A stretch of DNA of 64,000 nt from an uncultured Bacillota bacterium. GTDB taxonomy: Bacteria > Bacillota > Clostridia > Christensenellales > UBA1242. Position 1 is the stretch's first letter. Each line of letters opens with the position of its first letter. The position numbers and the translations under genes were made by a program. This document shows positions 1 to 64,000 of this stretch, in pieces. The notes beneath the pieces were generated by a model. That model saw nothing but the letters and a program-made list of their open reading frames with translations, searched no databases and was not told the DNA's origin. Location of the stretch: contig UQVQ01000002.1 of the NCBI GenBank assembly GCA_900544595.1, positions 75,690 to 139,689 on the forward strand, in the 5' to 3' direction.

Positions 1-281
1 GCGCAGCCCGCAAAATATTTGTCAATGTCGCTTGTTATGTTGTGGAATGTTTCAATAACATTTGCCGAAGTTATTGTTTGAAATTCGCCTTTTGAAACAA
101 CATCAAAATCGGCAAAACAAAAGATTTCTTTTGCTGGCTTAAGTTTTGCGTTTGGTTTTTTAACGCCAACAAGTTTTGCATAAACAATTCCCTTTTCAAG
201 CGTGAAAAGAGTTAGGAGTTTATCTGCTTCTTTGAAGTCCTTTGCCGAAATAACAATTCCTTTAAGCCTTTCTTCTGCCAT
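1..281 (-). CDS. recO: DNA repair protein RecO, N-terminal part (gene runs off the left edge)
   Basis: ATG at 279-281. My translation is MAEERLKGIVISAKDFKEADKLLTLFTLEKGIVYAKLVGVKKPNAKLKPAKEIF..., which fits the RecO N-terminal OB-fold pattern (GIVLR..DYGE.DKI.TL.T...G......G.RK..S). It is absent from the ORF track because there is no stop in the window. Confidence 0.7.
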   Translation of the reverse strand, partial: MAEERLKGIVISAKDFKEADKLLTLFTLEKGIVYAKLVGVKKPNAKLKPAKEIFCFADFDVVSKGEFQTITSANVIETFHNITSDIDKYFAGC

Positions 282-316
282 ATAATTATATTATACCACT
301 TTCTTTTATTTCGAGC

Positions 317-349
317 AAAAAAAACAAAGCAACGCTTGCTTTGTTTTTA
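317..349. terminator. Rho-independent terminator hairpin (bidirectional look)
   Basis: Stem ACAAAGCAA / TTGCTTTGT (324-344), flanked by an A-run and a T-run, just downstream of the 363..557 minus-strand ORF. Confidence 0.6.
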
Positions 350-362
350 TATTTAATTTATT

Positions 363-557
363 TTACATTGAATAGTCTTCGCTTGAATATGTCTGAATTT
401 GATTAAGTTTTTCGGTTCTTGCTTGAACATAGGCATGATATGCACTAATTGCTTTCATAGGGTTTGACGAAAGAGTTGCAGAAATAAAAGCATTCCAAGC
501 CCTTTCGGATTTTGGGCAAACATTATATGGCATTTCATAAATTGAATTGTATTTCAT
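363..557 (-). CDS. Small hypothetical protein (64 aa)
   Basis: ORF preceded by a GGAGGGG Shine-Dalgarno and followed by a terminator. No recognisable family. Confidence 0.4.
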   Translation of the reverse strand: MKYNSIYEMPYNVCPKSERAWNAFISATLSSNPMKAISAYHAYVQARTEKLNQIQTYSSEDYSM

Positions 558-786
558 ATCCCCTCCAAAAGCATTTCATTCCTTCCTTTATCTTATGATT
601 TTGTTAATTCAATTATACACTTTGAAAATTAAATTTGTAAAACTTTTACCGTGTTTTTTTGTTAATTTTTAAAAGTTTGGTGGCTTTAACCAATTTTTTA
701 AAGCTTAAATTATAATATAAACTTACAAAATATTAAGCGCTTTCCCGCGCCAATTGGGAAAGGGAGAATTTGTTTTTCTCATTATA

Positions 787-1767
787 TTATATGCTTTGAA
801 ATGTTAAAACTGCTAATGCAACGCTTGCGCCAACAATTGGGTTGTTTCCCATTCCAATAAATCCCATCATATCAACATGGGCGGGAACGGACGAACTTCC
901 TGCAAACTGTGCGTCGCAGTGCATTCTTCCCAACGTGTCGGTAAGCCCATAACTTGCAGGGCCCGCAGCAACGTTGTCTGGGTGGAGCGTTCTTCCTGTT
1001 CCCCCGCCAGAAGCAACCGAGAAATATTTTTTGCCATGGTCAACGCACCATTTTTTGTAGGTTCCGGCAACTGGATGTTGGAAGCGAACAGGGTTTGTTG
1101 AATTCCCAGTTATTGAAACGTCAACGCCTTCGTGAATCATGATTGCAACACCTTCGTTAACATCGTATGCGCCATAAATTTTAACATTTTTGCTTTCTCC
1201 GTTTGAAAATGATTTTTCTTCCAAAACGTGAAGTTCTCCTGTTTTTTGGTCATATTTTGTGTTAACATACGTGAACCCTTTAATTCGCGCAATGATGTAG
1301 GCAGCATCTTTTCCAAGCCCGTTTAAAATAACTTTTAAAGGTGTTTTCCTAACATTATTTGCTTTTCGAACAATTCCCATTGCCCCTTCGGCTGCTGCAA
1401 AACTTTCATGCCCAGCAAGGAAGCAAAAACATTTTGTGTTTTCGCTTAAAAGCATTTTTGCAAGGTTTCCATGCCCAATTCCAATTTGGCGCCTGTCGGC
1501 AACAGAACCGGGAGCACAAAATGCTTGCAAACCTTCGCCAATTGAATCGCAAATTGAATCCAGGTTTTTTTCATTGTTCTTAATTGCAATTGCAACGCCA
1601 AGAGTGTATGCCAAAACTGCGTTTTCAAAGGCAATTGGTTGAATTCCTTTAACAACTGACTCAACATCTATTCCTTTTGAAAGGCAAATTTCCTTTGCTT
1701 CGTTAAGGCTTGCAATACCGTGTTTTTTCAAACATTTGTTAATGTTTTCTGTTCTAAGTTCGTCCAT
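787..1767 (-). CDS. GGGtGRT family protein
   Basis: Contains the eponymous SGGGTGRTLHP motif plus a conserved C-terminal AGSSSVPAHVDMMGFIGMGNNPIVGA segment. Confidence 0.85.
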   Translation of the reverse strand: MDELRTENINKCLKKHGIASLNEAKEICLSKGIDVESVVKGIQPIAFENAVLAYTLGVAIAIKNNEKNLDSICDSIGEGLQAFCAPGSVADRRQIGIGHGNLAKMLLSENTKCFCFLAGHESFAAAEGAMGIVRKANNVRKTPLKVILNGLGKDAAYIIARIKGFTYVNTKYDQKTGELHVLEEKSFSNGESKNVKIYGAYDVNEGVAIMIHEGVDVSITGNSTNPVRFQHPVAGTYKKWCVDHGKKYFSVASGGGTGRTLHPDNVAAGPASYGLTDTLGRMHCDAQFAGSSSVPAHVDMMGFIGMGNNPIVGASVALAVLTFQSI

Positions 1768-1778
1768 CTTTCGCCTCC

Positions 1779-2453
1779 CTATTGCTTTCTTGGGTTAATA
1801 ACTTTAACCGCTTCGCCAAATCTTCCATAGGTTTTAGTGCTGTCCTTAATTGCCTCTTTTGGATCTGTTCCGTTTTCCAAAAGTTTCATAAGTTTTCCAA
1901 GCGAAACATATTCATAGCCAATAATTTCGCCGTTTTCGTCCAACCCTTCTTTTGTTATATATCCTTCGGTTAAATTAAGATAGCGCGTTCCAAAGATATC
2001 GTTTGAATAGATTGTTCCAACTTGGCTAACCTTGTTCCCTCCAAGATCTTCCATTGCCGAACCAACTTCAAGCCCGCCTTCGCTGAAAGCGGATTGGCTT
2101 CGGCCATAAACAAGTTGCAAAAAAACTTTTTTCATTGCGTCGTTAATTGCGTCGCAAACAAGATCGGTATTAAGCGCTTCCAAAAGCGTTTTCCCAATCA
2201 AAATTTCGCCTGCCATTGCTGCGGAATGAGTCATCCCGCTGCAACCGATTGTTTCAACAAGTGCTTCGCGAATTATTCCATTTTTAACATTGATTGTAAG
2301 CTTGCATGCTCCTTGCTGAGGCGCGCAAGTTCCAACGCCGTGGGAAAACCCGCTTACGTCCTCAATTTTTTTTGACGAAACCCATGTTCCTTCTTCTGGA
2401 ATTGGCGAAGATCCATAGGAATTTAAATTTTTAACTTTGCACATTTCGTCCAT
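1779..2453 (-). CDS. NifU/IscU-like iron-sulfur cluster scaffold-type protein
   Basis: Cys-containing IscU-like core (GTCAPQQGACKL ... ETIGCSGMTHSAAMAGE). Sits 11 nt upstream of the GGGtGRT gene, a pairing commonly seen. Confidence 0.65.
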   Translation of the reverse strand: MDEMCKVKNLNSYGSSPIPEEGTWVSSKKIEDVSGFSHGVGTCAPQQGACKLTINVKNGIIREALVETIGCSGMTHSAAMAGEILIGKTLLEALNTDLVCDAINDAMKKVFLQLVYGRSQSAFSEGGLEVGSAMEDLGGNKVSQVGTIYSNDIFGTRYLNLTEGYITKEGLDENGEIIGYEYVSLGKLMKLLENGTDPKEAIKDSTKTYGRFGEAVKVINPRKQ

Positions 2454-2651
2454 ATTATCTCCTTATTGTTATTTTAACAAAATTGAATGTTTTTACAAAC
2501 AAAAAGAAAAAGAATGTTAAAAAAATATTTAAAGAAACTTTTTCCAAAAAAATTCAACAAAAATATAAATTTTTAATACTTTTTTAAAATTTTTAAACAT
2601 TTTTTAAATAAATTATATTAAATTCAACATTTTTTGTGATAAAATAAAAAT

Positions 2652-3410
2652 ATGAGAATTTTGTTAACAATTTCATATAACGGCAAAAATTATGTTGGCT
2701 GGCAAAAACAAAAAAACGGGAAAAGCGTTCAAGAAACAATTGAAGGCGCGCTTTCCTTTTTGCTTGACCAAAACATTGAAATTTGCGGAAGCGGAAGAAC
2801 CGACGCAAAAGTTCATGCTCTCGGCCAAACAGCAAGTTTCGACGCAACAAGCGAGAGATTTCAAAAAAACTTTTGCAACAAAAATTGTTTAAACTCTAAA
2901 AAACTTATTGCCGCTTTAAACGCAAACCTACCTTTCGACATTAAAGTTACTGGCGCAAAAAAAGTTTCGCCGTTATTCCACGCAAGGTTTAATGTTAAAC
3001 AAAAAAGATATCTTTATCGACTTTCTTGGGAAGAAACACCCTTCAACCAAGGTTATGTTGGAATTGTTAAAGAAAAGCCAAACGTGAAAAAAATTGAAAA
3101 CGCTGCAAGGTTTTTAATTGGTGAGCACGATTTTTCTTCTTTTTGCAGCGCAAAGGCAGAAATAAAAGATTTTGTTCGAACAATTTTTAAGATTAGGTTA
3201 ACAAAAAAACATAACGAGCTTGATTTTGAAATTTGCGGAAATGGTTTTTTATATAATATGGTTCGAATTATTGTTGGAACTCTTTATGAGGTTGGAACTG
3301 GAAAACGAACGGCGGAAAGCATTTGCGAAATTTTGGACGCAAAAGACAGAACAAAAGCAGGGAAAACAGCCCCAGCGGAAGGACTTTATTTAAAGGGGGT
3401 TAAATACTAA
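2652..3410 (+). CDS. truA: tRNA pseudouridine(38-40) synthase TruA
   Basis: MRILLTISYNGKNYVGWQKQ ... GSGRTDAKVHALGQ catalytic-Asp motif; 252 aa, typical length. Confidence 0.9.
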   Translation: MRILLTISYNGKNYVGWQKQKNGKSVQETIEGALSFLLDQNIEICGSGRTDAKVHALGQTASFDATSERFQKNFCNKNCLNSKKLIAALNANLPFDIKVTGAKKVSPLFHARFNVKQKRYLYRLSWEETPFNQGYVGIVKEKPNVKKIENAARFLIGEHDFSSFCSAKAEIKDFVRTIFKIRLTKKHNELDFEICGNGFLYNMVRIIVGTLYEVGTGKRTAESICEILDAKDRTKAGKTAPAEGLYLKGVKY

Positions 3411-3598
3411 TGAACGAACACGACATTTTTAAAAGATATGAAAACGACGAAGATTTTAAGATGTGCGACCTTTCAAGCGCCGATCTTCAAGAGATTTTTG
3501 AAGAGAACGCCAAATCTTCAAAAAATTTTAAAGACAAATATTTCGATTTTTATGACGACATTAAATCCCACACAAAATCCGAGCCTCAAGATTGGTAG
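3410..3598 (+). CDS. Small acidic hypothetical protein (62 aa)
   Basis: ORF overlaps the truA stop (TAATG) and is followed by a terminator. No family recognised. Confidence 0.35.
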   Translation: MNEHDIFKRYENDEDFKMCDLSSADLQEIFEENAKSSKNFKDKYFDFYDDIKSHTKSEPQDW

Positions 3599-3683
3599 GG
3601 AAAAATATAAAAGTTTTTTAAGTTAAATTCAAAATTTAACAAATTAAAATATGGACATATTTTCATATGTTTAAGGAATAAAA

Positions 3684-3709
3684 AAGAACGCGTTTTTGCG
3701 TTCTTTTTT
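3684..3709. terminator. Bidirectional rho-independent terminator between convergent genes
   Basis: Stem AAGAACGC / GCGTTCTT with flanking A- and T-runs, between the 3410..3598 (+) ORF and rpsI (-). Confidence 0.7.
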
Positions 3710-3736
3710 GATTTTGAAAATTCCAGTTTCGTAAAA

Positions 3737-4171
3737 TTATCTCTTGCTGAATTGTGGAGCTTTTCTAGCCTTTTTAAGACCATATTTCTTTCTTTCTTTC
3801 ATTCTTGAATCTCTTGTTAAGAAACCAGCTTTTTTAAGTTCTGGGCGAAGGTTTTCTTCTGCCTTAATAAGAGCTCTTGAAATTCCGTGGCGAATTGCGC
3901 CTGCTTGACCTGTGAATCCACCGCCAACAACATTAACTTGAACGTCATATTTTGTTTCGTTTCCTGTTAATGCTAATGGTTGACGAACGATGTATTTTAA
4001 AGTGTCAAGGCTAAAATATTCATCAATGTCTTTCTTATTGATTGTTATAACGCCGTTTCCGTTTGGAATTAAACGAACTCTAGCAATTGCTTTTTTTCTT
4101 CTTCCTGTTCCAAGATAAGCATTTGTTTTTGCTTTTAATGTTGGTTTAACAGTTTTCTTTGCTTCTGCCAT
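3737..4171 (-). CDS. rpsI: 30S ribosomal protein S9
   Basis: [14 protein letters not shown] ... C-terminal [12 protein letters not shown]; 144 aa. Confidence 0.95.
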
Positions 4172-4172
4172 A

Positions 4173-4616
4173 TTAGTTTCTTCCTCCCTTAAGTGTTATA
4201 AGTTCTGGTTGTTGTGCCTCATGTGGGTGCTCTGCGCCTTTATAGATTTTAACTTTTCTTGCCATGTCGCGTCCAAGAGCATTTTTTGGAAGCATTCCTT
4301 TGATTGCACGAAGAAGAGCAACATCAGATTTTTCTTCCATCATTTTCTTGAATTGAGTTTCTTTAAGACCACCTTGGTAGCCAGAATAAGTTTTAAAATA
4401 TTTTTGTGTTAATTTTTTTCCTGTTAAAACTGCTTTATCGGAATTGATAACAATAACATAATCGCCTGTGTCAACGTTTGGAGTGAAAGTTGGTTTGTTC
4501 TTTCCTCTTAAAATTGCAGCAACTTGGCTTGCAAGACGACCAAAAGGCATTCCATTTGCATCAACTAAATACCATTTTCTTTCAACAGTTTCAGGATTTG
4601 CCATATAGGTTTTCAT
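4173..4616 (-). CDS. rplM: 50S ribosomal protein L13
   Basis: RKWYLVDA ... LGRLAS.VA.ILRGK ... typical L13; 1-nt gap to rpsI. Confidence 0.95.
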
Positions 4617-4757
4617 TGATTTTTCTCCTTAAAATTTTAATCCGCTTTGAAAAGTGTTCGCGCAAATTCCAAAACTTCCTAAATTTGTGGTTCAAATTTT
4701 TTGCAAAGGGGCTAGCAATGCAAAGAAAAAGAACGCCCAAAGACTTAGACAATCAAT

Positions 4758-4786
4758 AATATAGCCCATTTAACAAACTTTGTCAA
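4758..4786 (-). promoter_or_regulatory. Sigma-A type promoter of rplM-rpsI, giving a ~140-nt leader
   Basis: On the minus strand: TTGACA (4781-4786), 17-nt spacer, TATATT (4758-4763). Confidence 0.5.
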
Positions 4787-4865
4787 TCCTTTTTAGCAAG
4801 TTTTTAACAAAATTTTCTGTATACTTAAATCTTTGTTCGTTCGCTAAATTAAAGGAAGAATTCAT

Positions 4866-6407
4866 CTATTTTTCGCCTTCAACTTCGCTGTCTTGCTCCT
4901 CGTTGTTTTCCCCGCTTGCCCCATCATTTTCAATAAGGTTATTTTCGCTTTGACTGTTTTCGCTTTGCGCCAAAGCCGCTCTTTTTAAAACAATTTTATC
5001 TTTAATTAAATAGATAAGACGGAAACAATAATATAGCAAAACGCAAACAAGAATGAAAATCGCATAAACAATAAGTTGCAAAACAGGATAGAAAGTTGCA
5101 TATCCAATTTTAAAGTTGATGTCGAAAAGCGCTTTCGTGAATGGAATCATTTTTATTGCAACATCTGGAAGGAACATAAACAAGAAATTTGCCTCATAAA
5201 TTCCTTTTCCAGTTGCCGAAGCAATTGCGTTAAACATTGTTCCAAGCGCAAAAACAGAAAGGAAATAAATTGTGAAACCAATTAAACAATCACGAAGAGC
5301 AAACTTATCGAGCCTTGGGAAAATCCCAAATAAAAGCGCAAGAATTGGAACAATTAAAACATTGCTGTGTTCAAAAATAAAGTGCATATTATAGTAATAG
5401 AAAAAGCCTTTCCCTTCCAAATCTGGCTTTGCAATTGCAAACAGAACACCAACAACATTTATAATAACTGTGAAATTGAAAATCTTTTTATTTTTTGTTA
5501 TAAGCGAAAGAATGATTAAATAGGCTCCAAGATTGCAAAGTTGCAAGGGCAAACGTTTTATATTAAGCGAAATTGCACCAAACATTTGGTTATACTGCAT
5601 AAGAAGGGAAAGCGCAAGCACGAAAAGAACAACCATTTTAACTTCACTGCTTTGTTTTCTAAATCCAAAATAGAGCGCAGCCAAAGTTCCAAAAAGAAGG
5701 AAAATCCAAAGAAAATGAAGCCAACTATATGCGCTTAAAATAACATCTGTTTGCCCGAAAAGATATTGAGGAACATAAACGGGAATCGACGCAAGAATTA
5801 TAAGAGGCAACGCAATAAAATAGTTTCTCCATTCAATTTTATCGTTATATTTAAACAAATGATTTTCGTTTATTGCAAGAATAATTGGAATTGTTAACTG
5901 CAAAACAATTATAATCGCAAACCAAACCGCTCTAAACGCGGGATTGATTAAAAACGCACGAAAGCCCTCCGAAACAGGAAGCGAATTAAGGCCTTTTCCC
6001 GCGGCGCTTGTGAAACAATCAAGATATTGCGCAAAGCACGCAATTTGAGCAATTGTAACAGCAACGCAAAAGGTTATTGCAACATTTCGAACCGCCCTGT
6101 TTTTAAAGAAAACGGCAATTGGCAAAACAGAAAAGCAAGCCATTGAAAACCAGCGCAAAACAGCGTGTCCTTGCATAATTCCGCTTCCAAGTTTTTCTTT
6201 TGAAAGGCAAAGGTTAAATGAATCTGGAAGAAGAATGCTAAGCAGCATAATCGAACAATATATAACAACCAAAACCTTTAAAATTTTTGTTGTGACATTA
6301 TGTAATTTTTCGCTGCTCTTAAATTTCCAAAATTTAAGCAAACAGAAAAGTCCAATGAGCAGTGCCGAAACGATTGGCACAAGAATATAAAACAAAAGCG
6401 CAACCAT
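4866..6407 (-). CDS. Polytopic integral membrane protein with an acidic C-terminal tail
   Basis: 513 aa with more than 10 hydrophobic segments and a C-terminal SENSQSENN...EEQDSEVEGEK tail. Family not recognised. Confidence 0.55.
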   Translation of the reverse strand: MVALLFYILVPIVSALLIGLFCLLKFWKFKSSEKLHNVTTKILKVLVVIYCSIMLLSILLPDSFNLCLSKEKLGSGIMQGHAVLRWFSMACFSVLPIAVFFKNRAVRNVAITFCVAVTIAQIACFAQYLDCFTSAAGKGLNSLPVSEGFRAFLINPAFRAVWFAIIIVLQLTIPIILAINENHLFKYNDKIEWRNYFIALPLIILASIPVYVPQYLFGQTDVILSAYSWLHFLWIFLLFGTLAALYFGFRKQSSEVKMVVLFVLALSLLMQYNQMFGAISLNIKRLPLQLCNLGAYLIILSLITKNKKIFNFTVIINVVGVLFAIAKPDLEGKGFFYYYNMHFIFEHSNVLIVPILALLFGIFPRLDKFALRDCLIGFTIYFLSVFALGTMFNAIASATGKGIYEANFLFMFLPDVAIKMIPFTKALFDINFKIGYATFYPVLQLIVYAIFILVCVLLYYCFRLIYLIKDKIVLKRAALAQSENSQSENNLIENDGASGENNEEQDSEVEGEK

Positions 6408-6498
6408 CTTATTTCCTTTTTTGTTTAATGTATCACAAAACTTGCCAAATTCAAAATAATGTTAAAACCCTATGCTTTTAAAGGCGCGTTTTGAACAA

Positions 6499-6524
6499 TA
6501 AAAAAACTCGCAACTAAGGCGAGT
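6499..6524 (-). terminator. Rho-independent terminator
   Basis: Stem ACTCGC / GCGAGT (6506-6524) followed by a T-run on the minus strand, downstream of 6543..6794. Confidence 0.6.
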
Positions 6525-6542
6525 TTAAATTTAGTTTGATAA

Positions 6543-6794
6543 TTATTCAAAAATCATTATAATTAAAGCAACAAGAAGCATAACAAGCCCTAAAGCCTTA
6601 AGAGTTATGTATAACTTGTTATCGTTGTCAACAGGTTTCGATTTGTCTTTTCTTGCAACCATAGCAATTCGCTTTGCAAGCAAAATAATTGCAAAGCCAA
6701 GAATTGCCAAGATTAACCCTGTTATAACATGTGGCTTTTGAATTCTATCAATTAAACTTGTAAGATCAAGAGCGAGTAACGAAAAATTTAACAT
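6543..6794 (-). CDS. Small membrane protein (83 aa, two TM segments)
   Basis: Two hydrophobic helices separated by a basic loop; terminator downstream. Confidence 0.45.
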   Translation of the reverse strand: MLNFSLLALDLTSLIDRIQKPHVITGLILAILGFAIILLAKRIAMVARKDKSKPVDNDNKLYITLKALGLVMLLVALIIMIFE

Positions 6795-6881
6795 AATTTC
6801 ATCTCCTAACTTAAAATCTAGTTTATTTTAGCACAAAGATTATAAAAAGACAATACCTTTTCGAAAGAAAACTTGGAACTA

Positions 6882-8408
6882 ATGAAAAAAATTATAAATT
6901 TTCGACCACTTTTCTATTGTTTTCTTGCTCTTTTTGGAGCAATTCTTTTTGCAAAGCACATTTTCCTTTCAAATTGGGTTGTTATTGCAGTTTTCTTTTT
7001 AATTATCTTTACAATTGTCACAACCTGCTTTTTAAGGAAAAAATTAAAAATTCTTGTTGCAATTTTGGCTTTCATTTTCCTTGGATTAGGTCTTTATGGC
7101 CTTGAAATGAGTTTCTTTTCTCAGCCAAAAATTCCAAATGGATCAACTCTTTATGGTCGCGTTGAAAATGTTTCAACCTACGATGAAATGCAATACATAA
7201 TTTTGAAAGATGTTAAGGTTAACAACAAGCCCCTTTCAAAAAATGTTCGCCTAAAACTTTATGGTGCACCATATCTTTCCGACGGCGACGAAATTTTGCT
7301 TGAAGCAAACTTTTTAAGTGTTTCTGGGCTTAATAAAGACGGCAGCGTTAACAGTTCGCTATATAAAAACGGGTGCTACTATACGGCAACAAAAATTTCA
7401 CGAAGCAACGTTGAAATTCTTGGAAACACAAAAACATTAAGCCAAAAGTTTCGATCTGCAGTTAAAGAAAAACTCTTAAAGCATATGAGCGAAGAGAATG
7501 CAAACATAACCTATGCAATGCTTTTTGGCGACAAAAGCGGAATTGACAACGAAACAAGAAACGATTTCCAAATTAGCGGAATTGCTCATATTCTTGCTGT
7601 TTCAGGTTTACATGTTGGGCTTGTTGCGGGGCTTCTGGCTTGGATTTTAAAAAAATGCCACGCGAAAAATTGGCTTAACTTAATAATCACTTCCGCGGTT
7701 TTAATTTTCTACTGCTATCTTTGCAGTTTTTCGCCTTCGGTTGTTAGAGCAACAATAATGTCAATTTGCCTTTTGCTTGCAAACTGCCTTGGAAGAAGAT
7801 ATGACAGTCTAAGTGCAATTGGTTTTTCAGGCTTACTTCTTTTGCTTGTTCGCCCTCTTTATGCCTTTGACATTGGTTTTCAATTAAGCTTTGGGTGCGT
7901 TATAGGAATAGCAATTTTCTATCGAAGCGTCTACTCCTTCCTTAGAAAGCCAATTAAAAAATTTATTCTCCCAAACTGGATTGCAAAACCGGTTTCTGTT
8001 TCAATTTCTTCTCAATTTTTGATTTTACCTGTTTTGATTAACTATTTCGACGGAGTTTCTTTCCTGTCGCTTTTTGCAAACTTAATTATTGTTCCAATTT
8101 TCACGGTTGCGTTCACGGCTGCTTTCGTTGCAACGCCTCTTGTTTTTATTTGGAGCGGATTTGGAAACATTTTCTGGTTCTCAAATCTTCTTCTAACATC
8201 TATTAAAACAATTGCAAGTTGGGTTGCAAGCCAAACATGGTCGATAATTCCACATTTTAAATTTGCATTTGCCGCATTTGTTAATTTCTTTGCTCTTATG
8301 TTTGTTTCAAGCAGGTTGTTTTTTGCACGGCGAAAAGCAAAACTTTTAACCTGCTTAATTCTCGTTTGCTCAACAGTTTTAACAATTGGCCTTTTGCAAT
8401 TAACCTAA
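6882..8408 (+). CDS. comEC: ComEC/Rec2 family competence channel protein (no beta-lactamase domain)
   Basis: ISGIAHILAVSGLHVGLV competence-domain motif; many TM helices. ATG at 6882 preferred over the TTG at 6873. Confidence 0.85.
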   Translation: MKKIINFRPLFYCFLALFGAILFAKHIFLSNWVVIAVFFLIIFTIVTTCFLRKKLKILVAILAFIFLGLGLYGLEMSFFSQPKIPNGSTLYGRVENVSTYDEMQYIILKDVKVNNKPLSKNVRLKLYGAPYLSDGDEILLEANFLSVSGLNKDGSVNSSLYKNGCYYTATKISRSNVEILGNTKTLSQKFRSAVKEKLLKHMSEENANITYAMLFGDKSGIDNETRNDFQISGIAHILAVSGLHVGLVAGLLAWILKKCHAKNWLNLIITSAVLIFYCYLCSFSPSVVRATIMSICLLLANCLGRRYDSLSAIGFSGLLLLLVRPLYAFDIGFQLSFGCVIGIAIFYRSVYSFLRKPIKKFILPNWIAKPVSVSISSQFLILPVLINYFDGVSFLSLFANLIIVPIFTVAFTAAFVATPLVFIWSGFGNIFWFSNLLLTSIKTIASWVASQTWSIIPHFKFAFAAFVNFFALMFVSSRLFFARRKAKLLTCLILVCSTVLTIGLLQLT

Positions 8409-8438
8409 AAATGTGTAATAATAGAAAAGGAGAAAAGT

Positions 8439-9389
8439 ATGAAATTTATTGAACTTCCACAAAAACTTAAACAACAAGTGCTCCCCCTCTACATTCTAAA
8501 AGGAGATGACGAATTTGTTATTGCAAGCGCAATTAAGCACATTTCAAACGCTTGCGGAAACGAAATGAGCGATTTTAACAAAACCTATTTCGATAGCGAA
8601 AATTTTTCGGCTCAAAAGGTTCAAGAAGCAATTGAAATGCTCCCTCTTGGAACCGACAGAAAATTCGTTTTAATTCGCTCTGTTGGAAAACTTTCCGAAA
8701 CGGACAAGAAAAATCTTTCCGCTTCTCTTTCGTCAATTCCCCCTTCAACAACTGTCGTGATTATAAACAGCGAAGCTTGGAAATTTTTAAAGGTTGGCGA
8801 AATTGTTGATTGCGGCAAACTCGGACAAGACATTTTGGAAAAATATATCCGTGTTGAACTTAACAAGAAAAATCAAAAAATAACACCCGATGCCCTTAAA
8901 GCGCTTGTTGAAATTTGCAGTTACGACATGACAAAAATTTCTTGTGAACTTAAAAAGGTTTCGGCATATTGCGAAGATGAAATTGGGCAAAACGATGTTA
9001 AAGCGCTTGTTGAGCCAGACTATGAATATCAAATTTTTGAACTTAGCGAAAGTCTTGGGAACAAGAATGCATCGAAAAGTTTAATGCTCCTTTCCTCATT
9101 TTTACAAAAGAAACAACCTGTTCAAGTTTTGTTTTCTTTAATTGCAAACCATTTCCGTCGAATTGCCCACGCAAGTTTCTCATCTCTTTCAAACAGCGAA
9201 CTTGCGAACCTCCTTGGCGTTAAGGAATATGCAATTGTTAAAGCAAAAGAACAAGCAAAGTCCTATTCCAAGGCTCAACTTAAAAACATTTTGGAAGTTT
9301 TGGAGAATGTCGACAATATGGTTAAAAGCGGGAAAATGAGCGCAGAAAACGCAATTTACTACGTAGTTTTTAAAATTTTATATTGTTAA
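8439..9389 (+). CDS. holA: DNA polymerase III subunit delta
   Basis: 316 aa with an N-terminal YILKGDDEF pattern, located directly after comEC as in many Firmicutes. Confidence 0.8.
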   Translation: MKFIELPQKLKQQVLPLYILKGDDEFVIASAIKHISNACGNEMSDFNKTYFDSENFSAQKVQEAIEMLPLGTDRKFVLIRSVGKLSETDKKNLSASLSSIPPSTTVVIINSEAWKFLKVGEIVDCGKLGQDILEKYIRVELNKKNQKITPDALKALVEICSYDMTKISCELKKVSAYCEDEIGQNDVKALVEPDYEYQIFELSESLGNKNASKSLMLLSSFLQKKQPVQVLFSLIANHFRRIAHASFSSLSNSELANLLGVKEYAIVKAKEQAKSYSKAQLKNILEVLENVDNMVKSGKMSAENAIYYVVFKILYC

Positions 9390-9395
9390 ATAAAA

Positions 9396-9425
9396 AAGCA
9401 TAAGAGAAAAACTTATGCTTTTTTT
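9396..9425. terminator. Bidirectional terminator between holA and the patatin-like gene
   Basis: Stem AAGCATAAG / CTTATGCTT with A- and T-runs on both sides. Confidence 0.65.
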
Positions 9426-10320
9426 AAATTATATCAACCTCATGTTTAAATTTTTGTTTTGCTTTTTTCGAAAGTGGACGACGATTGAAAAGCTCTAAAA
9501 TTTTTGGCATATTATCAATTGCTGCGCGATAGCCTTCCTCAATCATATCGTCATAGCCTTCCATTTTTGTTGACTTAAATCGTTTTGTTTCAGGCTGAAG
9601 AACAACGTCGCCAAACTCATAGCCAGTTTCGGCATTCTTCTTCATAAGAATTCGAATTGTTGCGCCAAGAACATCAAAATATTTTGCCGATTTTGCCCCA
9701 TAATTTCGCGAAGGGTTAACATCAACAGCAACAACATAATCGCAATCGAAAAGTTTTGGAACATTTGAAGGGAGCGTGTTTTGAAGCCCCCCGTCGAAAA
9801 GCAATCGATCTTCAAATTGAACTGGTTGAAAAATTGCCGGAACGGCGCAACTTCCCGCAACAGCGCGAGCCAAATTCCCTTTTGTTATAACACATTCATT
9901 TGTTGAAAGAATGTCAACCGCAACAATTGCAAGCGGAATTTTACAATCTTCAACGTTAATGTCGCCAACGGTGTTTTTAACAATATCTTCAATTCCGTCG
10001 GTTGGCGAAGGCATAAGCGGAATTTTAGATTTCCGAATATCTTTTTCCTTAAAATTCTTTGCAACATTATACATTTGTTCAAATGTCCAATTATTTGCAT
10101 AGAATGCGCCAACAAGCGAACCCGCGCTTGTTCCCGCAACATAATCAAATTTAAGACCATATTCTTCAAATGCTTTAATTGCGCCAAGATGCGCAAACCC
10201 TCTTGCGCCGCCTCCTCCAAGAGCAAGCCCAATTTTAACTTTCTTGTGTTTTATAAGTGAAATTTTTTTATTAAACTCTTTAATCTTCTCAAACATACTT
10301 ATATTATAATCCAATTCCAA
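9424..10320 (-). CDS. Patatin-like phospholipase
   Basis: GGGGARG oxyanion motif, GTSAGS nucleophile elbow and a DGG catalytic-Asp motif. Confidence 0.85.
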   Translation of the reverse strand: MELDYNISMFEKIKEFNKKISLIKHKKVKIGLALGGGGARGFAHLGAIKAFEEYGLKFDYVAGTSAGSLVGAFYANNWTFEQMYNVAKNFKEKDIRKSKIPLMPSPTDGIEDIVKNTVGDINVEDCKIPLAIVAVDILSTNECVITKGNLARAVAGSCAVPAIFQPVQFEDRLLFDGGLQNTLPSNVPKLFDCDYVVAVDVNPSRNYGAKSAKYFDVLGATIRILMKKNAETGYEFGDVVLQPETKRFKSTKMEGYDDMIEEGYRAAIDNMPKILELFNRRPLSKKAKQKFKHEVDII

Positions 10321-10355
10321 GATTTAAAGCAACCTTTTATTGAGCAATCAAGAAC

Positions 10356-10379
10356 AAAAAAACCGCGAAATTCGCGGTT
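10356..10379 (-). terminator. Rho-independent terminator
   Basis: Stem AACCGCGAA / TTCGCGGTT with a T-run on the minus strand, downstream of 10397..11653. Confidence 0.7.
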
Positions 10380-10396
10380 TTTATTTGCTAATCTAA

Positions 10397-11653
10397 TTAT
10401 TGAGCATCTGTTGTTGTGTCGGTTTCTGGTTTAACTTCGGTTGCTGGTTCTTCAATAACTTCTTCAACAACTTCTTCTGCTTCAACTCTTTCTTCTTGTT
10501 CTTGAGCAGCTTTCAATGCTTCAATTGCTTCTTCAGTTTCTTTAATATCTGCTTTTAAAGTTTCGTTGTTAGCTGTAAGAATGTTAAATGTGTTTTCCAA
10601 AATTGGATATCTGTCTTTATTCGCAGTCATAACCTCTTCGCAGTGTTGAACAGAAAGTTTAAGCCCTTCAAGAAGGTCAAGTTCCTCGGAAAGTTTCTTT
10701 GCTTTTTCTTCGTCGATGTCGGCAATGTTGTTAACACCATAAAGAACAACTTTTTGTTTTGCAACAATTGCTTCTTTTCTTCTAAGCTTTCTTTCGTCGT
10801 TTTCAAGAGTTTTGCTTACTTTTCTAAGAGGAATATATTCTTTCTTAACTTTACGAAGTTCTTTTTCGTTTGCAGCAAGTCTGTCTTTTAAAGTTTCAAG
10901 TCTTGCTTCATATTCTTCAATATTTCCAGCAGGAACGTTAACTTCTTCTTTGCTGTTAAGTTCATTTTCAAGCTCTTCGTTTCTTGCTTGAAGTTTTGCA
11001 ATTTCAGCTTCAAATTGAGTTCTAAGTTCTTCAATTGAAGGTTGCGCTTCAGTTTCTTCTGTTTCTTCAACAGTTTCTTCTGTTGTTGCTTCGGCTGCTG
11101 GAGCTTCTTCTTGAGCAGCTTCTGTTCCCTCGGCTGGAGCTTCTGCTTGCTCTTCGTCGCCAAACACAGCGATGTCTTCGTCGTCATAGAAGAAATTTTC
11201 GAATGGTTCATCGCTTCCGTCTGCTTGTTTTTGACGTCTTTCTTCAATCTTTTTAAGCATATTTTGTTTGAAGAGTTCTTCCTCTGCTTTAAGTTCGTCA
11301 ACTTCTTCCGCTGGCTTTTCTTGAGTAGGTTCTTCTTTAACTTCTTCAACAGGAGCAACTTCTACTTTTGGTTCTTCGTCTTCTTTTGCAAAAGCATCTT
11401 TGTCTGCTTCGTCGAACTTAAATTCAAGTTCTTTTGTTTCTTCTTGTTTTTCGTCTTTTTCTTTTGAAGATTGCTTGTCTTTAACTTTTTCGCCGTTTTT
11501 CTTTCTTTGCCAGAAATGAACGTATTCAGGGTCTAAAACCGAAAGAACTAAGTCCCCAAGGAAGAAAATTAAAAATCCTCCAACAAGGATAATTCCGATG
11601 ATAGCCAAAACTGAAATGAAAGCATCTCCAAATCCTGCGCCTAAAAATTCCAT
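10397..11653 (-). CDS. Membrane-anchored, highly acidic coiled-coil protein
   Basis: N-terminal TM helix, then E/K/A-rich low complexity and heptad-like segments. No family recognised. Confidence 0.55.
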   Translation of the reverse strand: MEFLGAGFGDAFISVLAIIGIILVGGFLIFFLGDLVLSVLDPEYVHFWQRKKNGEKVKDKQSSKEKDEKQEETKELEFKFDEADKDAFAKEDEEPKVEVAPVEEVKEEPTQEKPAEEVDELKAEEELFKQNMLKKIEERRQKQADGSDEPFENFFYDDEDIAVFGDEEQAEAPAEGTEAAQEEAPAAEATTEETVEETEETEAQPSIEELRTQFEAEIAKLQARNEELENELNSKEEVNVPAGNIEEYEARLETLKDRLAANEKELRKVKKEYIPLRKVSKTLENDERKLRRKEAIVAKQKVVLYGVNNIADIDEEKAKKLSEELDLLEGLKLSVQHCEEVMTANKDRYPILENTFNILTANNETLKADIKETEEAIEALKAAQEQEERVEAEEVVEEVIEEPATEVKPETDTTTDAQ

Positions 11654-11915
11654 AATTTACCTCTCTTTTTAGATTATGTTAAATCGTGATTATAATAACA
11701 CCAAGAGATTAATCTGTCAATACCCTTTTTATTATTTTTTCAAAAAATTTAACAAAAAACACAAAATTTTTCAAAAAAACAAGTTTTTTAAGTATTTTTT
11801 TGCATTTTTGAGCTAAAAACGTCGAAATTATCAATTTTTGTTTTAAACGGCAAAAGCGCCGAATTTCTTTCTTAAATTTAAAAAAGCCCTTTAAAAAAAG
11901 GCTTTAATGTTTGCT

Positions 11916-12266
11916 TGGTGGAAGCGGTGGGAGTTGAACCCACGTCCGAAAAAGTTTGCAGTGGCTTTTCTACGTGTGTAGTTCGTTTTAATCTTGCCTT
12001 AAATAAGTAACGAACAAAACTTGTTTAAAGCAAATCCTTGTTTTTTTCTTTCAAAAACTTTAAGGCGAAGCTTTTGAAGTTCCCTGCGAAAGTTTGATGC
12101 CCTTTGGCAAAAATGCAGGAATTTTTGCTAAGGACAGTTGCGCTAACTAAGCAGCAACAGCAAGATTTCTATTATCTGCGTTTATTTTGTTTTCCGTTTT
12201 ATGGCAACCGGCTGCCACACGCTTTTTCCCCTCAAAATCTTTTCCGTCGAAACCAGTTACGCCCCC
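11916..12266 (-). ncRNA. ssrA: tmRNA (SsrA)
   Basis: 5' GGGGGCGTAACTGGTTTCGACGG and 3' GGACGTGGGTTCAACTCCCACCGCTTCCACCA form the tRNA-Ala-like acceptor with a G3:U pair. The tag ORF ends ...ADNRNLAVAA-TAG (12147-12179). Lies directly downstream of smpB. Confidence 0.9.
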
Positions 12267-12279
12267 ATATTAAGGGTTT

Positions 12280-12738
12280 TTAAAGTTTCCCAAGGCGAAA
12301 ATTTTTGCTTGCACTTTCAATTTCCCTTTGCGCAGTTTTTTCTTTCAGGGTTTCTCGTTTGTCGAAAAGTTTTTTCCCTTTTCCAATTCCAATTTCAACT
12401 TTAACGAGATTTCCTTTTAAGTATACTTTTAAAGGAACAATTGTCAATCCTTTTTCCGAAACCTTTTGCGAAAGTTTCGCAATTTCGCTTTTTCTTAAAA
12501 GGAGCTTTCGCGTTCTTCTTGAATCTGGAACAAACGACGAAGATTTTTCAAAGGGTTTAATGAAAGCATTGATAAGAAAAATCTCATTCCCAACAACACG
12601 AACATAACTTTCGTTAAGACTTATTCCTCCAGCACGAATGGACTTAACTTCGCTTCCTTTAAGTTCAATTCCCGCTTCGGTGTTGTCGGAAATGAAAAAG
12701 TCGAAATATGCTTTTTTATTATTTGCAATAACCTTCAT
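12280..12738 (-). CDS. smpB: SsrA-binding protein SmpB
   Basis: IANNKKAYFDF...GIELKGSEVKS...LLL.K.EI.KL typical SmpB; 152 aa. Confidence 0.95.
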   Translation of the reverse strand: MKVIANNKKAYFDFFISDNTEAGIELKGSEVKSIRAGGISLNESYVRVVGNEIFLINAFIKPFEKSSSFVPDSRRTRKLLLRKSEIAKLSQKVSEKGLTIVPLKVYLKGNLVKVEIGIGKGKKLFDKRETLKEKTAQREIESASKNFRLGKL

Positions 12739-12761
12739 TTCCCCTCCTTTAGTTTATTATA

Positions 12762-15023
12762 TCACTCAACAAGCAAAAATTCAATCTTTCTTGTTTCTAA
12801 ATTTGATGCAATAACCTTAACTTTAAGACTTTGCCCAATTGAAAATCTTCTTTTTCGCCCTTTTAAAACAAATTTCTTCTCGTCGAACATATAGTCATCG
12901 GCTGGGAGCGACTCAATTTTGATAAGCCCTTCAACAGTGTTTTCAAGCTGAACGAAAATTCCAAAACTTGAAACACCCGAAATTTTTCCTTCAAAAACTT
13001 GTCCAATTTTGTCCTTCATAAATTTCGCTTTGAAAAGGTCATCCGCGTCGCGCTCGGCTTCATCTGCCTTTCTTTCCCTTTCGCTCGATTGGAACGCGCT
13101 GTCGATAACAAATTCTTCAAGGTCATAATTTCCCTTAAACGCCTTTCGAATTGCGCTTTTGTTCATATGCGCAGTTTCCAAAACATTGTTTGGGCATGAT
13201 TTAAGAGCCTCTTTAATTATTCTGTGGATTGTAAGGTCTGGATAGCGACGAATTGGAGAAGTGAAATGGCAATAATATTGAAGCGCAAGCCCAAAATGCC
13301 CCAAACATTCCTCGCTGTATATCGCCTTTTCAAGCGCACGCAAAACAAGCGAACTTCCAACATCGCTAAACTCTGTTTTTGAAAGTTGCTTTAAAATTTT
13401 TTGAATATAGAGTGCATCAACCTTTTTGCTTTGTTTAATGTCAAGGCCAAAACTATTTAAAACATCAACAACTTCCATAACACGAATTTTTGATGGCTCG
13501 CCATGAATTCGATAAACAAAAGGTAAATCTAATTCGCAAAAAGTTTGCGCAACAACACGGTTTGCGAGAACCATAAAATTTTCAATTAGCTTATGGGAAT
13601 TATCTCGTTCTCTTCGTCGAACATCAAGAACCTCGTTTCCGTCCATTTCGAAATATGTTTCTGGCAAATCAAGGTCGAGCGCGCCGGCTTTTTCGCGCGA
13701 TTGCCCAATTTTAACGCTTAAATTGTTCATCTCAACAAGCATTTGTTCAATTTGCGGAGTTATTGGACTTATGATAAGTTTTTTAACATCGCTTGGCGAA
13801 AGGATTTTCTCGCTGTCAAAAAAGCCCCCGTCTTCGCAATTGCTGTTGTTTTGCAAAACTTCTTGAACTTGGTCGTATGTTAGTCTTGCGCTGCTTTTAA
13901 TAACACTTTCAAAAATTTTAGATTCTTTAACTTCTCCAAACTTATCCACGGTCATCATAACCGAAAGCGCAAGTTTTTCTTCGTTTGGGTTAAGAGAACA
14001 AAGATTGTTTGAAAGTTGTTGTGGAAGCATTGGATAAACTCTCCCCGGGAAATACACACTTGTTCCGCGAACATAAGCTTCTTTATCGATTTCGCTGTTA
14101 TATGGAACATAGTTCCCAACATCGGCAATGTGAACTCCAAGAACAAGATTTTCCCCATCCTTTTCAAGGCTTATCGCGTCATCAAGGTCTTTTGCATCTG
14201 CCCCGTCAATTGTTACGATAAGTTTTTCGGTTAAGTCGACACGTTGTTTTTTCGCTTCCTCAAAATCTGTTTTAAGAGATGCAGCCTCTTTCAAAACCTT
14301 TTCTGGGAACACGCTTGGAATTTGGTGCTCGCAAAGGATTGCATCAATTCCGTTTTCAACGTCTGTTCCTTTCATAATTTCAACAACTTTTCCAACAGGA
14401 AGCGAAACTTTTGAGCCTTCTGGCTGGAAGGTTATTTCCGCCTTAACAAAATCGCCGTCTTTTGCGTTTCCAATTTCTCTTGCTGGAATTAAAATTGGTT
14501 TTGAAATTTTTGGGTTGTTGCAAAGAACATAATAGTTCTCGCTGTCGAGCCTTGCGCCTTTAACAATTGCGTTGTTCCCTTTAACAAACTTTCCAACAAC
14601 AACTTTGTTTGCGCGTTTTAAAATTTTAACAACCGCCCCGCTGTCTTTTCCTTCCAAGCGGAAAAGAACTTCGTCGCCGTCAAGCGCGCCAAAAAGCATA
14701 CTTGCAGGAACAAAAACATCTTCCCTTGCTCCTTTCTTAAACTCAAAGCCTTGGCGACCGCTAAGTTTTGGAGCAATGAATGCAAAACCTTTTGGGTTTC
14801 CAGAAACTGTTCCCTTAAAAAGTCCAAGGGAACTTGGAACAACAAGTTCGCGTCTTGAATTTTCAACAAGTTCGCCGTTTGAAAGCATTTTGTTTATGCA
14901 CTTTGCAACATTCTCTTTTGTTTCATCAAGAGAAGAGGCAAGTTCGGAAAGAAGTTGACCAAGATTTTTATATTTATGTTTTTCGTTTTTGATTTCTAAA
15001 AAAATTTGCTCATGAAGTTTCAT
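12762..15023 (-). CDS. rnr: Ribonuclease R
   Basis: RNB-domain motifs (IDGADAKDLDDAIS, HFGL...YCHFTSPIRRYPDL) and a C-terminal S1 domain. ATG at 15023 preferred over the TTG at 15029. Confidence 0.95.
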   Translation of the reverse strand: MKLHEQIFLEIKNEKHKYKNLGQLLSELASSLDETKENVAKCINKMLSNGELVENSRRELVVPSSLGLFKGTVSGNPKGFAFIAPKLSGRQGFEFKKGAREDVFVPASMLFGALDGDEVLFRLEGKDSGAVVKILKRANKVVVGKFVKGNNAIVKGARLDSENYYVLCNNPKISKPILIPAREIGNAKDGDFVKAEITFQPEGSKVSLPVGKVVEIMKGTDVENGIDAILCEHQIPSVFPEKVLKEAASLKTDFEEAKKQRVDLTEKLIVTIDGADAKDLDDAISLEKDGENLVLGVHIADVGNYVPYNSEIDKEAYVRGTSVYFPGRVYPMLPQQLSNNLCSLNPNEEKLALSVMMTVDKFGEVKESKIFESVIKSSARLTYDQVQEVLQNNSNCEDGGFFDSEKILSPSDVKKLIISPITPQIEQMLVEMNNLSVKIGQSREKAGALDLDLPETYFEMDGNEVLDVRRRERDNSHKLIENFMVLANRVVAQTFCELDLPFVYRIHGEPSKIRVMEVVDVLNSFGLDIKQSKKVDALYIQKILKQLSKTEFSDVGSSLVLRALEKAIYSEECLGHFGLALQYYCHFTSPIRRYPDLTIHRIIKEALKSCPNNVLETAHMNKSAIRKAFKGNYDLEEFVIDSAFQSSERERKADEAERDADDLFKAKFMKDKIGQVFEGKISGVSSFGIFVQLENTVEGLIKIESLPADDYMFDEKKFVLKGRKRRFSIGQSLKVKVIASNLETRKIEFLLVE

Positions 15024-15062
15024 AAGCAAATTTTATCACATTCAAAATATTAAATCAAAATT

Positions 15063-15359
15063 TTAAAGGGCGTTTTCAATTAAAATTGTAACAAAGAACA
15101 AAACAATTAAGATTGCAATTATTGAAGCCATTGCAATTGTTATCTTTTTCAAAATTCCTTCCTTTGTTTGACCTTTATTTTGCGAATAATAACTTTCTTG
15201 AACCCCAGTTATTGCGTTTTCGCCGCCTTCTTTTGTGTCTTGCATTAAAGTTGCAACAATTAAAGTTATTGCTGCCGCTGCAATTAAAAACATAAAAACA
15301 TATCTAATTATTGGGAAAGATTTTGAAACCCATTCTGGTGCTAACGCTAAAAATTTCAT
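15063..15359 (-). CDS. secG: Preprotein translocase subunit SecG
   Basis: Two TM helices with a central LMQDTKEGG...G pattern resembling SecG (LLQ..K..G). Conserved position upstream of rnr-smpB-ssrA. Confidence 0.65.
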   Translation of the reverse strand: MKFLALAPEWVSKSFPIIRYVFMFLIAAAAITLIVATLMQDTKEGGENAITGVQESYYSQNKGQTKEGILKKITIAMASIIAILIVLFFVTILIENAL

Positions 15360-15418
15360 ATATTCTCCTTAAAAACTTACTAAGTTTATCACATAAAAAT
15401 TAAAATGCAAACAAATTT

Positions 15419-15670
15419 TTAAACAAATGCTGCGCAGGAAACAAAAGCAACAAGCGCGCCAAACAAAATGCAAAGAATTAGTGGGGCAACACGAATTTTG
15501 TTCTTATCTGCGCTATACATTGGCTTTAAAAATCTAACCAAGCAAAGCAAACATAAAAGCGAAAGGATTGCAATTATAAGCGCCAAAACAGTTGTGTTAA
15601 GCCCTTTAAAGAACTTTGAAATTGAATCCCACCAATCTGTTAAGAAGTTTTCACCGCATAAAAATCTCAT
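15419..15670 (-). CDS. Small membrane protein (83 aa)
   Basis: Two hydrophobic segments; no family recognised. Confidence 0.4.
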   Translation of the reverse strand: MRFLCGENFLTDWWDSISKFFKGLNTTVLALIIAILSLLCLLCLVRFLKPMYSADKNKIRVAPLILCILFGALVAFVSCAAFV

Positions 15671-15793
15671 TTTCCTGCTCCTTTCTTGCCTTAATTATAT
15701 ATGATGTTTAGTAAAAAAGCAACATTTTCTTAAAAATAACTATTGACAAAATAAATTTCATGAAATATAATTTAGAAAAATAAGAGGTGAATT

Positions 15794-16141
15794 ATGGCAA
15801 TTAGAAATTACACAACAGGAAAAACTAAAATAAATTTTTCAATTAACACTTGTCCTCCAAAAATGACAAACGACGAATATAATGCTCGATGCGACAAGTT
15901 TGATAAGTTCGTTTTAGACATTAAAACAAAATATCAAGATGATTTAACAATTAAACAAATCAAAGAGCTTGGCTTAATTTTAAAAAACATTGTTGCTCCA
16001 TTCCAATTTGGCTATTTAAACTTTTCGCCAGATGAAGTTCTTAAAATCGACACTGAAAACGCAAAATCAATGCTTTCAACTCTTAAAGCATTCCGCGACA
16101 CATATCAAGAACAAAAAGACAGTTTGGAACAAGATTTTTAA
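15794..16141 (+). CDS. Hypothetical protein (115 aa)
   Basis: GAGGTG RBS 5 nt upstream of the ATG; terminator downstream. Confidence 0.45.
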   Translation: MAIRNYTTGKTKINFSINTCPPKMTNDEYNARCDKFDKFVLDIKTKYQDDLTIKQIKELGLILKNIVAPFQFGYLNFSPDEVLKIDTENAKSMLSTLKAFRDTYQEQKDSLEQDF

Positions 16142-16152
16142 GAAAAACAAAA

Positions 16153-16177
16153 ACTCCCAAAAATTTGGGAGTTTTTT
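16153..16177. terminator. Bidirectional terminator
   Basis: Stem ACTCCCAAA / TTTGGGAGT plus a T-run, between convergent genes. Confidence 0.7.
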
Positions 16178-16186
16178 CATAGTAAT

Positions 16187-17419
16187 CTATAAAGTCATTT
16201 CGTTCGACTTTTCCGATGTTTTCAATGCGGTTGGCTGAATTACGTTAAAAAAAGCATTTTTTGCAATTGCCTCATTTTTCTTTTCCATTTCGCCAAGCAT
16301 CTTATCAATGAACTTCATTGACAGTTCAACACGATTAACATCTGGTTTCTTTTGCTCCTCTTTTGGAGCTTCTTTTTTTGTTTCTTGTGGAGGTGTGTAT
16401 GGAGCATAATATTGCGTTCCTGCCGCTTTTCCTTTTGCTTTTGGCTTTGCTTTTGCCGCCGCCTTTTTTTTTGCTTTTCCGCCTTTCTTTGCTCCGCCAG
16501 AAGAACCGCTTGCCGCCTTTGCTTTTTCTTCCGTTTTCTTTGGCGCAGGGGCTTTTTCTTGCTCGGCAAGCAATTCTTTATGCATTGTTTTATAGTTTTC
16601 AACAAACTCCGATTTTGCCTTTTCAAGAAGCATTGCAACTGTTGGGTCTCGCTGCTCTAAAATTGCTCCGGCAATGATTTTGTCGAGCATATTTTTCATC
16701 TTAACAAAATATAATGGCTTTCCAAATCCGTCATTAAATTCCAAAAGTTTTTCGCCATATTTTCTTAAAACATATTCCGAAAACTTGCTTGGATAACGGC
16801 GCAAAATTGAAAGAACTTGGTCGATATATGTGTTGCAAATGTAGTCGAGAGATTCAACTCTCTTTTTCCTAAGCACAAGCATTTCTTTATATCTTCTTAA
16901 AATGTTTGAAAGCTCTTCTTCGTTGATGTCGTCGCCGTCAATTCCCTCTTGCGTTTTAACATTAAAAACTTTAAACGCTTTTTCAAGGAAATATATGTCC
17001 GCATCGTCTTTATATCTTGCAACAATTGTTTTAAGAACTTCTTTCGTGTCGTCAATCTTATTGTTAACCTCAACAAAGCATAATGTTGCAATTTTCTTAT
17101 CTTGTTCAAAGTTTTCAATTGTAAGCGTAAATTTAAGTTCAATTTCAAGAAGTTTAGCCTTTAAAAGATAGACATTTTCCTTCTTTTCAGCAATTGTTTT
17201 CTTAATCTTAACAAGTTCAATAAGATAATCTCTGTCGATTGAATATTTGCCTTCCTTAGTGAATTTCCCAAGGAGCAAATTTCTTAAGACTTCGTCGTTT
17301 TGGTCGCACATATAGAAACTAATGTCAACAGGGTTGGTTAAATATAGCCCCGTTTCGCGGCAAACATACTCTTCCCTTTTCCCTTCAACTTTAACTTCCT
17401 GTTCCATATTTTCTATCAT
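16187..17419 (-). CDS. Hypothetical protein with a Lys/Ala-rich histone-H1-like tract
   Basis: 410 aa with an internal KKTEEKAKAASGSSGGAKKGGKAKKKAAAKAKPKAKGKAAG tract. Confidence 0.55.
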   Translation of the reverse strand: MIENMEQEVKVEGKREEYVCRETGLYLTNPVDISFYMCDQNDEVLRNLLLGKFTKEGKYSIDRDYLIELVKIKKTIAEKKENVYLLKAKLLEIELKFTLTIENFEQDKKIATLCFVEVNNKIDDTKEVLKTIVARYKDDADIYFLEKAFKVFNVKTQEGIDGDDINEEELSNILRRYKEMLVLRKKRVESLDYICNTYIDQVLSILRRYPSKFSEYVLRKYGEKLLEFNDGFGKPLYFVKMKNMLDKIIAGAILEQRDPTVAMLLEKAKSEFVENYKTMHKELLAEQEKAPAPKKTEEKAKAASGSSGGAKKGGKAKKKAAAKAKPKAKGKAAGTQYYAPYTPPQETKKEAPKEEQKKPDVNRVELSMKFIDKMLGEMEKKNEAIAKNAFFNVIQPTALKTSEKSNEMTL

Positions 17420-17605
17420 ACCATTAAAAATTTAAAAAATCAAGCAAGAGCCACATCTTCGAAACTTAATTTTGCAAAATTTGTTGCTATACAAATCTTT
17501 CACCCAATTTTTAAAAACAACCCATTTCGTTTTGTCTTTTATTTAAAATAGGTTAAAATACACATAATTAGTTAATCAGTCATAGATCATAGGAGGAAAC
17601 TAAGC

Positions 17606-19609
17606 ATGAAAGAGGATAGAAAAAATAATGCCGAAAGAGATGCCGTTCAAACTATTCTAAGCGGGAAGTATAAACGAAGCTTAACTTTTAAGCTTGTTTG
17701 CTTTTCTGCCTTTTTTGTTATAACTGCCCTTACTTGCATTGTTGGCGTTTGGGCGGCGCAAAGAGTTTCAATAACAACCTCCGGTTCAATTTCATATGTT
17801 GCAACAGATGTTAACGCAACAATAACGGGAACAATCTCTGGTTCGCAAACCAACCCAAGTCTTTCAACCTTAACCTACACTGCAACAAGCGAGCCAACAA
17901 GCGCAGAGCTTGCAACCTGGCAAGATTTAGACCTTAAATTTAAAGCAAATGCAGAAGATGTTGTTATTTCAATCACAATTAAAAACAACTCAACTGAAAG
18001 AAAACTTAACTACACAATTGCAGACACAGTTGCAACCTCTTCAAACCTTTCAAAAACAATTTCGGGCGGAAACAGCGGTGAAATAGGCGTTGGAGGAAAC
18101 AAAGTTATTACCATAACTTTCAAAGTTATAGACAAAAACAAGTCTGTTGAGAACACAAGTTTTAACTATGTTGTTCGTCTTAACGACCCAAGTTACACCC
18201 CACCAGCCGGCGGATTCCTTATGACGGGCGAAAAATGGCAACAAAAGATTAAAGACACAATTTCCGGCTACACCAATTCCGCCGTAACATCAATTTCGTT
18301 CACAAAAACTAGACCAACAACAGGAACCCCTGTTTCAGTTGGCGCATGTGACGAAGGCGGAACAACTCCATATTCCGCAGCAGCCGCACTTCCAACAACA
18401 AAAGACGTAACAGCATATGTAACAGAAACTGACGGCTCATATTCAATCGTCTTCTACTGCCCTGAAACAATCTATGCCCCAACCGATTCAAGTTATTTGT
18501 TCTCGAATAGGGAATTTGCATGGTATTATGCCGCTCTATTTGCTGGTGTTAATATTGATGAAACTATTACTTCCGACGAGGTCAATTCAGAAGAGTTTCA
18601 AAGCCAACTTTCTACGGATAATATATTTCAAACCTTGAGTTCTTTAGACCTTAGTAATTTTAATTCGAGTTTATCAGAAAAAACGAAAGGCATGTTTGCC
18701 TTATGTATGACATTAGAAATGTCACAAACTATAACCGATAAAATTAGCATTAATAGTGCAAAAGATATATCTGGAATGTTTATAGGCGTTTCCAAACTTG
18801 CAATTGACTTTGATAAATTTGACACAAGCAACGTCATCGTTCTTGTTGCCCCATTTTATGCGCAAGACAACTCGACTGTTAAAGCAAATAAAATTAAACT
18901 ATCTCGAAATGCAACAAATATTTCAGGATTGTTTGCAGGTTGCAACTTAGAAAACCTTGATCTTTCAAAATTTGACACTTCAAATGTTACAGATATGTCT
19001 GGTTTATTTGCTCAATGCGATATAACAAGTTTAGATCTTTCAAAACTCAACACTTCAAATGTTACAAATATGTCACATATGTTTGAAGGCTGTAAAATTT
19101 CAGATAATTCAAAAACATACACCATAACATTGGACACAAGCAAAGTAACTAATATGCATTTAATGTTTGGGAGTTCAAATTTTACAAAACTAATTTTAAA
19201 TTTCGACACTTCCAATGTTGAAAATATGAGTTATATGTTTAATGGCTGCACATCGTTAAGCAGCGTAGATTTATCTTCATTTAGAACTACAAAATTGCAA
19301 AATGTAGAAAGAATGTTTGCTTGGGGACCAGATTATGGTTCAACTGCTGCTGCAGCCATAACAGAGATTGATTTATCTAATTTTGATTTATCTAATGCTA
19401 GCAATTTAGACAATATGTTCGATCAATGCTTAAATCTAACAAAAATTAAGGCACCATCAAAACTTTCAAAAAATATAAATCTTAGTTCTATTGGAGTTGG
19501 AGGGAGCAATTCTACTTGGAAAATTGAAGGTGACACGAGCGGGAAGACATACACAGAAATTACGGCAACAAACGGAACGCTTGGAAAAACTTTGATTAAA
19601 GTTAGTTAG
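17606..19609 (+). CDS. BspA-type (DUF285) leucine-rich-repeat surface protein
   Basis: N-terminal TM/signal anchor and Thr/Ser-rich Ig-like region. The C-terminal half has repeated units LDLSKFDTSNVT(D/N)MS.(L/M)F..C. Confidence 0.8.
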   Translation: MKEDRKNNAERDAVQTILSGKYKRSLTFKLVCFSAFFVITALTCIVGVWAAQRVSITTSGSISYVATDVNATITGTISGSQTNPSLSTLTYTATSEPTSAELATWQDLDLKFKANAEDVVISITIKNNSTERKLNYTIADTVATSSNLSKTISGGNSGEIGVGGNKVITITFKVIDKNKSVENTSFNYVVRLNDPSYTPPAGGFLMTGEKWQQKIKDTISGYTNSAVTSISFTKTRPTTGTPVSVGACDEGGTTPYSAAAALPTTKDVTAYVTETDGSYSIVFYCPETIYAPTDSSYLFSNREFAWYYAALFAGVNIDETITSDEVNSEEFQSQLSTDNIFQTLSSLDLSNFNSSLSEKTKGMFALCMTLEMSQTITDKISINSAKDISGMFIGVSKLAIDFDKFDTSNVIVLVAPFYAQDNSTVKANKIKLSRNATNISGLFAGCNLENLDLSKFDTSNVTDMSGLFAQCDITSLDLSKLNTSNVTNMSHMFEGCKISDNSKTYTITLDTSKVTNMHLMFGSSNFTKLILNFDTSNVENMSYMFNGCTSLSSVDLSSFRTTKLQNVERMFAWGPDYGSTAAAAITEIDLSNFDLSNASNLDNMFDQCLNLTKIKAPSKLSKNINLSSIGVGGSNSTWKIEGDTSGKTYTEITATNGTLGKTLIKVS

Positions 19610-19793
19610 ATAAATATAATTGTTAAAGCCCAACCTTTTATGGCTGGGTTTTATTTTTTGTTGTTTATTCTTACAATCATTTTTTTAATTATTTATTCTT
19701 TAAAACATTCTTAAACAATTTTGTGTTTTTTATCAAAAAACCTCGCTTTTTGCGGCGAAGTTTTTTGTTTGATTTTAAGTTAACTTTTTCGTT

Positions 19794-20873
19794 TTAGTTG
19801 TTTGCGTTAAGGGCTTGTTCAAGTTTTTGTTTTTGGTCGGCAAGGGCAAGATTATCAATCATCTCGTCGATGTTTCCGTCAAGGAAATCGTCAAGGGCAT
19901 AGATTGTGTAGTTAATTCGGTGGTCAGTTACGCGGCCTTGAGGATAGTTATAGGTTCGAATTCTTTCGCAGCGTTCTGCATTTCCAACCTGATTTTTTCT
20001 GTTTTCGCTATATTCTTTGTCGATTTGCGATTTATAGAACTCATAGAGTTTTGAGCGTAAAATTTGGAACGCACGTTCTTTGTTTTTAATTTGCGAACGC
20101 TCGTCTTGGCACGCAACAACAATTCCTGTTGGCATATGAGTTATTCGAATTGCGGAATCGGTTTTGTTAATGTGCTGTCCGCCCGCCCCGCTGCTTCGAT
20201 ATGTATCAATTCGAATGTCCTTATCCAAAATTTCAAAATCAACTTCTTCAATTTCTGGAAGAACTGCAACTGTTGCGGTTGAAGTGTGCACGCGGCCTTG
20301 CGACTCGGTTTCTGGAACTCTTTGAACGCGGTGAACTCCGCTTTCATATTTCAAACGCGAATATGCGCCTTTTCCGCTTATGATGAACGAACATTCTTTA
20401 ACTCCGCCAATTTCGGTTTCGGAAAGGTCGGCAATTTCAACTTTCCAACGTTTTCTTTCGGCATAGCGGCAATACATTTTCATTAAAACCGCGCCAAAAA
20501 GCGCCGATTCCTCGCCTCCAACCCCTGGACGAATTTCAATGATAACATTGCTGTCGTCGTTTTCGTCTTTTGGAAGCAAAAGAATTTTAATTCTTTCTTC
20601 AACCTCTTCAATTTTTTCCTTGCACGATTTTTCTTCTTCTTTAAAGAGTTCAATCATTTCGTGGTCGGTTTCGGTTTTAAGAGTTTCTTGCGCGTCGGCA
20701 AGTTCTTTTAAGAGTTTTTCAAGTTCGTCGTGTGCTTCCGCAATTTCTTCAATTGACGCGCGTTCTTTAACAAGTTTTTTCCATTCTTTTTGGTCGGCAA
20801 TAATTTTTGGGTCGGCAATTAAATCTGTTAATTCGTCAAACCTTTTCTTAATGTTAATTGTTTTTTCAATCAT
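19794..20873 (-). CDS. prfA: Peptide chain release factor 1
   Basis: [20 protein letters not shown] motif and a PET-like PETES tripeptide region; 359 aa. Confidence 0.95.
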
Positions 20874-20887
20874 AGTTTTTCCTTATG

Positions 20888-22576
20888 TCATTTTTTTGTT
20901 GCAATTATAATTCGGTCGTTTCCGCCATAATCTTTTTTTATTCTAATATTTTTAAAGTTTTTTTGCAAGAGTTTTTTAACGCTTTCGCCTTGGTCGAATC
21001 CAATTTCCAAAACAAGAACTCCGCTTTCTTTAAGGTGCAATGGCGCTTGGGCGGCAATTTCACGATAGAAATATAATCCGTCTTCCCCGCCGTCGAGAGC
21101 AAGAATTGGGTCGAACTTTTTAACTTCGTCGTCAAGCGTTTGAATTTCCGCCGATTTAATATATGGTGGATTTGAAATTATAACATCAAATTTTTCTTTT
21201 TTAAGCCCTTTAAAAATGTCCGATTCAATAAATTTAACTTTTGCGCCATAATGTTTTGCATTTTTCTTTGCAACTTCAAGCGCAAGTTTTGAAACATCGC
21301 TTGCAAAAACAGTTGCCGAGGTTTCAAGAGCAAAGGTCACGGCAATTGCTCCGCTTCCTGTCATTAAATCTAGAACGCGTGGCTTTTCAAAAAATTTGTT
21401 TGCTTCTTTAATTGCTTCTTCAACAACTTGCTCGGTTTCTTGTCGAGGGGAAAGAACATTCTTATCAACATAAAAATCTCTTCCATAGAACGCAGCAACA
21501 TTAAAAATTTTTGAAATTGGCATTCTTTTTTCGCGTTTTGCAAGCGCATTTTTAATTTTTTTATACTCTTCTTTTGAAACAGTGTTCAAAAGTTTAATTT
21601 CGCTTCTGTTTTTCCCAAGACAATTTGCAATAAGCCAATCGGTTTCGGCGCCGTCTTCAATTCCCGCTTGCAAAAGTCTTTGTTTAACTTCGCTGTAAAC
21701 AACGCTGAACGCAACGCCGTCCGCGCTGAAATCTCCAATTAGTCTTTCTTTATTTTCGTGCATCAAAATAACCTCATTCATTGCCGAAAAGGCAATTTCT
21801 CTTTCTGTTTGTGTTGGACGTTCGCTTGTTAAAAAAGCAATTGGATTTACAAAAATTTTCGAAAAAACTCCTGTTTTAAGTTCAAAAAGTTTTAAAACTT
21901 CGTAAATTATTGAAAAACACGCAATAACAAGCAAGAAGTTGATTAAAAATTTCAAAAAGAAGTTTATATCAACGATAATAAATGATAACACAAAAAGCGA
22001 AAGAAGAAAACCACAAACAATGTAATTTAAAAAATTTGTTGAAAGGAAAAACGAATCAACCTTTTTCCCTTCAAAAAATGCTTTTGCCAAATTCCCAGCT
22101 GCGTTGTTTCGATAGACCTGTCGCATTGAAGGAATAAACCTTAAACAAAGCATTGCCAAAACAAAAAATCCGCAGCGAACAATTCCCATTATAAGCGCAA
22201 CAACATACCCATTAACCCCCTGATTTTTCAAAATTGAAAACGTGAAAAATGGAACAAGAAAAATTGAAATAAAAAAGCAAACAAAGCCAATAACACCAAT
22301 CGATGTTAAAATAACAACACTTGCCGATGGCTTTGTTTTTCTTTCCTGATTTCCTCTTTCAAAAAAAGTTTTCGAGCCGCTAAGCGAAATTAAATAAAGA
22401 TATAGTCCAAAAATTAAAATTGAAATTCCGCGAATAAACCAAATTTTTTCCGCAAAGAAATTTCTTTTTTCTTTAAATGAAACAACCTCAATCTTTCCTT
22501 TTGAATTGATTGATGCAATTGCTCTGTTTTTTTCATAAACTGCCGCCGTTCCAAGAACGGCTGGGAAAAACATCAT
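20888..22576 (-). CDS. prmC: Fusion protein: N-terminal DUF1385-like membrane domain plus C-terminal release-factor glutamine methyltransferase PrmC/HemK
   Basis: C-terminal half has VLDLMTGSGAIAV (SAM motif I) and IISNPPY (catalytic NPPY). The N-terminal ~285 aa have 4-5 TM helices and DUF1385-like segments (PAVLGTAAVYEKNRAIASINSKGKIEV; FLTSERPTQTEREIAFSAMNEVI). Confidence 0.8.
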   Translation of the reverse strand: MMFFPAVLGTAAVYEKNRAIASINSKGKIEVVSFKEKRNFFAEKIWFIRGISILIFGLYLYLISLSGSKTFFERGNQERKTKPSASVVILTSIGVIGFVCFFISIFLVPFFTFSILKNQGVNGYVVALIMGIVRCGFFVLAMLCLRFIPSMRQVYRNNAAGNLAKAFFEGKKVDSFFLSTNFLNYIVCGFLLSLFVLSFIIVDINFFLKFLINFLLVIACFSIIYEVLKLFELKTGVFSKIFVNPIAFLTSERPTQTEREIAFSAMNEVILMHENKERLIGDFSADGVAFSVVYSEVKQRLLQAGIEDGAETDWLIANCLGKNRSEIKLLNTVSKEEYKKIKNALAKREKRMPISKIFNVAAFYGRDFYVDKNVLSPRQETEQVVEEAIKEANKFFEKPRVLDLMTGSGAIAVTFALETSATVFASDVSKLALEVAKKNAKHYGAKVKFIESDIFKGLKKEKFDVIISNPPYIKSAEIQTLDDEVKKFDPILALDGGEDGLYFYREIAAQAPLHLKESGVLVLEIGFDQGESVKKLLQKNFKNIRIKKDYGGNDRIIIATKK

Positions 22577-22739
22577 AACTTAATTATTGACAACAAATAA
22601 AAAAACAAACATAATGTTTGCTTCTTAATTTTGTTTTTTTATCATAAATTTTCATTTTTCTTGCATTTTTTTATTAAAAATCAATATTTTTTGCCGTTTT
22701 TATTAAATTTATGATTTATTTATTTTAAAAATCAGAAAT

Positions 22740-23906
22740 TTATTCTTTTGATGCCGCGTTTGTTTTAACAGGAACAGCGCATGATTGAACCATCAACGCT
22801 GCAGCGGCAAAAGACTCAACAATTTTTTGGTCATTGAAAGAAATTGGGTTATCAAAACTTATTGAATTGACATCAACTTTGCTCATAAAATCATTTTGAA
22901 TTTGATTTTTAAGATTCTCTTTAAGTTCCAATCGCAAATCAATTAAGTCGTTTGCCAATTCTTTGTTTTGAGTTAAATCAATTTTTTCGCCGCTTTCATC
23001 TCTTGCGTAAGCAAAATAGTTGTTAAAATTTTGGTCAAGTTCAAGATTTGAAATTGCTGTTTCATAAACAACATTTGGGCTTGTAAGCCCCTCTTTAATT
23101 GCTTTTTGAGTTAAAATTTGAGCATATTTTTTAGCGATGTTTGCCCCAACGCCTGCAACACATCTTTGGCGGTTAACAAAAATTGTTTTGTTCTTTGTTT
23201 CTGTTGAATCTGCAAAAGAATCGAAAAGGCCAAAAATTTCATGAACAAGAGAGGTGTTTTCAAGTCCATATTTCCTTGCAATTGCATTTTCAAGTCCTTT
23301 TAAATCGGCTTTAATATAGAAAGTGAAAATTTCATTTTCATCAAGCCCATCGCAAAGAACAGAAAGAACCTTTGCGGGAAATTGATAAGAGCCATTAAGA
23401 TTGTAAACCGCATCGGAATACATTGTTGTCATTGCTTCTGTTATTCCTCGATTTATCATAACTGTTTTAGTTTTTGGCAAACCCTTTGTGAAAACTGAAA
23501 AAACAGCTTCATCTTCGTTTTGATTTGGATTTGCAAGTTCTTTTGTTTGCAAGAATCCAGAATACTCTGAAAATGCCGACGATGCGGCATGGAACATCTC
23601 ATGATTTAAAACTGGAAATTGTTTTTCCCCAAGGTCCTCTTTAAGATAGATTGAATTTGGAATATAGTTGCCGCTGTCACCATGAATGTCGTAAAAAGCG
23701 GCTGTGCGGCGATAGTTATTGCTAAGAGGAAAAAACTTTAAATTATCCAAATATGCAACAACTTGATTTTTTTCACTTTTTGAAAGATTTGCTTTCAAAA
23801 CTTTTTCCAAAATAATTTGCCTTGAAAGTTTAATATGCTCAAGCAAAACTCCGTTAATTTCGCTTTGCTTTGGGGTATATTCTTGTTCGTTTGTGTTTAT
23901 GTTCAT
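22740..23906 (-). CDS. Hypothetical protein with an HExxH motif (possible metallopeptidase)
   Basis: 388 aa with LNHEMFHAASS. No signal peptide obvious; family not recognised. Confidence 0.45.
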   Translation of the reverse strand: MNINTNEQEYTPKQSEINGVLLEHIKLSRQIILEKVLKANLSKSEKNQVVAYLDNLKFFPLSNNYRRTAAFYDIHGDSGNYIPNSIYLKEDLGEKQFPVLNHEMFHAASSAFSEYSGFLQTKELANPNQNEDEAVFSVFTKGLPKTKTVMINRGITEAMTTMYSDAVYNLNGSYQFPAKVLSVLCDGLDENEIFTFYIKADLKGLENAIARKYGLENTSLVHEIFGLFDSFADSTETKNKTIFVNRQRCVAGVGANIAKKYAQILTQKAIKEGLTSPNVVYETAISNLELDQNFNNYFAYARDESGEKIDLTQNKELANDLIDLRLELKENLKNQIQNDFMSKVDVNSISFDNPISFNDQKIVESFAAAALMVQSCAVPVKTNAASKE

Positions 23907-24100
23907 ATGTTCATTATATATTATATTATTCTTTTGGTCAATAGTTAAAATTGTAAACTTAATAACTATTTTTTAAATATAAATTAAGATTAAAAACTCT
24001 ATTTTTAATGAATATTTTGAAAAATTTAATAAAAATAAAGATTTTTTATTTATTTTTCTTATTTTTTTAAAAAAAATTAAATAATTAAAAATTAAATTTA

Positions 24101-24127
24101 AAAAATAAAACGCCATTTTGGCGTTTT
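24101..24127 (-). terminator. Rho-independent terminator of rpmE
   Basis: Stem AAAACGCC / GGCGTTTT with a T-run on the minus strand, 20 nt after the rpmE stop. Confidence 0.7.
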
Positions 24128-24146
24128 ATTTAAAATTGAATTAAAC

Positions 24147-24350
24147 TTATTTTCCAATTCTTTTATTAAATCTTTCAACACGTCCGCTTGTGTCAACAAT
24201 TTTTTGTTTTCCTGTGAAGAATGGGTGACATTTATTGCAAATGTCAATTTTCATTTCATCGCCTTCATAGGTTGAACCTGTTTTGAAAGTGTTTCCGCAA
24301 GCGCATTTAACGGTTACTTCGTGATAATTTGGGTGAATGCTTTCTTTCAT
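24147..24350 (-). CDS. rpmE: 50S ribosomal protein L31 (Zn-ribbon type)
   Basis: [20 protein letters not shown]...[13 protein letters not shown]; 67 aa. Confidence 0.95.
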
Positions 24351-24367
24351 TTTTTCCCTCCTGTTTT

Positions 24368-26461
24368 TTATTCTTTGCCAACAAGTTTAAGGTCAACCCT
24401 TCCCTTGTTGTCGATTTTAATAACTTCAACTTCAACTTCGTCGCCAATGTTAACAACGTCTTCAACTTTTTCAACGCGTTTTGTTGAAAGTTTTGAAATG
24501 TGAATCATTCCGTCTTTTCCTGGTGCAATTTCAACAAATGCTCCAAATTGCATAATCCTAACAACTTTTCCGCTGTAAATTTTTCCAACTTCCAAGTCTT
24601 CTGCAATGTTAAGGATAATTCTCTTTGCTTTTTCTGCCATTTCGGAATCTGGAGTTGCAATGAAAACCTTTCCATCGTCGGTTATATCAATTTTAACACC
24701 TGTTTCTTCAATTATTTTGTTAATTGTTTTTCCGCCGGAACCAATAACATCTTTAATTGAATCTGGGTCGATTGAGAATGAAATAATTTTTGGTGCATAT
24801 TTTGAAAGTTCTTTTCTTGGCTCTGGAAGAACGGCAAGCATTTTATCCAAAATGTAAAGACGGCCTTGGCGTGCTTGTTCAAGCGCAGTTGTTAAAATTG
24901 CCTTGTCGATTCCTTTAATTTTGATGTCCATTTGAATTGCCGTGATTCCTCTTGTTGTTCCGGTTACTTTGAAATCCATATCGCCAAGGAAATCCTCAAG
25001 CCCTTGAATGTCGGAAAGAACAGCAACTTTTTTGCTTTCTTCGTCTTTAATAAGTCCCATTGCAATTCCTGCAACTGGCAACTTAATTGGAACACCTGCG
25101 TCCATAAGCGCAAGGGTTGAGCCACACGTGCTTGCCATTGATGAAGAGCCGTTTGATGAAAGAACCTCGCTTACCAAACGAATTGCATATGGGAATTCTT
25201 CTTCCGATGGAATAACAGGTTCAAGCGCTCTTTCTGCCAATGCTCCATGACCAATTTCACGGCGGCCTGGGCTTTTAAGAGGTTTTGCCTCGCCTGTTGC
25301 ATATCCTGGCATATTGTAGTGATGCATATATCTCTTGCAGTCCTCTTCGTCGAGCCCTTCAAGTTTTTGCATATCGGAAATTGTTCCAAGAGTTAAAGTT
25401 GTTAAAACTTGTGTTTGACCTCTTGTGAAAACGCCTGTTCCATGAACTCTTGGCAAAACTCCAACATCGCACCAAATTGGACGAATTTCGGTTGTTTTTC
25501 TTCCGTCTGGACGAACCCCTTCGTTAATAATTTTTGAACGAACGGTTTCTTTTGTTATTTTATAGATAACATCGCCAATTTGTTTTGTTTGCTCTGGATA
25601 GATTTCAGCAAAGTGAGCATAAATTTGTTCGTTTGCTTCTTCCTGATTTTTTTGTCTTTTTTCGCGGTCGAATTCGTCAAGCGCTTTAACAATTAAAGGT
25701 GTTGCAAATTCTCTAACCGCAGTGTTAATTTCTTCTTCAACAGTTTCATAAACGATTTTGTCGTTAACAGGTTTTCCAATTTTTGCTTTAACGTCTTTGA
25801 TGAAACGAACAATTTTCTTAATTTCTTCGTGTCCAAACATAATTCCGTCAAGCATCTGTTCTTCTGTTACTTCTTTTGCACCTGCTTCAACCATTAAAAT
25901 TGCTTCTTCGGTTCCGCTAAGCATAAGGTGCATAAGGCTTTTTTCTCTTTGTTCAAGGTCTGGGTTAATAACATATTTCCCGTCAACAAGCCCAACACAA
26001 ACCGAGCCAGTTGGCCCCATAAAAGGAATGTCGGAAATGCTTAAAGCAAAACTTGAACCGAGCATTGCAAGTGGTTCTGGCGCAATGTTAGGGTCAACAG
26101 AAAGTGCTGTTGCAACAACTGTAACATCGTTATAGAAACCTTTTGGGAAAAGAGGGCGAAGAGGACGGTCGATTAAACGGCTTGTTAAAATTGCCTTATC
26201 GCTTGCTCTTCCTTCTCTTTTCTTAAAGCCGCCTGGAATTTTCCCAACGGCATACATTTTTTCTTCAAAATCAACACTAAGAGGGAAGAAATCAATTCCT
26301 GGTCTTGGAGCTGGGCTCATATTAACATTAACCATAACGGCAGTTTCGCCACAACGAACCAAGCAGCTTCCGCTTGATTGTTCGCAGTATTTCCCTGTTT
26401 CAAATGTAACTTTCTTTCCGCCAATCTCAATTTCAAAGATTGTTGCGTCTTTATTTGACAT
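24368..26461 (-). CDS. pnp: Polyribonucleotide nucleotidyltransferase (PNPase)
   Basis: Two RNase PH domains, KH ([10 protein letters not shown]) and S1 ([15 protein letters not shown]) domains; 697 aa. Confidence 0.95.
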
Positions 26462-26502
26462 AAATTTTCTCCTTAATTTTTTCTTCCCTTTATTTTTCTT
26501 GC

Positions 26503-26763
26503 CTATCTAATTCCTAAAGATTTTTTAAGTTCACGATATGCATTGATGTCTTTTTCTTCCAAATATTTCAAAAGGCCTTTTCTTTGACCAACCATTTGAA
26601 GAAGACCGCGGCGAGAATGGTTGTCCTTATGGTTGTTCTTTAAGTGCTCTGTTAAGTGGTTAATTCTTTCTGTTAAAAGAGCAATTTGAACTTGTGGAGA
26701 ACCAGTGTCGCTTTCAGATAAACGATATTTTTCGATTATCTCTTTTTTAACGTTCTTATCCAT
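26503..26763 (-). CDS. rpsO: 30S ribosomal protein S15
   Basis: [36 protein letters not shown]; 86 aa. Confidence 0.95.
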
Positions 26764-26961
26764 ATTTTACCTCCTACATAAAATTCGCTTCAAACAAAGC
26801 AAGTCGTAATGTCGTAGGAAATTCGCGACAAACCTTGATTGAAGTACGACTAGGAGTATATCACACAAAAAAAAAGTTGTAAAGTGTTTTTACAATTATT
26901 TACATAATTAATATATTAAAAGGCAAAATGCGACTCGACGAGAGCAAAAATAAGCAAAATT

Positions 26962-27516
26962 TTAACCTAACTTTTTTGCATAAATTTTTAAATTTTTTTC
27001 AACTTTTTCAACATAGTTTCTCGTTTCCAAAAAAGGGATGGTTAGGAGCGTTTTCCCGTCTGAAGAGATTTCTTTGTTTTCAAGCCATTTCAAAACCGTC
27101 CCTTCTCCTGCATTATAGGCGCAAAGAGCAACATTAAGATTTCCAAATTTTTCGAGCAAATATTTGATGTAACAAGTTCCAACTCGAATGTTTGTTAGAG
27201 GCGAAAAAAGTTCGCTTTCTCCAACTTCTTTTTCAAAATTAAAATTGGTTAAACTAACCCAAGAAGCTGTTGAAGGAAGAACCTGCATAAGCCCAACTGC
27301 TCCTTTCTTTGAAACCGCATTTTCGTTAAACGAACTTTCGGCGTTAATTATGCTTGCAATAAGTTTCTTCTCAATTCCAAATTCATTTGCGGCAAGAGAA
27401 ATTTCCTTTTCAAATTTAAGAGGATATTTTATGCTTAAATAGGCAAAAACTAATGCAAAGCAAAGCATTAAGACAAACAGAAAAACAGCCGAAAAAACAA
27501 AGAAATTTTTTCTCAT
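26962..27516 (-). CDS. Lytic transglycosylase (SLT domain), membrane-anchored
   Basis: N-terminal TM helix; AESSFN (catalytic Glu), GLMQV and AYNAG motifs. Confidence 0.8.
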   Translation of the reverse strand: MRKNFFVFSAVFLFVLMLCFALVFAYLSIKYPLKFEKEISLAANEFGIEKKLIASIINAESSFNENAVSKKGAVGLMQVLPSTASWVSLTNFNFEKEVGESELFSPLTNIRVGTCYIKYLLEKFGNLNVALCAYNAGEGTVLKWLENKEISSDGKTLLTIPFLETRNYVEKVEKNLKIYAKKLG

Positions 27517-27568
27517 ATGTTTATTTTATGAAGTTGGAAAAATTTTATAATGACAATATGTTTTTAAG

Positions 27569-27597
27569 TTGACTTAATTATTTTGTTTGTTTATAAT
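27569..27597 (+). promoter_or_regulatory. Sigma-A type promoter for secDF
   Basis: TTGACT (27569-27574), 17-nt spacer, TATAAT (27592-27597). Confidence 0.5.
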
Positions 27598-27628
27598 ATC
27601 TTGACTTAATTTTAAAAGGAAAATCATA

Positions 27629-28945
27629 ATGGAAAAGAAAAAGGCAATAGCAAAAATCGCATTCATATCTCTTTTTAGCATTCTTTTGATTATTTTTGCA
27701 GTTATCAGTTTCATGCCTGCGGGAAAAGTTAAAGGCTTTGCCGGTTTTGCAGGGGCAATAACAAAAGGATTAGATTTTGAAGGCGGCATTTATGCAAACT
27801 ACACCTCGGCGCCAATTGGCGAAATGACCGACAAAGAATTCAAAGATGCTCTTAACGAAACTTATAAAAAAGTTAACAGTATTATTGAACAAAAGGGTTA
27901 CACCGACGCAAAAGTTTTCTTAACTTCCGACAACAAAATTAGAATTGAAAGCCCAAATGTTGACGATGCAAAAGAAATTTTAAACTTAATTGGCAGCGGC
28001 GAACTTAAGATTTCAACATCTTCTTCTAATTCTGGCGACACAATTTTAACAGGGAAAGATATAACAGCAACGTTTGCCATGCAAAACCCTTCAACAGGAA
28101 CTTGGGGAACATATGTTGGATTCAACGAAGAAGGAATGAAAGCCGTTAAAGCAGCAACAAAAGGCGCTTCAAGCTCTTCCAAAACAACTCTCTATTTCTT
28201 CCGCGGGAACGACACATCTGCTTTCACAAGTCTTTCTTTCGACAGCCCATACACAAGCGACTTCTTCTTTATAAGTTACACAAATGGCTCAATGACACAA
28301 GAACAAGCAGTTAGTCTTGCTGTTCAAATTTCAACAGGAAGTTTTAAAACAATTTTAACTGTTGACGGAACAACCAATTGGATTTCTTCAAGCACGGGTG
28401 ACGAAGCAATTTTGGGGCTTACAATTGCAAGCGCAGCGGCAGCTCTTGTTATCTTAGTTATTTTTGCAATTGTATATCGCGAGCTTGGACTTATGTCAAT
28501 CATCTCAATCTTAATGTATATTGGCGGAATGCTCTTCTTTATGCAAGCAATTCCAGTTATAACACTTTCCGTTGCAAGTCTTGGCGCGGGGCTTGTTTCG
28601 CTTGTTTTAGTTTCCGCTTGTCATTTCATTCTGCTTGAAAAAATTCGTGCGGAATATGCAATTGGAAAGAAATTTAAAACTGCAGTTAAAACTGGCTATA
28701 AAAAATCTGTTAGCGTAATTTCCGAAATTTGCGGGGCAATTGCAATCATTTCAACTGTTGCATATTTCATTTTAACTGGTGCGGTTAAGAGCTTTGCAAT
28801 GATTATGATTGCCGGTTCGCTTTTAACTCTTTTAACAACTCTTTTCTTCTCATATCACCTTGCAAAAGCCTATGCAACCTTAAACACAGCAAACGGGAAA
28901 AGAGTTAACTTTTCAAGGGAGGAAAACATTGATGAAATTGAATAA
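27629..28945 (+). CDS. secD: Protein translocase subunit SecD
   Basis: N-terminal TM helix, large periplasmic-type domain (GLDFEGG), C-terminal 5 TM helices; overlaps secF. Confidence 0.85.
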   Translation: MEKKKAIAKIAFISLFSILLIIFAVISFMPAGKVKGFAGFAGAITKGLDFEGGIYANYTSAPIGEMTDKEFKDALNETYKKVNSIIEQKGYTDAKVFLTSDNKIRIESPNVDDAKEILNLIGSGELKISTSSSNSGDTILTGKDITATFAMQNPSTGTWGTYVGFNEEGMKAVKAATKGASSSSKTTLYFFRGNDTSAFTSLSFDSPYTSDFFFISYTNGSMTQEQAVSLAVQISTGSFKTILTVDGTTNWISSSTGDEAILGLTIASAAAALVILVIFAIVYRELGLMSIISILMYIGGMLFFMQAIPVITLSVASLGAGLVSLVLVSACHFILLEKIRAEYAIGKKFKTAVKTGYKKSVSVISEICGAIAIISTVAYFILTGAVKSFAMIMIAGSLLTLLTTLFFSYHLAKAYATLNTANGKRVNFSREENIDEIE

Positions 28946-29930
28946 ATTAACAAATCTTTTCAAAAAAGATATTAGTTTTCTTGGGCACGCAAAATACTAT
29001 TTTGTTGCACTTGCTGCAATTTTAATTTCTGCAATCATTATTGTTTCGGTTATTGGAATGAAAATTGGGTTTGATTTTCAAGGCGGAACAATTGTTGAGG
29101 TTGTTTATGGTGTTGAGTTTGATAATGAGGGGAATCCATATCCAGAAGATTCTCAATACACAAAAGACTTAGCCAAAGAAAAAATTGAAAAAGTTTTGGG
29201 AAATGTTGGCGGCTTTGAAATTTCAACAATTCAAGACGCAAAAGGCGAATATGGAAACAAGGTTGTTTATAAACTTCTTTCAAACGAAAAAATTTCAAAC
29301 GACCAATATGAAACAATAAAAACAAAACTCTATGAAGAATTCGACCAATACAACGCAACCGGCCTTCTCCAATCAAAATACATCACAGTTTATGGCGTTC
29401 CAGGAAGCGCAAACAATGCAGCGGTTTATGGCTCAATTGCCCTTGCTGTTTCGGTTGTTCTTCTTTCAATTGGTGTTGCAATTCGCTATGGATTTTCGGC
29501 AATGTTCTCAATTCTTTTAACATCGCTTATTAACATCGCTTTGGCTTTTGCAACAGTTATAATTTGCCGTGTTAGCGTTGATGCCCAATTTATTGGAAGC
29601 GTCTTAACAATTTTTGTTTTAACTTTAATTGCAAATTTAATCTACCTTGACAAAGCAAAAGAGAACTTCAAAAATAAAGAACTCTCAAGAAACGATGTTG
29701 TTAACCTTTCTGTTAAACAAACCTTAGTAACAAACGCATTGATTCTTAGTGTTTCCCTTATTTCAGTAATTTTCCTAACTGGGTTTGGAGTTTTAGCAAT
29801 AAGAAGCTATGGAATTCCTGTTATTCTTGGAACGCTTTATGCTTTCTTCTCGGCAATTTATGTTTTGCCTTGGCTTAACTTTAAAATTAATTTCAAAAAG
29901 AAACAAAAAATCAAAAAGAGCGGTAAATAA
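28929..29930 (+). CDS. secF: Protein translocase subunit SecF
   Basis: GFDFQGGT motif, 6 TM topology, translationally coupled to secD. Confidence 0.85.
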   Translation: MMKLNKLTNLFKKDISFLGHAKYYFVALAAILISAIIIVSVIGMKIGFDFQGGTIVEVVYGVEFDNEGNPYPEDSQYTKDLAKEKIEKVLGNVGGFEISTIQDAKGEYGNKVVYKLLSNEKISNDQYETIKTKLYEEFDQYNATGLLQSKYITVYGVPGSANNAAVYGSIALAVSVVLLSIGVAIRYGFSAMFSILLTSLINIALAFATVIICRVSVDAQFIGSVLTIFVLTLIANLIYLDKAKENFKNKELSRNDVVNLSVKQTLVTNALILSVSLISVIFLTGFGVLAIRSYGIPVILGTLYAFFSAIYVLPWLNFKINFKKKQKIKKSGK

Positions 29931-29941
29931 CCGCTTTTTTT
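29919..29941 (+). terminator. Rho-independent terminator of secDF
   Basis: Stem AGCGGT / ACCGCT overlapping the secF stop, followed by T7. Confidence 0.65.
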
Positions 29942-29979
29942 ATTTTAATTTATCAAATATTTCTCTTTGATTAAAAGCT

Positions 29980-30915
29980 TTAAGTTGCAATTTGAACAAT
30001 AGAAAGCATTATGCTTGGAGCTCCGGAAGCAGTTATTGTTCTGTTTGTTGAAAGCTTTGGAACAAGTGTTATTATGTCGTTGATTTTTAGCGAAACAACA
30101 AACATTGCGCTAACATTTGTGCTTGAGGTTAAAGACCGTGTTGTTCCAGGAATTAAACTGGAATTCTTATACACCCCAACACAATCACCTGCCGCCGCCG
30201 AAGAACCATTATTCATTGAAAATGAAATAACATATGTTCCATTTGCGGGTATAAAAACAGATGTTTCGTTTGTTGTTATCCCATTATTTGTTAAAGTTTG
30301 ACCAAAAGTTAGCGGACGAGAATTGGAAATGTCTTGATTGTTGGGATTAAACAGAGTTACATTTATATTATTAGTTGACCCTGGCGGCCCTGCAACTCCT
30401 TGCTCCCCCTTTTCGCCTTTTGGCCCTTGTTTGCCCTTATCTCCTTTAACCCCTTGAGGGCCGGCTTCCCCTTTTATTCCTTGATCGCCTTTTGGCCCAA
30501 TTTCTCCTTTTGGAATGTGGAATTCAAAATAATGAACCCCATCTTTATAATTATCCGTAACACTTGCAGGAACATTAGATTCAACCTGCGTTGTTTTTCC
30601 AACAATAATTTTTTCTGGCACTCCATTTTGTCCGTCGTAACCTTTTGGAATTCCAAAATCTAGGAACGTTGTGTTTCCATCATGAAACGCTTTAACCGTC
30701 GCTTGCTCGCCGGGTTGTAAAGTTGATGTTGACCTTATTATCAAATTTTCGCCGCTTGGTCCAGTTGGCCCAACAGGCCCAGTTGGACCTGTTGCTCCTG
30801 TTGCCCCTTTTGGCCCTTGTTGCCCTATTGGGGGTAAATTTATGCTTTTTGGCAAATAATTCGATTTTGAACAGGGTTTTTTGCATAAAATTTTGTTTAA
30901 AAAACTGTTTCTCAT
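29980..30915 (-). CDS. Collagen-like triple-helix repeat protein with a BclA/C1q-like C-terminal domain
   Basis: Two G-X-Y tracts (GQQGPKGATGATGPTGPVGPTGPSGE; GPKGDQGIKGEAGPQGVKGDKGKQGPKGEKGEQGVAGPPG). They are separated by a globular insert with a duplicated F.F.IPKG..G..G motif. The C-terminal ~130-aa beta-rich domain resembles exosporium BclA. Confidence 0.85.
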   Translation of the reverse strand: MRNSFLNKILCKKPCSKSNYLPKSINLPPIGQQGPKGATGATGPTGPVGPTGPSGENLIIRSTSTLQPGEQATVKAFHDGNTTFLDFGIPKGYDGQNGVPEKIIVGKTTQVESNVPASVTDNYKDGVHYFEFHIPKGEIGPKGDQGIKGEAGPQGVKGDKGKQGPKGEKGEQGVAGPPGSTNNINVTLFNPNNQDISNSRPLTFGQTLTNNGITTNETSVFIPANGTYVISFSMNNGSSAAAGDCVGVYKNSSLIPGTTRSLTSSTNVSAMFVVSLKINDIITLVPKLSTNRTITASGAPSIMLSIVQIAT

Positions 30916-31002
30916 ATTTTCTCCTTAACAAAAATTTTGTTTGTTCGAAATTTACTTTGTCTTTGTTGTCGTCTTGAATTAAATCAATTCGCAAAAAGTT
31001 TT

Positions 31003-31776
31003 TTAGTTTACTATAACTTTAAACGTGACTTCAATTTCCGCTCCAACATCAAGATTTCCAACTTCAAATCCATTTTCTGGGTTATATTCGGCTGGCGCAT
31101 CGGATTTGTTAATTCTCACACTCCCTGGGACAAAAGCTGTTTCTTTTGGGATTGAATCTCGAAAGAAAAGATTGGTGTTTGCAACTTTTCCAATGTTTTT
31201 AATTACATTTTGATACATAAATTCCGTTCCAGATATAACAACAGATTGGCTTGAAGTTTTTTCGATAACAATTTTGTTATCTGTTATATCAATAACAATT
31301 TCTAAAGTGTCTTCCGACAAATTTCGAATTTCATTAACATCATACGTTATGTTGGTTTTTAGCGGAACACTGTTAACCGTTGGCTTATCGTCGATAACAA
31401 GTATATAGGAAACAACTATTCCTGAATTTGGAACAAGTTTGTTTGGTAAAGTTATGCCCTTTATTAGATCAAAATTTGGATATGAAACGTCGTCGAGAGT
31501 TACCGACCCCTCTTTAAAACTTGCCCCTTGCCCAATTGTTTCCTTTAATCTAATATTTTCAATGTCCGACAAGCTTTCATTCGTTAAGATTTTACTTTGA
31601 AGAACTTCCTCTTTTGCCGCAGCATAATCTAACATAGACGACTTATCTTTCACGAAAGCAACCGTCATATTTTCTGTTTTAGATTCATTGCTTAAAGCGC
31701 TTAATGTTTTTGTTGTTTGGTCTGGTGTAGTATATTCTGCTGTTATGCTGGATTTGTTCAATATGAGTTTGTTCAT
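31003..31776 (-). CDS. DUF11-like conserved-repeat-domain protein
   Basis: C-terminal ...FRDSIPKETAFVPGSVRIN......P..GFEVGNLDVGAEIEVTFKVIV matches the DUF11 (TIGR01451-type) repeat pattern. Located directly upstream of the collagen-like gene. Confidence 0.5.
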   Translation of the reverse strand: MNKLILNKSSITAEYTTPDQTTKTLSALSNESKTENMTVAFVKDKSSMLDYAAAKEEVLQSKILTNESLSDIENIRLKETIGQGASFKEGSVTLDDVSYPNFDLIKGITLPNKLVPNSGIVVSYILVIDDKPTVNSVPLKTNITYDVNEIRNLSEDTLEIVIDITDNKIVIEKTSSQSVVISGTEFMYQNVIKNIGKVANTNLFFRDSIPKETAFVPGSVRINKSDAPAEYNPENGFEVGNLDVGAEIEVTFKVIVN

Positions 31777-31896
31777 TTATTTCTCCCTCAACTAAAGCAT
31801 CATATATTAAGAATGAAAAATGTGACACCGTAAAAAAAATAAGCAACTTATCCCACATTGCTTATTTCTTTCATTTTATATGTTTTTTGTTCCTTA

Positions 31897-32991
31897 TTAT
31901 TTGCAACAACTGTTTGCAACTCTGTTTTGGAAGCCAATTTTCCCAAGTTCGGTTTCAAGGAACTTGTCTTTTGCCTCGCCAGAAAGTTCGTTTCCTTTTT
32001 CATAAATTCCCATTGCTTTTTGAGTTATTTCAAAGCAGGTTGGATTTCCATAGAATTTTGCATAGTTAATTGCCATTCTGCCGTTGTTGTCTTGCAAGTT
32101 CAAATTTGCACCCCTTGAAATTAAAACCCTTGTTGCTTCTCTGTTGCCGCGTTTGCAGCAAAGCATTAAAGTTGAAACTCCGTTTTTATCTTGCTCGTCC
32201 ATAAACTTTTTGTTATAGTTTGCGCTTTTAAGCAAAATATCCATCATAACACCGTTGCTGTTGTTAGCTGCGTGCATAAGCGGATTTCTTCCCGCAAAAT
32301 CTGCCATAAAACTTGCTCCGCTTTTAACAAGATGAACAAGCGCTTCTTGGCGATGTTTGTTTTGGCAAGCAACAATTGTTGGAGTTGCGCCCTCGCGGTT
32401 TCTTTGGTTAATGTTTGCCCCATAACTTTGAAGAAGTTCAATCATTGGAACATCGTTTTGCTTAACCGCATCGAAAATTGGTGTTTCTTTATATGCACCA
32501 ACAAGATTTGGATTTGCTCCATTTTCCAAAAGAATTTTTGCAATTCGAAGATTCCCAAGTTTAACAGCAAGCGAAAGTGCAGAAAGCCCATCTTTGTTAA
32601 GCGCATTCATATTGATTGCATCAATTTCTGGAAGAATTTCGCCTCTTTCGTTTTTATTATATGTTGCAAGATATTTAACAACCTCTTCCTTTCTTGAATA
32701 AACGGCCAAAATTAACGCATTGTTTTTGTTTGAATCAACACAGTTGATGTCCGCCCCGTTTGGATATGTTAACGCAATTTTAATTCTTCGTTTATCTCCA
32801 AAAAAAGCGTTTTCCAACAAGTCGCAATTTCTTATTTCGCGTGTTTTTGTTTCTTCTTTTTTAAGCCAGTCGCTTGGAACATTTGCATATTTCAAAACCG
32901 GTTTATTAAACTCTTGAAAATCTGTTCGAAGTGCATTCCCAAGAATTGCCCCTTGGCTAAGTTTTTTCTTTGAATTGTATTTTTTTGACAT
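31897..32991 (-). CDS. Ankyrin-repeat protein
   Basis: At least 6 ANK-like units (G..ALILAV, LSALSLAVKLGNLRIAKILLENGANPNL, TPIFDAVKQNDVPMIELLQSYGANINQRN, GRNPLMHAA, STLMLCCKRGNREATRVLISRGANLNLQD). Confidence 0.85.
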   Translation of the reverse strand: MSKKYNSKKKLSQGAILGNALRTDFQEFNKPVLKYANVPSDWLKKEETKTREIRNCDLLENAFFGDKRRIKIALTYPNGADINCVDSNKNNALILAVYSRKEEVVKYLATYNKNERGEILPEIDAINMNALNKDGLSALSLAVKLGNLRIAKILLENGANPNLVGAYKETPIFDAVKQNDVPMIELLQSYGANINQRNREGATPTIVACQNKHRQEALVHLVKSGASFMADFAGRNPLMHAANNSNGVMMDILLKSANYNKKFMDEQDKNGVSTLMLCCKRGNREATRVLISRGANLNLQDNNGRMAINYAKFYGNPTCFEITQKAMGIYEKGNELSGEAKDKFLETELGKIGFQNRVANSCCK

Positions 32992-33076
32992 TTTCTCTCC
33001 CTTACATTTTCATTATACCAGCGAAAAACGGTTTGTCAATATGGAATATTTATTTAATTATTGAAAAAAATATGTT

Positions 33077-33631
33077 ATGGAAAAATTTAAAAACTTTTGT
33101 TTGTTCATAAGCAGTTTTGCTCCTCTCTATTTTTTAATTATCGTTAAGGAGCTTGTTGAAATTGCAAACGGCAATCTTTCGTTTAACGTAACGAATTCAA
33201 TTATGCTTTCGCTAAACCTTTTGTTGATTGCTTTTGGGATTCTTGGAGTTTGTTTAACATATAAAGACAGATATAAAGCAATTGAGATTATAGATTCAAA
33301 AAATGTGACCTGCCAAAATTTCTTAGGCTATTTTCCTCTTTTCGTTCTTTTTGCGCTTGCCTTCCAACTTGAATTTATTAGTATGGCAGTTGTTTATGTT
33401 TTAATTCTTGTTATGATTGGCGTTGTTTATCTCAAAAACGACCTAACCTATATCAACCCTTTCCTTAACATAATTGGCTTTTCAACCTATCAAATAACCT
33501 TTCTTAAAGGCGAAGAAGAAAAGAAACTTTATGTTTTCTCTTTTTCAAACCTTGAAAACAGAACATATCTTTCAAACGGATTTTTTATTAAACCTCTTAA
33601 ACAAAAGAAAAATAAGAAAACAAATCGCTAG
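33077..33631 (+). CDS. Hypothetical membrane protein (184 aa, 4 TM segments)
   Basis: Hydrophobic segments and a basic C-terminus. No family recognised. Confidence 0.45.
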   Translation: MEKFKNFCLFISSFAPLYFLIIVKELVEIANGNLSFNVTNSIMLSLNLLLIAFGILGVCLTYKDRYKAIEIIDSKNVTCQNFLGYFPLFVLFALAFQLEFISMAVVYVLILVMIGVVYLKNDLTYINPFLNIIGFSTYQITFLKGEEEKKLYVFSFSNLENRTYLSNGFFIKPLKQKKNKKTNR

Positions 33632-33714
33632 GTTTAATTTTCTTTTTAAATAAATTAACTGCCAAGTAAGTAAACAAAATAAAAAAAGCCTTAGAAACCT
33701 AAGGCTTATATTTT

Positions 33715-33789
33715 TGGAGCGGAAGACGAGATTCGAACTCGCGACATTTGCCTTGGCAAGGCAACGCTCTACCACTGAGCCACTCCCGC
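33715..33789 (-). tRNA. tRNA-Gly (anticodon GCC)
   Basis: Reverse complement is GCGGGAGTGGCTCAGTGGTAGAGCGTTGCCTTGCCAAGGCAAATGTCGCGAGTTCGAATCTCGTCTTCCGCTCCA. Cloverleaf with anticodon loop TTGCCAA; encoded CCA. Confidence 0.9.
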
Positions 33790-33966
33790 ATTTCAAATTG
33801 CTTTAACAATATACCAAAACATTTCATTCTTGTCAACAAAAATTTAATTCTTTTCGAACTTTGTTCTTGAAGTTAACCTTTTAAGAAGTTAAATTCATAT
33901 AAAACTTAAGATAATTCGTTGACAAAGCAAGTTTCTTTTGATAAAATAGCCTTGCAAAATTTGAAT

Positions 33967-34041
33967 GGTACCATAGCCAAGTGGTAAGGCAAGGGTCTGC
34001 AAAACCCTCATTCCCCGGTTCAAATCCGGGTGGTACCTCCA
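33967..34041 (+). tRNA. tRNA-Cys (anticodon GCA)
   Basis: GGTACCATAGCCAAGTGGTAAGGCAAGGGTCTGCAAAACCCTCATTCCCCGGTTCAAATCCGGGTGGTACCTCCA; anticodon loop CTGCAAA, U73 discriminator, encoded CCA. Confidence 0.9.
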
Positions 34042-34044
34042 AAT

Positions 34045-34130
34045 GCTGGTGTGGCGGAATGGTAGACGCAAGGGACTTAAAATCCCTCGTTCGCAAGGAC
34101 GTGCCGGTTCGAGTCCGGCCACCAGCACCA
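34045..34130 (+). tRNA. tRNA-Leu (anticodon UAA), long variable arm
   Basis: GCTGGTGTGGCGGAATGGTAGACGCAAGGGACTTAAAATCCCTCGTTCGCAAGGACGTGCCGGTTCGAGTCCGGCCACCAGCACCA; anticodon loop CTTAAAA; encoded CCA. Confidence 0.9.
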
Positions 34131-34140
34131 TACACGAATA

Positions 34141-34180
34141 AAACGAACCTTGAAGATAGTTCAGGGTTCGTTTTGTTTTT
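34141..34180 (+). terminator. Strong rho-independent terminator of the tRNA-Cys/Leu unit
   Basis: 14-bp stem AAACGAACCTTGAA / TTCAGGGTTCGTTT followed by a T-run. Confidence 0.8.
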
Positions 34181-34264
34181 TAACAAGGAATGTTTTGGAT
34201 TTAAACTAAGCATATAGACAAAAGAAGGCTTTTTGTTATAGCCTTCTTCTTTTTATTATTTGTT

Positions 34265-35341
34265 TTACTGATTGTTCGAAAATTGTTTTATGTAATCTTC
34301 GTAAGAAATGCCTTTCTTTTTTAAACTCTCAATTAGAGCAGTATTAAATGCAGTATCCTTGCAATTGTTTTCATCATGTTTTATATACTCACCATGTTCA
34401 TTAATTTCTATTTTTAACATTTTTGACAGCTCTTCAATTGTTATCTTTTTTATGTCCTTATGGTTATCTTCTATATTATGGTCACAAGACAAATCTCTTT
34501 CACCATACTCATCCCCCATAACAAAATATGAACAAATTGATCCTTTATTTCCATAATTGTATCCTGCATTAAAAATAGCTTCAATAAGTCTCAATCTTCC
34601 TTCCGTTGTTGTTTCTTTAATAGAATCCGATAAACAAATTAAAGGCCAATTATCTCTTTCTGGATATTTTTCTGCAATTTTCTTCAATTTTTTAGCAAAT
34701 TTACCTGTTTTTTCGCCAATTTGATCATTATTTTCTTTATTTTGTTTTATTGAAGAAACAATAAAGTTTTCTGTCCTATCTTTAACGTTAGGACATAATT
34801 CAATAATCTCAATAAGAGAAAATCCAAGTTTATTAAGTATTTCCTTGAACTCTATCATTGTATTGTGGGCGTCAACTTCAGCGTCATGTTCACCCTCTTC
34901 GCCCTTTAATTCAAGTTCTTCCAAAATGTTTAATACTGATATTTCTTTTTTAGTATTCTTGTATTCTTTATAAAACAATTTAACATCGTAAAAATCAAAA
35001 TCAATACTTGGTAAATTATATCTTTTACAATCATCATTTAATGCCTTGGCGTCATTATTTAGCGAGTGCCCTAGAACATAATCACAGCTTTCTATTATCT
35101 CCTTAATTTTAGGATAATATTTATTGAAAGTAAGTCTTTCTTCATACTCCTTTTTAGTTCTTGTAAGTATGTGTTTTAATGCCCACCAATCCCATTCATC
35201 ATTAGATATGTATGGATTGATTATAAGATTATTCCTTTCTATTATTTCAAACTTTTCATTAGTTATAACATACCCGAATTCACAAATCTTGCAACCATTT
35301 TTACAACTCGCATATTCTAAATCAAAAAATAAAATTCTCAT
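34265..35341 (-). CDS. DEDD (DnaQ-like) 3'-5' exonuclease with a C-terminal BRCT-like region
   Basis: FFDLE (ExoI), GHSLNNDAKAL (ExoII) and HDAEVDAHNT (ExoIII, DEDDh). Downstream segment ICLSDS....R..LIEAIFNAGYNYGNKGSICSYFVMGDE resembles a BRCT fold pattern. Confidence 0.7.
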   Translation of the reverse strand: MRILFFDLEYASCKNGCKICEFGYVITNEKFEIIERNNLIINPYISNDEWDWWALKHILTRTKKEYEERLTFNKYYPKIKEIIESCDYVLGHSLNNDAKALNDDCKRYNLPSIDFDFYDVKLFYKEYKNTKKEISVLNILEELELKGEEGEHDAEVDAHNTMIEFKEILNKLGFSLIEIIELCPNVKDRTENFIVSSIKQNKENNDQIGEKTGKFAKKLKKIAEKYPERDNWPLICLSDSIKETTTEGRLRLIEAIFNAGYNYGNKGSICSYFVMGDEYGERDLSCDHNIEDNHKDIKKITIEELSKMLKIEINEHGEYIKHDENNCKDTAFNTALIESLKKKGISYEDYIKQFSNNQ

Positions 35342-35357
35342 TAGTTATTTTCCTTTA

Positions 35358-35744
35358 CTATATTTTATCACCATTAAAGATAATGTCATTACCAACATTT
35401 ATTTCTTCAATTAAGTTCTTTTTTTTATAAAACCAATCTTTTTCATTTGTATATCTATCAGAAATATAATTGATATTTTGATTTAATGAACCAACTAATG
35501 CTCTATCGTTATCAATTTTCTGCTCATCAAAATAACCATCAATGATGATATCACATTGACTTTTTAAATTATCTTCAATTTCATTTAATTGATATCCCGT
35601 AAAAAGAATTATGCCTAATTCCAAATTTTTAACTTCTTCAAGTAGTTTAACTAAACCGGTTTGTAAGAGTGGTTCCTCCTCTCTGATACTGATTTTATCA
35701 ATGATATTTCGCAATAGCCAGCAATGAACACTTGCATTGCGCAA
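35358..35744 (-). pseudogene. 5'-truncated NrdG-like (anaerobic RNR activase / 4Fe-4S single-cluster radical-SAM) gene fragment
   Basis: ...EEPLLQ....LLEEVKNLELGIILFTGYQLNEIEDN....CDIIIDGYFDEQK.......GSLNQN aligns by eye with the T4/E. coli NrdG C-terminal two thirds (GGDPL...WTGY...DVIIDG.Y....RGS.NQR). The N-terminal CxxxCxxC segment is missing, and the fragment abuts the tet stop codon. Confidence 0.55.
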
Positions 35745-35748
35745 GACG

Positions 35749-37668
35749 TTACATTATCTTCTGAAACATATGGCGAACCTTATCTAACCGACTATTTGGG
35801 CGGCGAGGTTGTACTACAGGTTCCCCTGAAGTTTCCTGATACCCTTTCAATTCTGTCAAGCAAACGCTTCTTCCATTTGTATAGAAATTCAAATCACTTT
35901 TGTATTCCCCAATCCGTCTTGCTGGTATTTCTCCAGTTAAGATCGCTTCATTATTTTTTATTGAAGTTGTTTCAATTACCGCATCGTATTTCACAGCATC
36001 ATGATAAGCCCGTGAAAGATATTCCTGCGGTGCAAACAGGGTAAAAGAAAGATAGGGTTCTAAAACCTGTGTTCCTGCTTTTTTTAATGCCAGTTCCAGC
36101 ACAATGGGCGCAAGAAAGCGGAAATCTGCCGGAGTACTGACCGGGCTGTAGTAAACACCATATTCAAAACAAATTCTGCAATCTGTTACCTCCCATCCAT
36201 ACACTCCCTGCTCTAATCCATACCGAATCCCTTCCATAACTGCGTTTTGAAAGCTTTGGTTTAAATAACCGAGAGGCACTTTACTTTCATATTCTGTTCC
36301 GCTTCCAACAGGAAGAGGAGTGACAGCCAAACCAATCGACGCCCAAAAGGGATTTGGCGGTACTTCAATATGAATTGTATAATGAGCCTCTTTTCGTGGT
36401 CTCTCCCGATAAATAACGGTAGGCTCTTTTATTGCTACCTCGACACTATATTTTTCATTTAATAAAGAACAAACAACTTCCAATTGTACTTTTCCCAAAA
36501 AGGAAAGAATAATTTCATGAGTAATAGAATCAATCATAAAATGCAGAAGCGGATCAGTATCCGCAATCTCTGTAAGGGCATCCAGTAATGCTTCCCTTTG
36601 CTCTGCTTTGATTGGCTCTATCGTTGTCCGAAAAAGCGGCAGGGGATTATCCGTCCATGCCTTGCGTGGCAATAGTTTTTCATCTCCCAGAACATCATTT
36701 AGTTTTAATGTATTGTCAGATAAAATAACAATCTCCCCGGAATCAGCGGTGTCTGTTGGGACGATTTCTCCATCAAATGGAATTGACATCTCTGTAATTT
36801 TAATTTTTTCCTTTTTTGACAGAAGAATCGTTTCCCGTAAACAAAGCGTACCGCTATACAGCCTTAAATAGCAACGTCGTTTTTTCTGCTCGGTATATTC
36901 AATTTTAAAAACATACCCGCACAGTTCCGATTGACAGTTATCTGTTTTCGATGAAAAAATATCTGTGATTACATCAAGCAATTTTTTTGTTCCGATATTC
37001 TCTTTTGCGCTTCCATGATATACCGGAAAAAAAGTTCCCTGCTGTACCCTTCGCTTTATTTCTTCCTGAAGTTCCCGCAATGTCAAAGGCGCTCCTGAAA
37101 GATATTTTTCTAAAAGATTATCATTCCCGGCAATCACAGCATCCCACTTTTCAAAATCCGCAACGTCGGAAAGTGTTAATTCTGGAAATAAATGAACTTC
37201 CTGCATAACCATCATATCTTCTGTCAATTTTTCTCTGATATTTTGATAAGTCTGTGCAGGAACAAAGCCTTCCTGATCGATTTTATTGATAAAAATAATG
37301 GTTGGTATCTTCATCTTCCTCAGCGCATGGAACAGCACTCTGGTCTGTGCCTGTACTCCATCTTTTGCAGATATTACTAAAATCGCTCCGTCCAGAACCG
37401 ATAAAGAGCGGTACACTTCTGTTATAAAGTCCATGTGTCCCGGTGTGTCTACAAGATTCACTTTGTACTCTTTCCAGTGAAAAGATGTAACGGCAGCCTG
37501 AATGGTAATTCCCCTTTGACGTTCCAAAGCCATAGAATCCGTTCTTGTTGTGCCTTTATCTACATTGCCCGGTTCCATGATTGCCCCGCTTGTATACAGC
37601 AAGCTTTCTGTCAGTGTTGTTTTTCCTGCATCAACGTGTGCAAGAATGCCAATATTGATTATTTTCAT
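35749..37668 (-). CDS. Tetracycline-resistance ribosomal protection protein (Tet(M)/Tet(O)/Tet(W)/Tet(32) group; allele not assignable without a search)
   Basis: 639 aa. [30 protein letters not shown]...[23 protein letters not shown]...[56 protein letters not shown] is nearly collinear with known Tet RPPs. The segment is visibly GC-richer than its surroundings. Confidence 0.95.
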
Positions 37669-37706
37669 GTGTCATCCTCCATTCACAGCCAAAAAAGGCA
37701 TAAAAA

Positions 37707-37739
37707 TCCCCAGCAGCAAAATACTCTTACCGCTGGGGA
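37707..37739 (-). promoter_or_regulatory. Terminator-like attenuator hairpin in the tet leader
   Basis: On the minus strand: CCCCAGC-GGTAAGAGTATTTTGCT-GCTGGGG followed by ATTTTTAT, about 40 nt upstream of the tet ATG. Confidence 0.5.
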
Positions 37740-37906
37740 TTTAATCTTTGGACATACACATAAAAGACATACGCCAACAGACGCTTGTCACTTGTCTTAC
37801 TATGTCAATATATAAGGCAAAAGTATTCTTAAATAGGTACAAAAAACCAAGCCCTTGTTCCAAAGGACATCCCAAAGTTTTTTGTTCCCACTATTTGGTT
37901 ATAGTT

Positions 37907-37930
37907 TTATTTAAGAATACCCTGCCGCAT
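37907..37930 (-). promoter_or_regulatory. Candidate 7-codon leader peptide ORF (MRQGILK) of the tet attenuator
   Basis: AAGGAG RBS 9 nt upstream of ATG CGG CAG GGT ATT CTT AAA TAA. Lies between the predicted promoter and the leader hairpins. Confidence 0.4.
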
Positions 37931-37960
37931 ATTTTTTAACTCCTTTTTGGAAATATCATG

Positions 37961-37990
37961 ATTATAACACTAAACTGTACCCCTTGTCAA
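37961..37990 (-). promoter_or_regulatory. Candidate promoter driving the tet leader
   Basis: On the minus strand: TTGACA (37985-37990), 18-nt spacer, TATAAT (37961-37966). Confidence 0.5.
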
Positions 37991-37998
37991 GGACATTT

Positions 37999-38274
37999 TT
38001 ATTTATTTGTTCTAGGGAACGTCTGTTTGTCTACTTTACAACTTACAATCCCCTCTAATGGATAAATCCCTGTTGTGATATACTCATAATACTCGTTAGG
38101 TGACAACTTTGCCAACTGCCATTGATATCTGCTATTATTATAATAATCCATCCAGTCATCCACGATTGCTTTTACCTCACGATATTTGCTACATTCACTA
38201 ACATCTATCTCATCCTTCATATGTCCAAAAAAGCTTTCCTGTGGTGCATTATCCCAACAGTTTCCTTTCCGGAA
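37999..38274 (-). mobile_element. IS3-family transposase 3' remnant (last ~90 codons only)
   Basis: Reading frame gives FRKGNCWDNAPQESFFGHMKDEIDV...YYNNSRYQWQLAKLSPNEYYEY. This is the conserved RKGNC.DNA..ESFF..LK.E ... L..LSP.EY C-terminus of IS3/IS150-type OrfB. No N-terminal part or inverted repeats were seen. Confidence 0.75.
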
Positions 38275-39434
38275 ATAATCTCACCAGAATCCTCATCAAG
38301 ATTTTCTCTTATTTGTTTAGATATTTCTTTCTTCTCATTTTCAAGTTCTATAAGTTCTGGATTAAACTGAATTTGGTTTAATTCATCAATAATATTTCCC
38401 AAATCCATTCTCATAATTCCATTAATGTTTGATGTTTTGAAATATGTTTTCTTTCTAATTATGTCATTAATATCACTACTTAATTTTTCTAAAACATCTT
38501 TCTTAAACTCATTCTCATCAATAGTAAAATTATAGTTTCCAATCTTTTTAATCAAAAACTCATAATCATTTTTATTATTCTCTATTATAGAAATTTCTTT
38601 TCTGTAATTACTGATTTGTTCATTCAATAATTTCTTATTGTTTTCATGAGACGATATCTGATTTTTTACACTATCAATTTGAACTTGCTCTTTCAATAGT
38701 TTTTGATAATCCAATTTTAACTTTTGGAATTCTTCATCAAAGTTTTCTTTTGTCGCTGTGAAATTTTCAAATGATATTATTTGCTTATCAATTTTCTGTG
38801 AAATATTTATGTAAAAATTATCCACAAGTCTTTCTGGATTGTAATCTGTATTTTTACCATTAATGTTAGGTATCAATCTTAATGGCCTTATTTCTGGGAT
38901 TTTTGGCAATCTATCAAAGACATTATCAATGGCTTTATGAGTTTCGCTTGATACCAATATTTTTTTGCCTTTTTTTGTTAATTGAGCAATTATTTCAGCA
39001 ATAACTTGTGTCTTACCCGTTCCCGGTGGACCTTGCAATAAGAAAATACTTTCACTAGCAACTGCTTTTTTAACAGCTTCCTTTTGTCTATCATTTAAAC
39101 TTTGCAAATTCCATTCAATATCATCTTCTATATTGTGGTTAAGATTTTGTAATGACTTTGGCTCAAACAAATACCTTGACAAATAAGGATTTTTAACAAA
39201 ACCTTTGAAGAATGCGTCCAAAGATTTTTCTTGTCTTTCAATCTTCATTTTTTCTGCAATATTATTATATGTCATAAAACATGGCTTAATATTTTCAAGT
39301 TCTTTTCTTACTTCATCAACACTATTCTTTTCAATTTTAAATAGTATGTTAAATCTTCTAATTGTTTCATTTTCTATTGCTTTATTTATTTTTTCATTTT
39401 TAATATTTAATAGATACTCTTTTGTTTTAAACAA
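38217..39434 (-). pseudogene. Superfamily-1 (Upf1/DNA2-like, AAA_11-type) helicase fragment, 3'-truncated by the IS3/tet insertion
   Basis: Walker A segment LLQGPPGTGKTQVIAEIIAQL followed by KILVSSETHKAIDNV. The coiled-coil-like insert then breaks off near 38275-38290, where the frame runs into the IS3 remnant. No motifs III-VI are present. The frame is open upstream to 39566. Confidence 0.7.
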
Positions 39435-39523
39435 CTCTAAATTAATTTGATTGTTATACTTGTTTTTTAGTTCTTGTGTCTTTGATATTCTCGCTTTATT
39501 GATATTCTCATTTTTTTCTTTTT

Positions 39524-40795
39524 CTAACTTTTCTGCAAATTTTTTGCATTTTTCTTCATTTTTTTGTCAGAAATATCATTTTTTTCATTAAATTCTTTAA
39601 TTTTATTATTTTTTTCTAAATCAAGTTGCAAAGATAAGTCATCTAAATACTCATGAACTTCATCATTAATAATGTTGTTATATTGAGTTTCAACTTTGGC
39701 TTTATCATTCAAGTAATCGTTTTCAAATTCTTTTTCATACTTATCTGTGTTTGGTAAAATATCTTCTGCAAAAATTTTATATCTTTCATCTAATTGAATT
39801 GATTTTATTCCTGTTTGATTATTACTTGGTTCTTGTGCTGTTAAAGAAATGTCCTGTCTAGTAAATCTATTTAATAGTAATTCTTCTTTTGGTTTTCTAT
39901 CTTTTTCTGTCATAGCAGAATAAATTTCTTTTTTATTAAAGTCAACTTCAATGCTTACAAGTGGAAAACTCTCTGCCCCATCAACATTTTCAGTTATAAC
40001 AATTTGGTCATCTCTAACAAGTTCTTTATTTAATAATAATCCACTATATCTTTCTTCATTAAGTCTATAAACATTTCTAGGAATAATAAAAGTATTTAAT
40101 ATTTCACATTTATTAAATCTAATACATTTTTCAGATTGTGCTTCTAAATATTGTTTTCTAAATAATATATAATCTTTCCATTCTTCATAAGTTTGTAATA
40201 CTTTCTTATATTGTTTTACATAGAAAGGACTATTGACTAATCTATAAATAAAATCATTTGTTAAAACATTGCTTGCTGAATATTCATCAATGTTAACACC
40301 AAAATTGGGAACCTTAATTCCATTTGGAAGAACTTTTAATTCAAAAGCAACTGAACAATTACATTGAACACTTATCTCACTAACTTTATCTTCAATTTCA
40401 TCTATAAGTTCAATACCTTTAACGACAAACAAATAGTTTTTAAGACATTTTATATCTCCAATGATAATAATATCTTGACCTTCTGGTAAGAACCTTTTTA
40501 TTAAGGTATCCTTTTCTGGCCTTATGACAACATTTCTATAAATGTAATTTCCCTTTTTATCGCATTCCGCCCTTCTATCAAATGCCGGCATTGAAAAATG
40601 ATATATATTGGTCTTGTATGGGTTAAAACATTGATTCATAAATTCCTTAAAATTTTCAATAGTTGCCTTTTGAGTGTTTCCCATTTTCCTATAAATATTT
40701 GAATATTGCTCAACTAATGATGTGGAAAAATAGTCATCCCAATTTTGACTCCCTTTAACCATATTAAATGTGCAATCTAAAAATAAAAAATTCAT
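39524..40795 (-). CDS. Unknown ~420-aa protein; probably the N-terminal part of the downstream helicase gene, split by a frameshift
   Basis: GGAGGG RBS 5 nt before the ATG at 40795. Its 3' end overlaps the open frame of 38217..39566 by ~40 nt. Inserting one A in the A7 tract (39559-39565) would fuse them. Confidence 0.5.
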   Translation of the reverse strand: MNFLFLDCTFNMVKGSQNWDDYFSTSLVEQYSNIYRKMGNTQKATIENFKEFMNQCFNPYKTNIYHFSMPAFDRRAECDKKGNYIYRNVVIRPEKDTLIKRFLPEGQDIIIIGDIKCLKNYLFVVKGIELIDEIEDKVSEISVQCNCSVAFELKVLPNGIKVPNFGVNIDEYSASNVLTNDFIYRLVNSPFYVKQYKKVLQTYEEWKDYILFRKQYLEAQSEKCIRFNKCEILNTFIIPRNVYRLNEERYSGLLLNKELVRDDQIVITENVDGAESFPLVSIEVDFNKKEIYSAMTEKDRKPKEELLLNRFTRQDISLTAQEPSNNQTGIKSIQLDERYKIFAEDILPNTDKYEKEFENDYLNDKAKVETQYNNIINDEVHEYLDDLSLQLDLEKNNKIKEFNEKNDISDKKMKKNAKNLQKS

Positions 40796-41316
40796 CCTAT
40801 CCCTCCAACACGACATTTGTCAATACTAACCCATTTGCATTATAGCATATAATCAAAAGATTATCTTACTAAAATAAAAAAATCATCAACTTGTGTTGAT
40901 GACCAAAAATTTCTTTTTTCATGCAACACAAACAATGGAGCTAAATCCCATATAATTGAGTTACATACTTATAATTTTATCTATCTGGACTGTAGACCCG
41001 AACTTATAATACTCTCAAGGAAAACGAATACTATAAGATTTATAAAATGTAATTATATTAAATTATGTGCATTAGTTGACCTTCTTACCTGATATCCCTT
41101 GAAATATCTCATCACAACTCTATTATGCAAGAATAGAATAACAAAAACAATATTTTTTGTCAAGTATTACAAGGATTTTTTAATTTTAATTTTTCATTCT
41201 ATTTCGAATATAGCGCTCTCGTGTGTTCATCATTTGAACACGCGGGAATATTTTTATGTAAAAAATTTACCAACTCCAAGAGTTCAGCGTTTGAACTCTT
41301 CAAAAAAATTTACAAG

Positions 41317-41376
41317 AAAAAATAACCCAACACTAGTTGAGTTATTTTCTATATAAGTTATTAAATTTAATATATC
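41317..41376. repeat. Left copy of a ~60-bp direct repeat (terminator hairpin plus 30 conserved nt)
   Basis: AAAAAATAACCCAACACTAGTTGAGTTATTTTCTATATAAGTTATTAAATTT... About 90 percent identical to 46787-46846. Confidence 0.8.
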
Positions 41377-41440
41377 CTCATATATTTAAGGACACTTTCA
41401 TTCAAAAATTTAAGACAGGAAATTGAAAATCAATAAATAA

Positions 41441-41626
41441 TTATTTCTTTTCTTCCCATTTAGAACAAGCTCCATTCATGCAACCTTGGTTTCCATTTCC
41501 TCTTGATTTAATTTTGCAAACGTGTGTGGAACCTTCCCATTTCACAGAACTTCCTTGTCGTTGCGAATTTCCTCCAAAATGCTGACAAGTACAACAACAT
41601 TTTTGACTTACTGGTGTTGAATTCAT
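41441..41626 (-). CDS. Small Cys-rich protein (61 aa, 7 Cys, CCCTC motif)
   Basis: AAGGAG RBS; 27 nt after the GmrSD-like gene. Cys at positions 10, 11, 12, 14, 37, 49 and 53. No family recognised. Confidence 0.5.
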   Translation of the reverse strand: MNSTPVSQKCCCTCQHFGGNSQRQGSSVKWEGSTHVCKIKSRGNGNQGCMNGACSKWEEKK

Positions 41627-41653
41627 TTTTTAACTCCTTTTAATATACATATA

Positions 41654-43516
41654 TTATTTTTTAAATATAAACTTTGTTATTCTTTCTGCCACATTATTTG
41701 TCTCATTTTCTATATTTCCTTTATCCCATATTGGTTTTTCAATATTTTTATATTTTATCGCCAAGTAAGACGCCATTGGGTAATGGCTGTCTGCATAACA
41801 AAACTTTCCATCTATTGAATGGTGGACTTTAGTTCTAAACCAATCGTTACTTATAGACCTATTTATTTTTTGTTCTAGTAATATCTTATTTCCTATTTTA
41901 TTTACTATTTCATCAAACTCGTCTTTATCTTTTATATTGGCATCAATTTGTATTGCATAAATATTATGTCCACTAGCAGGCATTATGTGCTCTATATCAT
42001 ATTTATCATTTAAACTAAATTCTAAATGTTTTTCCTTAGCAAAAATAAATTCATTTAAATATACCAATAAATTTTTATCATAATCAGTTATATTTAATTT
42101 TATATCTTCTTCTTTCCAGTTAGAACAAATATGATTATTAAAATCTTCTACTATTTCAGAAATTGCGATACTATTGTTTAAGAACTTAACAGATTCGCCA
42201 AATAAAAACGTTTTAAAATTTTTACTTGAATAGCCGGCATCAACCAATTCTAGAATTACAAATAATCTCAACATAGTTTCTGAAAGTAATTCAACATTAT
42301 TTTTATCCAAAATATGGTTAATAAACCTATTAAAATAACACCCTAAAAATAATTTTGCGTTTTCGTTGAATTTTAATAGAATGTTTACAATTGGCATTTC
42401 ACTAACTTGGCTCCAAATTTTTGCAAGTGCGAGCATCTCGGTACAAGTCTTAATAGGGTTATCTATCAATTCTTTGTTTATTGCTGTAAAATATCTTCTT
42501 ACTCCCGGCACTGTAACATCAATAGACCCTGTTGATGTAACTACTTCATTATTTTTAGCTCTAGTAAGATACATATATTGCATTAAAATAGAATCTATGT
42601 CTAATATATTTTTTGCTGATAAAGCGTTCACAACATCCAATAATTCTTTCCAAATGTTAGAAAATTCACCATCTTTATTTAATCCTTTAGAAGTTGCGAA
42701 CAATTTTGCCGAAATTATATCCGCATCGCTTAATGGCATACCATCTGAGTTAAGAGAATTAAACATTGTTATAGCTTGTTCAATATTCCAACTTTTAATT
42801 TCAATGACTTCACATTTTTCAATTATAGTTTTTGCTATATTATTTACTTGACTACTATCTAATTCTTGTAATTTACCATAGAAAAACTTAAAATTTTTGA
42901 AAAAATTAGTATATATATTATCTTTTTGTTTATATTTTATTTTAAATACTTCGCGTTGTGCATCATCGTAATCTACAGCCTGCAGTATCCTATTTAACTC
43001 TTTTTTATATTCATCATTTTCATTATTTGATTTATTGATAAGAATATTTAATTGACTATAAAGTTTTTTATCTTCTTCTACATTTGGTTTTTCAGAAACA
43101 TCTTCAACTTCAGCATTATATAAAATATTTAAAATGGTTTTTCTACGATCTTTTAAACCTCTTAACAAACTACTAGACTCTTCATCATTTTCGCTAATTC
43201 GGCTAAGTAGATTATTAATATTTATCAGTAAAGCTTTCAGTAATAGTAAAAATGTAGTTGTTCTTTGTTGTCCATCTATTAGTTCATATAATGTATCTTT
43301 ATCATTACAACTAATAATGATTGTTCCAAAGAAATAATTATCTTTACCTTTGTTCTCTTTCTCTGAAAAATCGACAATATCTTGCCAAAGTTTATCACAA
43401 TTTTCAATTCCCCAAGAATATGGTCTTTGATATTCTGGTATTACGAATACTGCATCATCATCTAACTTTAAATATTCTCCAATTTTTCTTAATTTTGGTT
43501 CTATGTTTTTTGCCAT
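41654..43516 (-). CDS. GmrSD-family type IV restriction endonuclease (DUF262 + DUF1524)
   Basis: N-terminal IPEYQRPYSW and DGQQRTTT (DUF262/ParB-like NTPase). C-terminal DIEHIMP ... IGNKILLEQKINRSISN (DUF1524 His-Me finger). Confidence 0.85.
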   Translation of the reverse strand: MAKNIEPKLRKIGEYLKLDDDAVFVIPEYQRPYSWGIENCDKLWQDIVDFSEKENKGKDNYFFGTIIISCNDKDTLYELIDGQQRTTTFLLLLKALLININNLLSRISENDEESSSLLRGLKDRRKTILNILYNAEVEDVSEKPNVEEDKKLYSQLNILINKSNNENDEYKKELNRILQAVDYDDAQREVFKIKYKQKDNIYTNFFKNFKFFYGKLQELDSSQVNNIAKTIIEKCEVIEIKSWNIEQAITMFNSLNSDGMPLSDADIISAKLFATSKGLNKDGEFSNIWKELLDVVNALSAKNILDIDSILMQYMYLTRAKNNEVVTSTGSIDVTVPGVRRYFTAINKELIDNPIKTCTEMLALAKIWSQVSEMPIVNILLKFNENAKLFLGCYFNRFINHILDKNNVELLSETMLRLFVILELVDAGYSSKNFKTFLFGESVKFLNNSIAISEIVEDFNNHICSNWKEEDIKLNITDYDKNLLVYLNEFIFAKEKHLEFSLNDKYDIEHIMPASGHNIYAIQIDANIKDKDEFDEIVNKIGNKILLEQKINRSISNDWFRTKVHHSIDGKFCYADSHYPMASYLAIKYKNIEKPIWDKGNIENETNNVAERITKFIFKK

Positions 43517-43525
43517 AATCTTCTC

Positions 43526-44506
43526 CTATTCATATCTTTTGTTTATTTGTTTGACTATTTCTTTTATCTTATCCCTTGTGTCTTTTGGGGATAAAAGTTC
43601 TATATCTTCACCATATTGTAAGCACCAATAGATAAGTGAAGTTTCGTTTGCTGTTATATCTGCAAATATTGAGTTTTCTTTTTCATAAAGACTAGCATTT
43701 TTACCAAACCATTCTTCAACATAATTTGCAGCTTCTTCTCTATGAATTTTTACTGTCGCATTTATCGTTTTTGTCGCAAACATATAAATGTTTTCATTTA
43801 CATATTTTGCAATATCTAATCCATTTTCAAAACCTTTAACTTGCGTTACTGGTTTTATTGGTGTGTCTAAAATTTTAATGTTATGTATTCTTTCAAGCTT
43901 GTAGTTTCCTATTTCATCAAAATAATCATAATTACAAACTAAAAAATATTTTCCTTGATTATTTATTAGGCAATATGGGTTAACTTTATAGGGGTGCTTT
44001 TTTGTATTATTGTTTTTATATCCATTTCTAATATAATCAAACTCAATCTGTCTGTTATTTTCAATAGCTTCGTTAATTATATCAACATTATAAAATAGTT
44101 CTTTACTATCAGTTCTATTGAGTTCATCTGCTTTATACACATATTTGTATTGTTTTCGCTGATAAACACTTAAAAATTCTGATAGTTTTTTCGCAAGTTC
44201 TCTTGATTGCTTACTATTTATGCTTTTACTAGAAAATACAGCATCAACCAAAAACCTAATTTCACTTGGCTCAAACTCTCTACTAGCCAGATATGAGCCA
44301 GCATTTGTTTTGACAATGTCATAACCAAAATCTATCAAACTATCAATATTTGTGGCAATAGACTTTCTTTCACAAGTCATTCCATAAATATTGTTTATTT
44401 TAATAACTATATCATTTTGAGATAATAAATGATTTTCATCACTATAATCTCTTAACACTTGTAATGTGTATAGAATAGATAGTTTTTTATTTGATGATGA
44501 TGGCAT
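43526..44506 (-). CDS. WYL-domain transcriptional regulator (BrxR/CapW-like)
   Basis: N-terminal wHTH (LSILYTLQVLRDYSDENHLLSQNDIV...RKSIATNIDSLIDFGYDI). Central WYL-type segment (KVNPYCLINNQGKYFLVCNYD....YKLERIHNIKILD). Confidence 0.8.
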   Translation of the reverse strand: MPSSSNKKLSILYTLQVLRDYSDENHLLSQNDIVIKINNIYGMTCERKSIATNIDSLIDFGYDIVKTNAGSYLASREFEPSEIRFLVDAVFSSKSINSKQSRELAKKLSEFLSVYQRKQYKYVYKADELNRTDSKELFYNVDIINEAIENNRQIEFDYIRNGYKNNNTKKHPYKVNPYCLINNQGKYFLVCNYDYFDEIGNYKLERIHNIKILDTPIKPVTQVKGFENGLDIAKYVNENIYMFATKTINATVKIHREEAANYVEEWFGKNASLYEKENSIFADITANETSLIYWCLQYGEDIELLSPKDTRDKIKEIVKQINKRYE

Positions 44507-44521
44507 ATATTCTCCTTAATG

Positions 44522-44842
44522 TCAATTGGTTCTATAACCACTTCTTCTTAATGTTTCTTGTAATTTTCTTTTGAATTCTCTTTCATCAACCATATCATCA
44601 AGTTTATAATCAAATCTTGCGCCATTGTAACTTGATGAAGAACGAACATCTTTTGCTCCAGCAGTAGATAAAAAGTTTTGTATCTCTTTTTCAGGGTCAG
44701 CACATTTAATTGTATATCTTACTTCGATTTCGCCACCACAACTTCTTCTTATATAAATATTTCTTGCTCCGCTACGCGAAAGTTGTTCTTTAATTTCATT
44801 CTCTGGTTTTTTAAATTCTACATTAATGTTTGAATATTTCAT
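44522..44842 (-). CDS. Hypothetical 106-aa protein with an internal triplication
   Basis: AAGGAG RBS. The three units are PENEIKEQLSRSGARNIYIRRS / PEKEIQNFLSTAGAKDVRSSSS / DEREFKRKLQETLRRSGYRTN. No family recognised. Confidence 0.5.
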   Translation of the reverse strand: MKYSNINVEFKKPENEIKEQLSRSGARNIYIRRSCGGEIEVRYTIKCADPEKEIQNFLSTAGAKDVRSSSSYNGARFDYKLDDMVDEREFKRKLQETLRRSGYRTN

Positions 44843-44885
44843 TTTAATTTCTCCTTTATAATAACATATTTCTTTTTATTTTGTT

Positions 44886-46151
44886 TTAATTTTTTATAAT
44901 TTTTTTTATATCTTCTGAAATTAGCAACTTTTTCTTGTTTAATTCACTTGCTAGTTTGTCTAATGTGCCACGATTTTCAATTAGTATTTGTTTTACTTGT
45001 GCATAACTCTTTTCTAATTCATCATTAATGGATTTGTTTTGAAAAAATTTTTGCAATTCAGACACTTCGAAAGAAAAATACGAAGAACATTTGTCAAATC
45101 CATTTCCAGCATATTCAATGATAATTCTTTTTACCACTTCGACAGCTCTTTCAATATCTGATGAACAGCCAGCATCAAGTGTGCCGTATTTTATTTCAGT
45201 GGCACATTTTCCACCAAGCAAACATAATACTCTATTTTTCATGGATTTAACAGACTGCCAATAGCTTTCATCTCTGTAATATGCTGTAAAGCCACCAATT
45301 GATGAACCTTCATGCCCACCAATAGAAATCATTGTTACACTTTCTGGTTCCAAAATTTCGGCAATCAAAGCATGCCCAGCTTCATGATAAGCAGTTTGTT
45401 CATTGTCCTCACAAGTTCCATTTTTTATTGTTTCAGGAGCATTGTAAATAGTTCTAATACAAGCTCTTATAATATCATCAAACTCAATTTTATCTTTATT
45501 CTCAAATCCCGCATAAATTCCAGCTTGGTTTATTATTGTTTCAAGTTCCGCACAAGACCTGCCATTTAAAATTCGTGCTAACTGCTTAACATCTAGATTA
45601 GCAACTGCATTCTTTCCACTAAGGTAATGCTTGATTATCATTTCAGCATCTATCCCTTTTGGTGCTTTGATTTCAATACTAGTATCAAACCTTCCAGCTC
45701 TTAGCAAAGAATCAGGGACTAAACACAAATCATTTGCGGTTGCAATCACAAATACTTCAGAAGATTTAACATCATCAATACACGATTGAATAGTTACATA
45801 TTCTTCTGCATTCTTATGGTCTTTGTCTTCGTTTGCAAACTTATCAAAATCATCTAACAAAACTAATGACGGAGCATTGTTTTTTGCATCTTCAAAAGTT
45901 TTTTTGATGAATTTAATAAATTCATCATCTGGCAAATTTTTTCTGCAAACATAACATTTTTTACCACATTCTTCAATAAACGAATTAGCAATCAATGTTT
46001 TGCCTACACCGGGTTCTCCATAAAGTAATAAACCTTTTGGAATTTTGACACCCAATTTTTGATACTTATCACTATTTTTTATTACATCACAAATTCTTGC
46101 AATTTCTAACTTAATAGCATCATATCCAATAACCTTTTCAAAACCATTCAT
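44886..46151 (-). CDS. Soluble FtsH-like AAA+ ATPase / M41 zinc metalloprotease (no transmembrane region)
   Basis: Collinear with the FtsH cytosolic part: KIPKGLLLYGEPGVGKT (Walker A), LVLLDDFD (Walker B), VIATAN (sensor 1), LLRAGRFD (Arg fingers), AYHEAGHALI (HExxH), GCSSDIERA (third-ligand region). The ORF starts directly at the AAA module, with an AGGAGG RBS. Confidence 0.8.
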   Translation of the reverse strand: MNGFEKVIGYDAIKLEIARICDVIKNSDKYQKLGVKIPKGLLLYGEPGVGKTLIANSFIEECGKKCYVCRKNLPDDEFIKFIKKTFEDAKNNAPSLVLLDDFDKFANEDKDHKNAEEYVTIQSCIDDVKSSEVFVIATANDLCLVPDSLLRAGRFDTSIEIKAPKGIDAEMIIKHYLSGKNAVANLDVKQLARILNGRSCAELETIINQAGIYAGFENKDKIEFDDIIRACIRTIYNAPETIKNGTCEDNEQTAYHEAGHALIAEILEPESVTMISIGGHEGSSIGGFTAYYRDESYWQSVKSMKNRVLCLLGGKCATEIKYGTLDAGCSSDIERAVEVVKRIIIEYAGNGFDKCSSYFSFEVSELQKFFQNKSINDELEKSYAQVKQILIENRGTLDKLASELNKKKLLISEDIKKIIKN

Positions 46152-46359
46152 ATAATACCTCCTTTGGTTTTCAATTGCATTATACCAAAATGGGTGTACT
46201 AAAAATCGGACAACGATAATGAATTTTTATTTTTTTCGATAACACCTCCTAATCAAAATTTTTCAACACTACATATGTAATGTTTGAATAGTTAGTATAA
46301 ACTGCATAATTTGAGAGAATAATTAACTTAAATTATATTAATCGCGCAAACATTATACC

Positions 46360-46430
46360 ATAACTGATTGAATAATTATATCATTTTGTCAAAGATTTAC
46401 AAATTTTATAATAATAGCTCAATCAGTTAT
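46360..46430. promoter_or_regulatory. 12-bp perfect inverted repeat pair bracketing the putative XRE-gene promoter (candidate operator)
   Basis: ATAACTGATTGA (46360-46371) and TCAATCAGTTAT (46419-46430), with TTGTCA ... TATAAT-like boxes between them. Confidence 0.4.
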
Positions 46431-46471
46431 TTTACATACTCGTTTTAAAATATATGTAAGGAGCAATCATT

Positions 46472-46786
46472 ATGGAAAAAATCACTTATGACGATGTTAT
46501 AACTAGAATGGGGTATTTTAGAAATAAGGCAAATTTGTCTATGAGAGAAACCAGCTTGCAACTAGGATACAACCCACAATTTATGTCCACAATTGAGAAT
46601 AAAACAATAAAATTAAAGGTAAAAACTCTTTTGGAATTTTGTGACCTAGTAGATATTACTCCACAAGATTTTTTCTATATGGGGGAACACTATAACAAAG
46701 AAGATAAAAATGTTTTAGATTTATATAACCATTTAACAGATGATAATAAACAAACAATATTAGATTTAATGAAAAAGTTGAAATAA
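46472..46786 (+). CDS. XRE-family helix-turn-helix transcriptional regulator
   Basis: LSMRETSLQLGYNPQFMSTIENKTIKLKVKTLLEFCDLVDITPQDFF is a typical Cro/C1 HTH. Divergent from the FtsH-like operon. Confidence 0.8.
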   Translation: MEKITYDDVITRMGYFRNKANLSMRETSLQLGYNPQFMSTIENKTIKLKVKTLLEFCDLVDITPQDFFYMGEHYNKEDKNVLDLYNHLTDDNKQTILDLMKKLK

Positions 46787-46846
46787 CAAAAAATAACTCA
46801 ACAAAAATTGAGTTATTTTCTATATAAGTTATTAAATTTTATTTAT
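46787..46846. repeat. Right copy of the ~60-bp direct repeat; also a bidirectional terminator
   Basis: AAAAAATAACTCAACAAAAATTGAGTTATTTTCTATATAAGTTATTAAATTT... Perfect stem AATAACTCAA / TTGAGTTATT at 46791-46816. Confidence 0.8.
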
Positions 46847-46862
46847 CTCTTATACTGAGATT

Positions 46863-47234
46863 TTATAAATTCACCATAATACTTTTTACTCTTGGCATAA
46901 AAACATTGTATATATTCACAAGTTCGTTTGCCACCTTTTCTACATCAAGGTCAAAATCATAATTTGTATAGTTTGTTGTATCAAATCGTGGGTCGTTTAA
47001 TCGGCGAGGGCTTGGTTTTTTGTAATACTTTCCAAATCTACCAATTCTTGTTGCTATTTTTTCGTTATTTCTATCCCAAATAAGTTCATAACCAATTTCG
47101 TTTTCAATCTCTTTTTTATGCGAATAAAGTCTGTCATAAATAGTTTTTGCGGCTATACTTGGAAAAAAAACGCAAATATCTTTTAAATATCCACTTACAA
47201 CTCTTGTGTTTACCATAATTTTATTGAATGACAA
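46863..47234 (-). CDS. DUF4268-like protein, tandem copy A (possibly degenerate)
   Basis: KKEIENEIGYELIWDRNNEKIATRIGRF pattern (E.elG..L.W.r...k..RI), typical of DUF4268 by recollection. About 85-90 percent identical to copy B. Confidence 0.45.
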   Translation of the reverse strand: MSFNKIMVNTRVVSGYLKDICVFFPSIAAKTIYDRLYSHKKEIENEIGYELIWDRNNEKIATRIGRFGKYYKKPSPRRLNDPRFDTTNYTNYDFDLDVEKVANELVNIYNVFMPRVKSIMVNL

Positions 47235-47320
47235 ATCACTTGTTTTACGAACATCAAAATGCTCGCAATTATTTTTATATTTTACAAAGAAATCAGGGTA
47301 ATTTTCTTTAAAACATTGTG

Positions 47321-47755
47321 CTAATTTATCAAAGAAACTCTTCTTATCTTTTCTTTATCTCTCATTTCAGAAACCTCTATTCCTAAAATACTTTTTACTC
47401 TTGGCATAAAAACATTATATATATTCACAAGTTCGTTTGCTACCTTTTTCACATCAAGGTCAAAATCGTAATTTGTATAGTTTGTTGTATCAAAACGTGG
47501 GTCATTTAATCGGCGAGAGCCTTTTTCTGTATAATACTTTCCAAATCTACCAATTCTTGTTGCTATTTTTTCGTTATTTCTATCCCAAATAAGTTCATAA
47601 CCAATTTGTTTTTCAATCTCTTTTTTATACAAATAAAGTTTGTCGTAAATAGTTTTTGCATCTTTATCTCCAAGATACACACAAATATCGTGCAAACAAG
47701 CATAACGGTCAACTCTTACATTTACCATAATTTTACTAAATGTCAAATCGTTCAT
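47321..47755 (-). CDS. DUF4268-like protein, tandem copy B
   Basis: Same family pattern as copy A. Its frame is open upstream to the stop of the preceding 200-aa ORF, and it runs into copy A before a 1-nt deletion shifts the frame. Confidence 0.45.
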   Translation of the reverse strand: MNDLTFSKIMVNVRVDRYACLHDICVYLGDKDAKTIYDKLYLYKKEIEKQIGYELIWDRNNEKIATRIGRFGKYYTEKGSRRLNDPRFDTTNYTNYDFDLDVKKVANELVNIYNVFMPRVKSILGIEVSEMRDKEKIRRVSLIN

Positions 47756-47893
47756 TTTGCGAATATCAAAATGCCCGCAATTATTTTCATATTTTACAAC
47801 AAAATCAGAGTTGTTTTCCTTGAAATATTGTGCTAATTTATCAAAGAAATCTCTTCTTATTTTTTCTTCATCTCTTATTTCAGAAACCTCTAT

Positions 47894-48496
47894 TTATAAC
47901 TCTGGACATATTTTTTCCAATTTTGAAGAAGCTGTTATACCGTGTGGATTTGTTTGTATATCGTTTAAATCTTCATTTTCTCTGTCGTAAATTTCTATAC
48001 CACAATCTTCATATGCTTTTAGCGGATTTTCACGATGTTTTCTGTATCCTAGTGCGTTTAGTTGATTGTTTTCATCTTTTGTTATCCAACAAAGTCGTTG
48101 CTTTGAAATAAGTTCTTTGATTTTTTCAACATCAAGTTTTCCTTCTTTGCAAAGTTTAAGCAGTTTGGTTTTAAAATCAAAAGCAGTCGTCATATGTTCG
48201 TCTACAAAATGTTGATGAACAACTATTTTTGTCCCACCATTTGTTTTAACTGAACTCAACCAATCAAAATCCCTTATGTCTTTGCCTGTCAAACCATAAA
48301 ACTCGTTGTAAGCTTTTACACTTGCTAAATGTTTTGGAAATTTTGATAAAACCCACTCGTCGTGACTTGCTCTATCAAATATCCACTTGTTCGCAACTGT
48401 TGGATTATGAACCATTGCTTGGGTATAATCTAGTAGCATTTTGCACCAAGTATCAAAATCCTCTTCTTTATTCATAAATTTTTCGTTCGTATTCAT
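47894..48496 (-). CDS. Hypothetical protein (200 aa)
   Basis: AGGAGG RBS before the ATG at 48496 (MNTNEKF...). No family recognised. Confidence 0.5.
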   Translation of the reverse strand: MNTNEKFMNKEEDFDTWCKMLLDYTQAMVHNPTVANKWIFDRASHDEWVLSKFPKHLASVKAYNEFYGLTGKDIRDFDWLSSVKTNGGTKIVVHQHFVDEHMTTAFDFKTKLLKLCKEGKLDVEKIKELISKQRLCWITKDENNQLNALGYRKHRENPLKAYEDCGIEIYDRENEDLNDIQTNPHGITASSKLEKICPEL

Positions 48497-48566
48497 AATT
48501 CTTTCCTCCTTTTTGTATATGAAATATGTTATAAAAATTCTCAATTAAAACAAGTAAATTATTTTA

Positions 48567-49010
48567 TCATACATTTTTATTCTTAAAATCTCTTATTTTG
48601 TTTAATGTTATTTCACATCTGTTCCCACCAAAATACTTAAATAATAAATTCTTTAATATTGGTAATTTTGTTACTTCGTAAAATAGAGTTAATGAAGAAC
48701 AAAATTTTATTGAATCTATAAATCCCAATATTTCATAGATAGTAAAGTCTTTTAAATTTAACAAAATATTACAACATTCCAAATATCTATCCCACAAAAT
48801 TTTGTTTTTCGCATATGCCACCGCTTCTTCTATATTTTCAATTCCATAAATATTTGAATATTCACTTCTTCCAAGGCCCTTTAATTGTGGGAATATATAC
48901 CAAATCCAATGTGTTTCCTTATAACCATTTTTTAATTGTTTGATAACATCACAATAAATTTCATTTTGTGCTTTTATAAACCTTTCCAAATTATATTTAT
49001 CATTCTCCAT
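48567..49010 (-). CDS. DUF1810 family protein
   Basis: LERFIKAQNEIYCDVIKQLKNGYKETHWIWYIFPQLKGLGRSEYSNIYGIENIEEAVAY matches the DUF1810 signature (F..AQ...Y......G.K.SHWMW.IFPQ..GLG.S). Confidence 0.75.
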   Translation of the reverse strand: MENDKYNLERFIKAQNEIYCDVIKQLKNGYKETHWIWYIFPQLKGLGRSEYSNIYGIENIEEAVAYAKNKILWDRYLECCNILLNLKDFTIYEILGFIDSIKFCSSLTLFYEVTKLPILKNLLFKYFGGNRCEITLNKIRDFKNKNV

Positions 49011-49022
49011 CAAAACACCTGT

Positions 49023-49484
49023 TTATTGTTTCAAATTTGCAAAAGGCAACTGTCCATATTTGTTTTTAAATTCACACAACAATTCTTTTTTTACTTTTTC
49101 AGAATTTTCACACTTCATATACCATATATGCAAGTCTTCATAATTTTGTATTTGTCCAATTATTCTACCACCGAAGGCAGAAACATTTTTCCCACCCCAA
49201 AACTTGAGATGTTCCAAGACTCTTTTGTAAACAGTTTTAGATTCGCTTTTCCCAATATATAGAACATCCGCATCCTTCAACCATCTGTTTTGCAACTCAT
49301 CAATGGAAACAGCGACTTTTCTATCTCTCCATATCTCTAAATTAACAGCCTCGTTAAAATTTACTTTTCCAAAATCACTAGGAAGAACAATAATATAAAC
49401 TCCATAGTAATTTCCTTTGCTCTCGTTCAAATCTCTCAATGTTCCGCCAAATTCAAAATCTCTATCAAAAAATCTTTTAATCAT
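49023..49484 (-). CDS. Possible GIY-YIG-superfamily nuclease with a ~40-aa insertion
   Basis: GVYIIVL ... VLYIGKSE ... YKRVLEH ... KKELLCEF ... PFAN fit the GIY / YIG / Arg / Glu / Asn order. By-eye assignment only. Confidence 0.4.
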   Translation of the reverse strand: MIKRFFDRDFEFGGTLRDLNESKGNYYGVYIIVLPSDFGKVNFNEAVNLEIWRDRKVAVSIDELQNRWLKDADVLYIGKSESKTVYKRVLEHLKFWGGKNVSAFGGRIIGQIQNYEDLHIWYMKCENSEKVKKELLCEFKNKYGQLPFANLKQ

Positions 49485-49753
49485 TTTTTAATCTCCTTAA
49501 AAAAACAATCTCCTTGCTTTACCTTATATTTTAAGATTAAATCTATCAATTCTCTCAAAAATAAAATCATGTTTTTGTTTTGTAGGCGTTTTGTAAAATG
49601 CGTGATACTAGGAGTATTTACTCCTTTTTCTAAGCACCTTTCACACAAACACCATCTCCCATGACAATGATATTTTTTGTAAACGATTTCAAAATCTTCT
49701 AATTGCGGTTCACTAAAAATTTCGCCACAACACTTACACTTATATAGTGGCAT
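49481..49753 (-). CDS. Small Cys-rich (zinc-ribbon-like) protein
   Basis: MPLYKCKCCGEIF...YHCHGRWCLCERC. Stop overlaps the next start (ATGA). The start codon is uncertain (the ORF track extends to 49813). Confidence 0.35.
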   Translation of the reverse strand: MPLYKCKCCGEIFSEPQLEDFEIVYKKYHCHGRWCLCERCLEKGVNTPSITHFTKRLQNKNMILFLRELIDLILKYKVKQGDCFFKEIKK

Positions 49754-49763
49754 ATAAAATGTT

Positions 49764-50054
49764 TCAGTTCTCTCCACTATTTTTCTCCAAAACAGTTGTG
49801 TTCGTTGGTACACTTCCCCCTAGAAGTGGATAGGACTTCATGTAACAACCTTTACCTTTAATTGTAACAATGTCGCACCCATACTCCCTAAGATAACCAA
49901 TATTGCGAGCAATTGTTTTTCTATCACAAGAAATCCCACAGAATTTGCTAATTTGTTCTGCGATTTTTGTTTGATGCAAAGGACAATTTTCCGAACTTCC
50001 ATATTTTAATGCATCATAAACATATAATATAATAAGTTTTTTGTGTTTTTTCAC
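49764..50054 (-). CDS. Stand-alone winged-HTH protein related to the N-terminus of WYL regulators
   Basis: GTG start with a GGAGGTG RBS. LIILYVYDALKYGSSENCPLHQTKIAEQISKFCGISCDRKTIARNIGYLREYGCDIV parallels residues ~9-66 of the WYL regulator at 43526..44506. Confidence 0.5.
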   Translation of the reverse strand: MKKHKKLIILYVYDALKYGSSENCPLHQTKIAEQISKFCGISCDRKTIARNIGYLREYGCDIVTIKGKGCYMKSYPLLGGSVPTNTTVLEKNSGEN

Positions 50055-50155
50055 TTACACACCTCCACTATTTCAATTATATCATACCACATGAGACAAA
50101 AAGGACGCATATAGTTCTAAAAAAACTTAAATTGGTTTCCATCTTATACATTTCT

Positions 50156-50776
50156 TTAATTTTCCAGCAAATCTTCGATATTACAACCCAAAACTCTTGC
50201 TAGTTTGTAAAGTGTTTCAACTTGTGCTTTGTTTATGTCGTTTCTTCGTTGTTCATACATTTGAATAGAGCGAAGTTCCACTTCTGCAAGACTTGCAAGT
50301 TTGCTTTGAGATAAGCCTCGTGCTTGTCTTATTTTTTTTAGGTTGGTGATTTCAGACTTTTTGAAATATGTGTTCGCTACATCAAAAAACTTTGTTACAT
50401 CGGCTTCGTGCAAGGTTGGATATAGTCTTAAAACTTCTTCAATAGGCAATGAATTATTTATCTTATAGAAAGAATATCCTTTTTTGTGTTGGAATTGTGC
50501 CAAAACCCAGCCAGCCCAATAATATTTATCTTTGTTTATATCTTCTTTGTTTGGAATGGATTTTTTTCTATTATAAATTTCATTCAAATAATCTAATGCA
50601 GAGCAGGTAAGATATTTTGGATTTCCTTTTTCAATTTGTTTTGCCACATTGGAATTGACAAAGGTGTTCCAAAAAATTGTAGGGTTTATTCCAATATCCA
50701 CAGCATGCTCAAACATTACACCCAAATTTTCGGATAGATTTGGTAAATATAAATCGTTATATGATTGAATCGCCAT
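50156..50776 (-). CDS. DUF3791-like N-terminal domain fused to a C-terminal XRE-type HTH
   Basis: C-terminus IRQARGLSQSKLASLAEVELRSIQMYEQRRNDINKAQVETLYKLARVLGCNIEDLL is a classic XRE HTH. It overlaps the upstream DUF3990 gene by 20 nt, and the DUF3990/DUF3791 pairing is common in Firmicutes. Confidence 0.6.
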   Translation of the reverse strand: MAIQSYNDLYLPNLSENLGVMFEHAVDIGINPTIFWNTFVNSNVAKQIEKGNPKYLTCSALDYLNEIYNRKKSIPNKEDINKDKYYWAGWVLAQFQHKKGYSFYKINNSLPIEEVLRLYPTLHEADVTKFFDVANTYFKKSEITNLKKIRQARGLSQSKLASLAEVELRSIQMYEQRRNDINKAQVETLYKLARVLGCNIEDLLEN

Positions 50777-51440
50777 CTTTTAACCCCTTTCTCATAATAT
50801 CCACTACAAATATATCATTGGTTAGTGTCGCCGACTTTCTAGTACCTTTCAAATAATCTTCTCGTGCCTTTTCATCTCTTGCTTTTCTTTTTGTAAAGTA
50901 TTCCAATCTGTCTGCAGTTTCAAAACCTTCAAAATGAAGTTTACTAAATGCAAGTTCGCTAACTATTACAACTTGCTTTCCAAGTTGACCTAATTCCATA
51001 GCTTGACTTAATTTTCTAACAGGAATTGTATTGTTTACAAAATCTCTTGCAAAACTAAAATATGAGTCGTCTGCTCTAAACCCAATAACTATATCGTAAT
51101 TATTTACATCAATGTAAAAGTTTTTGAGCAAGTATTCTTTTGCTTGAATAGATATATCATTGCTCAAATCAAAAGTTCTAAATTTTAAAAGTATTGCAAT
51201 CCAGTTCAGTATTGAATATCTTTTATCTGTTAAATCTAGAATTTTAAGCCCAGACAAATCAATAGAATATTTATTTGCAAATCCATTATTTTCGTTATTA
51301 CTGCAAGACCACTCTTTTGCAAGTTCCAAACTTTCTGTGCAATAAAATCCAAAACCATAATCATTTTCGGCTTTCCCACCGTGATAATATGGTTTTTCAA
51401 TAATATCTTTTGAACCGTGATAAATAACCAACTTTGACAT
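50757..51440 (-). CDS. DUF3990 domain protein (ADP-ribosyltransferase-like H-Y-E motifs by eye)
   Basis: MSKLVIYHGSKDIIEKP...DYGFGFYCTES is typical of DUF3990 N-termini; AAGGAG RBS. Confidence 0.7.
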   Translation of the reverse strand: MSKLVIYHGSKDIIEKPYYHGGKAENDYGFGFYCTESLELAKEWSCSNNENNGFANKYSIDLSGLKILDLTDKRYSILNWIAILLKFRTFDLSNDISIQAKEYLLKNFYIDVNNYDIVIGFRADDSYFSFARDFVNNTIPVRKLSQAMELGQLGKQVVIVSELAFSKLHFEGFETADRLEYFTKRKARDEKAREDYLKGTRKSATLTNDIFVVDIMRKGLKDGDSII

Positions 51441-51468
51441 CTTCTTCTCCTTTTAATCTATGCTATTA

Positions 51469-51576
51469 TATCATTACAATGACACATTGTCAATCAATTA
51501 TGACATTTTCTATCATTACAATGATATATCTGCATTTCAACCAATCACGAATATTAAATTTATATCATTACAATGA
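51469..51576. promoter_or_regulatory. Three direct copies of a 14-bp motif TATCATTACAATGA upstream of the DUF3990 operon
   Basis: Exact copies at 51469-51482, 51511-51524 and 51563-51576. Each contains the inverted half-sites TCATT / AATGA. Confidence 0.45.
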
Positions 51577-52495
51577 TACATTATGAATTATTGTCTTTAA
51601 TAATCATATTAAAACCACTTTGTTAAACTTACAAAGTTTTAGGCAGTTCAAGAGCAACCAATTTTAGTAAAAACATCACATTTGCTGTCAATTGCTGTCA
51701 TTTTTTCTTATCAAAAGACAGCAAATATTTTCTTATATCGCTAAAAGCCTTTATTTTACTGATGTTTTGATGTATAGAGCACACACTCTATTTTACTAGA
51801 ACCCGACATGGGTAAAGTATGGGTTTAGTTACTGGTAATTCTAAAAAGCGCCTCTTAAAATGTTTGTAGTGTATCAAGTGAAAACAAGTTTGAATTAAGA
51901 AATATCAAACTAAATCAAAAATAAGGCATATAAATATCATTAAGCTGGCAAGTGATGTCATTCCCTTATCCAAATTCCTTAGATACACTAAAAACGAATT
52001 AAAAAAGGCAATGCAAAATGACAATAAGATTTTAGTTGTATATTGGAATGGCGAATAAAAAAGCCCAAAGCCCGACTAGGGGTTAGCACTAGTAGATTAG
52101 ATTTTATGGCATAGAGAAATTTCTCAGTCTTTTTAATTCCAAGTTTACAAAAAGGAGTTAAAAATTATGCAAAAACTAGAGATTGAATTTGAAAACGAAT
52201 TAGATTTAACTTTGCTAGACAATGAATTTTTTGTTGCAATGCTAAATCAGATTATGCTTTTCAAAAAATGCGAGGTGCAATATTGAGATCATGGCGTGTG
52301 CTTGTCTTGATACAAGTATTATTTCTTTCGGTTACAGAGCATAAACGAAAACTCTTTCTTGTCAAGGATAAAATGTATTGTTCCACAACCCTTGACAAGA
52401 AAAGAAAAATAATAAATAAAAATATTTTAATCCCTTTTCGTTTCTTTTCGCTCTGTCGAAAGACAAAAATTAAACTAAATAAAAGGAGAAAAATA

Positions 52496-53190
52496 TGAAA
52501 ACAGCAGTAAATATATGCATATAGTTCAGATAGTCAAACTGAACAAAGTATAGAGAACCAATTAAGAGTATGCAAAGATTATGCCCAAAAGAATGATATT
52601 GTCATTGTTGATACATACATAGATAGAGCCATGTCAGGCACAAATGATAATCGTATCGCATTCCAAAAAATGATTAAAGATAGTAGTAATCATCAATTTT
52701 CTATCGTTCTTGTTTACAAGTTGGATAGATTTTCGAGAAATAAATACGAAAGTGTTATTCACAAGAAAACATTAAAGGACAATGGGGTTAAAATCATATC
52801 TTGTATGGAAAACATCCCGGACACGCCAGAGAGAACTTTAATGGAAGCATTACTTGAAGGATTTAACAAATATTTCAGTGAAGAACTAACTCAAAAAGTA
52901 AATCGTGGACTTAAAGAAAGCTGGTTTAAAGGTAATGCTACTGGCGGACAACAATTTTTACGAAAACAAGTATTTGAAGATATGAGTGATATAAAAGATA
53001 CAAAAACTTGTGATAAATACTTTTGTAAGACAAATATACCTCTATAAAGATAAAATCATAATACTTTTTAATTTTGCAACACCACCAGACAAACCAAAAC
53101 TAACAGTTGAAGAAAACATAAAAATAGCAGAACAAATAAACTCTGCTTTATCTAAAACCAATGGTTCGCGCATTAAACTTCCGTCCGCAC
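52496..53190 (+). pseudogene. Decayed serine recombinase (resolvase-domain) gene
   Basis: ATG at 52496 gives MKTAV, then a +1 shift restores IYAYSSDSQTEQSIENQLRVCKDYAQKNDIVIVDTYIDRAMSGTNDNR...LVYKLDRFSRN (catalytic Ser/Arg region). Beyond ~53000 only a short C-terminal-like piece (FVRQIYLYKDKIIILFNF) remains. Most of the recombinase/zinc-ribbon region is missing. Confidence 0.75.
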
Positions 53191-53199
53191 CAAAAAAAA

Positions 53200-53225
53200 C
53201 CGTTTCCTTTGAAACGGCTTTTTTA
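53200..53225. terminator. Bidirectional rho-independent terminator at the right island edge
   Basis: Stem CCGTTTC / GAAACGG flanked by A8 and a T-run. Confidence 0.65.
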
Positions 53226-53292
53226 TTTTATTTAGATATACTTAAACGCGAAAAATTTTTATATGATAATATTTACTTTGCAATAATATTTC

Positions 53293-54201
53293 TTATTCTT
53301 TTACGGAAGCAAAATAAGTTTCAAGTTCTGAAAGGAACATACGCGAAGAGTTTGCCATAAATTTGTCTTTCATATTAAAAACGCAAATTTCACGAGGTGT
53401 AATTTCAAAATCTGTTTTAAGAATTTTTATGTTTTTTGTTTTTAAGTCTTTTTCAATAAAACTTTTTGTTGAAAAGCCAATCATGTCGGTTGCATTTGAA
53501 ACAAAATCCAAAATTATTCCAAAACTTTCGGTTTCAAGGCTTGGCACGATTGTAACTTTGTTTTCTTTGCAAAGTTTATCGAAAAACACGCGGTTGCTTG
53601 AAGGCAATTTTTGCAAAATCATTTGATAGTTTTTAAGTTCATTTTTGGAAACAAAATCGCTTTCAAAATTTTTGTTAACAACAAAACAATCTTCAATTGT
53701 TGTTATAACTTTTTTGTTTGCTCCTTCAATTGACTGGGCAGGCTCGGAAACAATTGCCATATCAACATCGCCACGTTTCAATTTTTCCATAAGTTGCGTG
53801 CTAATTCCGTCAACAATTGAAATTTTTATGTTTGGATGTTTTTCTCGAAATTTAAAAATGAAAGGAAGTAAAAGCCCGCGCATAATCGTTGAACTTGAAC
53901 CAATAACAATTTCGCCGCCCTCAATTTGGTTCCTTTCAAACAACACATTAACCCCGTGTTGAACGCAGTTTAGCGCGCGCTTGAAATCCTCATAAAGAAC
54001 TTCCCCGCTTGGCGTTGGTTTCATTCCTTTTGGCAAACGAACGAAAAGTTCGCAGTTAAACGTTTCTTCAAGTTTTTTAATGCTTTGCGTTATTGCAGGC
54101 TGAGAAACAAAAAGTTTTTCGCTTGCCAAAGTTGTGCTCCCTGTTTCATAAACGCTAACAAAAGTTTTTATTAAGTTTAAGTCAAAATTAGTATTATCCA
54201 T
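53293..54201 (-). CDS. LysR-family transcriptional regulator
   Basis: N-terminal HTH LIKTFVSVYETGSTTLASEKLFVSQPAITQSIKKLEE plus a substrate-binding domain; 302 aa. Confidence 0.9.
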   Translation of the reverse strand: MDNTNFDLNLIKTFVSVYETGSTTLASEKLFVSQPAITQSIKKLEETFNCELFVRLPKGMKPTPSGEVLYEDFKRALNCVQHGVNVLFERNQIEGGEIVIGSSSTIMRGLLLPFIFKFREKHPNIKISIVDGISTQLMEKLKRGDVDMAIVSEPAQSIEGANKKVITTIEDCFVVNKNFESDFVSKNELKNYQMILQKLPSSNRVFFDKLCKENKVTIVPSLETESFGIILDFVSNATDMIGFSTKSFIEKDLKTKNIKILKTDFEITPREICVFNMKDKFMANSSRMFLSELETYFASVKE

Positions 54202-54289
54202 ACTTATACCTCATATAACAACAAGATATTTTACTTATACCATAATTTCTCATATAATGCAACTACATTTTAAAAAAAGGAGAAAAATT

Positions 54290-54895
54290 ATGGCAATTAT
54301 TGTTAATTTATTGGGAACACCAGGAGCAGGGAAAAGCACGGGTTGCGCCTACATTTTTTCAAAACTTAAACTTGCAGGAATCAATGCCGAACTCATAACA
54401 GAGTTCGCGAAAGACAAAGTTTGGGAAGATAATCAAGCAGCGCTTTCAAATCAACTTTATATTTTTGGGAAACAAAACTACAAAATTAGCAGATGCGAAA
54501 AAAAGGTTGATGTTATAATAACCGACTCACCTTTGCTTAACAGCATTCTCTACAACAAAGATAAAGTTCTTGGAGAAGAATTCAACGCGCTTGTTGCAAA
54601 AGTTTTTAAATCATATTCCAACATGACATATTTAATTAACCGAACAAAACCTTATAACCCCGCAGGAAGACTTCAAACCGAAAGTCAAGCGGACGCTCTT
54701 AAATCTTCAATTTTGTCAATTTTAACAAGATATGATATTCCATATAGAGAAAGAAATGGCGACCAGCAATCATACGACCAAATTGCAAACGATGTTATTT
54801 TAACCGTTAAACACCTAAAAGCAATTCGCGCTCAAAACAATTTTAGCACAACAAAAGAGTTCAAGCCCCAAGATCGAATTATGAATTTTGATTGA
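54290..54895 (+). CDS. P-loop NTPase (AAA/kinase-like), function unknown
   Basis: AGGAG RBS before the ATG at 54290. LLGTPGAGKST Walker A and VIITDSP Walker B-like. Divergent from the LysR gene. Confidence 0.55.
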   Translation: MAIIVNLLGTPGAGKSTGCAYIFSKLKLAGINAELITEFAKDKVWEDNQAALSNQLYIFGKQNYKISRCEKKVDVIITDSPLLNSILYNKDKVLGEEFNALVAKVFKSYSNMTYLINRTKPYNPAGRLQTESQADALKSSILSILTRYDIPYRERNGDQQSYDQIANDVILTVKHLKAIRAQNNFSTTKEFKPQDRIMNFD

Positions 54896-55337
54896 TTTCA
54901 AGAAAAAATGCAAAAAATACCCTTGAAAAATTTAAAAAAAGCGATGAAATTACTGTTTCATATAAAATTTTAATTAAAAATTTATAAAAAGTTTACAAAA
55001 AAGCTAATGAAAATAGAAAAACTCATCGATATAATTTCACGTGCTAAAAAAAGGACAATATGATAACCTACAACTCAACATATGTTAAAAAACTTTCAAA
55101 AGATGTTAGCGAAGTTGAAAAAGTTTTCTAGGAAATTTCAGCAGCATTTACAAAAGATGGGCAACTTTATATGCACAATAATGAATCAAGCAGTTATTAT
55201 ACAGATGGTTTAAACCAACCATACACCGCAAAAGAATTTATTAGGGATTCAATTCTTGAAAACAACCGAACTTCTTCCGCAAAGCAAACATCAGATCTTA
55301 ATTTGCAAAAAAAAGAAGCTGATTTGGGCTTCTTTTT

Positions 55338-55994
55338 TTATATTGCGGTTTCGTCTTCGTTTTCGGTTTCAATTTCTTCGCCGTTAATTTGAATTTTGCT
55401 AACCGAAATTTCATATGCAGTTTTTGTTACCGTTTCGGTTTCGCTAAGTTTCTTTTGATAGTCGCGGCTTTGAATTCTTCCAACAATTGAAATTTGCGTT
55501 CCAACTTCGGCATCTTTAATATATTTTGCATTTCTTCCCCAAGCGATGCAAGGGAGATAGTCCGATTTATTATATGCGCGGTTAACGGCAACCAAAACAT
55601 CGCAAATTTCGCGTTTAAACGGAGTTGTTCGATAGATTGGAGGTTTGCAAACATATCCAACAATTTCAATTATATTTGGATTCATACTTTCATCAACTTC
55701 AATTATTTCGCGAACAAAAACAGTTAAAACAAGTTTGCTTACGCCGTCAACAAGTTTATTATAGCTTCTGAATTGCCCTTTAATTGCAACTTTATTTCCA
55801 ACATCAAACTTATTGTTTGTTAACAATTTTTCGCTAACAGTTATTGGAATTAAGTCGTTATGTTCCGAAAGGCGCGGAACGCTCATTTGCATTTCATAGA
55901 ATGCTTCGCCAAAAGTTTCATGGCTGAAAACTGGTTCAGTTTCAATTTTCCCAAGCAAGAACACTTTGTTGTTGTTCATCATTTCGTAGTTCAT
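55338..55994 (-). CDS. Tandem OB-fold single-stranded-DNA-binding-like protein with an acidic tail
   Basis: Two SSB-like OB segments (NKVFLLGKIETEP...; IIEIVGYVCKPP...ISIVGRIQSRDY) and a C-terminal EEIETENEDETAI tail. Confidence 0.5.
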   Translation of the reverse strand: MNYEMMNNNKVFLLGKIETEPVFSHETFGEAFYEMQMSVPRLSEHNDLIPITVSEKLLTNNKFDVGNKVAIKGQFRSYNKLVDGVSKLVLTVFVREIIEVDESMNPNIIEIVGYVCKPPIYRTTPFKREICDVLVAVNRAYNKSDYLPCIAWGRNAKYIKDAEVGTQISIVGRIQSRDYQKKLSETETVTKTAYEISVSKIQINGEEIETENEDETAI

Positions 55995-56008
55995 ATCAAT
56001 CTCCTCAT

Positions 56009-56776
56009 TTAAGCAAGAGCTTTTTGCATTCCGTTTCTGTCAATTTCAAAGTTTTCTTTCATAACAAGTTCGCCAACGCTTCCAACCGTGTAGCCTTGTT
56101 TTTGAAGGCGGTCGAGAACAAGAGGAAGAGCGTCTAAAATATGGTCGGAATTATTATGGCAAAGGATAATGCTTCCAGGGCGAACGTTATTTAAAACGCG
56201 ATTGCAAATTTCTTCGCCAGAAAGACCTTTCCAATCTAATGTGTCAACGTCCCATTGAATTGAGATAAGCCCCATTTCGTCGGCAACATTTAAAAGAGTG
56301 TTGTTATATGCCCCAAATGGCGGACGAAAGAGTTTAACTTCTTTTCCAGTTATATCGGTTATGAGTTTGATTGACGCTTCAAGTTCGTTTTTAATTGCCT
56401 CGGCAGAAAGTTTTGTCATGTCGGGATGAGTGTTGGAGTGGGTTCCAATTTCAAAGCCGTTTTCGTCAATTTTCTTAACCATATCCGCATATTTATCTGT
56501 CCAAAATCCAACAAGGAAGAATGTTCCGTTTGCGCCATATTCTTTAAGTGTGTCCATAATTCCTTGAGTTTTGTCCGCTCCCCATGCGGCGTCGAAACTT
56601 ATTGCAACCCGTTTTTCTTCGGTTTGAACATAGTAAACAGGAACTTTTCTGTTTGCATAGCCGAAATAAACTTGGGCGGCGCTTACGCCATCGATGCTTA
56701 TCGCAAGCAAAATTGCAACAATAATAACAACCAAACAAATTGCTAATGTTTTAGATTTGACAACATAGAAATGCAT
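56009..56776 (-). CDS. Polysaccharide deacetylase (NodB homology domain), membrane-anchored
   Basis: VAISFDAAWG, GANGTFFLVG, HSNTHPDM and LCHN motifs. GGAGAA RBS before the ATG at 56776. The longer ORF to 57040 is rejected. Confidence 0.85.
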   Translation of the reverse strand: MHFYVVKSKTLAICLVVIIVAILLAISIDGVSAAQVYFGYANRKVPVYYVQTEEKRVAISFDAAWGADKTQGIMDTLKEYGANGTFFLVGFWTDKYADMVKKIDENGFEIGTHSNTHPDMTKLSAEAIKNELEASIKLITDITGKEVKLFRPPFGAYNNTLLNVADEMGLISIQWDVDTLDWKGLSGEEICNRVLNNVRPGSIILCHNNSDHILDALPLVLDRLQKQGYTVGSVGELVMKENFEIDRNGMQKALA

Positions 56777-57043
56777 TTTCTCCTCGCTTTTAACAATACC
56801 AAACCGCACTAATATGCGGCAAGGTTTAATGTGGTGAATTAAAGCAAATAAGCAAGTTTTTTGTCGAATTTGCCTTTCGCTTACTTTAATATATTTTGAA
56901 AAATTTGGCTTTATGAATTTTTTTAAGCAATTTGTAACATTTATGAAAATCTGGGAGTAGTATGAAGTAAGGACAAAAGAAAAATTCCTTAAAGCACAAA
57001 AGATGAAACGATACATATGAAAATTTTTAAGGAGGTACATATC

Positions 57044-57241
57044 ATGAATTTCTTCAACGGATTTGGCTTTGGCGGAAATGGATGCGACTGCTGCTCACTT
57101 ATCATCTTGCTCTTACTCTTATCGTCTTGCGGATGCGGAAACGGCGAAGGATTTGGCGGAAACGGATGCGACTGCTTAATTTGGATTCTTCTCTTATCCT
57201 GCCTTTGCAACAATGGCAACACTTGCGGAAACAGACCATAA
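57044..57241 (+). CDS. Small Cys/Gly-rich hydrophobic protein with an internal duplication (65 aa)
   Basis: AAGGAGG RBS. MNFFNGFGFGGNGCDCCSLIILLLLLSSCGCGNGEGFGGNGCDCLIWILLLSCLCNNGNTCGNRP, followed by a terminator. Confidence 0.5.
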   Translation: MNFFNGFGFGGNGCDCCSLIILLLLLSSCGCGNGEGFGGNGCDCLIWILLLSCLCNNGNTCGNRP

Positions 57242-57294
57242 TTTTAGCTTACATAAAAAACTTGCGTAATTTTTCCCCCGAAAAGCGCAAAAAG

Positions 57295-57320
57295 AAACCT
57301 TGCTTCATGCAAGGTTTTTT
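57295..57320. terminator. Bidirectional terminator
   Basis: Stem AAACCTTGC / GCAAGGTTT plus a T-run. Overlaps the stop of the HtrA-like gene. Confidence 0.65.
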
Positions 57321-58408
57321 CTTGTTAATGTTAAACTTGTTTTTCTTTCAACTCCTTCTCGAAGGAAAGTTAATTCAACAGCATCGCCAACTTTATAGTT
57401 ATAAACCGCGGTTCGCAAATCGAGCATGGTTTTAATTTCAAAATTGTCAAGCCCCGTTATTATGTCTTCTTTGTTAATTCCCGCTTTTGCAATTGCCCCA
57501 GAAGGGTCGAGATTTACAACATAAACTCCGGTTTTGTTAAGCGTTCGTCCATAGAAAAGCGCAATTTCGCTGTCGAGCCCAAACATTCCAAGATATGGCG
57601 TTTCATATTTCCCGTCTTCTAAAATGTGGGAAACAACAGGAAGAGCAACTTCAATTGGAATTGCAAAGCCAATGCCCTCCGCTTCCGAAACTTTTAACGT
57701 GTTAATTCCAACAACTTCGCCGCGTGCGTTAATTAACGGGCCGCCGCTGTTCCCTGGGTTAATGCTTGCATCGTGTTGAAACAAGTTTTGAAGATAACTT
57801 GTTGAGCCGTCTTCATTTTCAAGTTCAACTGTTCTGTTTGTTGCAGATATTATCCCTTTTGTAACTGTGTGTTTAAATTGAAGAGTTAATGGCGTTCCAA
57901 TTGCAATAACATCTTCCCCAGTTTGAACAACGCTTGAATCCCCCGCTTGCAAATATGGCATATCAACGGTTGTTTTAATAACCGCAAGATCCATTGCAGG
58001 GTCGCGCCAAACAAGGCTTGCGCGCCCGCTTGTTTTGTTAGCATAATAAACAGTTATTGAAGACGAATCCTCAACAACATGGTTGTTTGTTAAAACATAT
58101 CCGCCTTCGGCAATTGCAACACCGCTTCCAACGCTTTCAATTCCGTCATAAACTGCGCTAATTCCAACAACCGCCGGAGCAACAAGCGAAACAATCTCCT
58201 CGAAATTTGTTTTTTGCGAAGATGAAATTTTCCTTGGAGTCATATTTATGTTAACATCTGGTGTTCCGTTAATGCCATTATAGTTCCCAAAGCAGCCGCA
58301 AAGGCAAAATGGGAAAATTAAAAAAAATAACAATAATGGAAAAAGTTTATGTTTCATATTGTTATTTTGCTTATTTTTGCGTTTTTTATTACTTATAAGT
58401 TTTACCAA
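57305..58408 (-). CDS. HtrA/DegP-family trypsin-like serine protease with a PDZ domain
   Basis: TNNHVV (His), DLAVIK (Asp), GNSGGPLIN (Ser) and a C-terminal PDZ. Start uncertain: TTG at 58408, or ATG at 58357 giving a lipoprotein-like MKHKLFPLLLFFLIFPFCLCGC. Confidence 0.85.
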   Translation of the reverse strand: MVKLISNKKRKNKQNNNMKHKLFPLLLFFLIFPFCLCGCFGNYNGINGTPDVNINMTPRKISSSQKTNFEEIVSLVAPAVVGISAVYDGIESVGSGVAIAEGGYVLTNNHVVEDSSSITVYYANKTSGRASLVWRDPAMDLAVIKTTVDMPYLQAGDSSVVQTGEDVIAIGTPLTLQFKHTVTKGIISATNRTVELENEDGSTSYLQNLFQHDASINPGNSGGPLINARGEVVGINTLKVSEAEGIGFAIPIEVALPVVSHILEDGKYETPYLGMFGLDSEIALFYGRTLNKTGVYVVNLDPSGAIAKAGINKEDIITGLDNFEIKTMLDLRTAVYNYKVGDAVELTFLREGVERKTSLTLTRKNLA

Positions 58409-58785
58409 ATTCCAACTAGCGTTACAATTATTCCAATAATAATTACAGCAAGAAGAACAAGAAGAAGAATTGTTAGCGAGCGTTTTTGGCGATAGTCTTT
58501 ATAATATCCTTTAACAATTCTTGGATCGCCATTTTCAAGTTGGTCTTTTGTTATAAGCCCATTATTGTATAGTTCAACAAAATATGTTTCAAGACCTTCG
58601 TCATATTGTTTTTTCATTAACTTCAAATTGTAGATTTTGTTATATAAGAAAAATCCCATGAAAAGAACAAATGCAACAGAAGAAACATAGGAAAATCCGT
58701 CCCAAACTTTTCTTAAAAGAGCCGAAGCAACTGCAACAACTGCCAAAATGCTTAAAACAACAATTTCCCAAACTCTCATTTTCAT
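58402..58785 (-). CDS. Small membrane protein (127 aa, 3 TM segments)
   Basis: Hydrophobic segments; translationally coupled to glnS (ATGA overlap) and overlapping the HtrA-like ORF. Confidence 0.45.
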   Translation of the reverse strand: MKMRVWEIVVLSILAVVAVASALLRKVWDGFSYVSSVAFVLFMGFFLYNKIYNLKLMKKQYDEGLETYFVELYNNGLITKDQLENGDPRIVKGYYKDYRQKRSLTILLLVLLAVIIIGIIVTLVGIW

Positions 58786-60443
58786 ATTTTCTTTGTTTCC
58801 TTTAATGTTATTGTTCTGTTGAAAACCATCTTTTCGTCTGACGAATCTTTATCTAAACAGAAATATCCATTTCTAATGAATTGATATCTCTCATCAAAAT
58901 TAACATCAAGCCCGCTTTCAATATAGCAGTTTTCCAAAACAATTTTACTGTTTGGATTAAGTTTGTAACCTTCAACAGCATGTTCCTGCCCTTCAACATC
59001 GCTTGCGGAAGATTCATCGATAAGGTTTTCAAAAAGACGAACTTCAATCTTATCCGCATGAGAAGGATTTATCCAATGGATTGTTCCTTTAACTTTTTTC
59101 GTGCAATCCGAACCAGATTTTGTGTCTGGCAAATACTCGCAATAAACTTTTGTAACATTTCCGTTTTCATCTTCGTCAAAGCCTGTGCAGCGAACAATGT
59201 ATGCGCCTTTAAGGCGAACTTCTGCGCCAACATAAAGACGATAGAATTTTGGGTTTGGCTCTTTAATGAAATCTTCTTTTTCAATTAAAAGATGTTTTCC
59301 AAAATAGTAGGTTCTTTCGCCTTTGTTTTCTTCGCGTTGTGGATAGTCTTCAAGATAAACTTCCTCTTCTTTTCCCTCTTCATAATTTGTTATTTCAAGT
59401 TCCAAAGGATTTAAAACAGCCATAACACGGCGGGAAACTTGGTTAAGAGTGTTACGAATGAAATGTTCAAGGAACGCTGGCTCTAAAAGTGCGTTGCTTT
59501 TTGTTATTCCTGCTCCAACAACAAAGTCTTTAAGACTTTCTGGGAGAACTCCGCGGCGTTTGAGCCCGCGAAGGGAATATAATCTTGGGTCGTCAAATCC
59601 AGAAACAACTCCGTCTTGAACAAGTTTTTTAATAAATCTTTTCCCTAAAATTGCGCCTTTAATATAAAGGTTTGCATATTCAATTTGTCGAGGGTTGTTC
59701 CCTGTTTTGCAGTTTTCAACAACCCAATTATATAAAGGACGATGATCCTCAAATTCTGGGCCACAAATTGAATGGGAAACGCCTTCAAGCGCATCGTCGA
59801 GAGGGTGGGAGAAATCGTAGGAAGGATAGATTTTCCATGTGTCGCCAATGCGTTGGTGGTGGTTAAATTGAATTCGATATATAACAGGGTCGCGCATGTT
59901 CATATTTGGGCTTGCCATGTCAATTTTTGCACGCAAGCAGCGAGAACCCGCTGGGAAATCTCCGTTTTTCATTTTTTCAAAAAGTTCAAGGTTTTCTTCA
60001 ACGCTTCTGTTTCGATATGGACTTTCAACTCCTGGCTCTGTTAAAGTTCCGCGTGTTTTTGAAAGTTCTTCTGGCGAAAGATCGCAAACATATGCTTTTC
60101 CATCTTTAATAAGTTGAACAGCATATTCATAGTTCTTTTGAAAATAGTCGGTTGCGTAGTGAATTTCATTCCAGTGGTATCCAAGCCATTTAACATCTTC
60201 TTGAATTGCATCAACAAATTCCTGACTTTCTTTTGTTGGATTTGTGTCGTCATATCTAAGGTTGCAAACGCCGCCATATTTTTGCGCAATTCCATAGTTA
60301 AGGACGATGTTTCTAACATGCCCAATATGCAAATATCCGCTTGGTTCTGGGGGGTGACGAGTTTGAATTGCTTTAACTCTGCCGTCGGCGATGTCCTTGT
60401 TAATAATTTCTTCAATGAAGTTTGTTGCTTCAACTTTTTCCAT
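58782..60443 (-). CDS. glnS: Glutamine--tRNA ligase
   Basis: NFIEEIINKDIADGRVKAIQTRHPPEPSGYLHIGHVRNIVLNYGIAQKYGGVCNLRYDDTNPTKE is nearly collinear with the E. coli GlnRS N-terminus; 553 aa. Confidence 0.93.
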   Translation of the reverse strand: MEKVEATNFIEEIINKDIADGRVKAIQTRHPPEPSGYLHIGHVRNIVLNYGIAQKYGGVCNLRYDDTNPTKESQEFVDAIQEDVKWLGYHWNEIHYATDYFQKNYEYAVQLIKDGKAYVCDLSPEELSKTRGTLTEPGVESPYRNRSVEENLELFEKMKNGDFPAGSRCLRAKIDMASPNMNMRDPVIYRIQFNHHQRIGDTWKIYPSYDFSHPLDDALEGVSHSICGPEFEDHRPLYNWVVENCKTGNNPRQIEYANLYIKGAILGKRFIKKLVQDGVVSGFDDPRLYSLRGLKRRGVLPESLKDFVVGAGITKSNALLEPAFLEHFIRNTLNQVSRRVMAVLNPLELEITNYEEGKEEEVYLEDYPQREENKGERTYYFGKHLLIEKEDFIKEPNPKFYRLYVGAEVRLKGAYIVRCTGFDEDENGNVTKVYCEYLPDTKSGSDCTKKVKGTIHWINPSHADKIEVRLFENLIDESSASDVEGQEHAVEGYKLNPNSKIVLENCYIESGLDVNFDERYQFIRNGYFCLDKDSSDEKMVFNRTITLKETKKI

Positions 60444-60565
60444 TTTCTTGCCTCTCTTTTAAGTGCTTTAATAAAAATATCATTAAATAAGATTAAAGTC
60501 AATAAAAATGCCTTGCGCAATTTAAAATGCTATGAAATTTAAGGATTTTGGGTTATAATAACAAT

Positions 60566-63079
60566 ATGGAACAATTGCTTATTATCGACGGAAACAGCAT
60601 TATCAATCGCTCTTTCTACGCTCTCCCACTTTTAACAAACAGCAAGGGGGAATTTTCAAACGCAGTTTATGGCTTTGCAAACACACTAACCAAGGCAATT
60701 TTGGATTTAAAGCCAAAATATATTGCCGTTGCCTTCGACTTTGGAAAGAAAACTTTTCGAAATGAAATCTATTCGGACTATAAAGCAACGCGAAAGGGAA
60801 TGCCTTCGGAACTTGCGTGCCAAATGCCAATTCTTAAAAATCTTCTTTCGTCAATGGGAATTTCCTATTTTGAAATGCAAAACATAGAAGCCGACGACAT
60901 TATTGGAACAATCGCAAAAACACCGGGAGTTAAAAAAGTTCTCCTCTCGGGCGACAGAGATTTGTTCCAACTTCTCGACGACTCAACAATCATGTGGTTT
61001 CCTAAAAAAGGTGTTTCGGAAATTGACATAATAACTTCAAAAAATTTGGAAGAAAAATTTGGATGCAAACCAGAAGAAGTTGTTGAGTTTAAATCAATTC
61101 GTGGCGACGCTTCCGACAATATCCCAGGTGTTGTTGGAATTGGAGAAAAAGGTGCTTTCGATTTAATTAAAAAATATGGGACGCTTGAAAAAGTTTATGA
61201 AAATTTGAACGATTTTTCGCCAAAAATGCGCGAAAAACTTGAAAAAAGCAAAGATTTAGCATTCATTTCCAAAAAACTTGCAACAATCAACCGAAATGTT
61301 CCCCTTGATTTTAAGCTTGAAAATTTAACCTACACTTTCCCATATTCAAAGGAAACCTACAACTTTTTTGAAGACTATGAATTTAAAAGTTTGCTTAAAA
61401 GAAAAGACATTTTTTCGAATGAATTTGAACTTCCAAAATCTCATGAAAAAACTTTTGAAATTGTTAAAGTTGAAAGCGAACAAACCCTAGATAAACTTAT
61501 TTCCTACATTAAAGAGGAAGGAAGAATTGCGTTCGATTTTCAAAGTGAGCCAAAAATTTCTTGTTCCCCAAATGTTTTATATTCTTTCTCGCAAGAAATT
61601 TCAATGTTCTCTTCTTCAATATCTTTTGAAACCGCGCTTGAAAAACTTAAACCAATTTTCGAAAACAAAAACATTGAAAAAATTTGTTACGATTTTAAAA
61701 AGCATTTGCACATTTTAAGCGCATATAATATTTCCCCATGCGGGGATGTTTTCGACCTTTCAATTGCAAAATATTTAACCTCCAACAAAGCAAAAATTGA
61801 AACCGACCCTCCTTTCTATTTCTTTCTTAAAAAAGAACTTAAAGAGGAACTTGAAAATCTTTCTTTAATGGATTTATACTCCAAAATTGAACTTCCTTTA
61901 ACAACTGTTTTGTTTTCAATGGAAAAAGACGGGCTTAAAGTTGACGAAAACGAACTTTTGCTTTTGAAAACCTCGCTTGAAAGCGAACTTGAAAAAATAA
62001 CTGAAAAAGTTGTTGAACTTGCGGGCGAAAGTTTTAACATCAATTCCCCAAAACAACTTGGGAACATTTTGTTTAATAAACTTGGGCTTTTAGCGAGAAA
62101 TAACAAGAAAAATTCAACAAATGTTGAAATTCTTCAAGAAATTTCGCTTCAACACCCAATTGTTCCCGAAATTTTGAAATATCGCAAAATTCAAAAACTT
62201 CTTTCAACCTATGTTGAAGCGTTCTATGAAATTTCAAAAAGAGAAGGCGGATATATTCGAACAATTTTCAATCAAACTCTAACCGCAACTGGAAGACTTT
62301 CGTCAAGCGAACCAAACCTTCAAAATCTTCCAATTCGCGACGAAGAAGGAAAGAAACTTCGAAAAGTTTTCGTTTCGCGCTTCGAAGGCGGCGAAGTTGT
62401 TTCTGCCGACTATAATCAAATTGAACTTCGTTTAATGGCGCATTACAGCCAAGACAAAACCATGATTGCGTCATACAAACGAAACGAAGATATCCACGCA
62501 AGAACAGCGTCGGAAATTTTTGAAATTCCTCTTTCAGCGGTTTCAGCGAATCAGCGCCGCCTTGCAAAAAGTGTTAACTTCGGAATCATTTATGGAATAA
62601 GCGAATATGGGCTTTCCCAAAACCTTGGAATTTCGGTTAAAAAAGCAGCGGAATATATGAAAAAATATTTCGAAAGATTCCCCCGCGTTAAAGAATACAT
62701 GAACGAAAGTATTGAACTTGCAAAATCTCAAGGATATGCAAAAACGCTTTTTGGAAGAATTCGTCCAATTCCAGAACTTTCCGCAGATAATTCTGCTGTT
62801 CGAAAATTTGGCGAACGCGTTGCAATTAACATGCCTCTTCAAGGAACAGCCTCCGACATAATTAAACTTGCAATGATTAATGTTTCAAGCCGAATTAAAA
62901 AGGAAAATTTGCAATCAAAACTCGTTTTGCAAATTCACGACGAACTTATTGTAGACAGTCCAAGCGAGGAAGTTAAAACTGTTAAGCAAATTCTTAAAGA
63001 AGAAATGGAAAGCGTTGTTTCTCTTTCAATTCCCCTTCCTGTTGAAGTTTCAAGCGGCAAAAATTTATATGAATGTTAA
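60566..63079 (+). CDS. polA: DNA polymerase I
   Basis: 5'-nuclease domain (LLIIDGNS...), a degenerate 3'-5' exo-like domain, and pol motifs A (VSADYNQIELR), B (RRLAKSVNFGIIYG) and C (QIHDEL). Confidence 0.93.
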   Translation: MEQLLIIDGNSIINRSFYALPLLTNSKGEFSNAVYGFANTLTKAILDLKPKYIAVAFDFGKKTFRNEIYSDYKATRKGMPSELACQMPILKNLLSSMGISYFEMQNIEADDIIGTIAKTPGVKKVLLSGDRDLFQLLDDSTIMWFPKKGVSEIDIITSKNLEEKFGCKPEEVVEFKSIRGDASDNIPGVVGIGEKGAFDLIKKYGTLEKVYENLNDFSPKMREKLEKSKDLAFISKKLATINRNVPLDFKLENLTYTFPYSKETYNFFEDYEFKSLLKRKDIFSNEFELPKSHEKTFEIVKVESEQTLDKLISYIKEEGRIAFDFQSEPKISCSPNVLYSFSQEISMFSSSISFETALEKLKPIFENKNIEKICYDFKKHLHILSAYNISPCGDVFDLSIAKYLTSNKAKIETDPPFYFFLKKELKEELENLSLMDLYSKIELPLTTVLFSMEKDGLKVDENELLLLKTSLESELEKITEKVVELAGESFNINSPKQLGNILFNKLGLLARNNKKNSTNVEILQEISLQHPIVPEILKYRKIQKLLSTYVEAFYEISKREGGYIRTIFNQTLTATGRLSSSEPNLQNLPIRDEEGKKLRKVFVSRFEGGEVVSADYNQIELRLMAHYSQDKTMIASYKRNEDIHARTASEIFEIPLSAVSANQRRLAKSVNFGIIYGISEYGLSQNLGISVKKAAEYMKKYFERFPRVKEYMNESIELAKSQGYAKTLFGRIRPIPELSADNSAVRKFGERVAINMPLQGTASDIIKLAMINVSSRIKKENLQSKLVLQIHDELIVDSPSEEVKTVKQILKEEMESVVSLSIPLPVEVSSGKNLYEC

Positions 63080-63086
63080 CAAAAAT

Positions 63087-63109
63087 GCAGCATTTTTTGC
63101 TGCTTTTTT
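63087..63109 (+). terminator. Rho-independent terminator of polA
   Basis: Stem GCAGCA / TGCTGC followed by a T-run. Confidence 0.6.
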
Positions 63110-63332
63110 ATTTTTTGCAGTGTTTATTTTCTTGATCTTCGCAAAGTTTTTTTGAAATTATTGTTTGCATTGTTGCCGAAATTTGAGTTAAAACGCTTTT
63201 AATTAAATTAAGCTGGGAAATTGTTTTTCCTTTTGAAAGTTCAAGAGCAATTTGCGTTGAAATTAAAGCAAGTTTTTCTGGCGAACAATTTTCCATAATT
63301 TTATTTATGAACCTATGCTTCTTTTTCGTCAC
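63108..63332 (-). CDS. Small hypothetical protein (74 aa or shorter)
   Basis: ORF only; no clear RBS or family. Confidence 0.3.
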   Translation of the reverse strand: MTKKKHRFINKIMENCSPEKLALISTQIALELSKGKTISQLNLIKSVLTQISATMQTIISKKLCEDQENKHCKK

Positions 63333-63447
63333 AAAATTTACTTTTCAGCTATAATAAATTCATGTGAATTTGTTAAGATTTTTAAAAAATACTATTGATT
63401 TTATATTACAAATATGCTATTATATCGTGAAAATTGGAGGTAAAAAT

Positions 63448-64000
63448 ATGTCATTTAAACATAACTTCACTCAAAACGATTGGGACAACTTAACCCAAAC
63501 AACAAAGGACGACATTAACTTCGCCCTCAGCCAAGAACTTGACAGCATTGGAAACTTCGTTTTTAACAAAAGTGAAAAATCTGTTAATGCTTTAATTCAA
63601 ATGGCCCAAAGTTTAACAAACCCAAAAACAATTGGAGCAATCCAAACAAAACAAGAATGGGCAACAACCGCAAGAAACGGAAAAGTTATGGAAAGCATCA
63701 AACCATATTCAAATGCTGGCTATTCAAGCCTTGCCGTAACACTTCCTTGGTGGGACGCATCAAAACTTCTTATTCCTGTTAAGAGAAATTATTCCGAACA
63801 AAACTGCTCCTTGCCACTTTCCGCTTCAAGATACAAAAAATTTGTTGAAAAAATTCAACCAACTTTTGGTCTTAAAGTTGTTGAAAATTCAAGCTACTCT
63901 TCCCCAACAACCTATGGAATTGAAAAAGTTAAGGAAGCTGCTTTCAAAAAAGCAGATGCAATTGTTCTAAATTGCAATAACGCAGTAACAACCGACTACG
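63448..64000 (+). CDS. Hypothetical protein, N-terminal part (runs off the right edge)
   Basis: GGAGG RBS before the ATG at 63448. Open frame to the window end (MSFKHNFTQNDWDNLTQTTKDD...). Not in the ORF track because there is no stop. Confidence 0.5.
   Translation, partial: MSFKHNFTQNDWDNLTQTTKDDINFALSQELDSIGNFVFNKSEKSVNALIQMAQSLTNPKTIGAIQTKQEWATTARNGKVMESIKPYSNAGYSSLAVTLPWWDASKLLIPVKRNYSEQNCSLPLSASRYKKFVEKIQPTFGLKVVENSSYSSPTTYGIEKVKEAAFKKADAIVLNCNNAVTTDY

Follow-up and report, generated by a model that had tools for sequence, protein, structure and literature searches.

Genomic and defence islands linked to tRNA genes are marked by an atypical composition, a position 3' of the tRNA gene and absence from related genomes, and they gather defence genes together with remnants of mobility genes. 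Tandem accretion and decay have been described for IMEs (Guedon et al. 2017, PMC5704250). WYL regulators have been described beside GmrSD-type enzymes (PMC9122601), as in the BrxR(WYL)-regulated islands that contain the GmrSD enzyme BrxU (PMC9122601, PMC8565348). Two further points of comparison are Mokosh, which combines the helicase MkoA with the PLD nuclease MkoB, and the Tet(M), Tet(O) and Tet(W) genes on IS-bounded inserts.

The window analyzed here, 64,000 nucleotides of DNA from an uncultured gut Bacillota of a Clostridia lineage, contains a segment that shares traits with each of these systems. Like tRNA-linked islands, it has an atypical composition, lies 3' of a tRNA gene, is absent from related genomes and clusters GmrSD, WYL, an MkoA-like helicase and a PDC-M42-like pair with remnants of mobility genes. 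Unlike them, it has neither a tyrosine integrase by the tRNA nor a duplicated tRNA 3' end; moreover, its tRNA-proximal gene stems from an operon that elsewhere has no link to a tRNA, and the tRNA joint looks secondary. The stretch between 34.2 and 53.2 kb is probably a mosaic, largely decayed defence island with a tetracycline-resistance gene, assembled serially.

Position, composition and borders of the island

The island starts directly 3' of a tRNA-Leu(UAA) gene (34045-34130, plus strand), which follows a tRNA-Cys(GCA) gene (33967-34041, plus strand); both were identified by ARAGORN and Rfam and form the left landmark. The tRNA ends at 34130 and the first island gene at 34265. Between them lie the intrinsic terminator of the tRNA-Leu (34136-34178, plus strand; fold of -24.3 kcal/mol, z -7.5) and the terminator hairpin of the exonuclease gene (34217-34247, minus strand; -13.8 kcal/mol, z -4.0). 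The first-pass annotation had recognized the strong hairpin 3' of tRNA-Leu and given it a 14-bp stem; this stem has 19 pairs with its A-U and G-U extensions included.

That annotation had also described an AT-rich accessory block and proposed sliding-window GC and k-mer analysis as a check, which revealed a large shift. The GC content is 29.7% in the island (34181-53230) versus 35.3% in the left and 36.2% in the right flank, and 66% of the 2-kb island windows fall below the minimum of the 78 flank windows. In tetranucleotide usage, the island is at an L1 distance of 0.37-0.46 from the flank profile, against 0.152 +/- 0.022 for the flank windows (maximum 0.195), which places it more than 10 SD away from the flanks. 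Within the island, the tet and IS module is itself a GC outlier, at 39.1%.

The accessory genes listed in the first-pass annotation were all recovered in the block by Pfam, PADLOC and NCBIfam. A radical-SAM (Fer4_12) fragment and two DUF4268 fragments are additional to that list. The cluster of known or candidate defence genes comprises GmrSD, WYL, an MkoA-like helicase, an IetA-like AAA protein and PDC-M42A/B (PADLOC or Pfam). No tyrosine integrase is present in the gene content of the island as established by Pfam, PADLOC and NCBIfam, nor did Pfam detect phage structural or conjugation genes, and the island matched no phage or plasmid records. As had been reported, a direct repeat of the tRNA-Leu 3' end is lacking: a sensitive search with short-word BLAST and a repeat finder, up to 57 kb, yielded only AT-rich chance matches of 10-15 nt.

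On the right, the backbone had been thought to resume at the LysR gene (53293-54201, minus strand; Pfam), the right landmark of the island. By synteny, it resumes at SSB (55338-55994), and the backbone gene to the left of the gap is a KwaA-like gene (33077-33631), which adjoins the island and scores below the NCBIfam cut-off. The LysR gene is divergent from its AAA_28 partner (54257-54895, plus strand; Pfam), and together (53293-54895) they have an intermediate GC content of 32.3%. Judging from their contexts in L033 and L035, where they are kept at other places, they are a conserved pair of species-variable position.

Related species lack the block. At the equivalent place, L023 and L024 have the KwaA-like gene, an acetyltransferase and SSB, L025 has the KwaA-like gene, LigD, tRNAs and SSB, and in L035 tRNAs, AAA_28, LysR and tRNA-Leu all lie inside 3 kb. 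Comparison with relatives, suggested earlier as a way to find an empty tRNA-Leu/LysR junction, thus revealed the absence of the block but no clean empty site, because the tRNA-Leu of L035 points away from LysR. No same-species genome lacking the island was found, and the absences are all cross-species, with 65-84% aa identity for the KwaA-like protein and 63-69% for LysR; for some modules, absence may reflect loss in the relatives. The one 99%-identical strain contig across the left junction, L008, carries the identical tRNA-Leu/exonuclease joint. The whole KwaA-SSB gap, tRNAs included, is rearranged.

A destroyed helicase operon and its tetracycline-resistance insert

The tRNA-proximal gene codes for an apparently intact DEDDh (RNase_T) exonuclease (34265-35341, minus strand; Pfam). 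Taken in the first-pass annotation for free-standing cargo, it is instead the last gene of a six-gene operon found intact, and not tRNA-linked, in representatives of eight related species. This operon encodes a helicase, proteins of 722 and 366 aa, a ClpB-like ATPase, a radical-SAM protein and the exonuclease. In six related species the exonuclease is 89-98% identical, and there it is preceded by the radical-SAM gene and followed by a sequence that we call X (see below), not by a tRNA. In the window, a 128-aa C-terminal fragment of the NrdG-like radical-SAM protein (35358-35744, minus strand; Pfam Fer4_12) is cut by the tet insert and keeps 118 of the 181 aa of the intact gene in L018. On the other side, the insert has truncated an MkoA-like SF1 helicase to its N-terminal ~830 aa (38217-40816, minus strand; Pfam, PADLOC), and this remnant is split into two ORFs (39524-40816 and 38217-39434). 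The full helicase has 1441-1445 aa, with intact ORFs in L017, L018 and L032; the remnant in L030 is unsplit and has 869 aa. By homology, the exonuclease and the radical-SAM and helicase fragments are the remains of one operon. As the exonuclease closes an operon that is sited away from tRNAs elsewhere, its junction with tRNA-Leu would be a joint produced by secondary rearrangement and not an att site.

The likeness to Mokosh is confined to the helicase. The 1445-aa protein of the relatives matches PADLOC MkoA models (E 3e-89), as do the fragments in the window. Unlike in Mokosh, neither the window nor the intact L018 operon contains MkoB or a PLD protein, the partners of the helicase are the other operon proteins named above, and the operon is destroyed in the window.

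The IS-remnant and tet insert (35692-38254, minus strand; 2.56 kb, 39% GC) was delimited by homology to the relatives' operon, which breaks at 35691 and 38255, and it stands in place of ~7 kb of that operon. It holds a full-length ribosomal-protection tet gene of 639 aa (35749-37668, minus strand; NCBIfam NF033148, 1195 bits), the tet leader region and a 73-aa IS3-type rve_2 remnant (37999-38220, minus strand; Pfam). A named tet class requires about 80% or more aa identity; among the plasmid-borne tet genes of PLSDB, a comparison that does not extend to the chromosomal-only tet(44), tet(36) and tet(T), the best values were 71.6% to tet(O/32/O) and 70% to tet(W). The protein is equidistant from TetO and TetM, and its NCBIfam score does not reach the cut-offs of the Tet(M) and Tet(Q) models. 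The insert resembles those with Tet(M), Tet(O) or Tet(W) in that its full-length protein exceeds the NCBIfam family cut-off and adjoins an IS3-type transposase remnant. It departs from them by an aa identity of at most 72% (PLSDB), by the reduction of the transposase to a stump, and by its ends, at which no terminal repeats were found. The same insert with identical junctions occurs in L030 at 98.9-100% identity, where the exonuclease, despite the common insert, is followed by X and not by tRNA-Leu.

A WYL-GmrSD operon and element X

The stretch 41441-46151 is apparently a separate, intact defence operon on the minus strand (Pfam, PADLOC, NCBIfam). In order of transcription it comprises a soluble FtsH-like AAA+M41 protein (44886-46151), which can be aligned across the entire cytosolic part of FtsH, the small variable protein p106 (44522-44842), a WYL/WCX regulator (43526-44506; Pfam WYL+WCX), a GmrSD type IV restriction enzyme (41654-43516; Pfam GmrSD_N+GmrSD_C) and, as its last gene, the Cys-rich 61-aa protein Cys61 (41441-41626). 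A divergent XRE-type regulator (46472-46786, plus strand; Pfam) belongs to the same module; it is found beside the FtsH-like gene in L036 and L042 as well, 86-99% conserved, and homology to these loci ends at 46791-46795. From 46795 to 41175, the window is 94.6-96.5% identical in nucleotides to L042-L045, with other neighbors on both sides; the operon itself has equal ORF lengths there (94-96% identity), and related versions of the operon with other nucleases are found in L036 and L040.

Like the BrxR/BrxU islands, the operon has a WYL/WCX regulator gene adjoining a GmrSD gene (DUF262 and DUF1524 domains), and its predicted function is probably WYL-repressed type IV restriction against modified phage DNA. 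It differs from them by the absence of BREX genes and by the addition of the soluble FtsH-like metalloprotease, the small variable protein, Cys61 and the divergent XRE regulator. The WYL protein had no sequence match among solved structures, BrxR and CapW included.

The GmrSD and helicase operons are joined by element X (41184-41452, minus strand; 270 bp), which consists of an AT-rich stretch, a terminator hairpin and two GTTCA-N5-TGAAC palindromes. At least 10 loci have a copy of X, 81-88% identical, behind Exo, Cys61 or another gene. The hairpins are invariant among the copies and hence lend no independent support for function. A partial copy at 46785-46854 (minus strand), limited to the AT-rich part and the terminator hairpin, forms a bidirectional terminator at the module boundary. 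The first-pass annotation overlooked that an internal joint of the island corresponds to a probable attachment site for tyrosine-integrase/MobL elements in relatives. In L032, a 4.8-kb MobL/tyrosine-integrase/KilA-N segment sits exactly at the distal end of X, and the same site is empty in the window (about 41184-41200). In this one comparison of an occupied with an empty site, an imperfect ~12-nt AT-rich repeat, GAAAA(A)TT(T)AAA, is found at both junctions. The elements found inserted behind X in L015, L018 and L042 have a common left end, and in L032 and L042-L044, MobL, p87, tyrosine-integrase and KilA-N genes lie beside the same operons and X. The distal end of X is therefore a putative att or insertion site with a short, AT-rich and imperfect core. 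Flanking attL and attR copies around each remnant are not kept in the window, which has one full X, one partial copy and none between the exonuclease and tRNA-Leu.

Modules at the right edge

To the right of the partial X lies a decayed miscellany (46863-50054, minus strand; Pfam and repeat analysis). It comprises a tandem duplication of 510 bp (46878-47899, minus strand; Pfam, repeat finder) that holds two DUF4268 fragments, whose full-length relatives have 374-376 aa, as well as a 216-aa protein, a DUF1810 protein (48567-49013, minus strand; Pfam), a 153-aa protein and, at 49764-50054 (minus strand), a 96-aa HTH piece of a WYL-type regulator, which matches the N-termini of WYL genes only. 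It is followed by a DUF3990/HTH two-gene module (50152-51823, minus strand; Pfam, PADLOC PDC-M42A/B) made up of DUF3990 (50757-51440, minus strand; Pfam), an HTH/DUF3791-like partner (50156-50776, minus strand; Pfam) and three 29-nt operator-like repeats (51466-51588; repeat finder). A common gut Firmicute that is unrelated has an insert of two genes with 94-96% nucleotide identity to this pair.

The dead serine recombinase reported at the right edge is a remnant of a phage-type large integrase (52496-53200, plus strand). Relative to an intact 524-aa phage homologue, it keeps residues about 2-150 and has lost about 155-445 (~300 codons). It is frameshifted near codon 6, lacks the Arg of YARYSS and has its C-terminal motif in a different frame; intact catalytic, recombinase and zinc-ribbon domains are not present in it. 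Recombinase function is absent from the window, and the island is now fixed and could be spread by homologous recombination only.

Assembly of the island

The mosaic of at least three acquisitions proposed in the first-pass annotation resolves, by module-wise homology, into at least six modules. The notion of a single immobilised element at tRNA-Leu survives in part: the segment is accessory and foreign in composition, lies 3' of tRNA-Leu and has no working recombinase, but it is made of separate modules and is not one element. We propose that it was built by serial acquisition and recombination of modules in the rearrangement-prone gap between the KwaA-like and SSB genes, and not by a single integration at tRNA-Leu. 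The modules would be the six-gene helicase operon; the IS-remnant and tet insert, which would have destroyed it; the XRE regulator with the FtsH-like-p106-WYL-GmrSD-Cys61 operon ending in X; the stretch of gene fragments; the DUF3990/HTH pair, near-identical in an unrelated gut bacterium; and the phage-type serine integrase stump. X would be a recurrent joint between such operons in the lineage, and exchange of the operons among genomes is probably driven by small MobL/tyrosine-integrase elements or by recombination between copies of X.

A single prophage or ICE remnant that used a large serine recombinase, inserted 3' of tRNA-Leu, and later lost the recombinase and gained extras would account for a recombinase stump exactly at the right edge with a tRNA at the left, and also for the missing repeat, given that serine recombinases work without long direct repeats. 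It is nonetheless improbable, and largely refuted by the fact that the 12.5 kb nearest the tRNA are made up of two operons known elsewhere, in other contexts and without this recombinase. Nothing links the remnant to the tRNA-proximal 17 kb, contrary to the earlier picture of a unit bounded by the two. None of the relatives, not even L030 with the same tet insert, has the exonuclease/tRNA joint of the window, and the lack of phage structural or conjugation genes and of phage or plasmid matches also argues against such an element. Large serine integrases are not known to target tRNAs, which counts against it as well. A tentative possibility, doubtful on present grounds, is the tandem accretion of two MobL/tyrosine-integrase IMEs with the defence operons as cargo, followed by CIME-like loss of both integrase/relaxase backbones and of the outer attR at the tRNA-Leu joint. 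L032 and L042 have a MobL-p87-integrase-KilA-N backbone directly upstream of each operon; X closes the operon, and immediately past it the next element begins, a pattern described for IMEs (PMC5704250). The locus resembles decayed IMEs and CIMEs (PMC5704250) in that the relatives' MobL-relaxase and tyrosine-integrase elements sit at X in tandem with other elements and the window keeps the joints without integrase or relaxase; it differs by its single full X copy, and the operons may be cargo or mere neighbors of the insertion site. This history would require two independent clean backbone deletions, and the X copy at 46785-46854 is the terminator part only. Furthermore, the tail of X is repeated at the KilA-N/helicase junction of L032, for which a 4.8-kb element inserted in X is a better fit than one with the operon inside it.

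It is decidedly improbable that the block is ancestral and was lost in the compared relatives, its low GC being due to gene function or strand bias. The island-less genomes compared are all of other species, all same-species contigs that reach the island carry it, and nearly all of its genes lie on one strand, which inflates skews. Against this stand the occurrence of modules at other chromosomal places in relatives with 90-97% nucleotide identity, the DUF3990 pair held in common with an unrelated organism, the 39% GC of the tet insert, the tetranucleotide distance, the pseudogenes and IS remnant in the block, and identity gradients that in part show conflict between island-gene and core-gene phylogenies. 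An assembly or binning chimera, in which the island of another organism was joined at repeated tRNA genes, is scarcely credible. Many metagenome contigs do break within the tRNAs, at the tet junction or in DUF3990, and a contig of one relative is labelled Cyanobacteria; the breaks, however, fall at sequences common to other organisms, as expected of de Bruijn assemblers. The left junction is crossed by L008, L012, L013 and L014 and the right one by L001-L003, at 99-100% identity. Since the junctions are seen in independent assemblies of several samples and from several assemblers, they are not an assembly artefact.

Serial assembly, the preferred reading, can be extended to a general scheme that we consider unlikely as a whole. 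Defence operons would be exchangeable cassettes, each ending in X as terminator and docking site, moved and reshuffled by small MobL/tyrosine-integrase elements. Two of these cassettes would be undescribed defence systems: an XRE, soluble FtsH-like protease, small variable protein and WYL set driving swappable nucleases, and the six-gene operon of helicase, ClpB-like, radical-SAM and DEDDh proteins.

Implications

The island is of a common and ordinary kind, a decayed mosaic with defence and resistance genes at a tRNA locus prone to rearrangement. It shows how a tRNA-linked hot spot of an uncultured gut bacterium gathers and erodes defence genes, and how a divergent tet gene would have spread in the lineage by disrupting a predicted defence operon, with identical junctions in two genomic contexts. 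Element X offers a handle for locating defence cassettes and small mobilizable elements in poorly known genomes, and two candidate defence systems emerge from the sequences, namely the six-gene helicase operon and the XRE/FtsH-like/WYL set with its interchangeable nucleases.

Borders, composition and host of the island

The AT-rich accessory block between tRNA-Leu(UAA) and the LysR gene (window 34181-53230) is a decayed defence and resistance island, a familiar kind of object, composed of at least six modules. The gap that it occupies differs between species even in the arrangement of the tRNAs and the LysR pair. The first-pass annotation was right in its general label of an immobile, mosaic accessory island at tRNA-Leu, while the single element that it implied, lying between that tRNA and a dead serine recombinase, is unsupported, the modules having separate histories.

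tRNA and Rfam searches place tRNA-Gly on the minus strand (33715-33789) and tRNA-Cys (33967-34041) and tRNA-Leu(UAA) (34045-34130) on the plus strand, and folding indicates a strong hairpin terminator 3' of the latter (34136-34178). The compositional shift perceived earlier was borne out by calculation, with a GC content of 29.7% in the island versus 35.3% and 36.2% in the left and right flanks, two thirds of the 2-kb island windows below the lowest of 78 flank windows, and tetranucleotide distances to the flank profile of 0.37-0.46 versus 0.152 +/- 0.022 for flank windows. An exception within the island is the tet segment, at 39.1% GC. Profile searches recovered essentially all the genes listed in the first-pass annotation and added a radical-SAM fragment (35358-35744) and two DUF4268 fragments. 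As had been noted from the sequence, no repeat of the tRNA-Leu 3' end is present in the region, and a repeat search found no long border repeats of any kind there. The arrangement is real, since contigs of several samples span each border with 99-100% identity. Megablast searches of plasmid and phage collections with the island gave no match except one of ~72% identity to tet(W).

Database proteins identical to the window's PNPase and S15 derive from MAGs that bear the labels Firmicutes/Bacillota, Eubacteriales or Christensenellales, and the closest species representatives are mostly labelled 'uncultured Clostridia', so that the host is an uncultured gut Bacillota. A Melainabacteria host, raised by a related 5.8-kb contig labelled 'Cyanobacteria bacterium UBA4641', is ruled out by the PNPase and S15 labels, and that contig is probably mis-binned. 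An alternative genetic code was considered because public gene calls for GlnS and PolA in the database contig L001 (window 58752-60443 and 60527-63079) read through two TGA codons. It was ruled out, since 9 of the 52 long ORFs terminate in TGA and the genes remain whole when read with table 11; TGA serves here as an ordinary stop codon, and the read-through calls look like a code-4 artefact of gene calling on low-GC contigs. At 21000-25000, near the release factor, PrmC and L31 genes, the left flank has a second patch of low GC content (31-33%). The window also carries a tmRNA gene on the minus strand (11916-12266; tag ADNRNLAVAA); tmRNA genes are classic integration targets.

The same locus in related genomes

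The gene immediately to the left of the tRNAs is KwaA-like, and its homologues were used to compare contexts. In the database contigs L023 and L024, where this gene is 84% identical, the order is SecDF, ankyrin, KwaA-like, one acetyltransferase, SSB, deacetylase and HtrA, and in L025 (65% identical) it is KwaA-like, LigD, a small gene, tRNA-Leu/Cys/Gly, SSB and onward. These contexts define a conserved backbone running from the KwaA-like gene to SSB (window 33631 to 55338), and every species has its own content in the interval. The LysR/AAA_28 pair is 63-80% conserved and variable in position. In contig L035 it is flanked within 3 kb by tRNA-Cys/Gly/Val and, on its opposite side, by tRNA-Val/tRNA-Leu(UAA), with tRNA-Leu oriented away from LysR and no island, and in L033 it occupies a different context, the contig stopping just beyond LysR. 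In these comparisons, all of them cross-species, the relatives do not carry the same block of host-like composition in the same place, and the island claim therefore stands. The single 99%-identical strain contig across the left border (L008) has the same tRNA-Leu/exonuclease joint as the window. The KwaA-like membrane protein itself (33077-33631) is an orphan, with a score under the NCBIfam cut-off and no KwaB partner; throughout the lineage its gene keeps this place in the backbone (55-98% identity, 74 clusters).

The FtsH-like/GmrSD operon

The segment read from 46795 to 41175 encodes an XRE regulator (+), then an FtsH-like protein, a 106-aa protein, a WYL/WCX regulator, GmrSD and a Cys-rich 61-aa protein (Cys61), and ends with a non-coding element of ~270 bp, called X. 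It is 94.6-96.5% identical to contigs L042-L045, with equal ORF lengths except for the small gene, which encodes 79 aa there. Related versions retain the XRE, FtsH-like, small-protein and WYL genes, with XRE divergent (window 44886-46786; L042 6810-12073), and vary in the nuclease: it is GmrSD in L040 (8001-12317), and a DEDDh-like protein with PDDEXK_4 (PADLOC PDC-S26), adjoining Cas9, in L036 (9375-14849). The FtsH-like protein aligns with the entire cytosolic part of FtsH and is devoid of the membrane anchor; inspection of the sequence by eye indicates that Walker A, the arginine-finger region and HEAGH are retained. Its relatives of ~421 aa number in the thousands. A search for the FtsH-like context on plasmids gave a single decent match (37%, Butyrivibrio pCY186), in an unrelated neighbourhood, and the WYL protein had no match among solved structures.

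The operon appears to be intact and portable. Since WYL regulators have already been described beside GmrSD-type enzymes (PMC9122601, PMC8565348), it most likely encodes a WYL-repressed type IV restriction system. The recurrent set of XRE, FtsH-like (AAA+M41, ~421 aa), small protein (106 or 79 aa) and WYL could possibly represent an undescribed regulated defence module.

The helicase operon and its tet insert

The exonuclease gene next to tRNA-Leu in the window is present in eight species representatives, none of which has a tRNA as its neighbour, and it is the final operon gene in L015-L018 and L031/L032. The intact operon (L018 21-11073) comprises six genes, for an SF1 helicase of 1441-1445 aa (PADLOC MkoA, E 3e-89), a 722-aa and a 366-aa protein with no assigned function, a ClpB-like AAA_2 ATPase (608 aa), an NrdG-like radical-SAM protein (181 aa) and, last, the DEDDh exonuclease; no known defence system of this composition was matched. 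The window holds remnants at 34265-35744 and 38217-40816, and the operons of relatives are homologous to it over 40847 to 38255 and 35691 to 34280. A 2.56-kb insert (rve_2 remnant, tet leader and tet) stands in place of ~7 kb of the operon.

Contig L030, from a different sample, shares the insert and its junctions at 98.9-100% identity, which drops to 96.7% over the exonuclease and to 85.5% over the N-terminal part of the helicase; the helicase remnant is a single 869-aa ORF there versus two ORFs in the window. Because the junctions are shared and identity falls off in the flanks, the tet insertion appears to have been one event, later spread by recombination through flanking homology. In L030 the exonuclease is followed by X, not tRNA-Leu, which argues that the tRNA-Leu/exonuclease joint of the window arose by a later rearrangement with its breakpoint at the stop codon of the exonuclease gene. 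The Tet protein (35749-37668) is full length and equidistant from TetO and TetM; it clears the TetM/W/O/S family model but not the cut-offs of the Tet(M) and Tet(Q) models. Its best matches in the plasmid collection, tet(W) and tet(O/32/O), are 70-72% identical, and by comparison with plasmid-borne tet genes only, it may belong to an unnamed class.

Element X and the proposed docking of mobile elements

X (41184-41452, minus strand) combines an AT-rich stretch and a terminator hairpin with two GTTCA-N5-TGAAC palindromes. It is also carried by L015, L016, L018-L022, L030, L032 and L042, and its copies are 81-88% identical across species, more conserved than the adjoining protein genes. X is always found at the end of a defence operon, with mobile elements inserted at its distal end. 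It follows the exonuclease in seven relatives, in two of which that protein is only 50% identical, and copies also follow Cys61 (L042) and another gene (L032). A known RNA was set aside: Rfam gave nothing at gathering or E<=1 thresholds except a chance miRNA match, and alignment folding revealed invariant hairpins with essentially no covariation. The analysis accordingly takes X to be a DNA site and terminator.

Contig L032 has a 4.8-kb segment precisely where the end of X would meet the helicase upstream region, two stretches that are contiguous in the window. It encodes a 153-aa protein, a MobL relaxase, an 87-aa protein, a tyrosine integrase and a KilA-N protein, and both junctions carry an imperfect GAAAA(A)TT(T)AAA repeat. 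The elements after X in L015, L018 and L042 share a common left end, GTTTTCTCGT plus a hairpin, past which L018 and L042 carry intact large serine recombinases. X is interpreted as a terminator-plus-attachment region at which small mobilizable elements would dock, empty in the window. Alternatively, the defence operons might be the cargo of such elements, the window holding two backbone-less remnants in tandem in the manner of a CIME (PMC5704250). However, the X copy at 46785-46854 comprises only the terminator part, which also rules it out as a second empty attachment site. The small element of L042 (12342-16900), after the FtsH/GmrSD operon and X, has an intact large serine recombinase of the DUF4368 type and adjoins the 3' ends of tRNA-Thr and tRNA-Ser, another tRNA-adjacent array in the lineage.

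The right part of the island

Gene fragments occupy 46.86-50.05 kb. Two DUF4268 C-terminal fragments (123 and 144 aa, versus 374-376 aa in other genomes) lie within a 510-bp tandem duplication (46878-47899; copies 86-90% identical), and a 96-aa HTH piece has matches restricted to the N-termini of WYL regulators; the rest is DUF1810 and two proteins of 216 and 153 aa with no assigned function. The following DUF3990 and HTH pair (50152-51823; PADLOC PDC-M42A/B) has a counterpart of 94-96% identity in an unrelated, very common gut Firmicute, where the two genes are inserted between housekeeping genes, and this near identity accounts for the short-read contig breaks at 51045. Upstream of the pair, a 29-nt repeat (TTATATCATTACAATGAYAYAT...) occurs three times at 51466-51588, with spacings of 42 and 52 nt. 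The repeats are kept along with the module in the unrelated organism and are probably operator sites. Scans of viral contigs with DUF3990 and the 216-aa protein gave no match.

The recombinase at the right edge (52496-53200) is indeed dead. Compared with a 524-aa phage integrase it is a stump that retains only residues ~2-150 and is frameshifted around codon 6, with residues ~155-445 missing, the YARYSS motif deprived of its Arg and the C-terminal motif in a different frame; its nearest relatives are gut phage integrases (~55% identity).

The interest of the region comes from the leads that lie to its side, among them X, the XRE/FtsH-like/WYL set, the six-gene operon and the divergent Tet protein.

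Follow-up and report, generated by a model that had tools for sequence, protein, structure and literature searches.

How did a tetracycline-resistance gene come to lie between the remains of two broken genes within a defence island, and what carried it there? The question is raised by the 64,000 nucleotides analysed here (the window), from an uncultured Bacillota bacterium, in which a gene for a ribosomal-protection protein (tet) is preceded by the tail of an IS3-family transposase gene. A preliminary description, made from the letters alone, saw in this arrangement the textbook footprint of capture by an insertion sequence (IS), with deletion of target DNA. The observation is confirmed in part: a foreign tet/IS block is real, with its borders corrected to 35672-38270 (2,599 bp). 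The block is indeed richer in GC (39.2%) than its left (30.4%) and right (24.5%) flanks, and this contrast, together with near-identical copies in unrelated genomes (99-100% identity, while the block's own flanks diverge to 92.6% in L092), bears out its foreign nature. We consider it probable that a fragment of a mobile IS-tet module became stranded here by microhomology recombination, in which about 7.07 kb of host DNA was replaced.

The disrupted operon and its island

The block sits in a 19-kb variable island (34131-53193) adjoining tRNA-Leu(taa) (34045-34130). The island is absent from sister strains, whose loci (L089 and L096) join position 53194 directly to 34130. It holds genes for GmrSD, a WYL protein, an FtsH-like AAA-protease, and DUF4268 proteins, along with the disrupted helicase operon and a resolvase fragment, and so the earlier placement of the insertion within a defence island stands.

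To the right of the block is the 5' part of a gene for an MkoA-like SF1 helicase (38271-40816(-), recognized through relatives and PADLOC), about 847 of 1,435 codons. Motifs I and Ia are kept and everything from motif II onward is lost (relatives have 1,435-1,441 aa), in keeping with the claim that the gene is cut just after its Walker A/motif Ia region. The remnant is further split by a frameshift (A8 to A7, 39559-39565). To the left is the 3' part of a gene for an NrdG-like radical-SAM activase (35358-35671(-), codons 77-181). As had been noticed, it begins in mid-domain, matching only positions 55-136 of Fer4_12 and 63-152 of TIGR02491, and lacks the CxxxCxxC region that in 181-aa relatives reads C29-x3-C33-x2-C36. 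Comparison with intact homologues (for the NrdG-like protein, the 181-aa proteins of L004 and L006) indicates that both flanking ORFs are truly truncated, not naturally short. The operon ends with an intact gene for a DEDD exonuclease (34265-35341(-), Pfam RNase_T), syntenic in relatives.

Target DNA was lost, as proposed, and the loss could be sized by alignment to close tet-free relatives (L003-L008), whose match to the window runs as far as 38255 and resumes at about 35691; in between they have about 7,075 bp of their own (3621-10695 in L004). The missing 7.07 kb or so comprises 588 helicase codons, three whole genes (encoding proteins of 722, 366, and 608 aa), and the first 76 codons of the NrdG-like gene. 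The intact helicase homologue of L006 matches the MkoA model of PADLOC at 2.2e-90. Among the operon's partner genes, Pfam and PADLOC-type searches found neither the partner PLD-nuclease MkoB nor a fused MkoC. The 722-aa and 366-aa proteins have no family match, the 608-aa protein is a PDC-M37B/DolB-like AAA+ protein, and the further partners are the radical-SAM NrdG-like protein and the DEDD exonuclease. Since an MkoA-type helicase occurs here without MkoB or MkoC, the operon is better called a candidate system with a Mokosh-like helicase than Mokosh.

The resistance gene

The tet gene is intact (35749-37668(-), 639 aa), as first described. Its product scores 1195.6 bits against NCBIfam NF033148 (TetM/W/O/S; cutoff 1100) and 822 against NF012153 (cutoff 775), carries the full EF-G-like set of five Pfam domains (GTP_EFTU, EF-G_D2, EFG_III, EFG_IV, and EFG_C), and matches structures 4v6v (TetO) and 3j9y (TetM) over its full length. 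GTPase G motifs and the domain-IV YSPVS loop are visible in the alignment. Judging from its sequence, the gene is probably expressed, and its product would protect against tetracycline by releasing the drug from ribosomes.

Which tet is it? Comparison with databases and references, the means suggested for naming the allele, gave a family (TetM/W/O/S) and no named class among the references compared. The protein is 69.9% identical to Tet(W), 71.6% to Tet(O/32/O), 67.6% to Tet(O), 69.6% to Tet(M), 64.4% to Tet(S), and 39.7% to TetB(P), and it scores below cutoff on the class HMMs for Tet(M) and Tet(Q). Membership in a class calls for at least 80% amino acid identity to the reference (PMC5181394). 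By this measure of sequence identity, the protein falls outside Tet(M), Tet(O), Tet(W), Tet(S), and Tet(O/32/O), the classes to which the limit was applied. Nor is it a mosaic of the named classes compared, since no 80-aa segment is more than 86% identical to any of them. A 93%-identical cluster relative is named in RefSeq at the family level only; its 90% cluster numbers 1,314 members, and 322 contigs carry one of the variants. A literature search found no published name for the allele. Among the entries of Berglund et al. 2020 (PMC7725328), NF60/G307 (51% identical to Tet(44)) is not the same gene, NF98 resembles Tet(T), and NF49 is related to our tet without being it; the tet peptide is absent from the supplement text that was searched.

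With Tet(W), Tet(O), Tet(32), and Tet(M) the protein has in common the family HMM, a length of 639 aa, the domain order, the GTPase motifs, and the YSPVS loop. The likeness extends to a home context of Tn916 type, a leader with a terminator-like hairpin, and intragenic mosaicism. It differs from the named classes compared in its identity to them (64-72%), under the 80% limit. The mosaicism is evident by sequence comparison in a patch at gene nt 1039-1176 (36493-36630(-)), where the window's copy departs from every other IS-linked copy at 15 clustered positions and agrees at all 15 with Tn916-like alleles.

A leader of its own and a hybrid promoter

The tet leader (37669-37960(-), delimited by sequence features and RNA fold) contains a short upstream ORF (MSFMCMSKD, 37770-37741), a terminator-like hairpin with a T-run (about 37740-37700), and the RBS of tet (GGAGG, 37680-37676). 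Its RNA fold has an energy of -95.8 kcal/mol (z = -6.15 versus shuffles). Rfam finds no family in the leader and, in the whole window, only tmRNA and tRNAs. The leader is 90% identical to those of Tn916-like loci and 99-100% identical across all IS-linked loci.

The gene had been credited with its own promoter as well as its own leader. The leader is its own, and so is the extended -10 (TGTTATAAT, 37969-37961), but the -35 comes from the IS end. The boundary between IS and Tn916-like DNA is at 37971/37970, and the -35 hexamer (TTGACA, 37990-37985) lies inside the right end of the IS, 18 nt from the resident -10. This arrangement (37961-37990(-), by consensus match) agrees with the consensus at 12 of 12 positions, plus the TG; the IS-free locus L083 has TTTCTT (2/6) at the -35 position. 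The IS end therefore supplies a consensus -35 to the predicted hybrid promoter of tet. Hybrid promoters with an IS-borne -35 are known to activate resistance genes, and ours resembles them in that the -35 of the IS is predicted to pair with a resident -10 across 18 nt. Also, circles of IS3-family elements (IS911, IS2, and IS150) carry a junction promoter, Pjunc. Our IS is similar in having an outward TTGACA in its right end, and when its right and left ends are joined with a 3-bp spacer, the result is TTGACA-17-TATAAT. The formation of circles by IS2 and IS911 is the subject of, for example, PMC3219604 and PMC3299598.

The IS3-family element

What remains of the IS in the window is nt 1483-1782 of the element (37971-38270(-)), i.e., the last 91 or so codons of OrfB and the right terminal repeat. 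The left end, OrfA, and the first two DDE residues are gone. The frame at 38274-37999(-) matches the last 63 positions (307-369 of 369) of NF033516 at 70 bits (cutoff 160) as well as Pfam rve_2/rve_3, and so the claim that about 90 final codons of an IS3 transposase lie upstream of tet holds up. With incomplete ORFs and a right end only, the window's copy is not a functional IS3 element.

Over its 300 nt the remnant has 100% identity with the IS as found whole in L094 and L093 (intact copies are also present in L089 and L099). As seen in L094 and L093, the element is 1,782 bp long and encodes an OrfA of 141 aa and an OrfB of 323 aa with an rve domain, the two overlapping by one base. Its ends are TATAATGTACCC and GGGTACAGTTTA, and the left end reads TATAATGTACCCTATAAGG. 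Two ORFs, rve, terminal repeats, and 3-bp target duplications (around solo copies, TAA in L093 and AAG in L099) place it in the IS3 family. OrfB is at most 62% identical to that of any plasmid-borne IS3 member, and the IS is unnamed. A distant blastn search of the remnant against plasmids returned only partial IS3 matches (69-87%), and an exact 32-mer from it had no match in viral contigs.

The IS-tet module in other genomes

The linkage of tet to an IS3-family element is supported by sister loci, in which an intact 1,782-bp IS lies upstream of the same tet. The IS/tet junction, GTTTA followed by GTGTTATAAT, reads the same in every IS-linked locus examined (at least 14 besides the present one), which suggests a single ancestral insertion of the IS. 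These loci include intact IS-tet-ΔIS composites, in which the passenger lies between usable IS ends and the whole is flanked by a 3-bp target duplication: AGT in L089, GAT in L107, and GTT in L108. The duplications indicate that the composite moved by ordinary IS3-type transposition. (A 4-bp duplication, AGTT, was considered and dropped in favour of 3 bp; L099 fits 3 bp only.) The second "IS" of the composite is just a 371-bp 3' fragment. How might it have arisen? L105 contains a perfect 2,814-bp tandem repeat whose overlap is a 10-nt microhomology, AGGGATGTCA, and a perfect tandem duplication of this type probably created the composite. Tandem copies of tet are found in L103 and L105, and the right flank of L100 is the solo-IS site of L093.

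Composites occur in other defence loci as well, for example BREX in L102, and sister strains of the same species have one at a site (30394-30397) that is unoccupied in the window. When that copy is considered as the direct source of the block, identities are 99% either way. The window itself holds no composite transposon: there is one IS end, pointing into the passenger, there is no duplication, and the borders are microhomologies. Nor does it hold a conjugative transposon of the Tn916 family, as only the stretch from the tet leader to 77 nt after tet derives from such an element. Tn916-like loci L083-L085 match the window from 37970 to 35672 at 95%, and L083 has the full Tn916-type context (relaxase and Tn916-type Int). 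Plasmids and phages gave only 72% matches, to tet(W), in a megablast search with 35400-38600, which argues against a direct donor among them.

The borders of the block

The right crossover, placed by a three-way alignment of the window, the IS (L087/L088), and the host (L004/L007), lies at 38255-38270(-), not at about 38275 as first thought. It coincides with a perfect 16-nt microhomology, GGAAAGGAAACTGTTG, common to the host helicase gene and IS orfB; the "RKGNC" codons that had been read as IS-specific are shared with the helicase. Of all the words that the 4.4-kb module has in common with the intact operon of L004 (11 kb), this 16-mer is the single longest. It puts the right border 1,482 nt into the IS.

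The left crossover was likewise found by alignment with the donor. It had been put 4 nt after the tet stop, but donor-type DNA continues for 77 nt beyond that stop, as far as 35672, and it encodes the first 23 or so codons of the window's "NrdG-like ORF". The crossover region (35672-35695(-)) contains a perfect GGAAC (35672-35676) within a gapped similarity of 21/25, which is between the donor's RBS region for the HTH gene that follows tet and the SGGEP codons of the host's NrdG-like gene. By itself a 5-nt microhomology is weak, and it is the longer, imperfect similarity around it that lends support; over 24 nt this similarity scores 13.5, a value reached by 2 of 20,000 position pairs drawn at random.

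A target duplication is missing, and neither border coincides with an end of the IS; in this respect the "textbook footprint" is not to be found. The borders lie inside an IS gene and passenger DNA, at identities of 16 and 5 nt; therefore, microhomology-guided recombination or deletion would have fixed tet. What survives of the reading as IS-mediated capture is the foreign origin, the linkage of tet to an IS3 element, the truncation of two genes, and the loss of target DNA; what does not are junctions made by a transposase. IS-linked capture of tet is supported, and fixation at the present locus is a matter of microhomology recombination, an event of an ordinary kind, unusually well resolved. 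The locus now has no transposase, one IS end, no target duplication, a destroyed defence operon, and an intact tet. Having been joined at two short matches rather than transposed, tet would now be fixed in place, presumably immobile except by homologous exchange of the island. Among junction variants of the truncated helicase no intermediate was seen; most have a C-terminus in common.

How the gene may have come to rest

The related loci, present-day structures all, suggest a history. A ribosomal-protection tet would have resided in Tn916-like conjugative elements of gut Lachnospiraceae-type bacteria until the 1,782-bp IS inserted 4 bp upstream of its extended -10. A microhomology-mediated tandem duplication (through the 10-nt junction) would then have put a second IS right end downstream of tet, and the resulting composite could transpose into many genomes with 3-bp target duplications. 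The order of some of these steps (e.g., tandem duplication before composite) is drawn from metagenome contigs, in which repeats may collapse or be mis-joined. In the present lineage, a sub-fragment of the module (the 300-nt IS remnant, promoter and leader, tet, and 77 nt downstream) would have replaced about 7.07 kb of the candidate helicase/ClpB-like/radical-SAM defence operon, with joints at 16/16 nt on one side and 5 perfect nt within 21/25 on the other. It may have done so by a single double-crossover replacement with incoming DNA or by insertion of the composite followed by two microhomology deletions. More broadly, and tentatively, since the whole chain seems to us a little short of even odds, tetracycline may have selected the tandem duplication that gave IS-tet its second right end and hence a new 4.6-kb composite. 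This composite would be spreading an unnamed class of ribosomal-protection tet, driven by the circle-junction -35 of the IS, through many uncultured gut Bacillota, being repeatedly trimmed and immobilized by microhomology recombination, and the window would be one end state, with a defence system knocked out.

Perhaps, instead, both the capture of tet and its insertion at this locus were the work of the IS3 transposase, which would also have made the adjacent deletion, the IS being truncated later. The IS is evidently active elsewhere, given the 3-bp duplications around both solo and composite copies, the composite does land in other defence loci such as BREX, and transposition into the 7-kb interval may even have been the first step. 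Deletions made by a transposase start at an IS end, however, and here the right border is deep within the IS and the left is in the passenger, with no target duplication, which leaves this explanation unlikely. Far less plausible is the idea that the block is ancestral to the island and that tet-free relatives swapped in a 7-kb segment. Presence or absence alone gives no direction, and beyond that nothing specific speaks for it, while the window's flanking genes are incomplete halves of genes intact in relatives, and the block, whose GC content is foreign, stops within an IS gene and is closer to copies in unrelated genomes than its flanks are to those of L092. One might also suspect that short repeats led a metagenome assembler to fuse a tet contig with the island. 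The junctions do lie in repeats of 16 and 5 nt, the sources are metagenome assemblies, and one related contig (L087) begins with an Illumina adapter. Yet 16 nt is far below assembler k-mer sizes, independent assemblies from different studies and assemblers (L001, L002, L092, and L098) have identical junctions with flanks 0-7% diverged, and a junction-spanning ORF of 128 aa is present on 7 contigs of up to 327 kb; a chimera is hardly credible.

Relation to known systems

The recombined module resembles Tn6330 (ISApl1-mcr-1-pap2-ISApl1), from which IS copies are lost by microhomology deletions, leaving the gene fixed (bioRxiv 10.1101/2023.06.07.543989). In both, a resistance gene in a compound transposon of a copy-out-paste-in IS is later immobilized via microhomologies. 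The IS of Tn6330, however, belongs to the IS30 family and ours to IS3, and the microhomologies are 2-4 nt there and 16 and 5 nt here. Our deletion is not IS-sized and took about 7 kb of host DNA, keeping 300 bp of IS with its outward -35, and the second IS of our composite is a 371-bp 3' fragment from a tandem duplication.

In unconventional circularizable structures and IS26-type translocatable units, a resistance gene lies between direct repeats. Our tet is similar in occurring in tandem copies (L103 and L105), beside a solo-IS site, and in many contexts; the differences are that our direct repeats are a whole IS and a partial one, that no circle was observed, and that the 3-bp target duplications speak for ordinary transposition of the composite. 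The replacement also recalls SPDIR, in that foreign DNA takes the place of resident DNA and both joints show microhomology, in part imperfect and extended. SPDIR patches have been described as tens of bp long, whereas here 2.6 kb replaces 7 kb, and a route by insertion plus deletions is equally possible.

There is nothing new in kind here: hybrid promoters formed with an IS are known, and so are compound transposons and the decay of such transposons. The related loci do give base-pair detail on the insertion of an IS at a promoter and on the birth, spread, and immobilization of a composite. The cost to the host of fixing tet was one candidate phage-defence operon. Also, surveys based on gene names probably under-count this tet, for which RefSeq has only a family-level name and which does not reach the 80% identity that defines a class.

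Replacement of part of a candidate defence operon

The block that carries the tetracycline-resistance (tet) gene, described preliminarily as an IS-mediated capture, is real, with borders now corrected and the first interpretation partly right. Its GC content (39.2%) is indeed higher than that of the left flank (30.4%), the right flank (24.5%), or the remainder of the island (28.2%). Close relatives lacking tet, gut MAGs labelled 'uncultured Clostridia' (L003-L008), were found by scanning a genome collection with the helicase fragment. They align with the window down to 38255 and resume from about 35691; between those borders they carry ~7,075 bp where the window carries ~2.6 kb, which confirms and sizes the proposed deletion of target DNA. 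The missing genes lie at 5388-10474 of L004 and 12946-18032 of L006. In both, the interval holds helicase residues 848-1435 (motif II onward, in a protein of 1,435-1,441 aa), three complete genes (722, 366, and 608 aa), and, from an NrdG-like protein of 181 aa, the opening 76 codons with C29-x3-C33-x2-C36, the CxxxCxxC region reported missing. Since the relatives carry both flanking genes intact, the window's versions are truly truncated, as claimed, rather than naturally short.

In other strains, two relatives of window 38217-39434 (P0390 and P0397) show the helicase cut short in different ways, ending in ...KKGKKNIGIKRNS and ...KKVLLTRIFVIKYL..., which suggests that the gene was disrupted more than once. 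The truncated gene of the window is furthermore split into ORFs of 430 and 405 aa at 39559-39565, where it has A7 and the window-type locus L098 has A8. The A7 state, found also in L001 and L002, reflects either decay of an already inactive gene or a homopolymer error that these assemblies share.

A tet determinant outside the named classes compared

The tet gene is an uninterrupted ORF of 639 aa (35749-37668, minus strand). Its identification as a ribosomal protection gene holds: the protein scores 1195.6 bits against NF033148, the NCBIfam model of the TetM/TetW/TetO/TetS family (cutoff 1100), possesses the full set of EF-G-like Pfam domains, and aligns end to end with TetO and TetM cryo-EM chains. 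On the models specific for Tet(M) and for Tet(Q) it stays below the cutoff. Amino acid identity is 71.6% to Tet(O/32/O), 69.9% to Tet(W), 69.6% to Tet(M), 67.6% to Tet(O), 64.4% to Tet(S), and 39.7% to TetB(P), therefore below the 80% limit for a named class (PMC5181394) in every class compared. Nor is the protein a mosaic of the compared classes, as no 80-aa segment exceeds 86% identity to any of them. In RefSeq, a cluster relative at 93% identity, from Blautia, Hungatella, and Enterocloster, carries only a family-level name, and the identical protein occurs in the same context in two other metagenome assemblies (L001 and L002). The event that placed tet in the window is of a known kind; what is of value is a history that can be followed step by step, and a widespread tet determinant that belongs to none of the named classes compared.

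A protein 95% identical to the window copy (P0004) lies inside a Tn916-like element (L083/L084) in which an HTH gene follows tet; the element also carries a relaxase, sigma/HTH_16 genes, and an integrase of the Tn916 type. Homology to this element runs from window 37970 to 35672, from the -10 box through the leader and tet to 77 nt past the tet stop. The left border therefore lies at 35672, not 4 nt after the stop as first placed, and the 128-aa 'NrdG-like' ORF opens with ~23 codons read in frame from donor DNA. Within tet, a 138-nt patch (nt 1039-1176; window 36493-36630) has 15 clustered substitutions that set it apart from every other IS-linked copy, those of the window-type loci L092 and L098 among them. 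Tn916-like alleles (L083, L085) agree with the window copy at all 15, and the patch looks like a short gene conversion between tet alleles.

The IS3-family element and its composite

Upstream of tet, the frame FRKGNCWDNAPQESFF...LSPNEYYEY (38274-37999, minus strand) matches rve_2/rve_3 and only the final 63 positions of the IS3 transposase model, in keeping with the transposase 3' end already recognized there. The remnant's 73-aa ORF is found on at least 80 contigs, and from its other contexts an intact IS of 1,782 bp was recovered, with ends TATAATGTACCC... and ...GGGGTACAGTTTA, encoding OrfA (141 aa, HTH_Tnp_2) and OrfB (323 aa, HTH_21 + rve). Lone copies are flanked by 3-bp target duplications (TAA in L093, AAG in L099). 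The window retains nt 1483-1782 at 100% identity. No plasmid-borne IS3 member exceeds 62% identity to its OrfB, and the element is accordingly counted as unnamed. Its right and left ends, abutted with 3 bp, give TTGACA-17-TATAAT, the layout of the circle-junction promoter in IS911, IS2, and IS150. One 325-aa OrfB (P0249) shares its C-terminal 92 aa with the remnant and is clearly different in its N-terminal part, a pattern suggestive of recombination at the conserved SMSRKGNCWDN region between different members of the IS3 family.

The boundary ...GGGGTACAGTTTA/GTGTTATAAT is common to all IS-linked tet loci examined (at least 14), pointing to a single insertion in an ancestor, 4 bp ahead of the extended -10 of tet. 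It would have created a hybrid promoter, the sole 12/12 promoter match in the region: IS-derived TTGACA (37990-37985), an 18-nt spacer, and the resident TGTTATAAT. The IS-free L083 has TTTCTT where the -35 would be. The gene had been credited with its own promoter and leader; this is half right, in that the leader and -10 are resident but the -35 comes from the IS. The 292-nt leader encodes a short ORF (MSFMCMSKD), followed by a strong hairpin and T-run directly before the RBS, and its RNA fold is far more stable than shuffles (z = -6.15).

Elsewhere the order is IS, tet, 77 nt, and the 5' part of the HTH gene, joined to the 3' part of IS orfB and a second right end. Such composites occupy many sites (a conjugative element, BREX, phage-like regions, upstream of rpsL) with 3-bp target duplications (AGT in L089, GAT in L107, GTT in L108). 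Their internal joint sits in a 10-nt microhomology, AGGGATGTCA. In L105, within an L085-like element, the IS precedes a perfect tandem repeat of the 2,814-bp tet unit (1732-7349), with two identical tet copies; exactly that 10-mer forms the overlap of the repeats. Such an arrangement would be expected had a microhomology-mediated tandem duplication made the second right end, which in turn would yield the composite. Together with L103, where an L085-type tet precedes the tet unit, it points to amplification and homologous integration of the unit. Derivatives show further microhomology joints: ACAGGAAAGC (L089), GATGTTAnTGAA (L086), and AAAGC (L090, L091). In L087, positions 1-36 are Illumina TruSeq adapter, an assembly contamination; the remaining contig is consistent with the other loci.

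Sister strains L089 and L094-L097, whose flanks match the window at 98-99% identity, have the composite inserted at window 30394-30397, in a collagen-like repeat gene with the AGT duplication. That site is empty in the window, so that one species harbours the module at two positions ~5-8 kb apart.

How the block was fixed

At the right junction, host sequence (...ATTTCC GGAAAGGAAACTGTTG TTAAGG...) switches to IS sequence (...GTCGA GGAAAGGAAACTGTTG GGATAATGC...) within a common 16-mer at 38255-38270. The helicase is thus cut here rather than near 38275. Of all words common, in the same orientation, to the module (4.4 kb) and the intact L004 operon (11 kb), this 16-mer is the single longest. At the left junction, donor (...CAGTATCAGAGAGGAGGAAC/TATTTTG) and host (...CACTATCAGGAGGGGAAC/CACTC) share a perfect GGAAC (35672-35676) within a 21/25 gapped similarity, a score equalled by 2 of 20,000 random position pairs. 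Neither window junction shows an IS terminus or target duplication, and so the block was fixed by homology-guided illegitimate recombination, not by a transposase. Of the capture first proposed, the IS linkage and the deletion stand; the local event, as read from the junctions, is microhomology recombination, which would have left tet immobilised.

Two routes fit equally well. Incoming DNA may have replaced the interval in a single step; the crossovers fall within ~70 and ~135 nt of the joint inside the unit, a placement that would fit a fragment one unit long. Or perhaps the composite inserted within the 7-kb interval and then suffered two microhomology deletions, much as Tn6330 loses its ISApl1 copies (bioRxiv 10.1101/2023.06.07.543989). 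Among the truncated-helicase junction variants, no intermediate between the intact operon and the window state was found.

The island and its host

The host belongs to an abundant lineage of uncultured gut Bacillota. Database labels read 'Firmicutes bacterium' for its PNPase and 'Christensenellales' for relatives at 91% identity. The 19-kb island (34131-53193) directly adjoins tRNA-Leu(taa) (34045-34130) at its start and has a 138-aa N-terminal resolvase fragment (52631-53047) near its end. The sister strains lack the whole of it, with 34130 running straight into 53194; there was no sign of an att-like direct repeat. It encodes a WYL protein, an FtsH-like AAA-protease, and a GmrSD-type nuclease (HEC-06, Orf5, and SspE matches). 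In the disrupted operon, the intact helicase matches PADLOC MkoA (2.2e-90) and the 608-aa ATPase matches PDC-M37B/DolB. The label of defence island is on these grounds reasonable at the family level. With no PLD partner, the operon does not count as a recognised Mokosh system. A PADLOC search with the lost 722-aa and 366-aa proteins gave no match. The six conserved genes (MkoA-like helicase, 722 aa, 366 aa, ClpB/DolB-like AAA+, NrdG-like radical-SAM, DEDD exonuclease) may constitute an undescribed defence system.

Just beyond window 40788, L098 (159-1714) has genes for an IS1595-family transposase and an aminoglycoside nucleotidyltransferase (PF10706) directly upstream of the helicase; in this strain a second resistance gene has landed at the same locus. 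A 184-aa membrane protein (33077-33631) matches KwaA of Kiwa (PF28043, in the precomputed L089 annotation); it adjoins a 364-aa ankyrin-repeat protein (31897-32991), and no KwaB was noticed nearby. A ~510-bp tandem duplication at 46878-47899, with 84-90% identity, spans DUF4268-type genes.

Follow-up and report, generated by a model that had tools for sequence, protein, structure and literature searches.

In the window analysed here, a 64,000-nucleotide stretch of DNA from an uncultured Bacillota bacterium, five minus-strand genes lying between 46151 and 41441 constitute a real single operon. The operon is a mosaic, in which a soluble FtsH-like protease (FtsHl) and a WYL-domain transcription regulator are conserved, and nucleases and small proteins are exchanged beside the pair. 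FtsHl and the WYL regulator recur together in gut Clostridia. We hold, with somewhat better than even confidence, that the operon is best explained as a WYL-regulated unit, driven from a palindromic promoter box and consisting of FtsHl, the regulator, and exchangeable cargo.

The five genes are separated by gaps of 43, 15, 9, and 27 nt, and inspection of the sequence located an AAGGAG/AGGAG motif 6–9 nt 5′ of every start codon. No terminator was found in the operon interior, and the end is marked by an intrinsic terminator hairpin with a U-run (41316–41350, minus strand; ΔG −15.4 kcal/mol, z = −5.9, a stability reached by 0 of 200 shuffles). The gaps, the ribosome-binding sites, the lack of an internal terminator, and the strong terminal hairpin together establish one operon, bounded by a single promoter region and a single strong terminator and transcribed as a unit of ∼4.9 kb from a predicted start near 46172 to 41316. 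A preliminary description of this DNA had set out five co-oriented genes, each with its own ribosome-binding site, and a divergent sixth. All six open reading frames were found at the coordinates and on the strands claimed, and the spacing and motifs also check out. The same description placed the operon in a tRNA-adjacent AT-rich island; the AT-rich stretch is real (38–52 kb), but the adjacency is loose, the tRNAs (33.7–34.1 kb) being separated from it by an RNase_T gene, a Tet(M)-like gene, and an IS remnant.

The first gene (44886–46151, minus strand) encodes FtsHl, a 421-aa soluble AAA+/M41 zinc protease. Pfam assigns it AAA (6e-21), AAA_lid_3, and Peptidase_M41 (1e-19) domains, and residues 4–420 are collinear with the FtsH of T. 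thermophilus (PDB 2dhr, 3.7e-44). Canonical FtsH (HflB) shares the AAA+ and M41 domains, but FtsHl is without its N-terminal transmembrane/periplasmic module. The FtsH family model aligns to FtsHl from profile position 161 of 598 onwards, the N-terminal membrane region thus being absent. With a Kyte-Doolittle value of 1.27 for the most hydrophobic 19-aa stretch of FtsHl, a transmembrane helix is not predicted. The FtsH equivalog score is 203 bits, the cut-off being 600 bits. Across 29 aligned sequences, GxxGxGK, the DD of Walker B, N140, R151, R154, HEAGH, and D332 are invariant; Walker A, sensor-1, the arginine fingers, HEAGH, and the third zinc ligand, D332, are intact. FtsHl is a transmembrane-less FtsH paralogue, as had been proposed. 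The Walker-B Glu is replaced by Asp in the invariant DD, and the pore-1 loop, shortened by 4 residues relative to FtsH, retains the aromatic residue but not the Gly; these features make processive unfolding uncertain. The soluble protease family is represented in at least 444 species genomes.

The third gene (43526–44506, minus strand) encodes a 326-aa transcription regulator of wHTH-WYL-WCX architecture. The best match of its family profile among solved structures is DriD of Caulobacter crescentus, a homodimeric activator triggered by ssDNA (3e-7, collinear over the WYL-WCX part), which has the same architecture and a similar length (331–347 aa in the solved chains). PafC (3e-3) and PafB (0.016) are the next-best PDB matches, the match to BrxR is not significant (E = 0.18), and CapW went undetected by the profile. 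The protein had been described as a WYL/BrxR-like regulator; the WYL and WCX domains are present, but the likeness to BrxR is weakened both by this E-value and by a promoter geometry of the activator type. A WYL homologue is present in 42 of 80 species-level FtsHl loci. Where a WYL gene lies no more than 1 kb from FtsHl, it is invariably on the same strand (21/21), and the density of WYL genes there is 1.45 per 10 kb, as against 0.04–0.27 past 2 kb. This linkage is scattered across several clades of the FtsHl tree and extends to the Butyrivibrio plasmid pCY186, whose FtsHl shows 37% identity. It is frequent, not obligate, since a WYL gene is nearby for ∼45% of FtsHl genes and a detectable box directly upstream for ∼23%; some of the genes lacking box or WYL partner are operon-internal.

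The box in question is the palindrome TGTCCGATTTTTAGTACA (46195–46212, minus strand; family consensus TGTCC-N8-GGACA). It occupies the usual place of a −35 element in the proximal promoter P2, which has an extended −10, TGgTATAAT (46179–46187, minus strand), and no −35 at 16–18 nt. It is conserved in six loci, two of them with otherwise unrelated upstream DNA. Exact copies number 15 in 1.22 Mb as against 1.0 in mononucleotide shuffles, on which neither the spacing profile nor the control with other genes depends. A −10 hexamer lies 10 nt downstream of the box in 35 cases, with 0–8 cases at each of the other spacings from 4 to 16 nt, and the box stands upstream of 18 of 77 FtsHl genes versus 27 of 883 other genes (odds ratio 9.7, p = 8e-10). 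FtsHl is the commonest target of the box promoter, including a “solo” copy (L088) and AAA671-FtsHl operons (L070 and L074). The box also precedes WYL genes (L010, L018, and L033), the gene for the small protein p106 discussed below (L101–L104), other nuclease or repair genes, and a protease-less WYL-PDDEXK_4 operon (L105–L109), showing that WYL operons keep it without FtsHl. Six promoters of pCY186 carry it, ahead of WYL, FtsHl, and operons holding DnaX and PolC. The −10 elements of box promoters are near-consensus (TATAAT), and several are TG-extended.

DriD promoters are without a −35, and the DriD site lies at a fixed distance from the −10 (PMC13004042). The fixed box geometry, together with DriD and PafC as the closest solved relatives, suggests that the WYL protein is an activator triggered by ssDNA and not a repressor of the BrxR type. 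The WYL protein of the operon is probably the protein that binds the box, and activation by an ssDNA ligand would extend to it by analogy with DriD. Being encoded within the operon under its proposed control, as BrxR and CapW are, it is probably autoregulated. A further likeness is the presence of a damage-induced endonuclease (bapE) in the DriD regulon. There are also differences from DriD: its box, ATACGAC-N7-GTCGTAT, has another sequence and spacer; the systems here belong to Firmicutes and have consensus −10 elements; and the DriD regulon as described contains no AAA+ protease, which is the commonest box target here.

The remaining genes are cargo in exchangeable positions. The fourth (41654–43516, minus strand) encodes a 620-aa GmrSD-type (DUF262/DUF1524) protein, a putative type IV restriction nuclease in which both expected domains are found (Pfam GmrSD_N, 1.5e-32; GmrSD_C, 1e-12), along with DGQQR and DIEH motifs and PADLOC matches to HEC-06, Orf5, and the SspE N-domain. 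A type IV restriction cassette made up of WYL and GmrSD is plausible. The last gene (41441–41626, minus strand) encodes Cys61, which has 61 aa and 7 Cys residues, as described earlier, and is basic. Its family is rare yet conserved (5 clusters, with the Cys residues invariant), and a search of 1.84 billion representatives returned ∼7 small proteins. Cys61 accompanies WYL-nuclease cassettes; one homologue is divergent from a protease-less, box-driven DnaB_C-like-WYL-PDDEXK_4 operon. In L001, whose FtsHl is 98% identical, a GIY-YIG gene stands in for GmrSD and Cys61; in L082, which also has an extra 310-aa gene, PDDEXK_4 does so. A restriction/defence-type nuclease (GmrSD, GIY-YIG, or PDDEXK_4) always lies 3′ of WYL in the closest relatives.

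The second gene (44522–44842, minus strand) encodes p106, a small basic protein (pI 9.3), which had been taken for a triplicated one. Two full alpha-beta-beta repeats are indeed seen in its AF2 model (pLDDT 87.9), but of the third unit there is the helix alone; repeat scores are significant for R1/R2 (z = 7.7) and R1/R3 (z = 5.1) and not for R2/R3. The p106 family comprises 53 clusters, nearly all of exactly 106 aa, with no matches in Pfam, PADLOC, or NCBIfam and no fold matches of the model in PDB or BFVD. As members of conserved gene families, p106 and Cys61 are both more than chance open reading frames. Fixed partners of p106 are lacking: it ends one FtsHl-WYL-GmrSD_N-GmrSD operon, 3′ of GmrSD, and is found 3′ of a protease-less solo GmrSD and 3′ of an Nmad3 gene in a small integrase/Rep element. 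Its slot is taken in L003, L050, and L086 by an unrelated 79-aa repeat protein (p79). DNA comparison with near-identical loci reveals the same mosaic, the exchanged cassettes having sharp edges. Similarity of the window to L001 is limited to 46237→43562 (94.7%), and that to L003 covers 46795→44829 and 44518→41175, the interruption being the p106 slot. The order FtsHl-small gene-WYL-GmrSD-Cys61 recurs in L003 and L050 (FtsHl 93 and 71% identical), and FtsHl-p79-WYL-GmrSD_N recurs in L086 (70%).

Upstream of the operon lies a 104-aa gene (46472–46786, plus strand). Its reading frame and divergent orientation are as described, but the matches to an XRE-type HTH are weak (Pfam HTH_19/HTH_26, 1.4e-3; PADLOC HTH_VI, 5e-6). 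This XRE gene is a local add-on outside the conserved unit, present in L002, L003, and L082 and missing upstream of FtsHl in L001 and L086. The best minus-strand site of a promoter scan, P1 (46402→46375; TTGTAA-16-TATAAT with TG), is bracketed by an inverted repeat (46360–46430) with 20-nt arms that are 85% complementary and share a perfect core, AACTGATTGA / TCAATCAGTT. Conserved in XRE-carrying loci only, this repeat is a candidate XRE operator.

In the mechanism that we favour, a wHTH-WYL-WCX homodimer most likely binds the box 10 nt upstream of the −10 of P2, which is without a −35, and single-stranded DNA arising from damage or from phage or plasmid replication would probably act on the WYL domain to turn the promoter on, in the manner of DriD and PafBC. 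Its output would comprise FtsHl, as a hexamer of a soluble AAA+ zinc protease related to FtsH and the best-conserved member of the regulon in gut Clostridia; the WYL regulator itself; and the exchangeable cargo, here the GmrSD nuclease and the small basic proteins p106 and Cys61. On the model of PafBC and the Pup-proteasome, the role of FtsHl would most likely be to restrict how long co-induced DNA-cutting enzymes and/or regulators persist, which would make it a timer or safety device; the alternative role is direct anti-phage proteolysis. The XRE gene and the second, upstream promoter P1 would form a lineage-specific extra layer.

To our knowledge, BrxR and CapW are the sole WYL regulators characterised so far beside defence genes. 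It is possible, if doubtful, that the WYL protein here is a repressor of their type, with the box occluding a strong extended −10 until stress de-represses two independent defence genes, one protease-based and the other GmrSD. Near-consensus, TG-extended −10 elements could fire without an activator, which would make the box a repressor site, and the operator overlaps the promoter core. A repressor has no need of fixed phasing, however, and strict 10-nt phasing in ∼35 sites without a −35 is the activator pattern of DriD, to which, with PafC, the WYL profile relates rather than to BrxR or CapW. Defence-associated BrxR and CapW are indeed repressors (PMC11662680, PMC9122601), lying beside defence systems that include GmrSD-family enzymes, as with BrxR/BrxU of the pEFER island. 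Here, unlike BrxR/BrxU, there are no BREX genes, and a protease gene heads the operon; the promoter geometry, too, sets the operon apart from BrxR and CapW in resembling the activator class. A different, and unlikely, reading is that FtsHl-WYL is a replication/repair programme of mobile elements or the chromosome, beside which the GmrSD cassette has landed. It would accommodate the pCY186 boxes ahead of DnaX and PolC operons, the RNase_T, Macro, Pol III alpha fragment, and HAD_SAK_2 genes of L095, the Y-family polymerase adjoining L086, and the DNA-damage regulons governed by DriD and PafBC. The partners in L081 and L095 are replication or repair genes, not defence genes, so that “defence” may be too narrow a label. 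Against the replication/repair reading stand the nuclease that always follows WYL in the closest relatives, the failure to find close relatives in phage genomes or viral contigs, and the neighbouring genes. As anticipated, related loci often lie among defence genes, with Cas9 in L082, UvrD in L086, and nSTAND-type, HNH, and ArdA-like genes in L091. Replication/repair and immunity are not mutually exclusive.

We consider it improbable that the five genes and XRE are one dedicated, unnamed defence system with FtsHl as its sensor or abortive-infection effector and with p106 and Cys61 as indispensable partners. Tight packing between one promoter region and one terminator, recurrence of the gene order in L003 and L050 and, with p79, in L086, and the absence of a match to any named system are all in its favour, but every component save FtsHl and WYL is swapped or absent in close relatives. 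GIY-YIG or PDDEXK_4 takes the place of GmrSD and Cys61, p79 that of p106, p106 occurs with solo GmrSD or Nmad3, a Cys61 homologue lies by a protease-less operon, and XRE is missing in L001 and L086. The five-gene module of the preliminary description is not supported by this comparison: a survey of homologues for co-occurrence recovered the FtsHl-WYL linkage and a shared operator, but no conserved linkage for p106. Very unlikely, in our judgement, is degradation of XRE or WYL by FtsHl on a signal, turning the nuclease on in the manner of CapP/CapH or ImmA/ImmR. There are precedents for control of immune operons by a metalloprotease paired with an HTH repressor (CapH/CapP, as cited in PMC11662680), XRE is divergent here and in L002, L003, and L082, and FtsHl and WYL are the conserved pair. 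Yet XRE is not conserved, FtsHl belongs to the ATP-dependent M41 proteases and has no relation to the CapP/ImmA type, and it is the commonest gene 3′ of the box even where no regulator is nearby (L030, L088, and L091), which marks FtsHl as an output.

The operon matches no named system in PADLOC, NCBIfam, or the literature, in agreement with the preliminary description. IetAS (Gao et al. 2020), in which IetA, an FtsH-like AAA+ ATPase, is accompanied by the subtilisin-like protease IetS as a separate protein, is alike in being a defence system composed of a classical-clade AAA+ ATPase and a protease. The AAA domain of FtsHl matches the PADLOC IetA models (4.5e-24), but the full score against NCBIfam IteA_antiphage is 69 bits, with a cut-off of 510 bits, and no S8 protease partner of the IetS type was seen among annotated FtsHl neighbours. 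Unlike IetAS, FtsHl has its protease as a fused M41 domain and is cytosolic; IetA is reported to have an FtsH-like extracellular domain (PMC10924106). The likeness to PafBC is of another kind, that of a WYL regulator genetically tied to an ATP-dependent proteolytic machine. The pafBC genes share an operon with pafA within the proteasome locus, and the proteasome later removes damage-induced DNA-repair proteins (PMC5656591, PMC6789036). PafBC is a heterodimer that acts by sigma adaptation at a non-palindromic motif at −26, whereas the box here is palindromic, and its protease is the Pup-dependent 20S proteasome with Mpa, in place of which there is a single-chain FtsH-like enzyme here, and pupylation genes are absent. 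These differences aside, the association between WYL regulator and AAA+ protease in gut Clostridia parallels that between PafBC and the proteasome.

The five minus-strand genes of the operon and the divergent gene that faces them were recovered with the positions and strands of the preliminary description. In order of transcription they encode a soluble FtsH-like protease of 421 aa, here called FtsHl (46151->44886; Pfam AAA, AAA_lid_3, and Peptidase_M41), a 106-aa repeat protein, p106 (44842->44522; no Pfam domain), a 326-aa WYL regulator (44506->43526; Pfam WYL and WCX), a 620-aa GmrSD enzyme (43516->41654; Pfam GmrSD_N and GmrSD_C), and a 61-aa protein with 7 Cys, Cys61 (41626->41441; no Pfam domain). 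The XRE-like gene on the plus strand (46472-46786) yields only weak Pfam HTH matches. The intergenic gaps are indeed 43, 15, 9, and 27 nt, and AAGGAG or AGGAG precedes every start codon, confirming a ribosome-binding site for each gene. Some 100 nt past the Cys61 gene lies a minus-strand terminator hairpin with a U-run (41350->41316; dG -15.4 kcal/mol, z = -5.9), and a terminator scan inside the operon returned a single weak match, within the GmrSD gene.

The surroundings are AT-rich (38-52 kb, GC 0.25-0.33), as had been described, but they are tRNA-adjacent only in a loose sense: between them and the tRNA cluster at 33.7-34.1 kb come an RNase_T gene, one that is Tet(M)-like, and the remnant of an IS. 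The second of these (35749-37668, minus strand) encodes a Tet(M)/Tet(O)-type ribosomal-protection protein of 639 aa (GTP_EFTU plus EFG domains II-V), lies next to a Fer4_12 fragment (35358-35744) and the RNase_T exonuclease gene (34265-35341), and is likely to be an acquired tetracycline-resistance gene. Downstream of the operon, the gene for a 430-aa protein and a truncated MkoA-like helicase gene (38217-40816) were ruled out as members, because similarity to L003, one of the comparison loci carrying relatives of the operon genes (L numbers), ends at 41175 and the terminator intervenes. The 405-aa helicase fragment (minus strand; AAA_11; PADLOC MkoA 1.8e-32, covering the middle of the model only) is abutted by a 73-aa C-terminal transposase remnant (37999-38220, minus strand) and preceded by the 430-aa protein, for which no family match was found. 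This region past the terminator, absent from the L003 match, looks like a second, IS-truncated locus of defense type, perhaps Mokosh-like. On the other flank, comparison with L002 reveals a 3.3-kb insertion (within 46795-50152) between the XRE gene and HTH_3/DUF3990 genes; its cargo comprises tandem DUF4268 fragments (46863-47234 and 47321-47755) resembling the C terminus of PADLOC PDC-S11, a DUF1810 protein, and unknown proteins of 216, 153, and 110 aa. The tmRNA gene of the window (11916-12266, minus strand; tag peptide ADNRNLAVAA) is ordinary and has no bearing on the operon.

Over its full length, FtsHl aligns with the soluble portion of Thermus thermophilus FtsH (3.7e-44), and the protein begins 3 residues ahead of the AAA module. 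The claim that it is a transmembrane-less FtsH-like protease is upheld: the FtsH_fam profile alignment starts at position 161 of 598, so that the N-terminal membrane anchor is not covered, and no transmembrane-type segment was found by hydrophobicity, the top 19-aa stretch scoring 1.27. FtsHl is therefore a cytosolic FtsH paralogue. It falls far under the curated cut-offs for FtsH (TIGR01241, 203.4 bits against a threshold of 600; PRK10733, 123.5 against 1008) and for IetA (NCBIfam IteA_antiphage, 68.9 bits against 510) and thus belongs to neither family. The Peptidase_M41 domain is clear (1.1e-19, Pfam). In an alignment of 29 sequences with 51-92% identity to the window protein, the M41 zinc site (H256-E-A-G-H260 with D332, aligned to the FtsH motifs), Walker A, sensor-1 N140, and the arginine fingers R151 and R154 are all invariant. 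Two further invariant features depart from FtsH. Walker B reads D100-D101, with Asp for the Glu of the FtsH D-E pair, and the pore-1 loop keeps its aromatic residue, F78, but has lost the Gly and is 4 residues shorter. With these two changes, FtsHl may or may not be a processive enzyme.

Relatives of FtsHl are abundant, with thousands of matches in a word-indexed search; the best 120 are 417-460 aa long, bar one 308-aa fragment. In a scan of one genome per species, at least 444 genomes encode one, nearly all of them from uncultured Clostridia of the gut or rumen. In phage genomes the matches were all canonical FtsH-like sequences of <30% identity, with no close relative among them, and viral contigs gave four weak AAA matches and again no close relative, the latter being a soft negative because one of the two peptide patterns used was generic. 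A phage or prophage origin is not supported by either scan.

Two other settings of the family deserve mention. A conserved 43-aa open reading frame, MRKEI(I/T)(D/E)YAKTITK..., overlaps the FtsHl stop codon by 4 nt in L014, L021, L022, and L038 and is also present in L095 (10263-10394); in loci of Christensenellales type its translation is coupled to the end of FtsHl, a 450-aa RNase_T-domain protein usually comes next, and its small product may be a partner of FtsHl or serve it as an adaptor. An FtsHl subclade is found in a different conserved operon (L052, L056, L057, L059, L060, L070, L072, and L074), in which an ATPase of ~670 aa with AAA and AAA_lid_6 domains (SpoVK/CbbX-like; AAA671) is followed by FtsHl, an unknown protein of 264-296 aa, and a 185-aa ClpP-like protein. 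By its predicted products, this operon brings together three proteolysis or unfoldase genes.

The composition of the operon was compared across 80 species-level loci, plus further contigs reached by exact-protein look-up; most derive from metagenome-assembled genomes, and neighboring genes were called as longest open reading frames. Judged by sequence, WYL genes occur in 42 of the 80 FtsHl loci, GmrSD in 5, XRE in 3, Cys61 in 2, and p106 in just 1; a survey of homologues does not bear out a conserved linkage of p106 to the protease. Close relatives make the point at the DNA level, where similarity to the window breaks off at sharp junctions. L001, whose FtsHl is 98% identical, is similar at 46237->43562 only and has a GIY-YIG gene after WYL. 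L003 (46795->44829 and 44518->41175) differs in the p106 slot alone, which there holds a 79-aa "VDYGEDVK" repeat protein, p79. In L082 (46791->44531 and 44516->43595), the order is FtsHl, p106, a 310-aa protein, WYL, and PDDEXK_4, beside Cas9, and in L086 (46214->44842 and 44518->43511) it is FtsHl, p79, WYL, and GmrSD_N. Since these swaps take place around FtsHl and WYL, the operon has two exchangeable slots, one for a small protein and one for a nuclease. The view of the five genes as one fixed module is not sustained, slots being swapped in close relatives and p106 and a Cys61 homologue occurring also without the protease. On the evidence of these comparisons, the tight packing conceals a mosaic, and to label the five genes "one system" would be wrong.

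The p106 protein is basic and does contain repeats; these amount to two full α-β-β units plus a third helix rather than the three full copies implied by "triplicated." Its family comprises 53 clusters, almost all of exactly 106 aa, with one 174-aa form that has an additional repeat. The single-sequence model was poor (pLDDT 61.7) and the alignment-based one good (pLDDT 87.9), and a Foldseek search with the latter found no match in PDB or BFVD, the best TM being about 0.3. It has no tie to the protease: it follows GmrSD in L101 and a solo GmrSD in L102, and a 60%-identical relative stands directly after a 278-aa Nmad3 gene in L097-L100 (~6162-7321). The small element in L097-L100 also holds a REP_ORF2-G2P rolling-circle initiator, an integrase, and HEPN_AbiU2, Nmad3 itself being nucleotide-modification-associated. 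The p79 protein that fills the same slot (L003, 11309-11548; L050, 880-1119; L086, 11334-11573) consists of about five "xVxYGEDVK" repeats and is unrelated to p106. Both start MKYS or MRYS, and the first 14 nt of the gene contain the recombination junction.

Cys61, basic and with its 7 Cys, belongs to a very rare family with ~7 small relatives in an exhaustive profile search; one homologue, 70% identical, is divergent from a protease-less DnaB_C-like-WYL-PDDEXK_4 operon. Small Cys-rich proteins also occur right after FtsHl in L009 (11310-11528, 72 aa) and right after WYL in L041 (69 aa), and both carry a CxxCx(Y/H)(W/F)GG motif that resembles the one in Cys61. The similarity of Cys61 to these two is weak (E = 0.004 over 27 residues). 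Cys_rich_CPCC domains are present in proteins of 214-240 aa between WYL and FtsHl (L028 and L035). A wider Cys-rich family that joins Cys61 to those of L009 and L041 or to Pfam Cys_rich_CPCC would be tentative. Both p106 and Cys61 could be adaptors, substrates, or nucleic-acid binders. The GmrSD-type assignment of the fourth gene product stands. GmrSD_N (DUF262, a ParB-like NTPase with the DGQQR signature) matches residues 18-273 (1.5e-32) and GmrSD_C (DUF1524, a His-Me finger nuclease) residues 496-611 (1e-12, both Pfam), the translation contains IDGQQRTT and YDIEHIMP, and cleavage of modified DNA is its putative activity. Among solved structures, a sequence search with it found SspE alone (1.5e-3).

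The WYL regulator is the partner that FtsHl keeps. Within 1 kb of FtsHl, 21 of 21 WYL genes are on the same strand, and their density there is 1.45 per 10 kb, compared with 0.04-0.27 beyond 2 kb; 20 of 47 fully flanked loci have one within 3 kb, the WYL-linked loci are spread across the FtsHl tree, and the two genes are likewise found together on pCY186, a plasmid of Butyrivibrio. The 326-aa protein has a WYL domain (residues 141-211, 1.2e-10) followed by a WCX dimerization domain (residues 247-320, 3.4e-7). Pfam gave no HTH match; residues 1-75, conserved across the family, are 42% identical (E = 1e-13) to a 96-aa open reading frame at 49764-50054 (minus strand) that is itself a weak HTH_11 match. 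That reading frame is what is left of another WYL-type wHTH regulator gene within the island. As a single sequence, the window protein matched no solved structure, and DriD and PafC came within reach only with a family profile: built from 24 FtsHl-linked WYL proteins, it found DriD at 3e-7 (collinear, over WYL-WCX), PafC at 3e-3, and PafB at 0.016. The repressor BrxR scored just 0.18 with the same profile, and CapW was undetected. Of the earlier designation "WYL/BrxR-like," then, the first half holds and the second does not, the regulator not being demonstrably of the BrxR/CapW type. The resemblance to BrxR-BrxU is confined to the placing of a regulator beside a type IV enzyme, here WYL and GmrSD; the analogy with BrxR goes no further, and no PADLOC or Pfam match to the BREX core genes pglZ, brxC, and pglX was found in the operon or island, bar a BrxC match of 0.0041 attributable to a generic AAA domain.

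Alignment of FtsHl upstream regions brought out a conserved block, TTGTCCGATTTTT(A/G)GTAC...TATAAT, which is kept in L001 and L086 despite otherwise unrelated upstream DNA. It generalizes to a palindrome, TGTCC-N8-GGACA, hereafter the box, which occurs 15 times in exact form in 1.22 Mb, compared with 1.0 in sequences shuffled so as to keep only their mononucleotide composition; neither the spacing profile nor the comparison with other genes, both given below, depends on the shuffles. The excess is seen with the 8-nt spacer, and with a 7-nt spacer there was none over background. Exactly 10 nt separate the end of the palindrome from the -10 hexamer: 35 cases have a hexamer at spacing 10, whereas each of the other spacings from 4 to 16 has 0-8. 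There is no -35 at 16-18 nt; the box overlaps its position at a constant distance from the -10. In these loci, 18 of 77 FtsHl genes have such a promoter upstream, as do 27 of 883 genes of other kinds (odds ratio 9.7, p = 8e-10). A box can be detected immediately upstream of only about one FtsHl gene in four; of the others, some lie inside operons and some may have diverged boxes. The only genuine copy in the window is at 46212->46195 (minus strand), with its -10, TGgTATAAT, at 46187->46179; a second candidate at 15851 was treated as chance because it is inside an open reading frame and has 9-nt spacing.

The box is not confined to the protease. It stands ahead of WYL genes (L010, L018, and L033), of p106 (L101-L104, being its own box in L101), of a protease-less WYL-PDDEXK_4 operon (L105-L109), and of DUF2779, RNase_T, phosphoesterase, and phosphatase genes; a box or box-like promoter heads the AAA671-FtsHl-ClpP-like operons of L070 and L074, a "solo" FtsHl among housekeeping genes in L088 is preceded by one, and several sites serve divergent promoters. 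On pCY186 (L081; Butyrivibrio proteoclasticus, NC_014390.1 118816-136048), a stretch of 17 kb contains six promoters built as TGTGC-N8-GCACA + 10 nt + TATTAT; they front WYL, a 37%-identical FtsHl, and genes leading to DnaX and a PolC-type polymerase, an arrangement that suggests a WYL regulon carried by the plasmid and taking in replication genes. In the window and the loci closest to it there are in addition the XRE gene, a second promoter further upstream, and a 20-nt inverted repeat around that promoter. This layer is not conserved elsewhere (XRE in 3 of 80 loci), and the part given to XRE in the module is not borne out.

A palindromic operator is therefore found ahead of WYL-containing operons with or without FtsHl, and it is a candidate WYL binding site. 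Because the box travels with WYL genes whether FtsHl is present or absent, we infer that the WYL-WCX protein, with its putative wHTH domain, is the obvious candidate to bind it. The sign of regulation is a finer judgment. The near-consensus, often TG-extended -10 elements of the box promoters would suit a repressor that occludes them, and BrxR and CapW are listed as repressors (PMC13004042). The fixed geometry of box and -10 without a -35, however, is the character reported for the activator DriD in a 2026 cryo-EM study, in which the sites cover the place of the absent -35 and keep a fixed distance to the -10 (PMC13004042). On that geometry we lean somewhat toward a DriD-like activator, triggered by ssDNA, with occlusion by a repressor the less favored account.

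What the protease does can be approached through its place in this regulon. Of the genes downstream of the box, FtsHl is the most frequent, also in loci without a nearby regulator, and would therefore be an output of the regulon. Its partners are in the main enzymes of DNA or nucleotides (GmrSD, GIY-YIG, PD-(D/E)XK, DUF2779, RNase_T, metallophosphoesterase, HD, Macro, ADP-ribosylglycohydrolase, HAD_SAK_2, and Y-family and Pol III fragments). By analogy with PafBC and the proteasome, the function proposed for FtsHl is to shorten the life of co-induced nucleases and/or regulators. It may instead be a direct anti-phage protease or act upstream of transcription in the manner of CapP/CapH. Tentatively, and with rather low confidence, FtsHl, a DriD-like WYL protein, and the box may be regarded as the conserved core of an unrecognized, modular, ssDNA-triggered conflict system of gut Clostridia, with the protease as effector or timer. 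As effector it would degrade phage or host targets; as timer it would make self-toxic nucleases such as GmrSD, GIY-YIG, and PD-(D/E)XK safe to plug in. Such a system would be an equivalent, in Firmicutes, of the PafBC-proteasome axis that has been put to use in immunity.

The combination of genes matches no named system, as the preliminary description had supposed: PADLOC, NCBIfam, PHROGs, and Pfam returned nothing past generic AAA/IetA, WYL, and GmrSD matches. Nor did full-text literature searches turn up a report on the combination, or one that connects soluble FtsH/M41 proteases with WYL regulators or with phage defense. FtsHl resembles the IetA of IetAS through the generic AAA core alone (PADLOC IetA matches), and no IetS-type S8/subtilase domain was found in the scanned operon or island genes or among annotated neighbors of homologues. 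Of the proposed five-gene defense module, what holds up is the operon and its novelty. Its boundaries, the analogy with BrxR, and the parts assigned to p106, Cys61, and XRE do not. From this wholly computational analysis, we rate the locus as part of a WYL-controlled stress/defense regulon, whose core would be an uncharacterized soluble FtsH paralogue and a defined operator, with interchangeable nuclease cargo.

WYL regulators control defense systems (BrxR and CapW) as well as DNA-damage regulons (DriD and PafBC), and to our knowledge neither operators nor regulons have so far been defined for those of Firmicutes. The box provides a cis-element of strict geometry with which a WYL regulon can be mapped in hundreds of gut Clostridia that have not been cultured. 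Its most frequent predicted output is a large, uncharacterized family of cytosolic FtsH paralogues, and the loci form a natural cassette-exchange series in which one protease and regulator are combined with GmrSD, GIY-YIG, or PD-(D/E)XK nucleases. The known link between WYL proteins and proteolysis is the mycobacterial PafBC-proteasome pair. If the protease does limit or execute the response, that link would extend to another phylum and to immunity, and the tolerance of inducible nucleases without a methylase partner would be explained.
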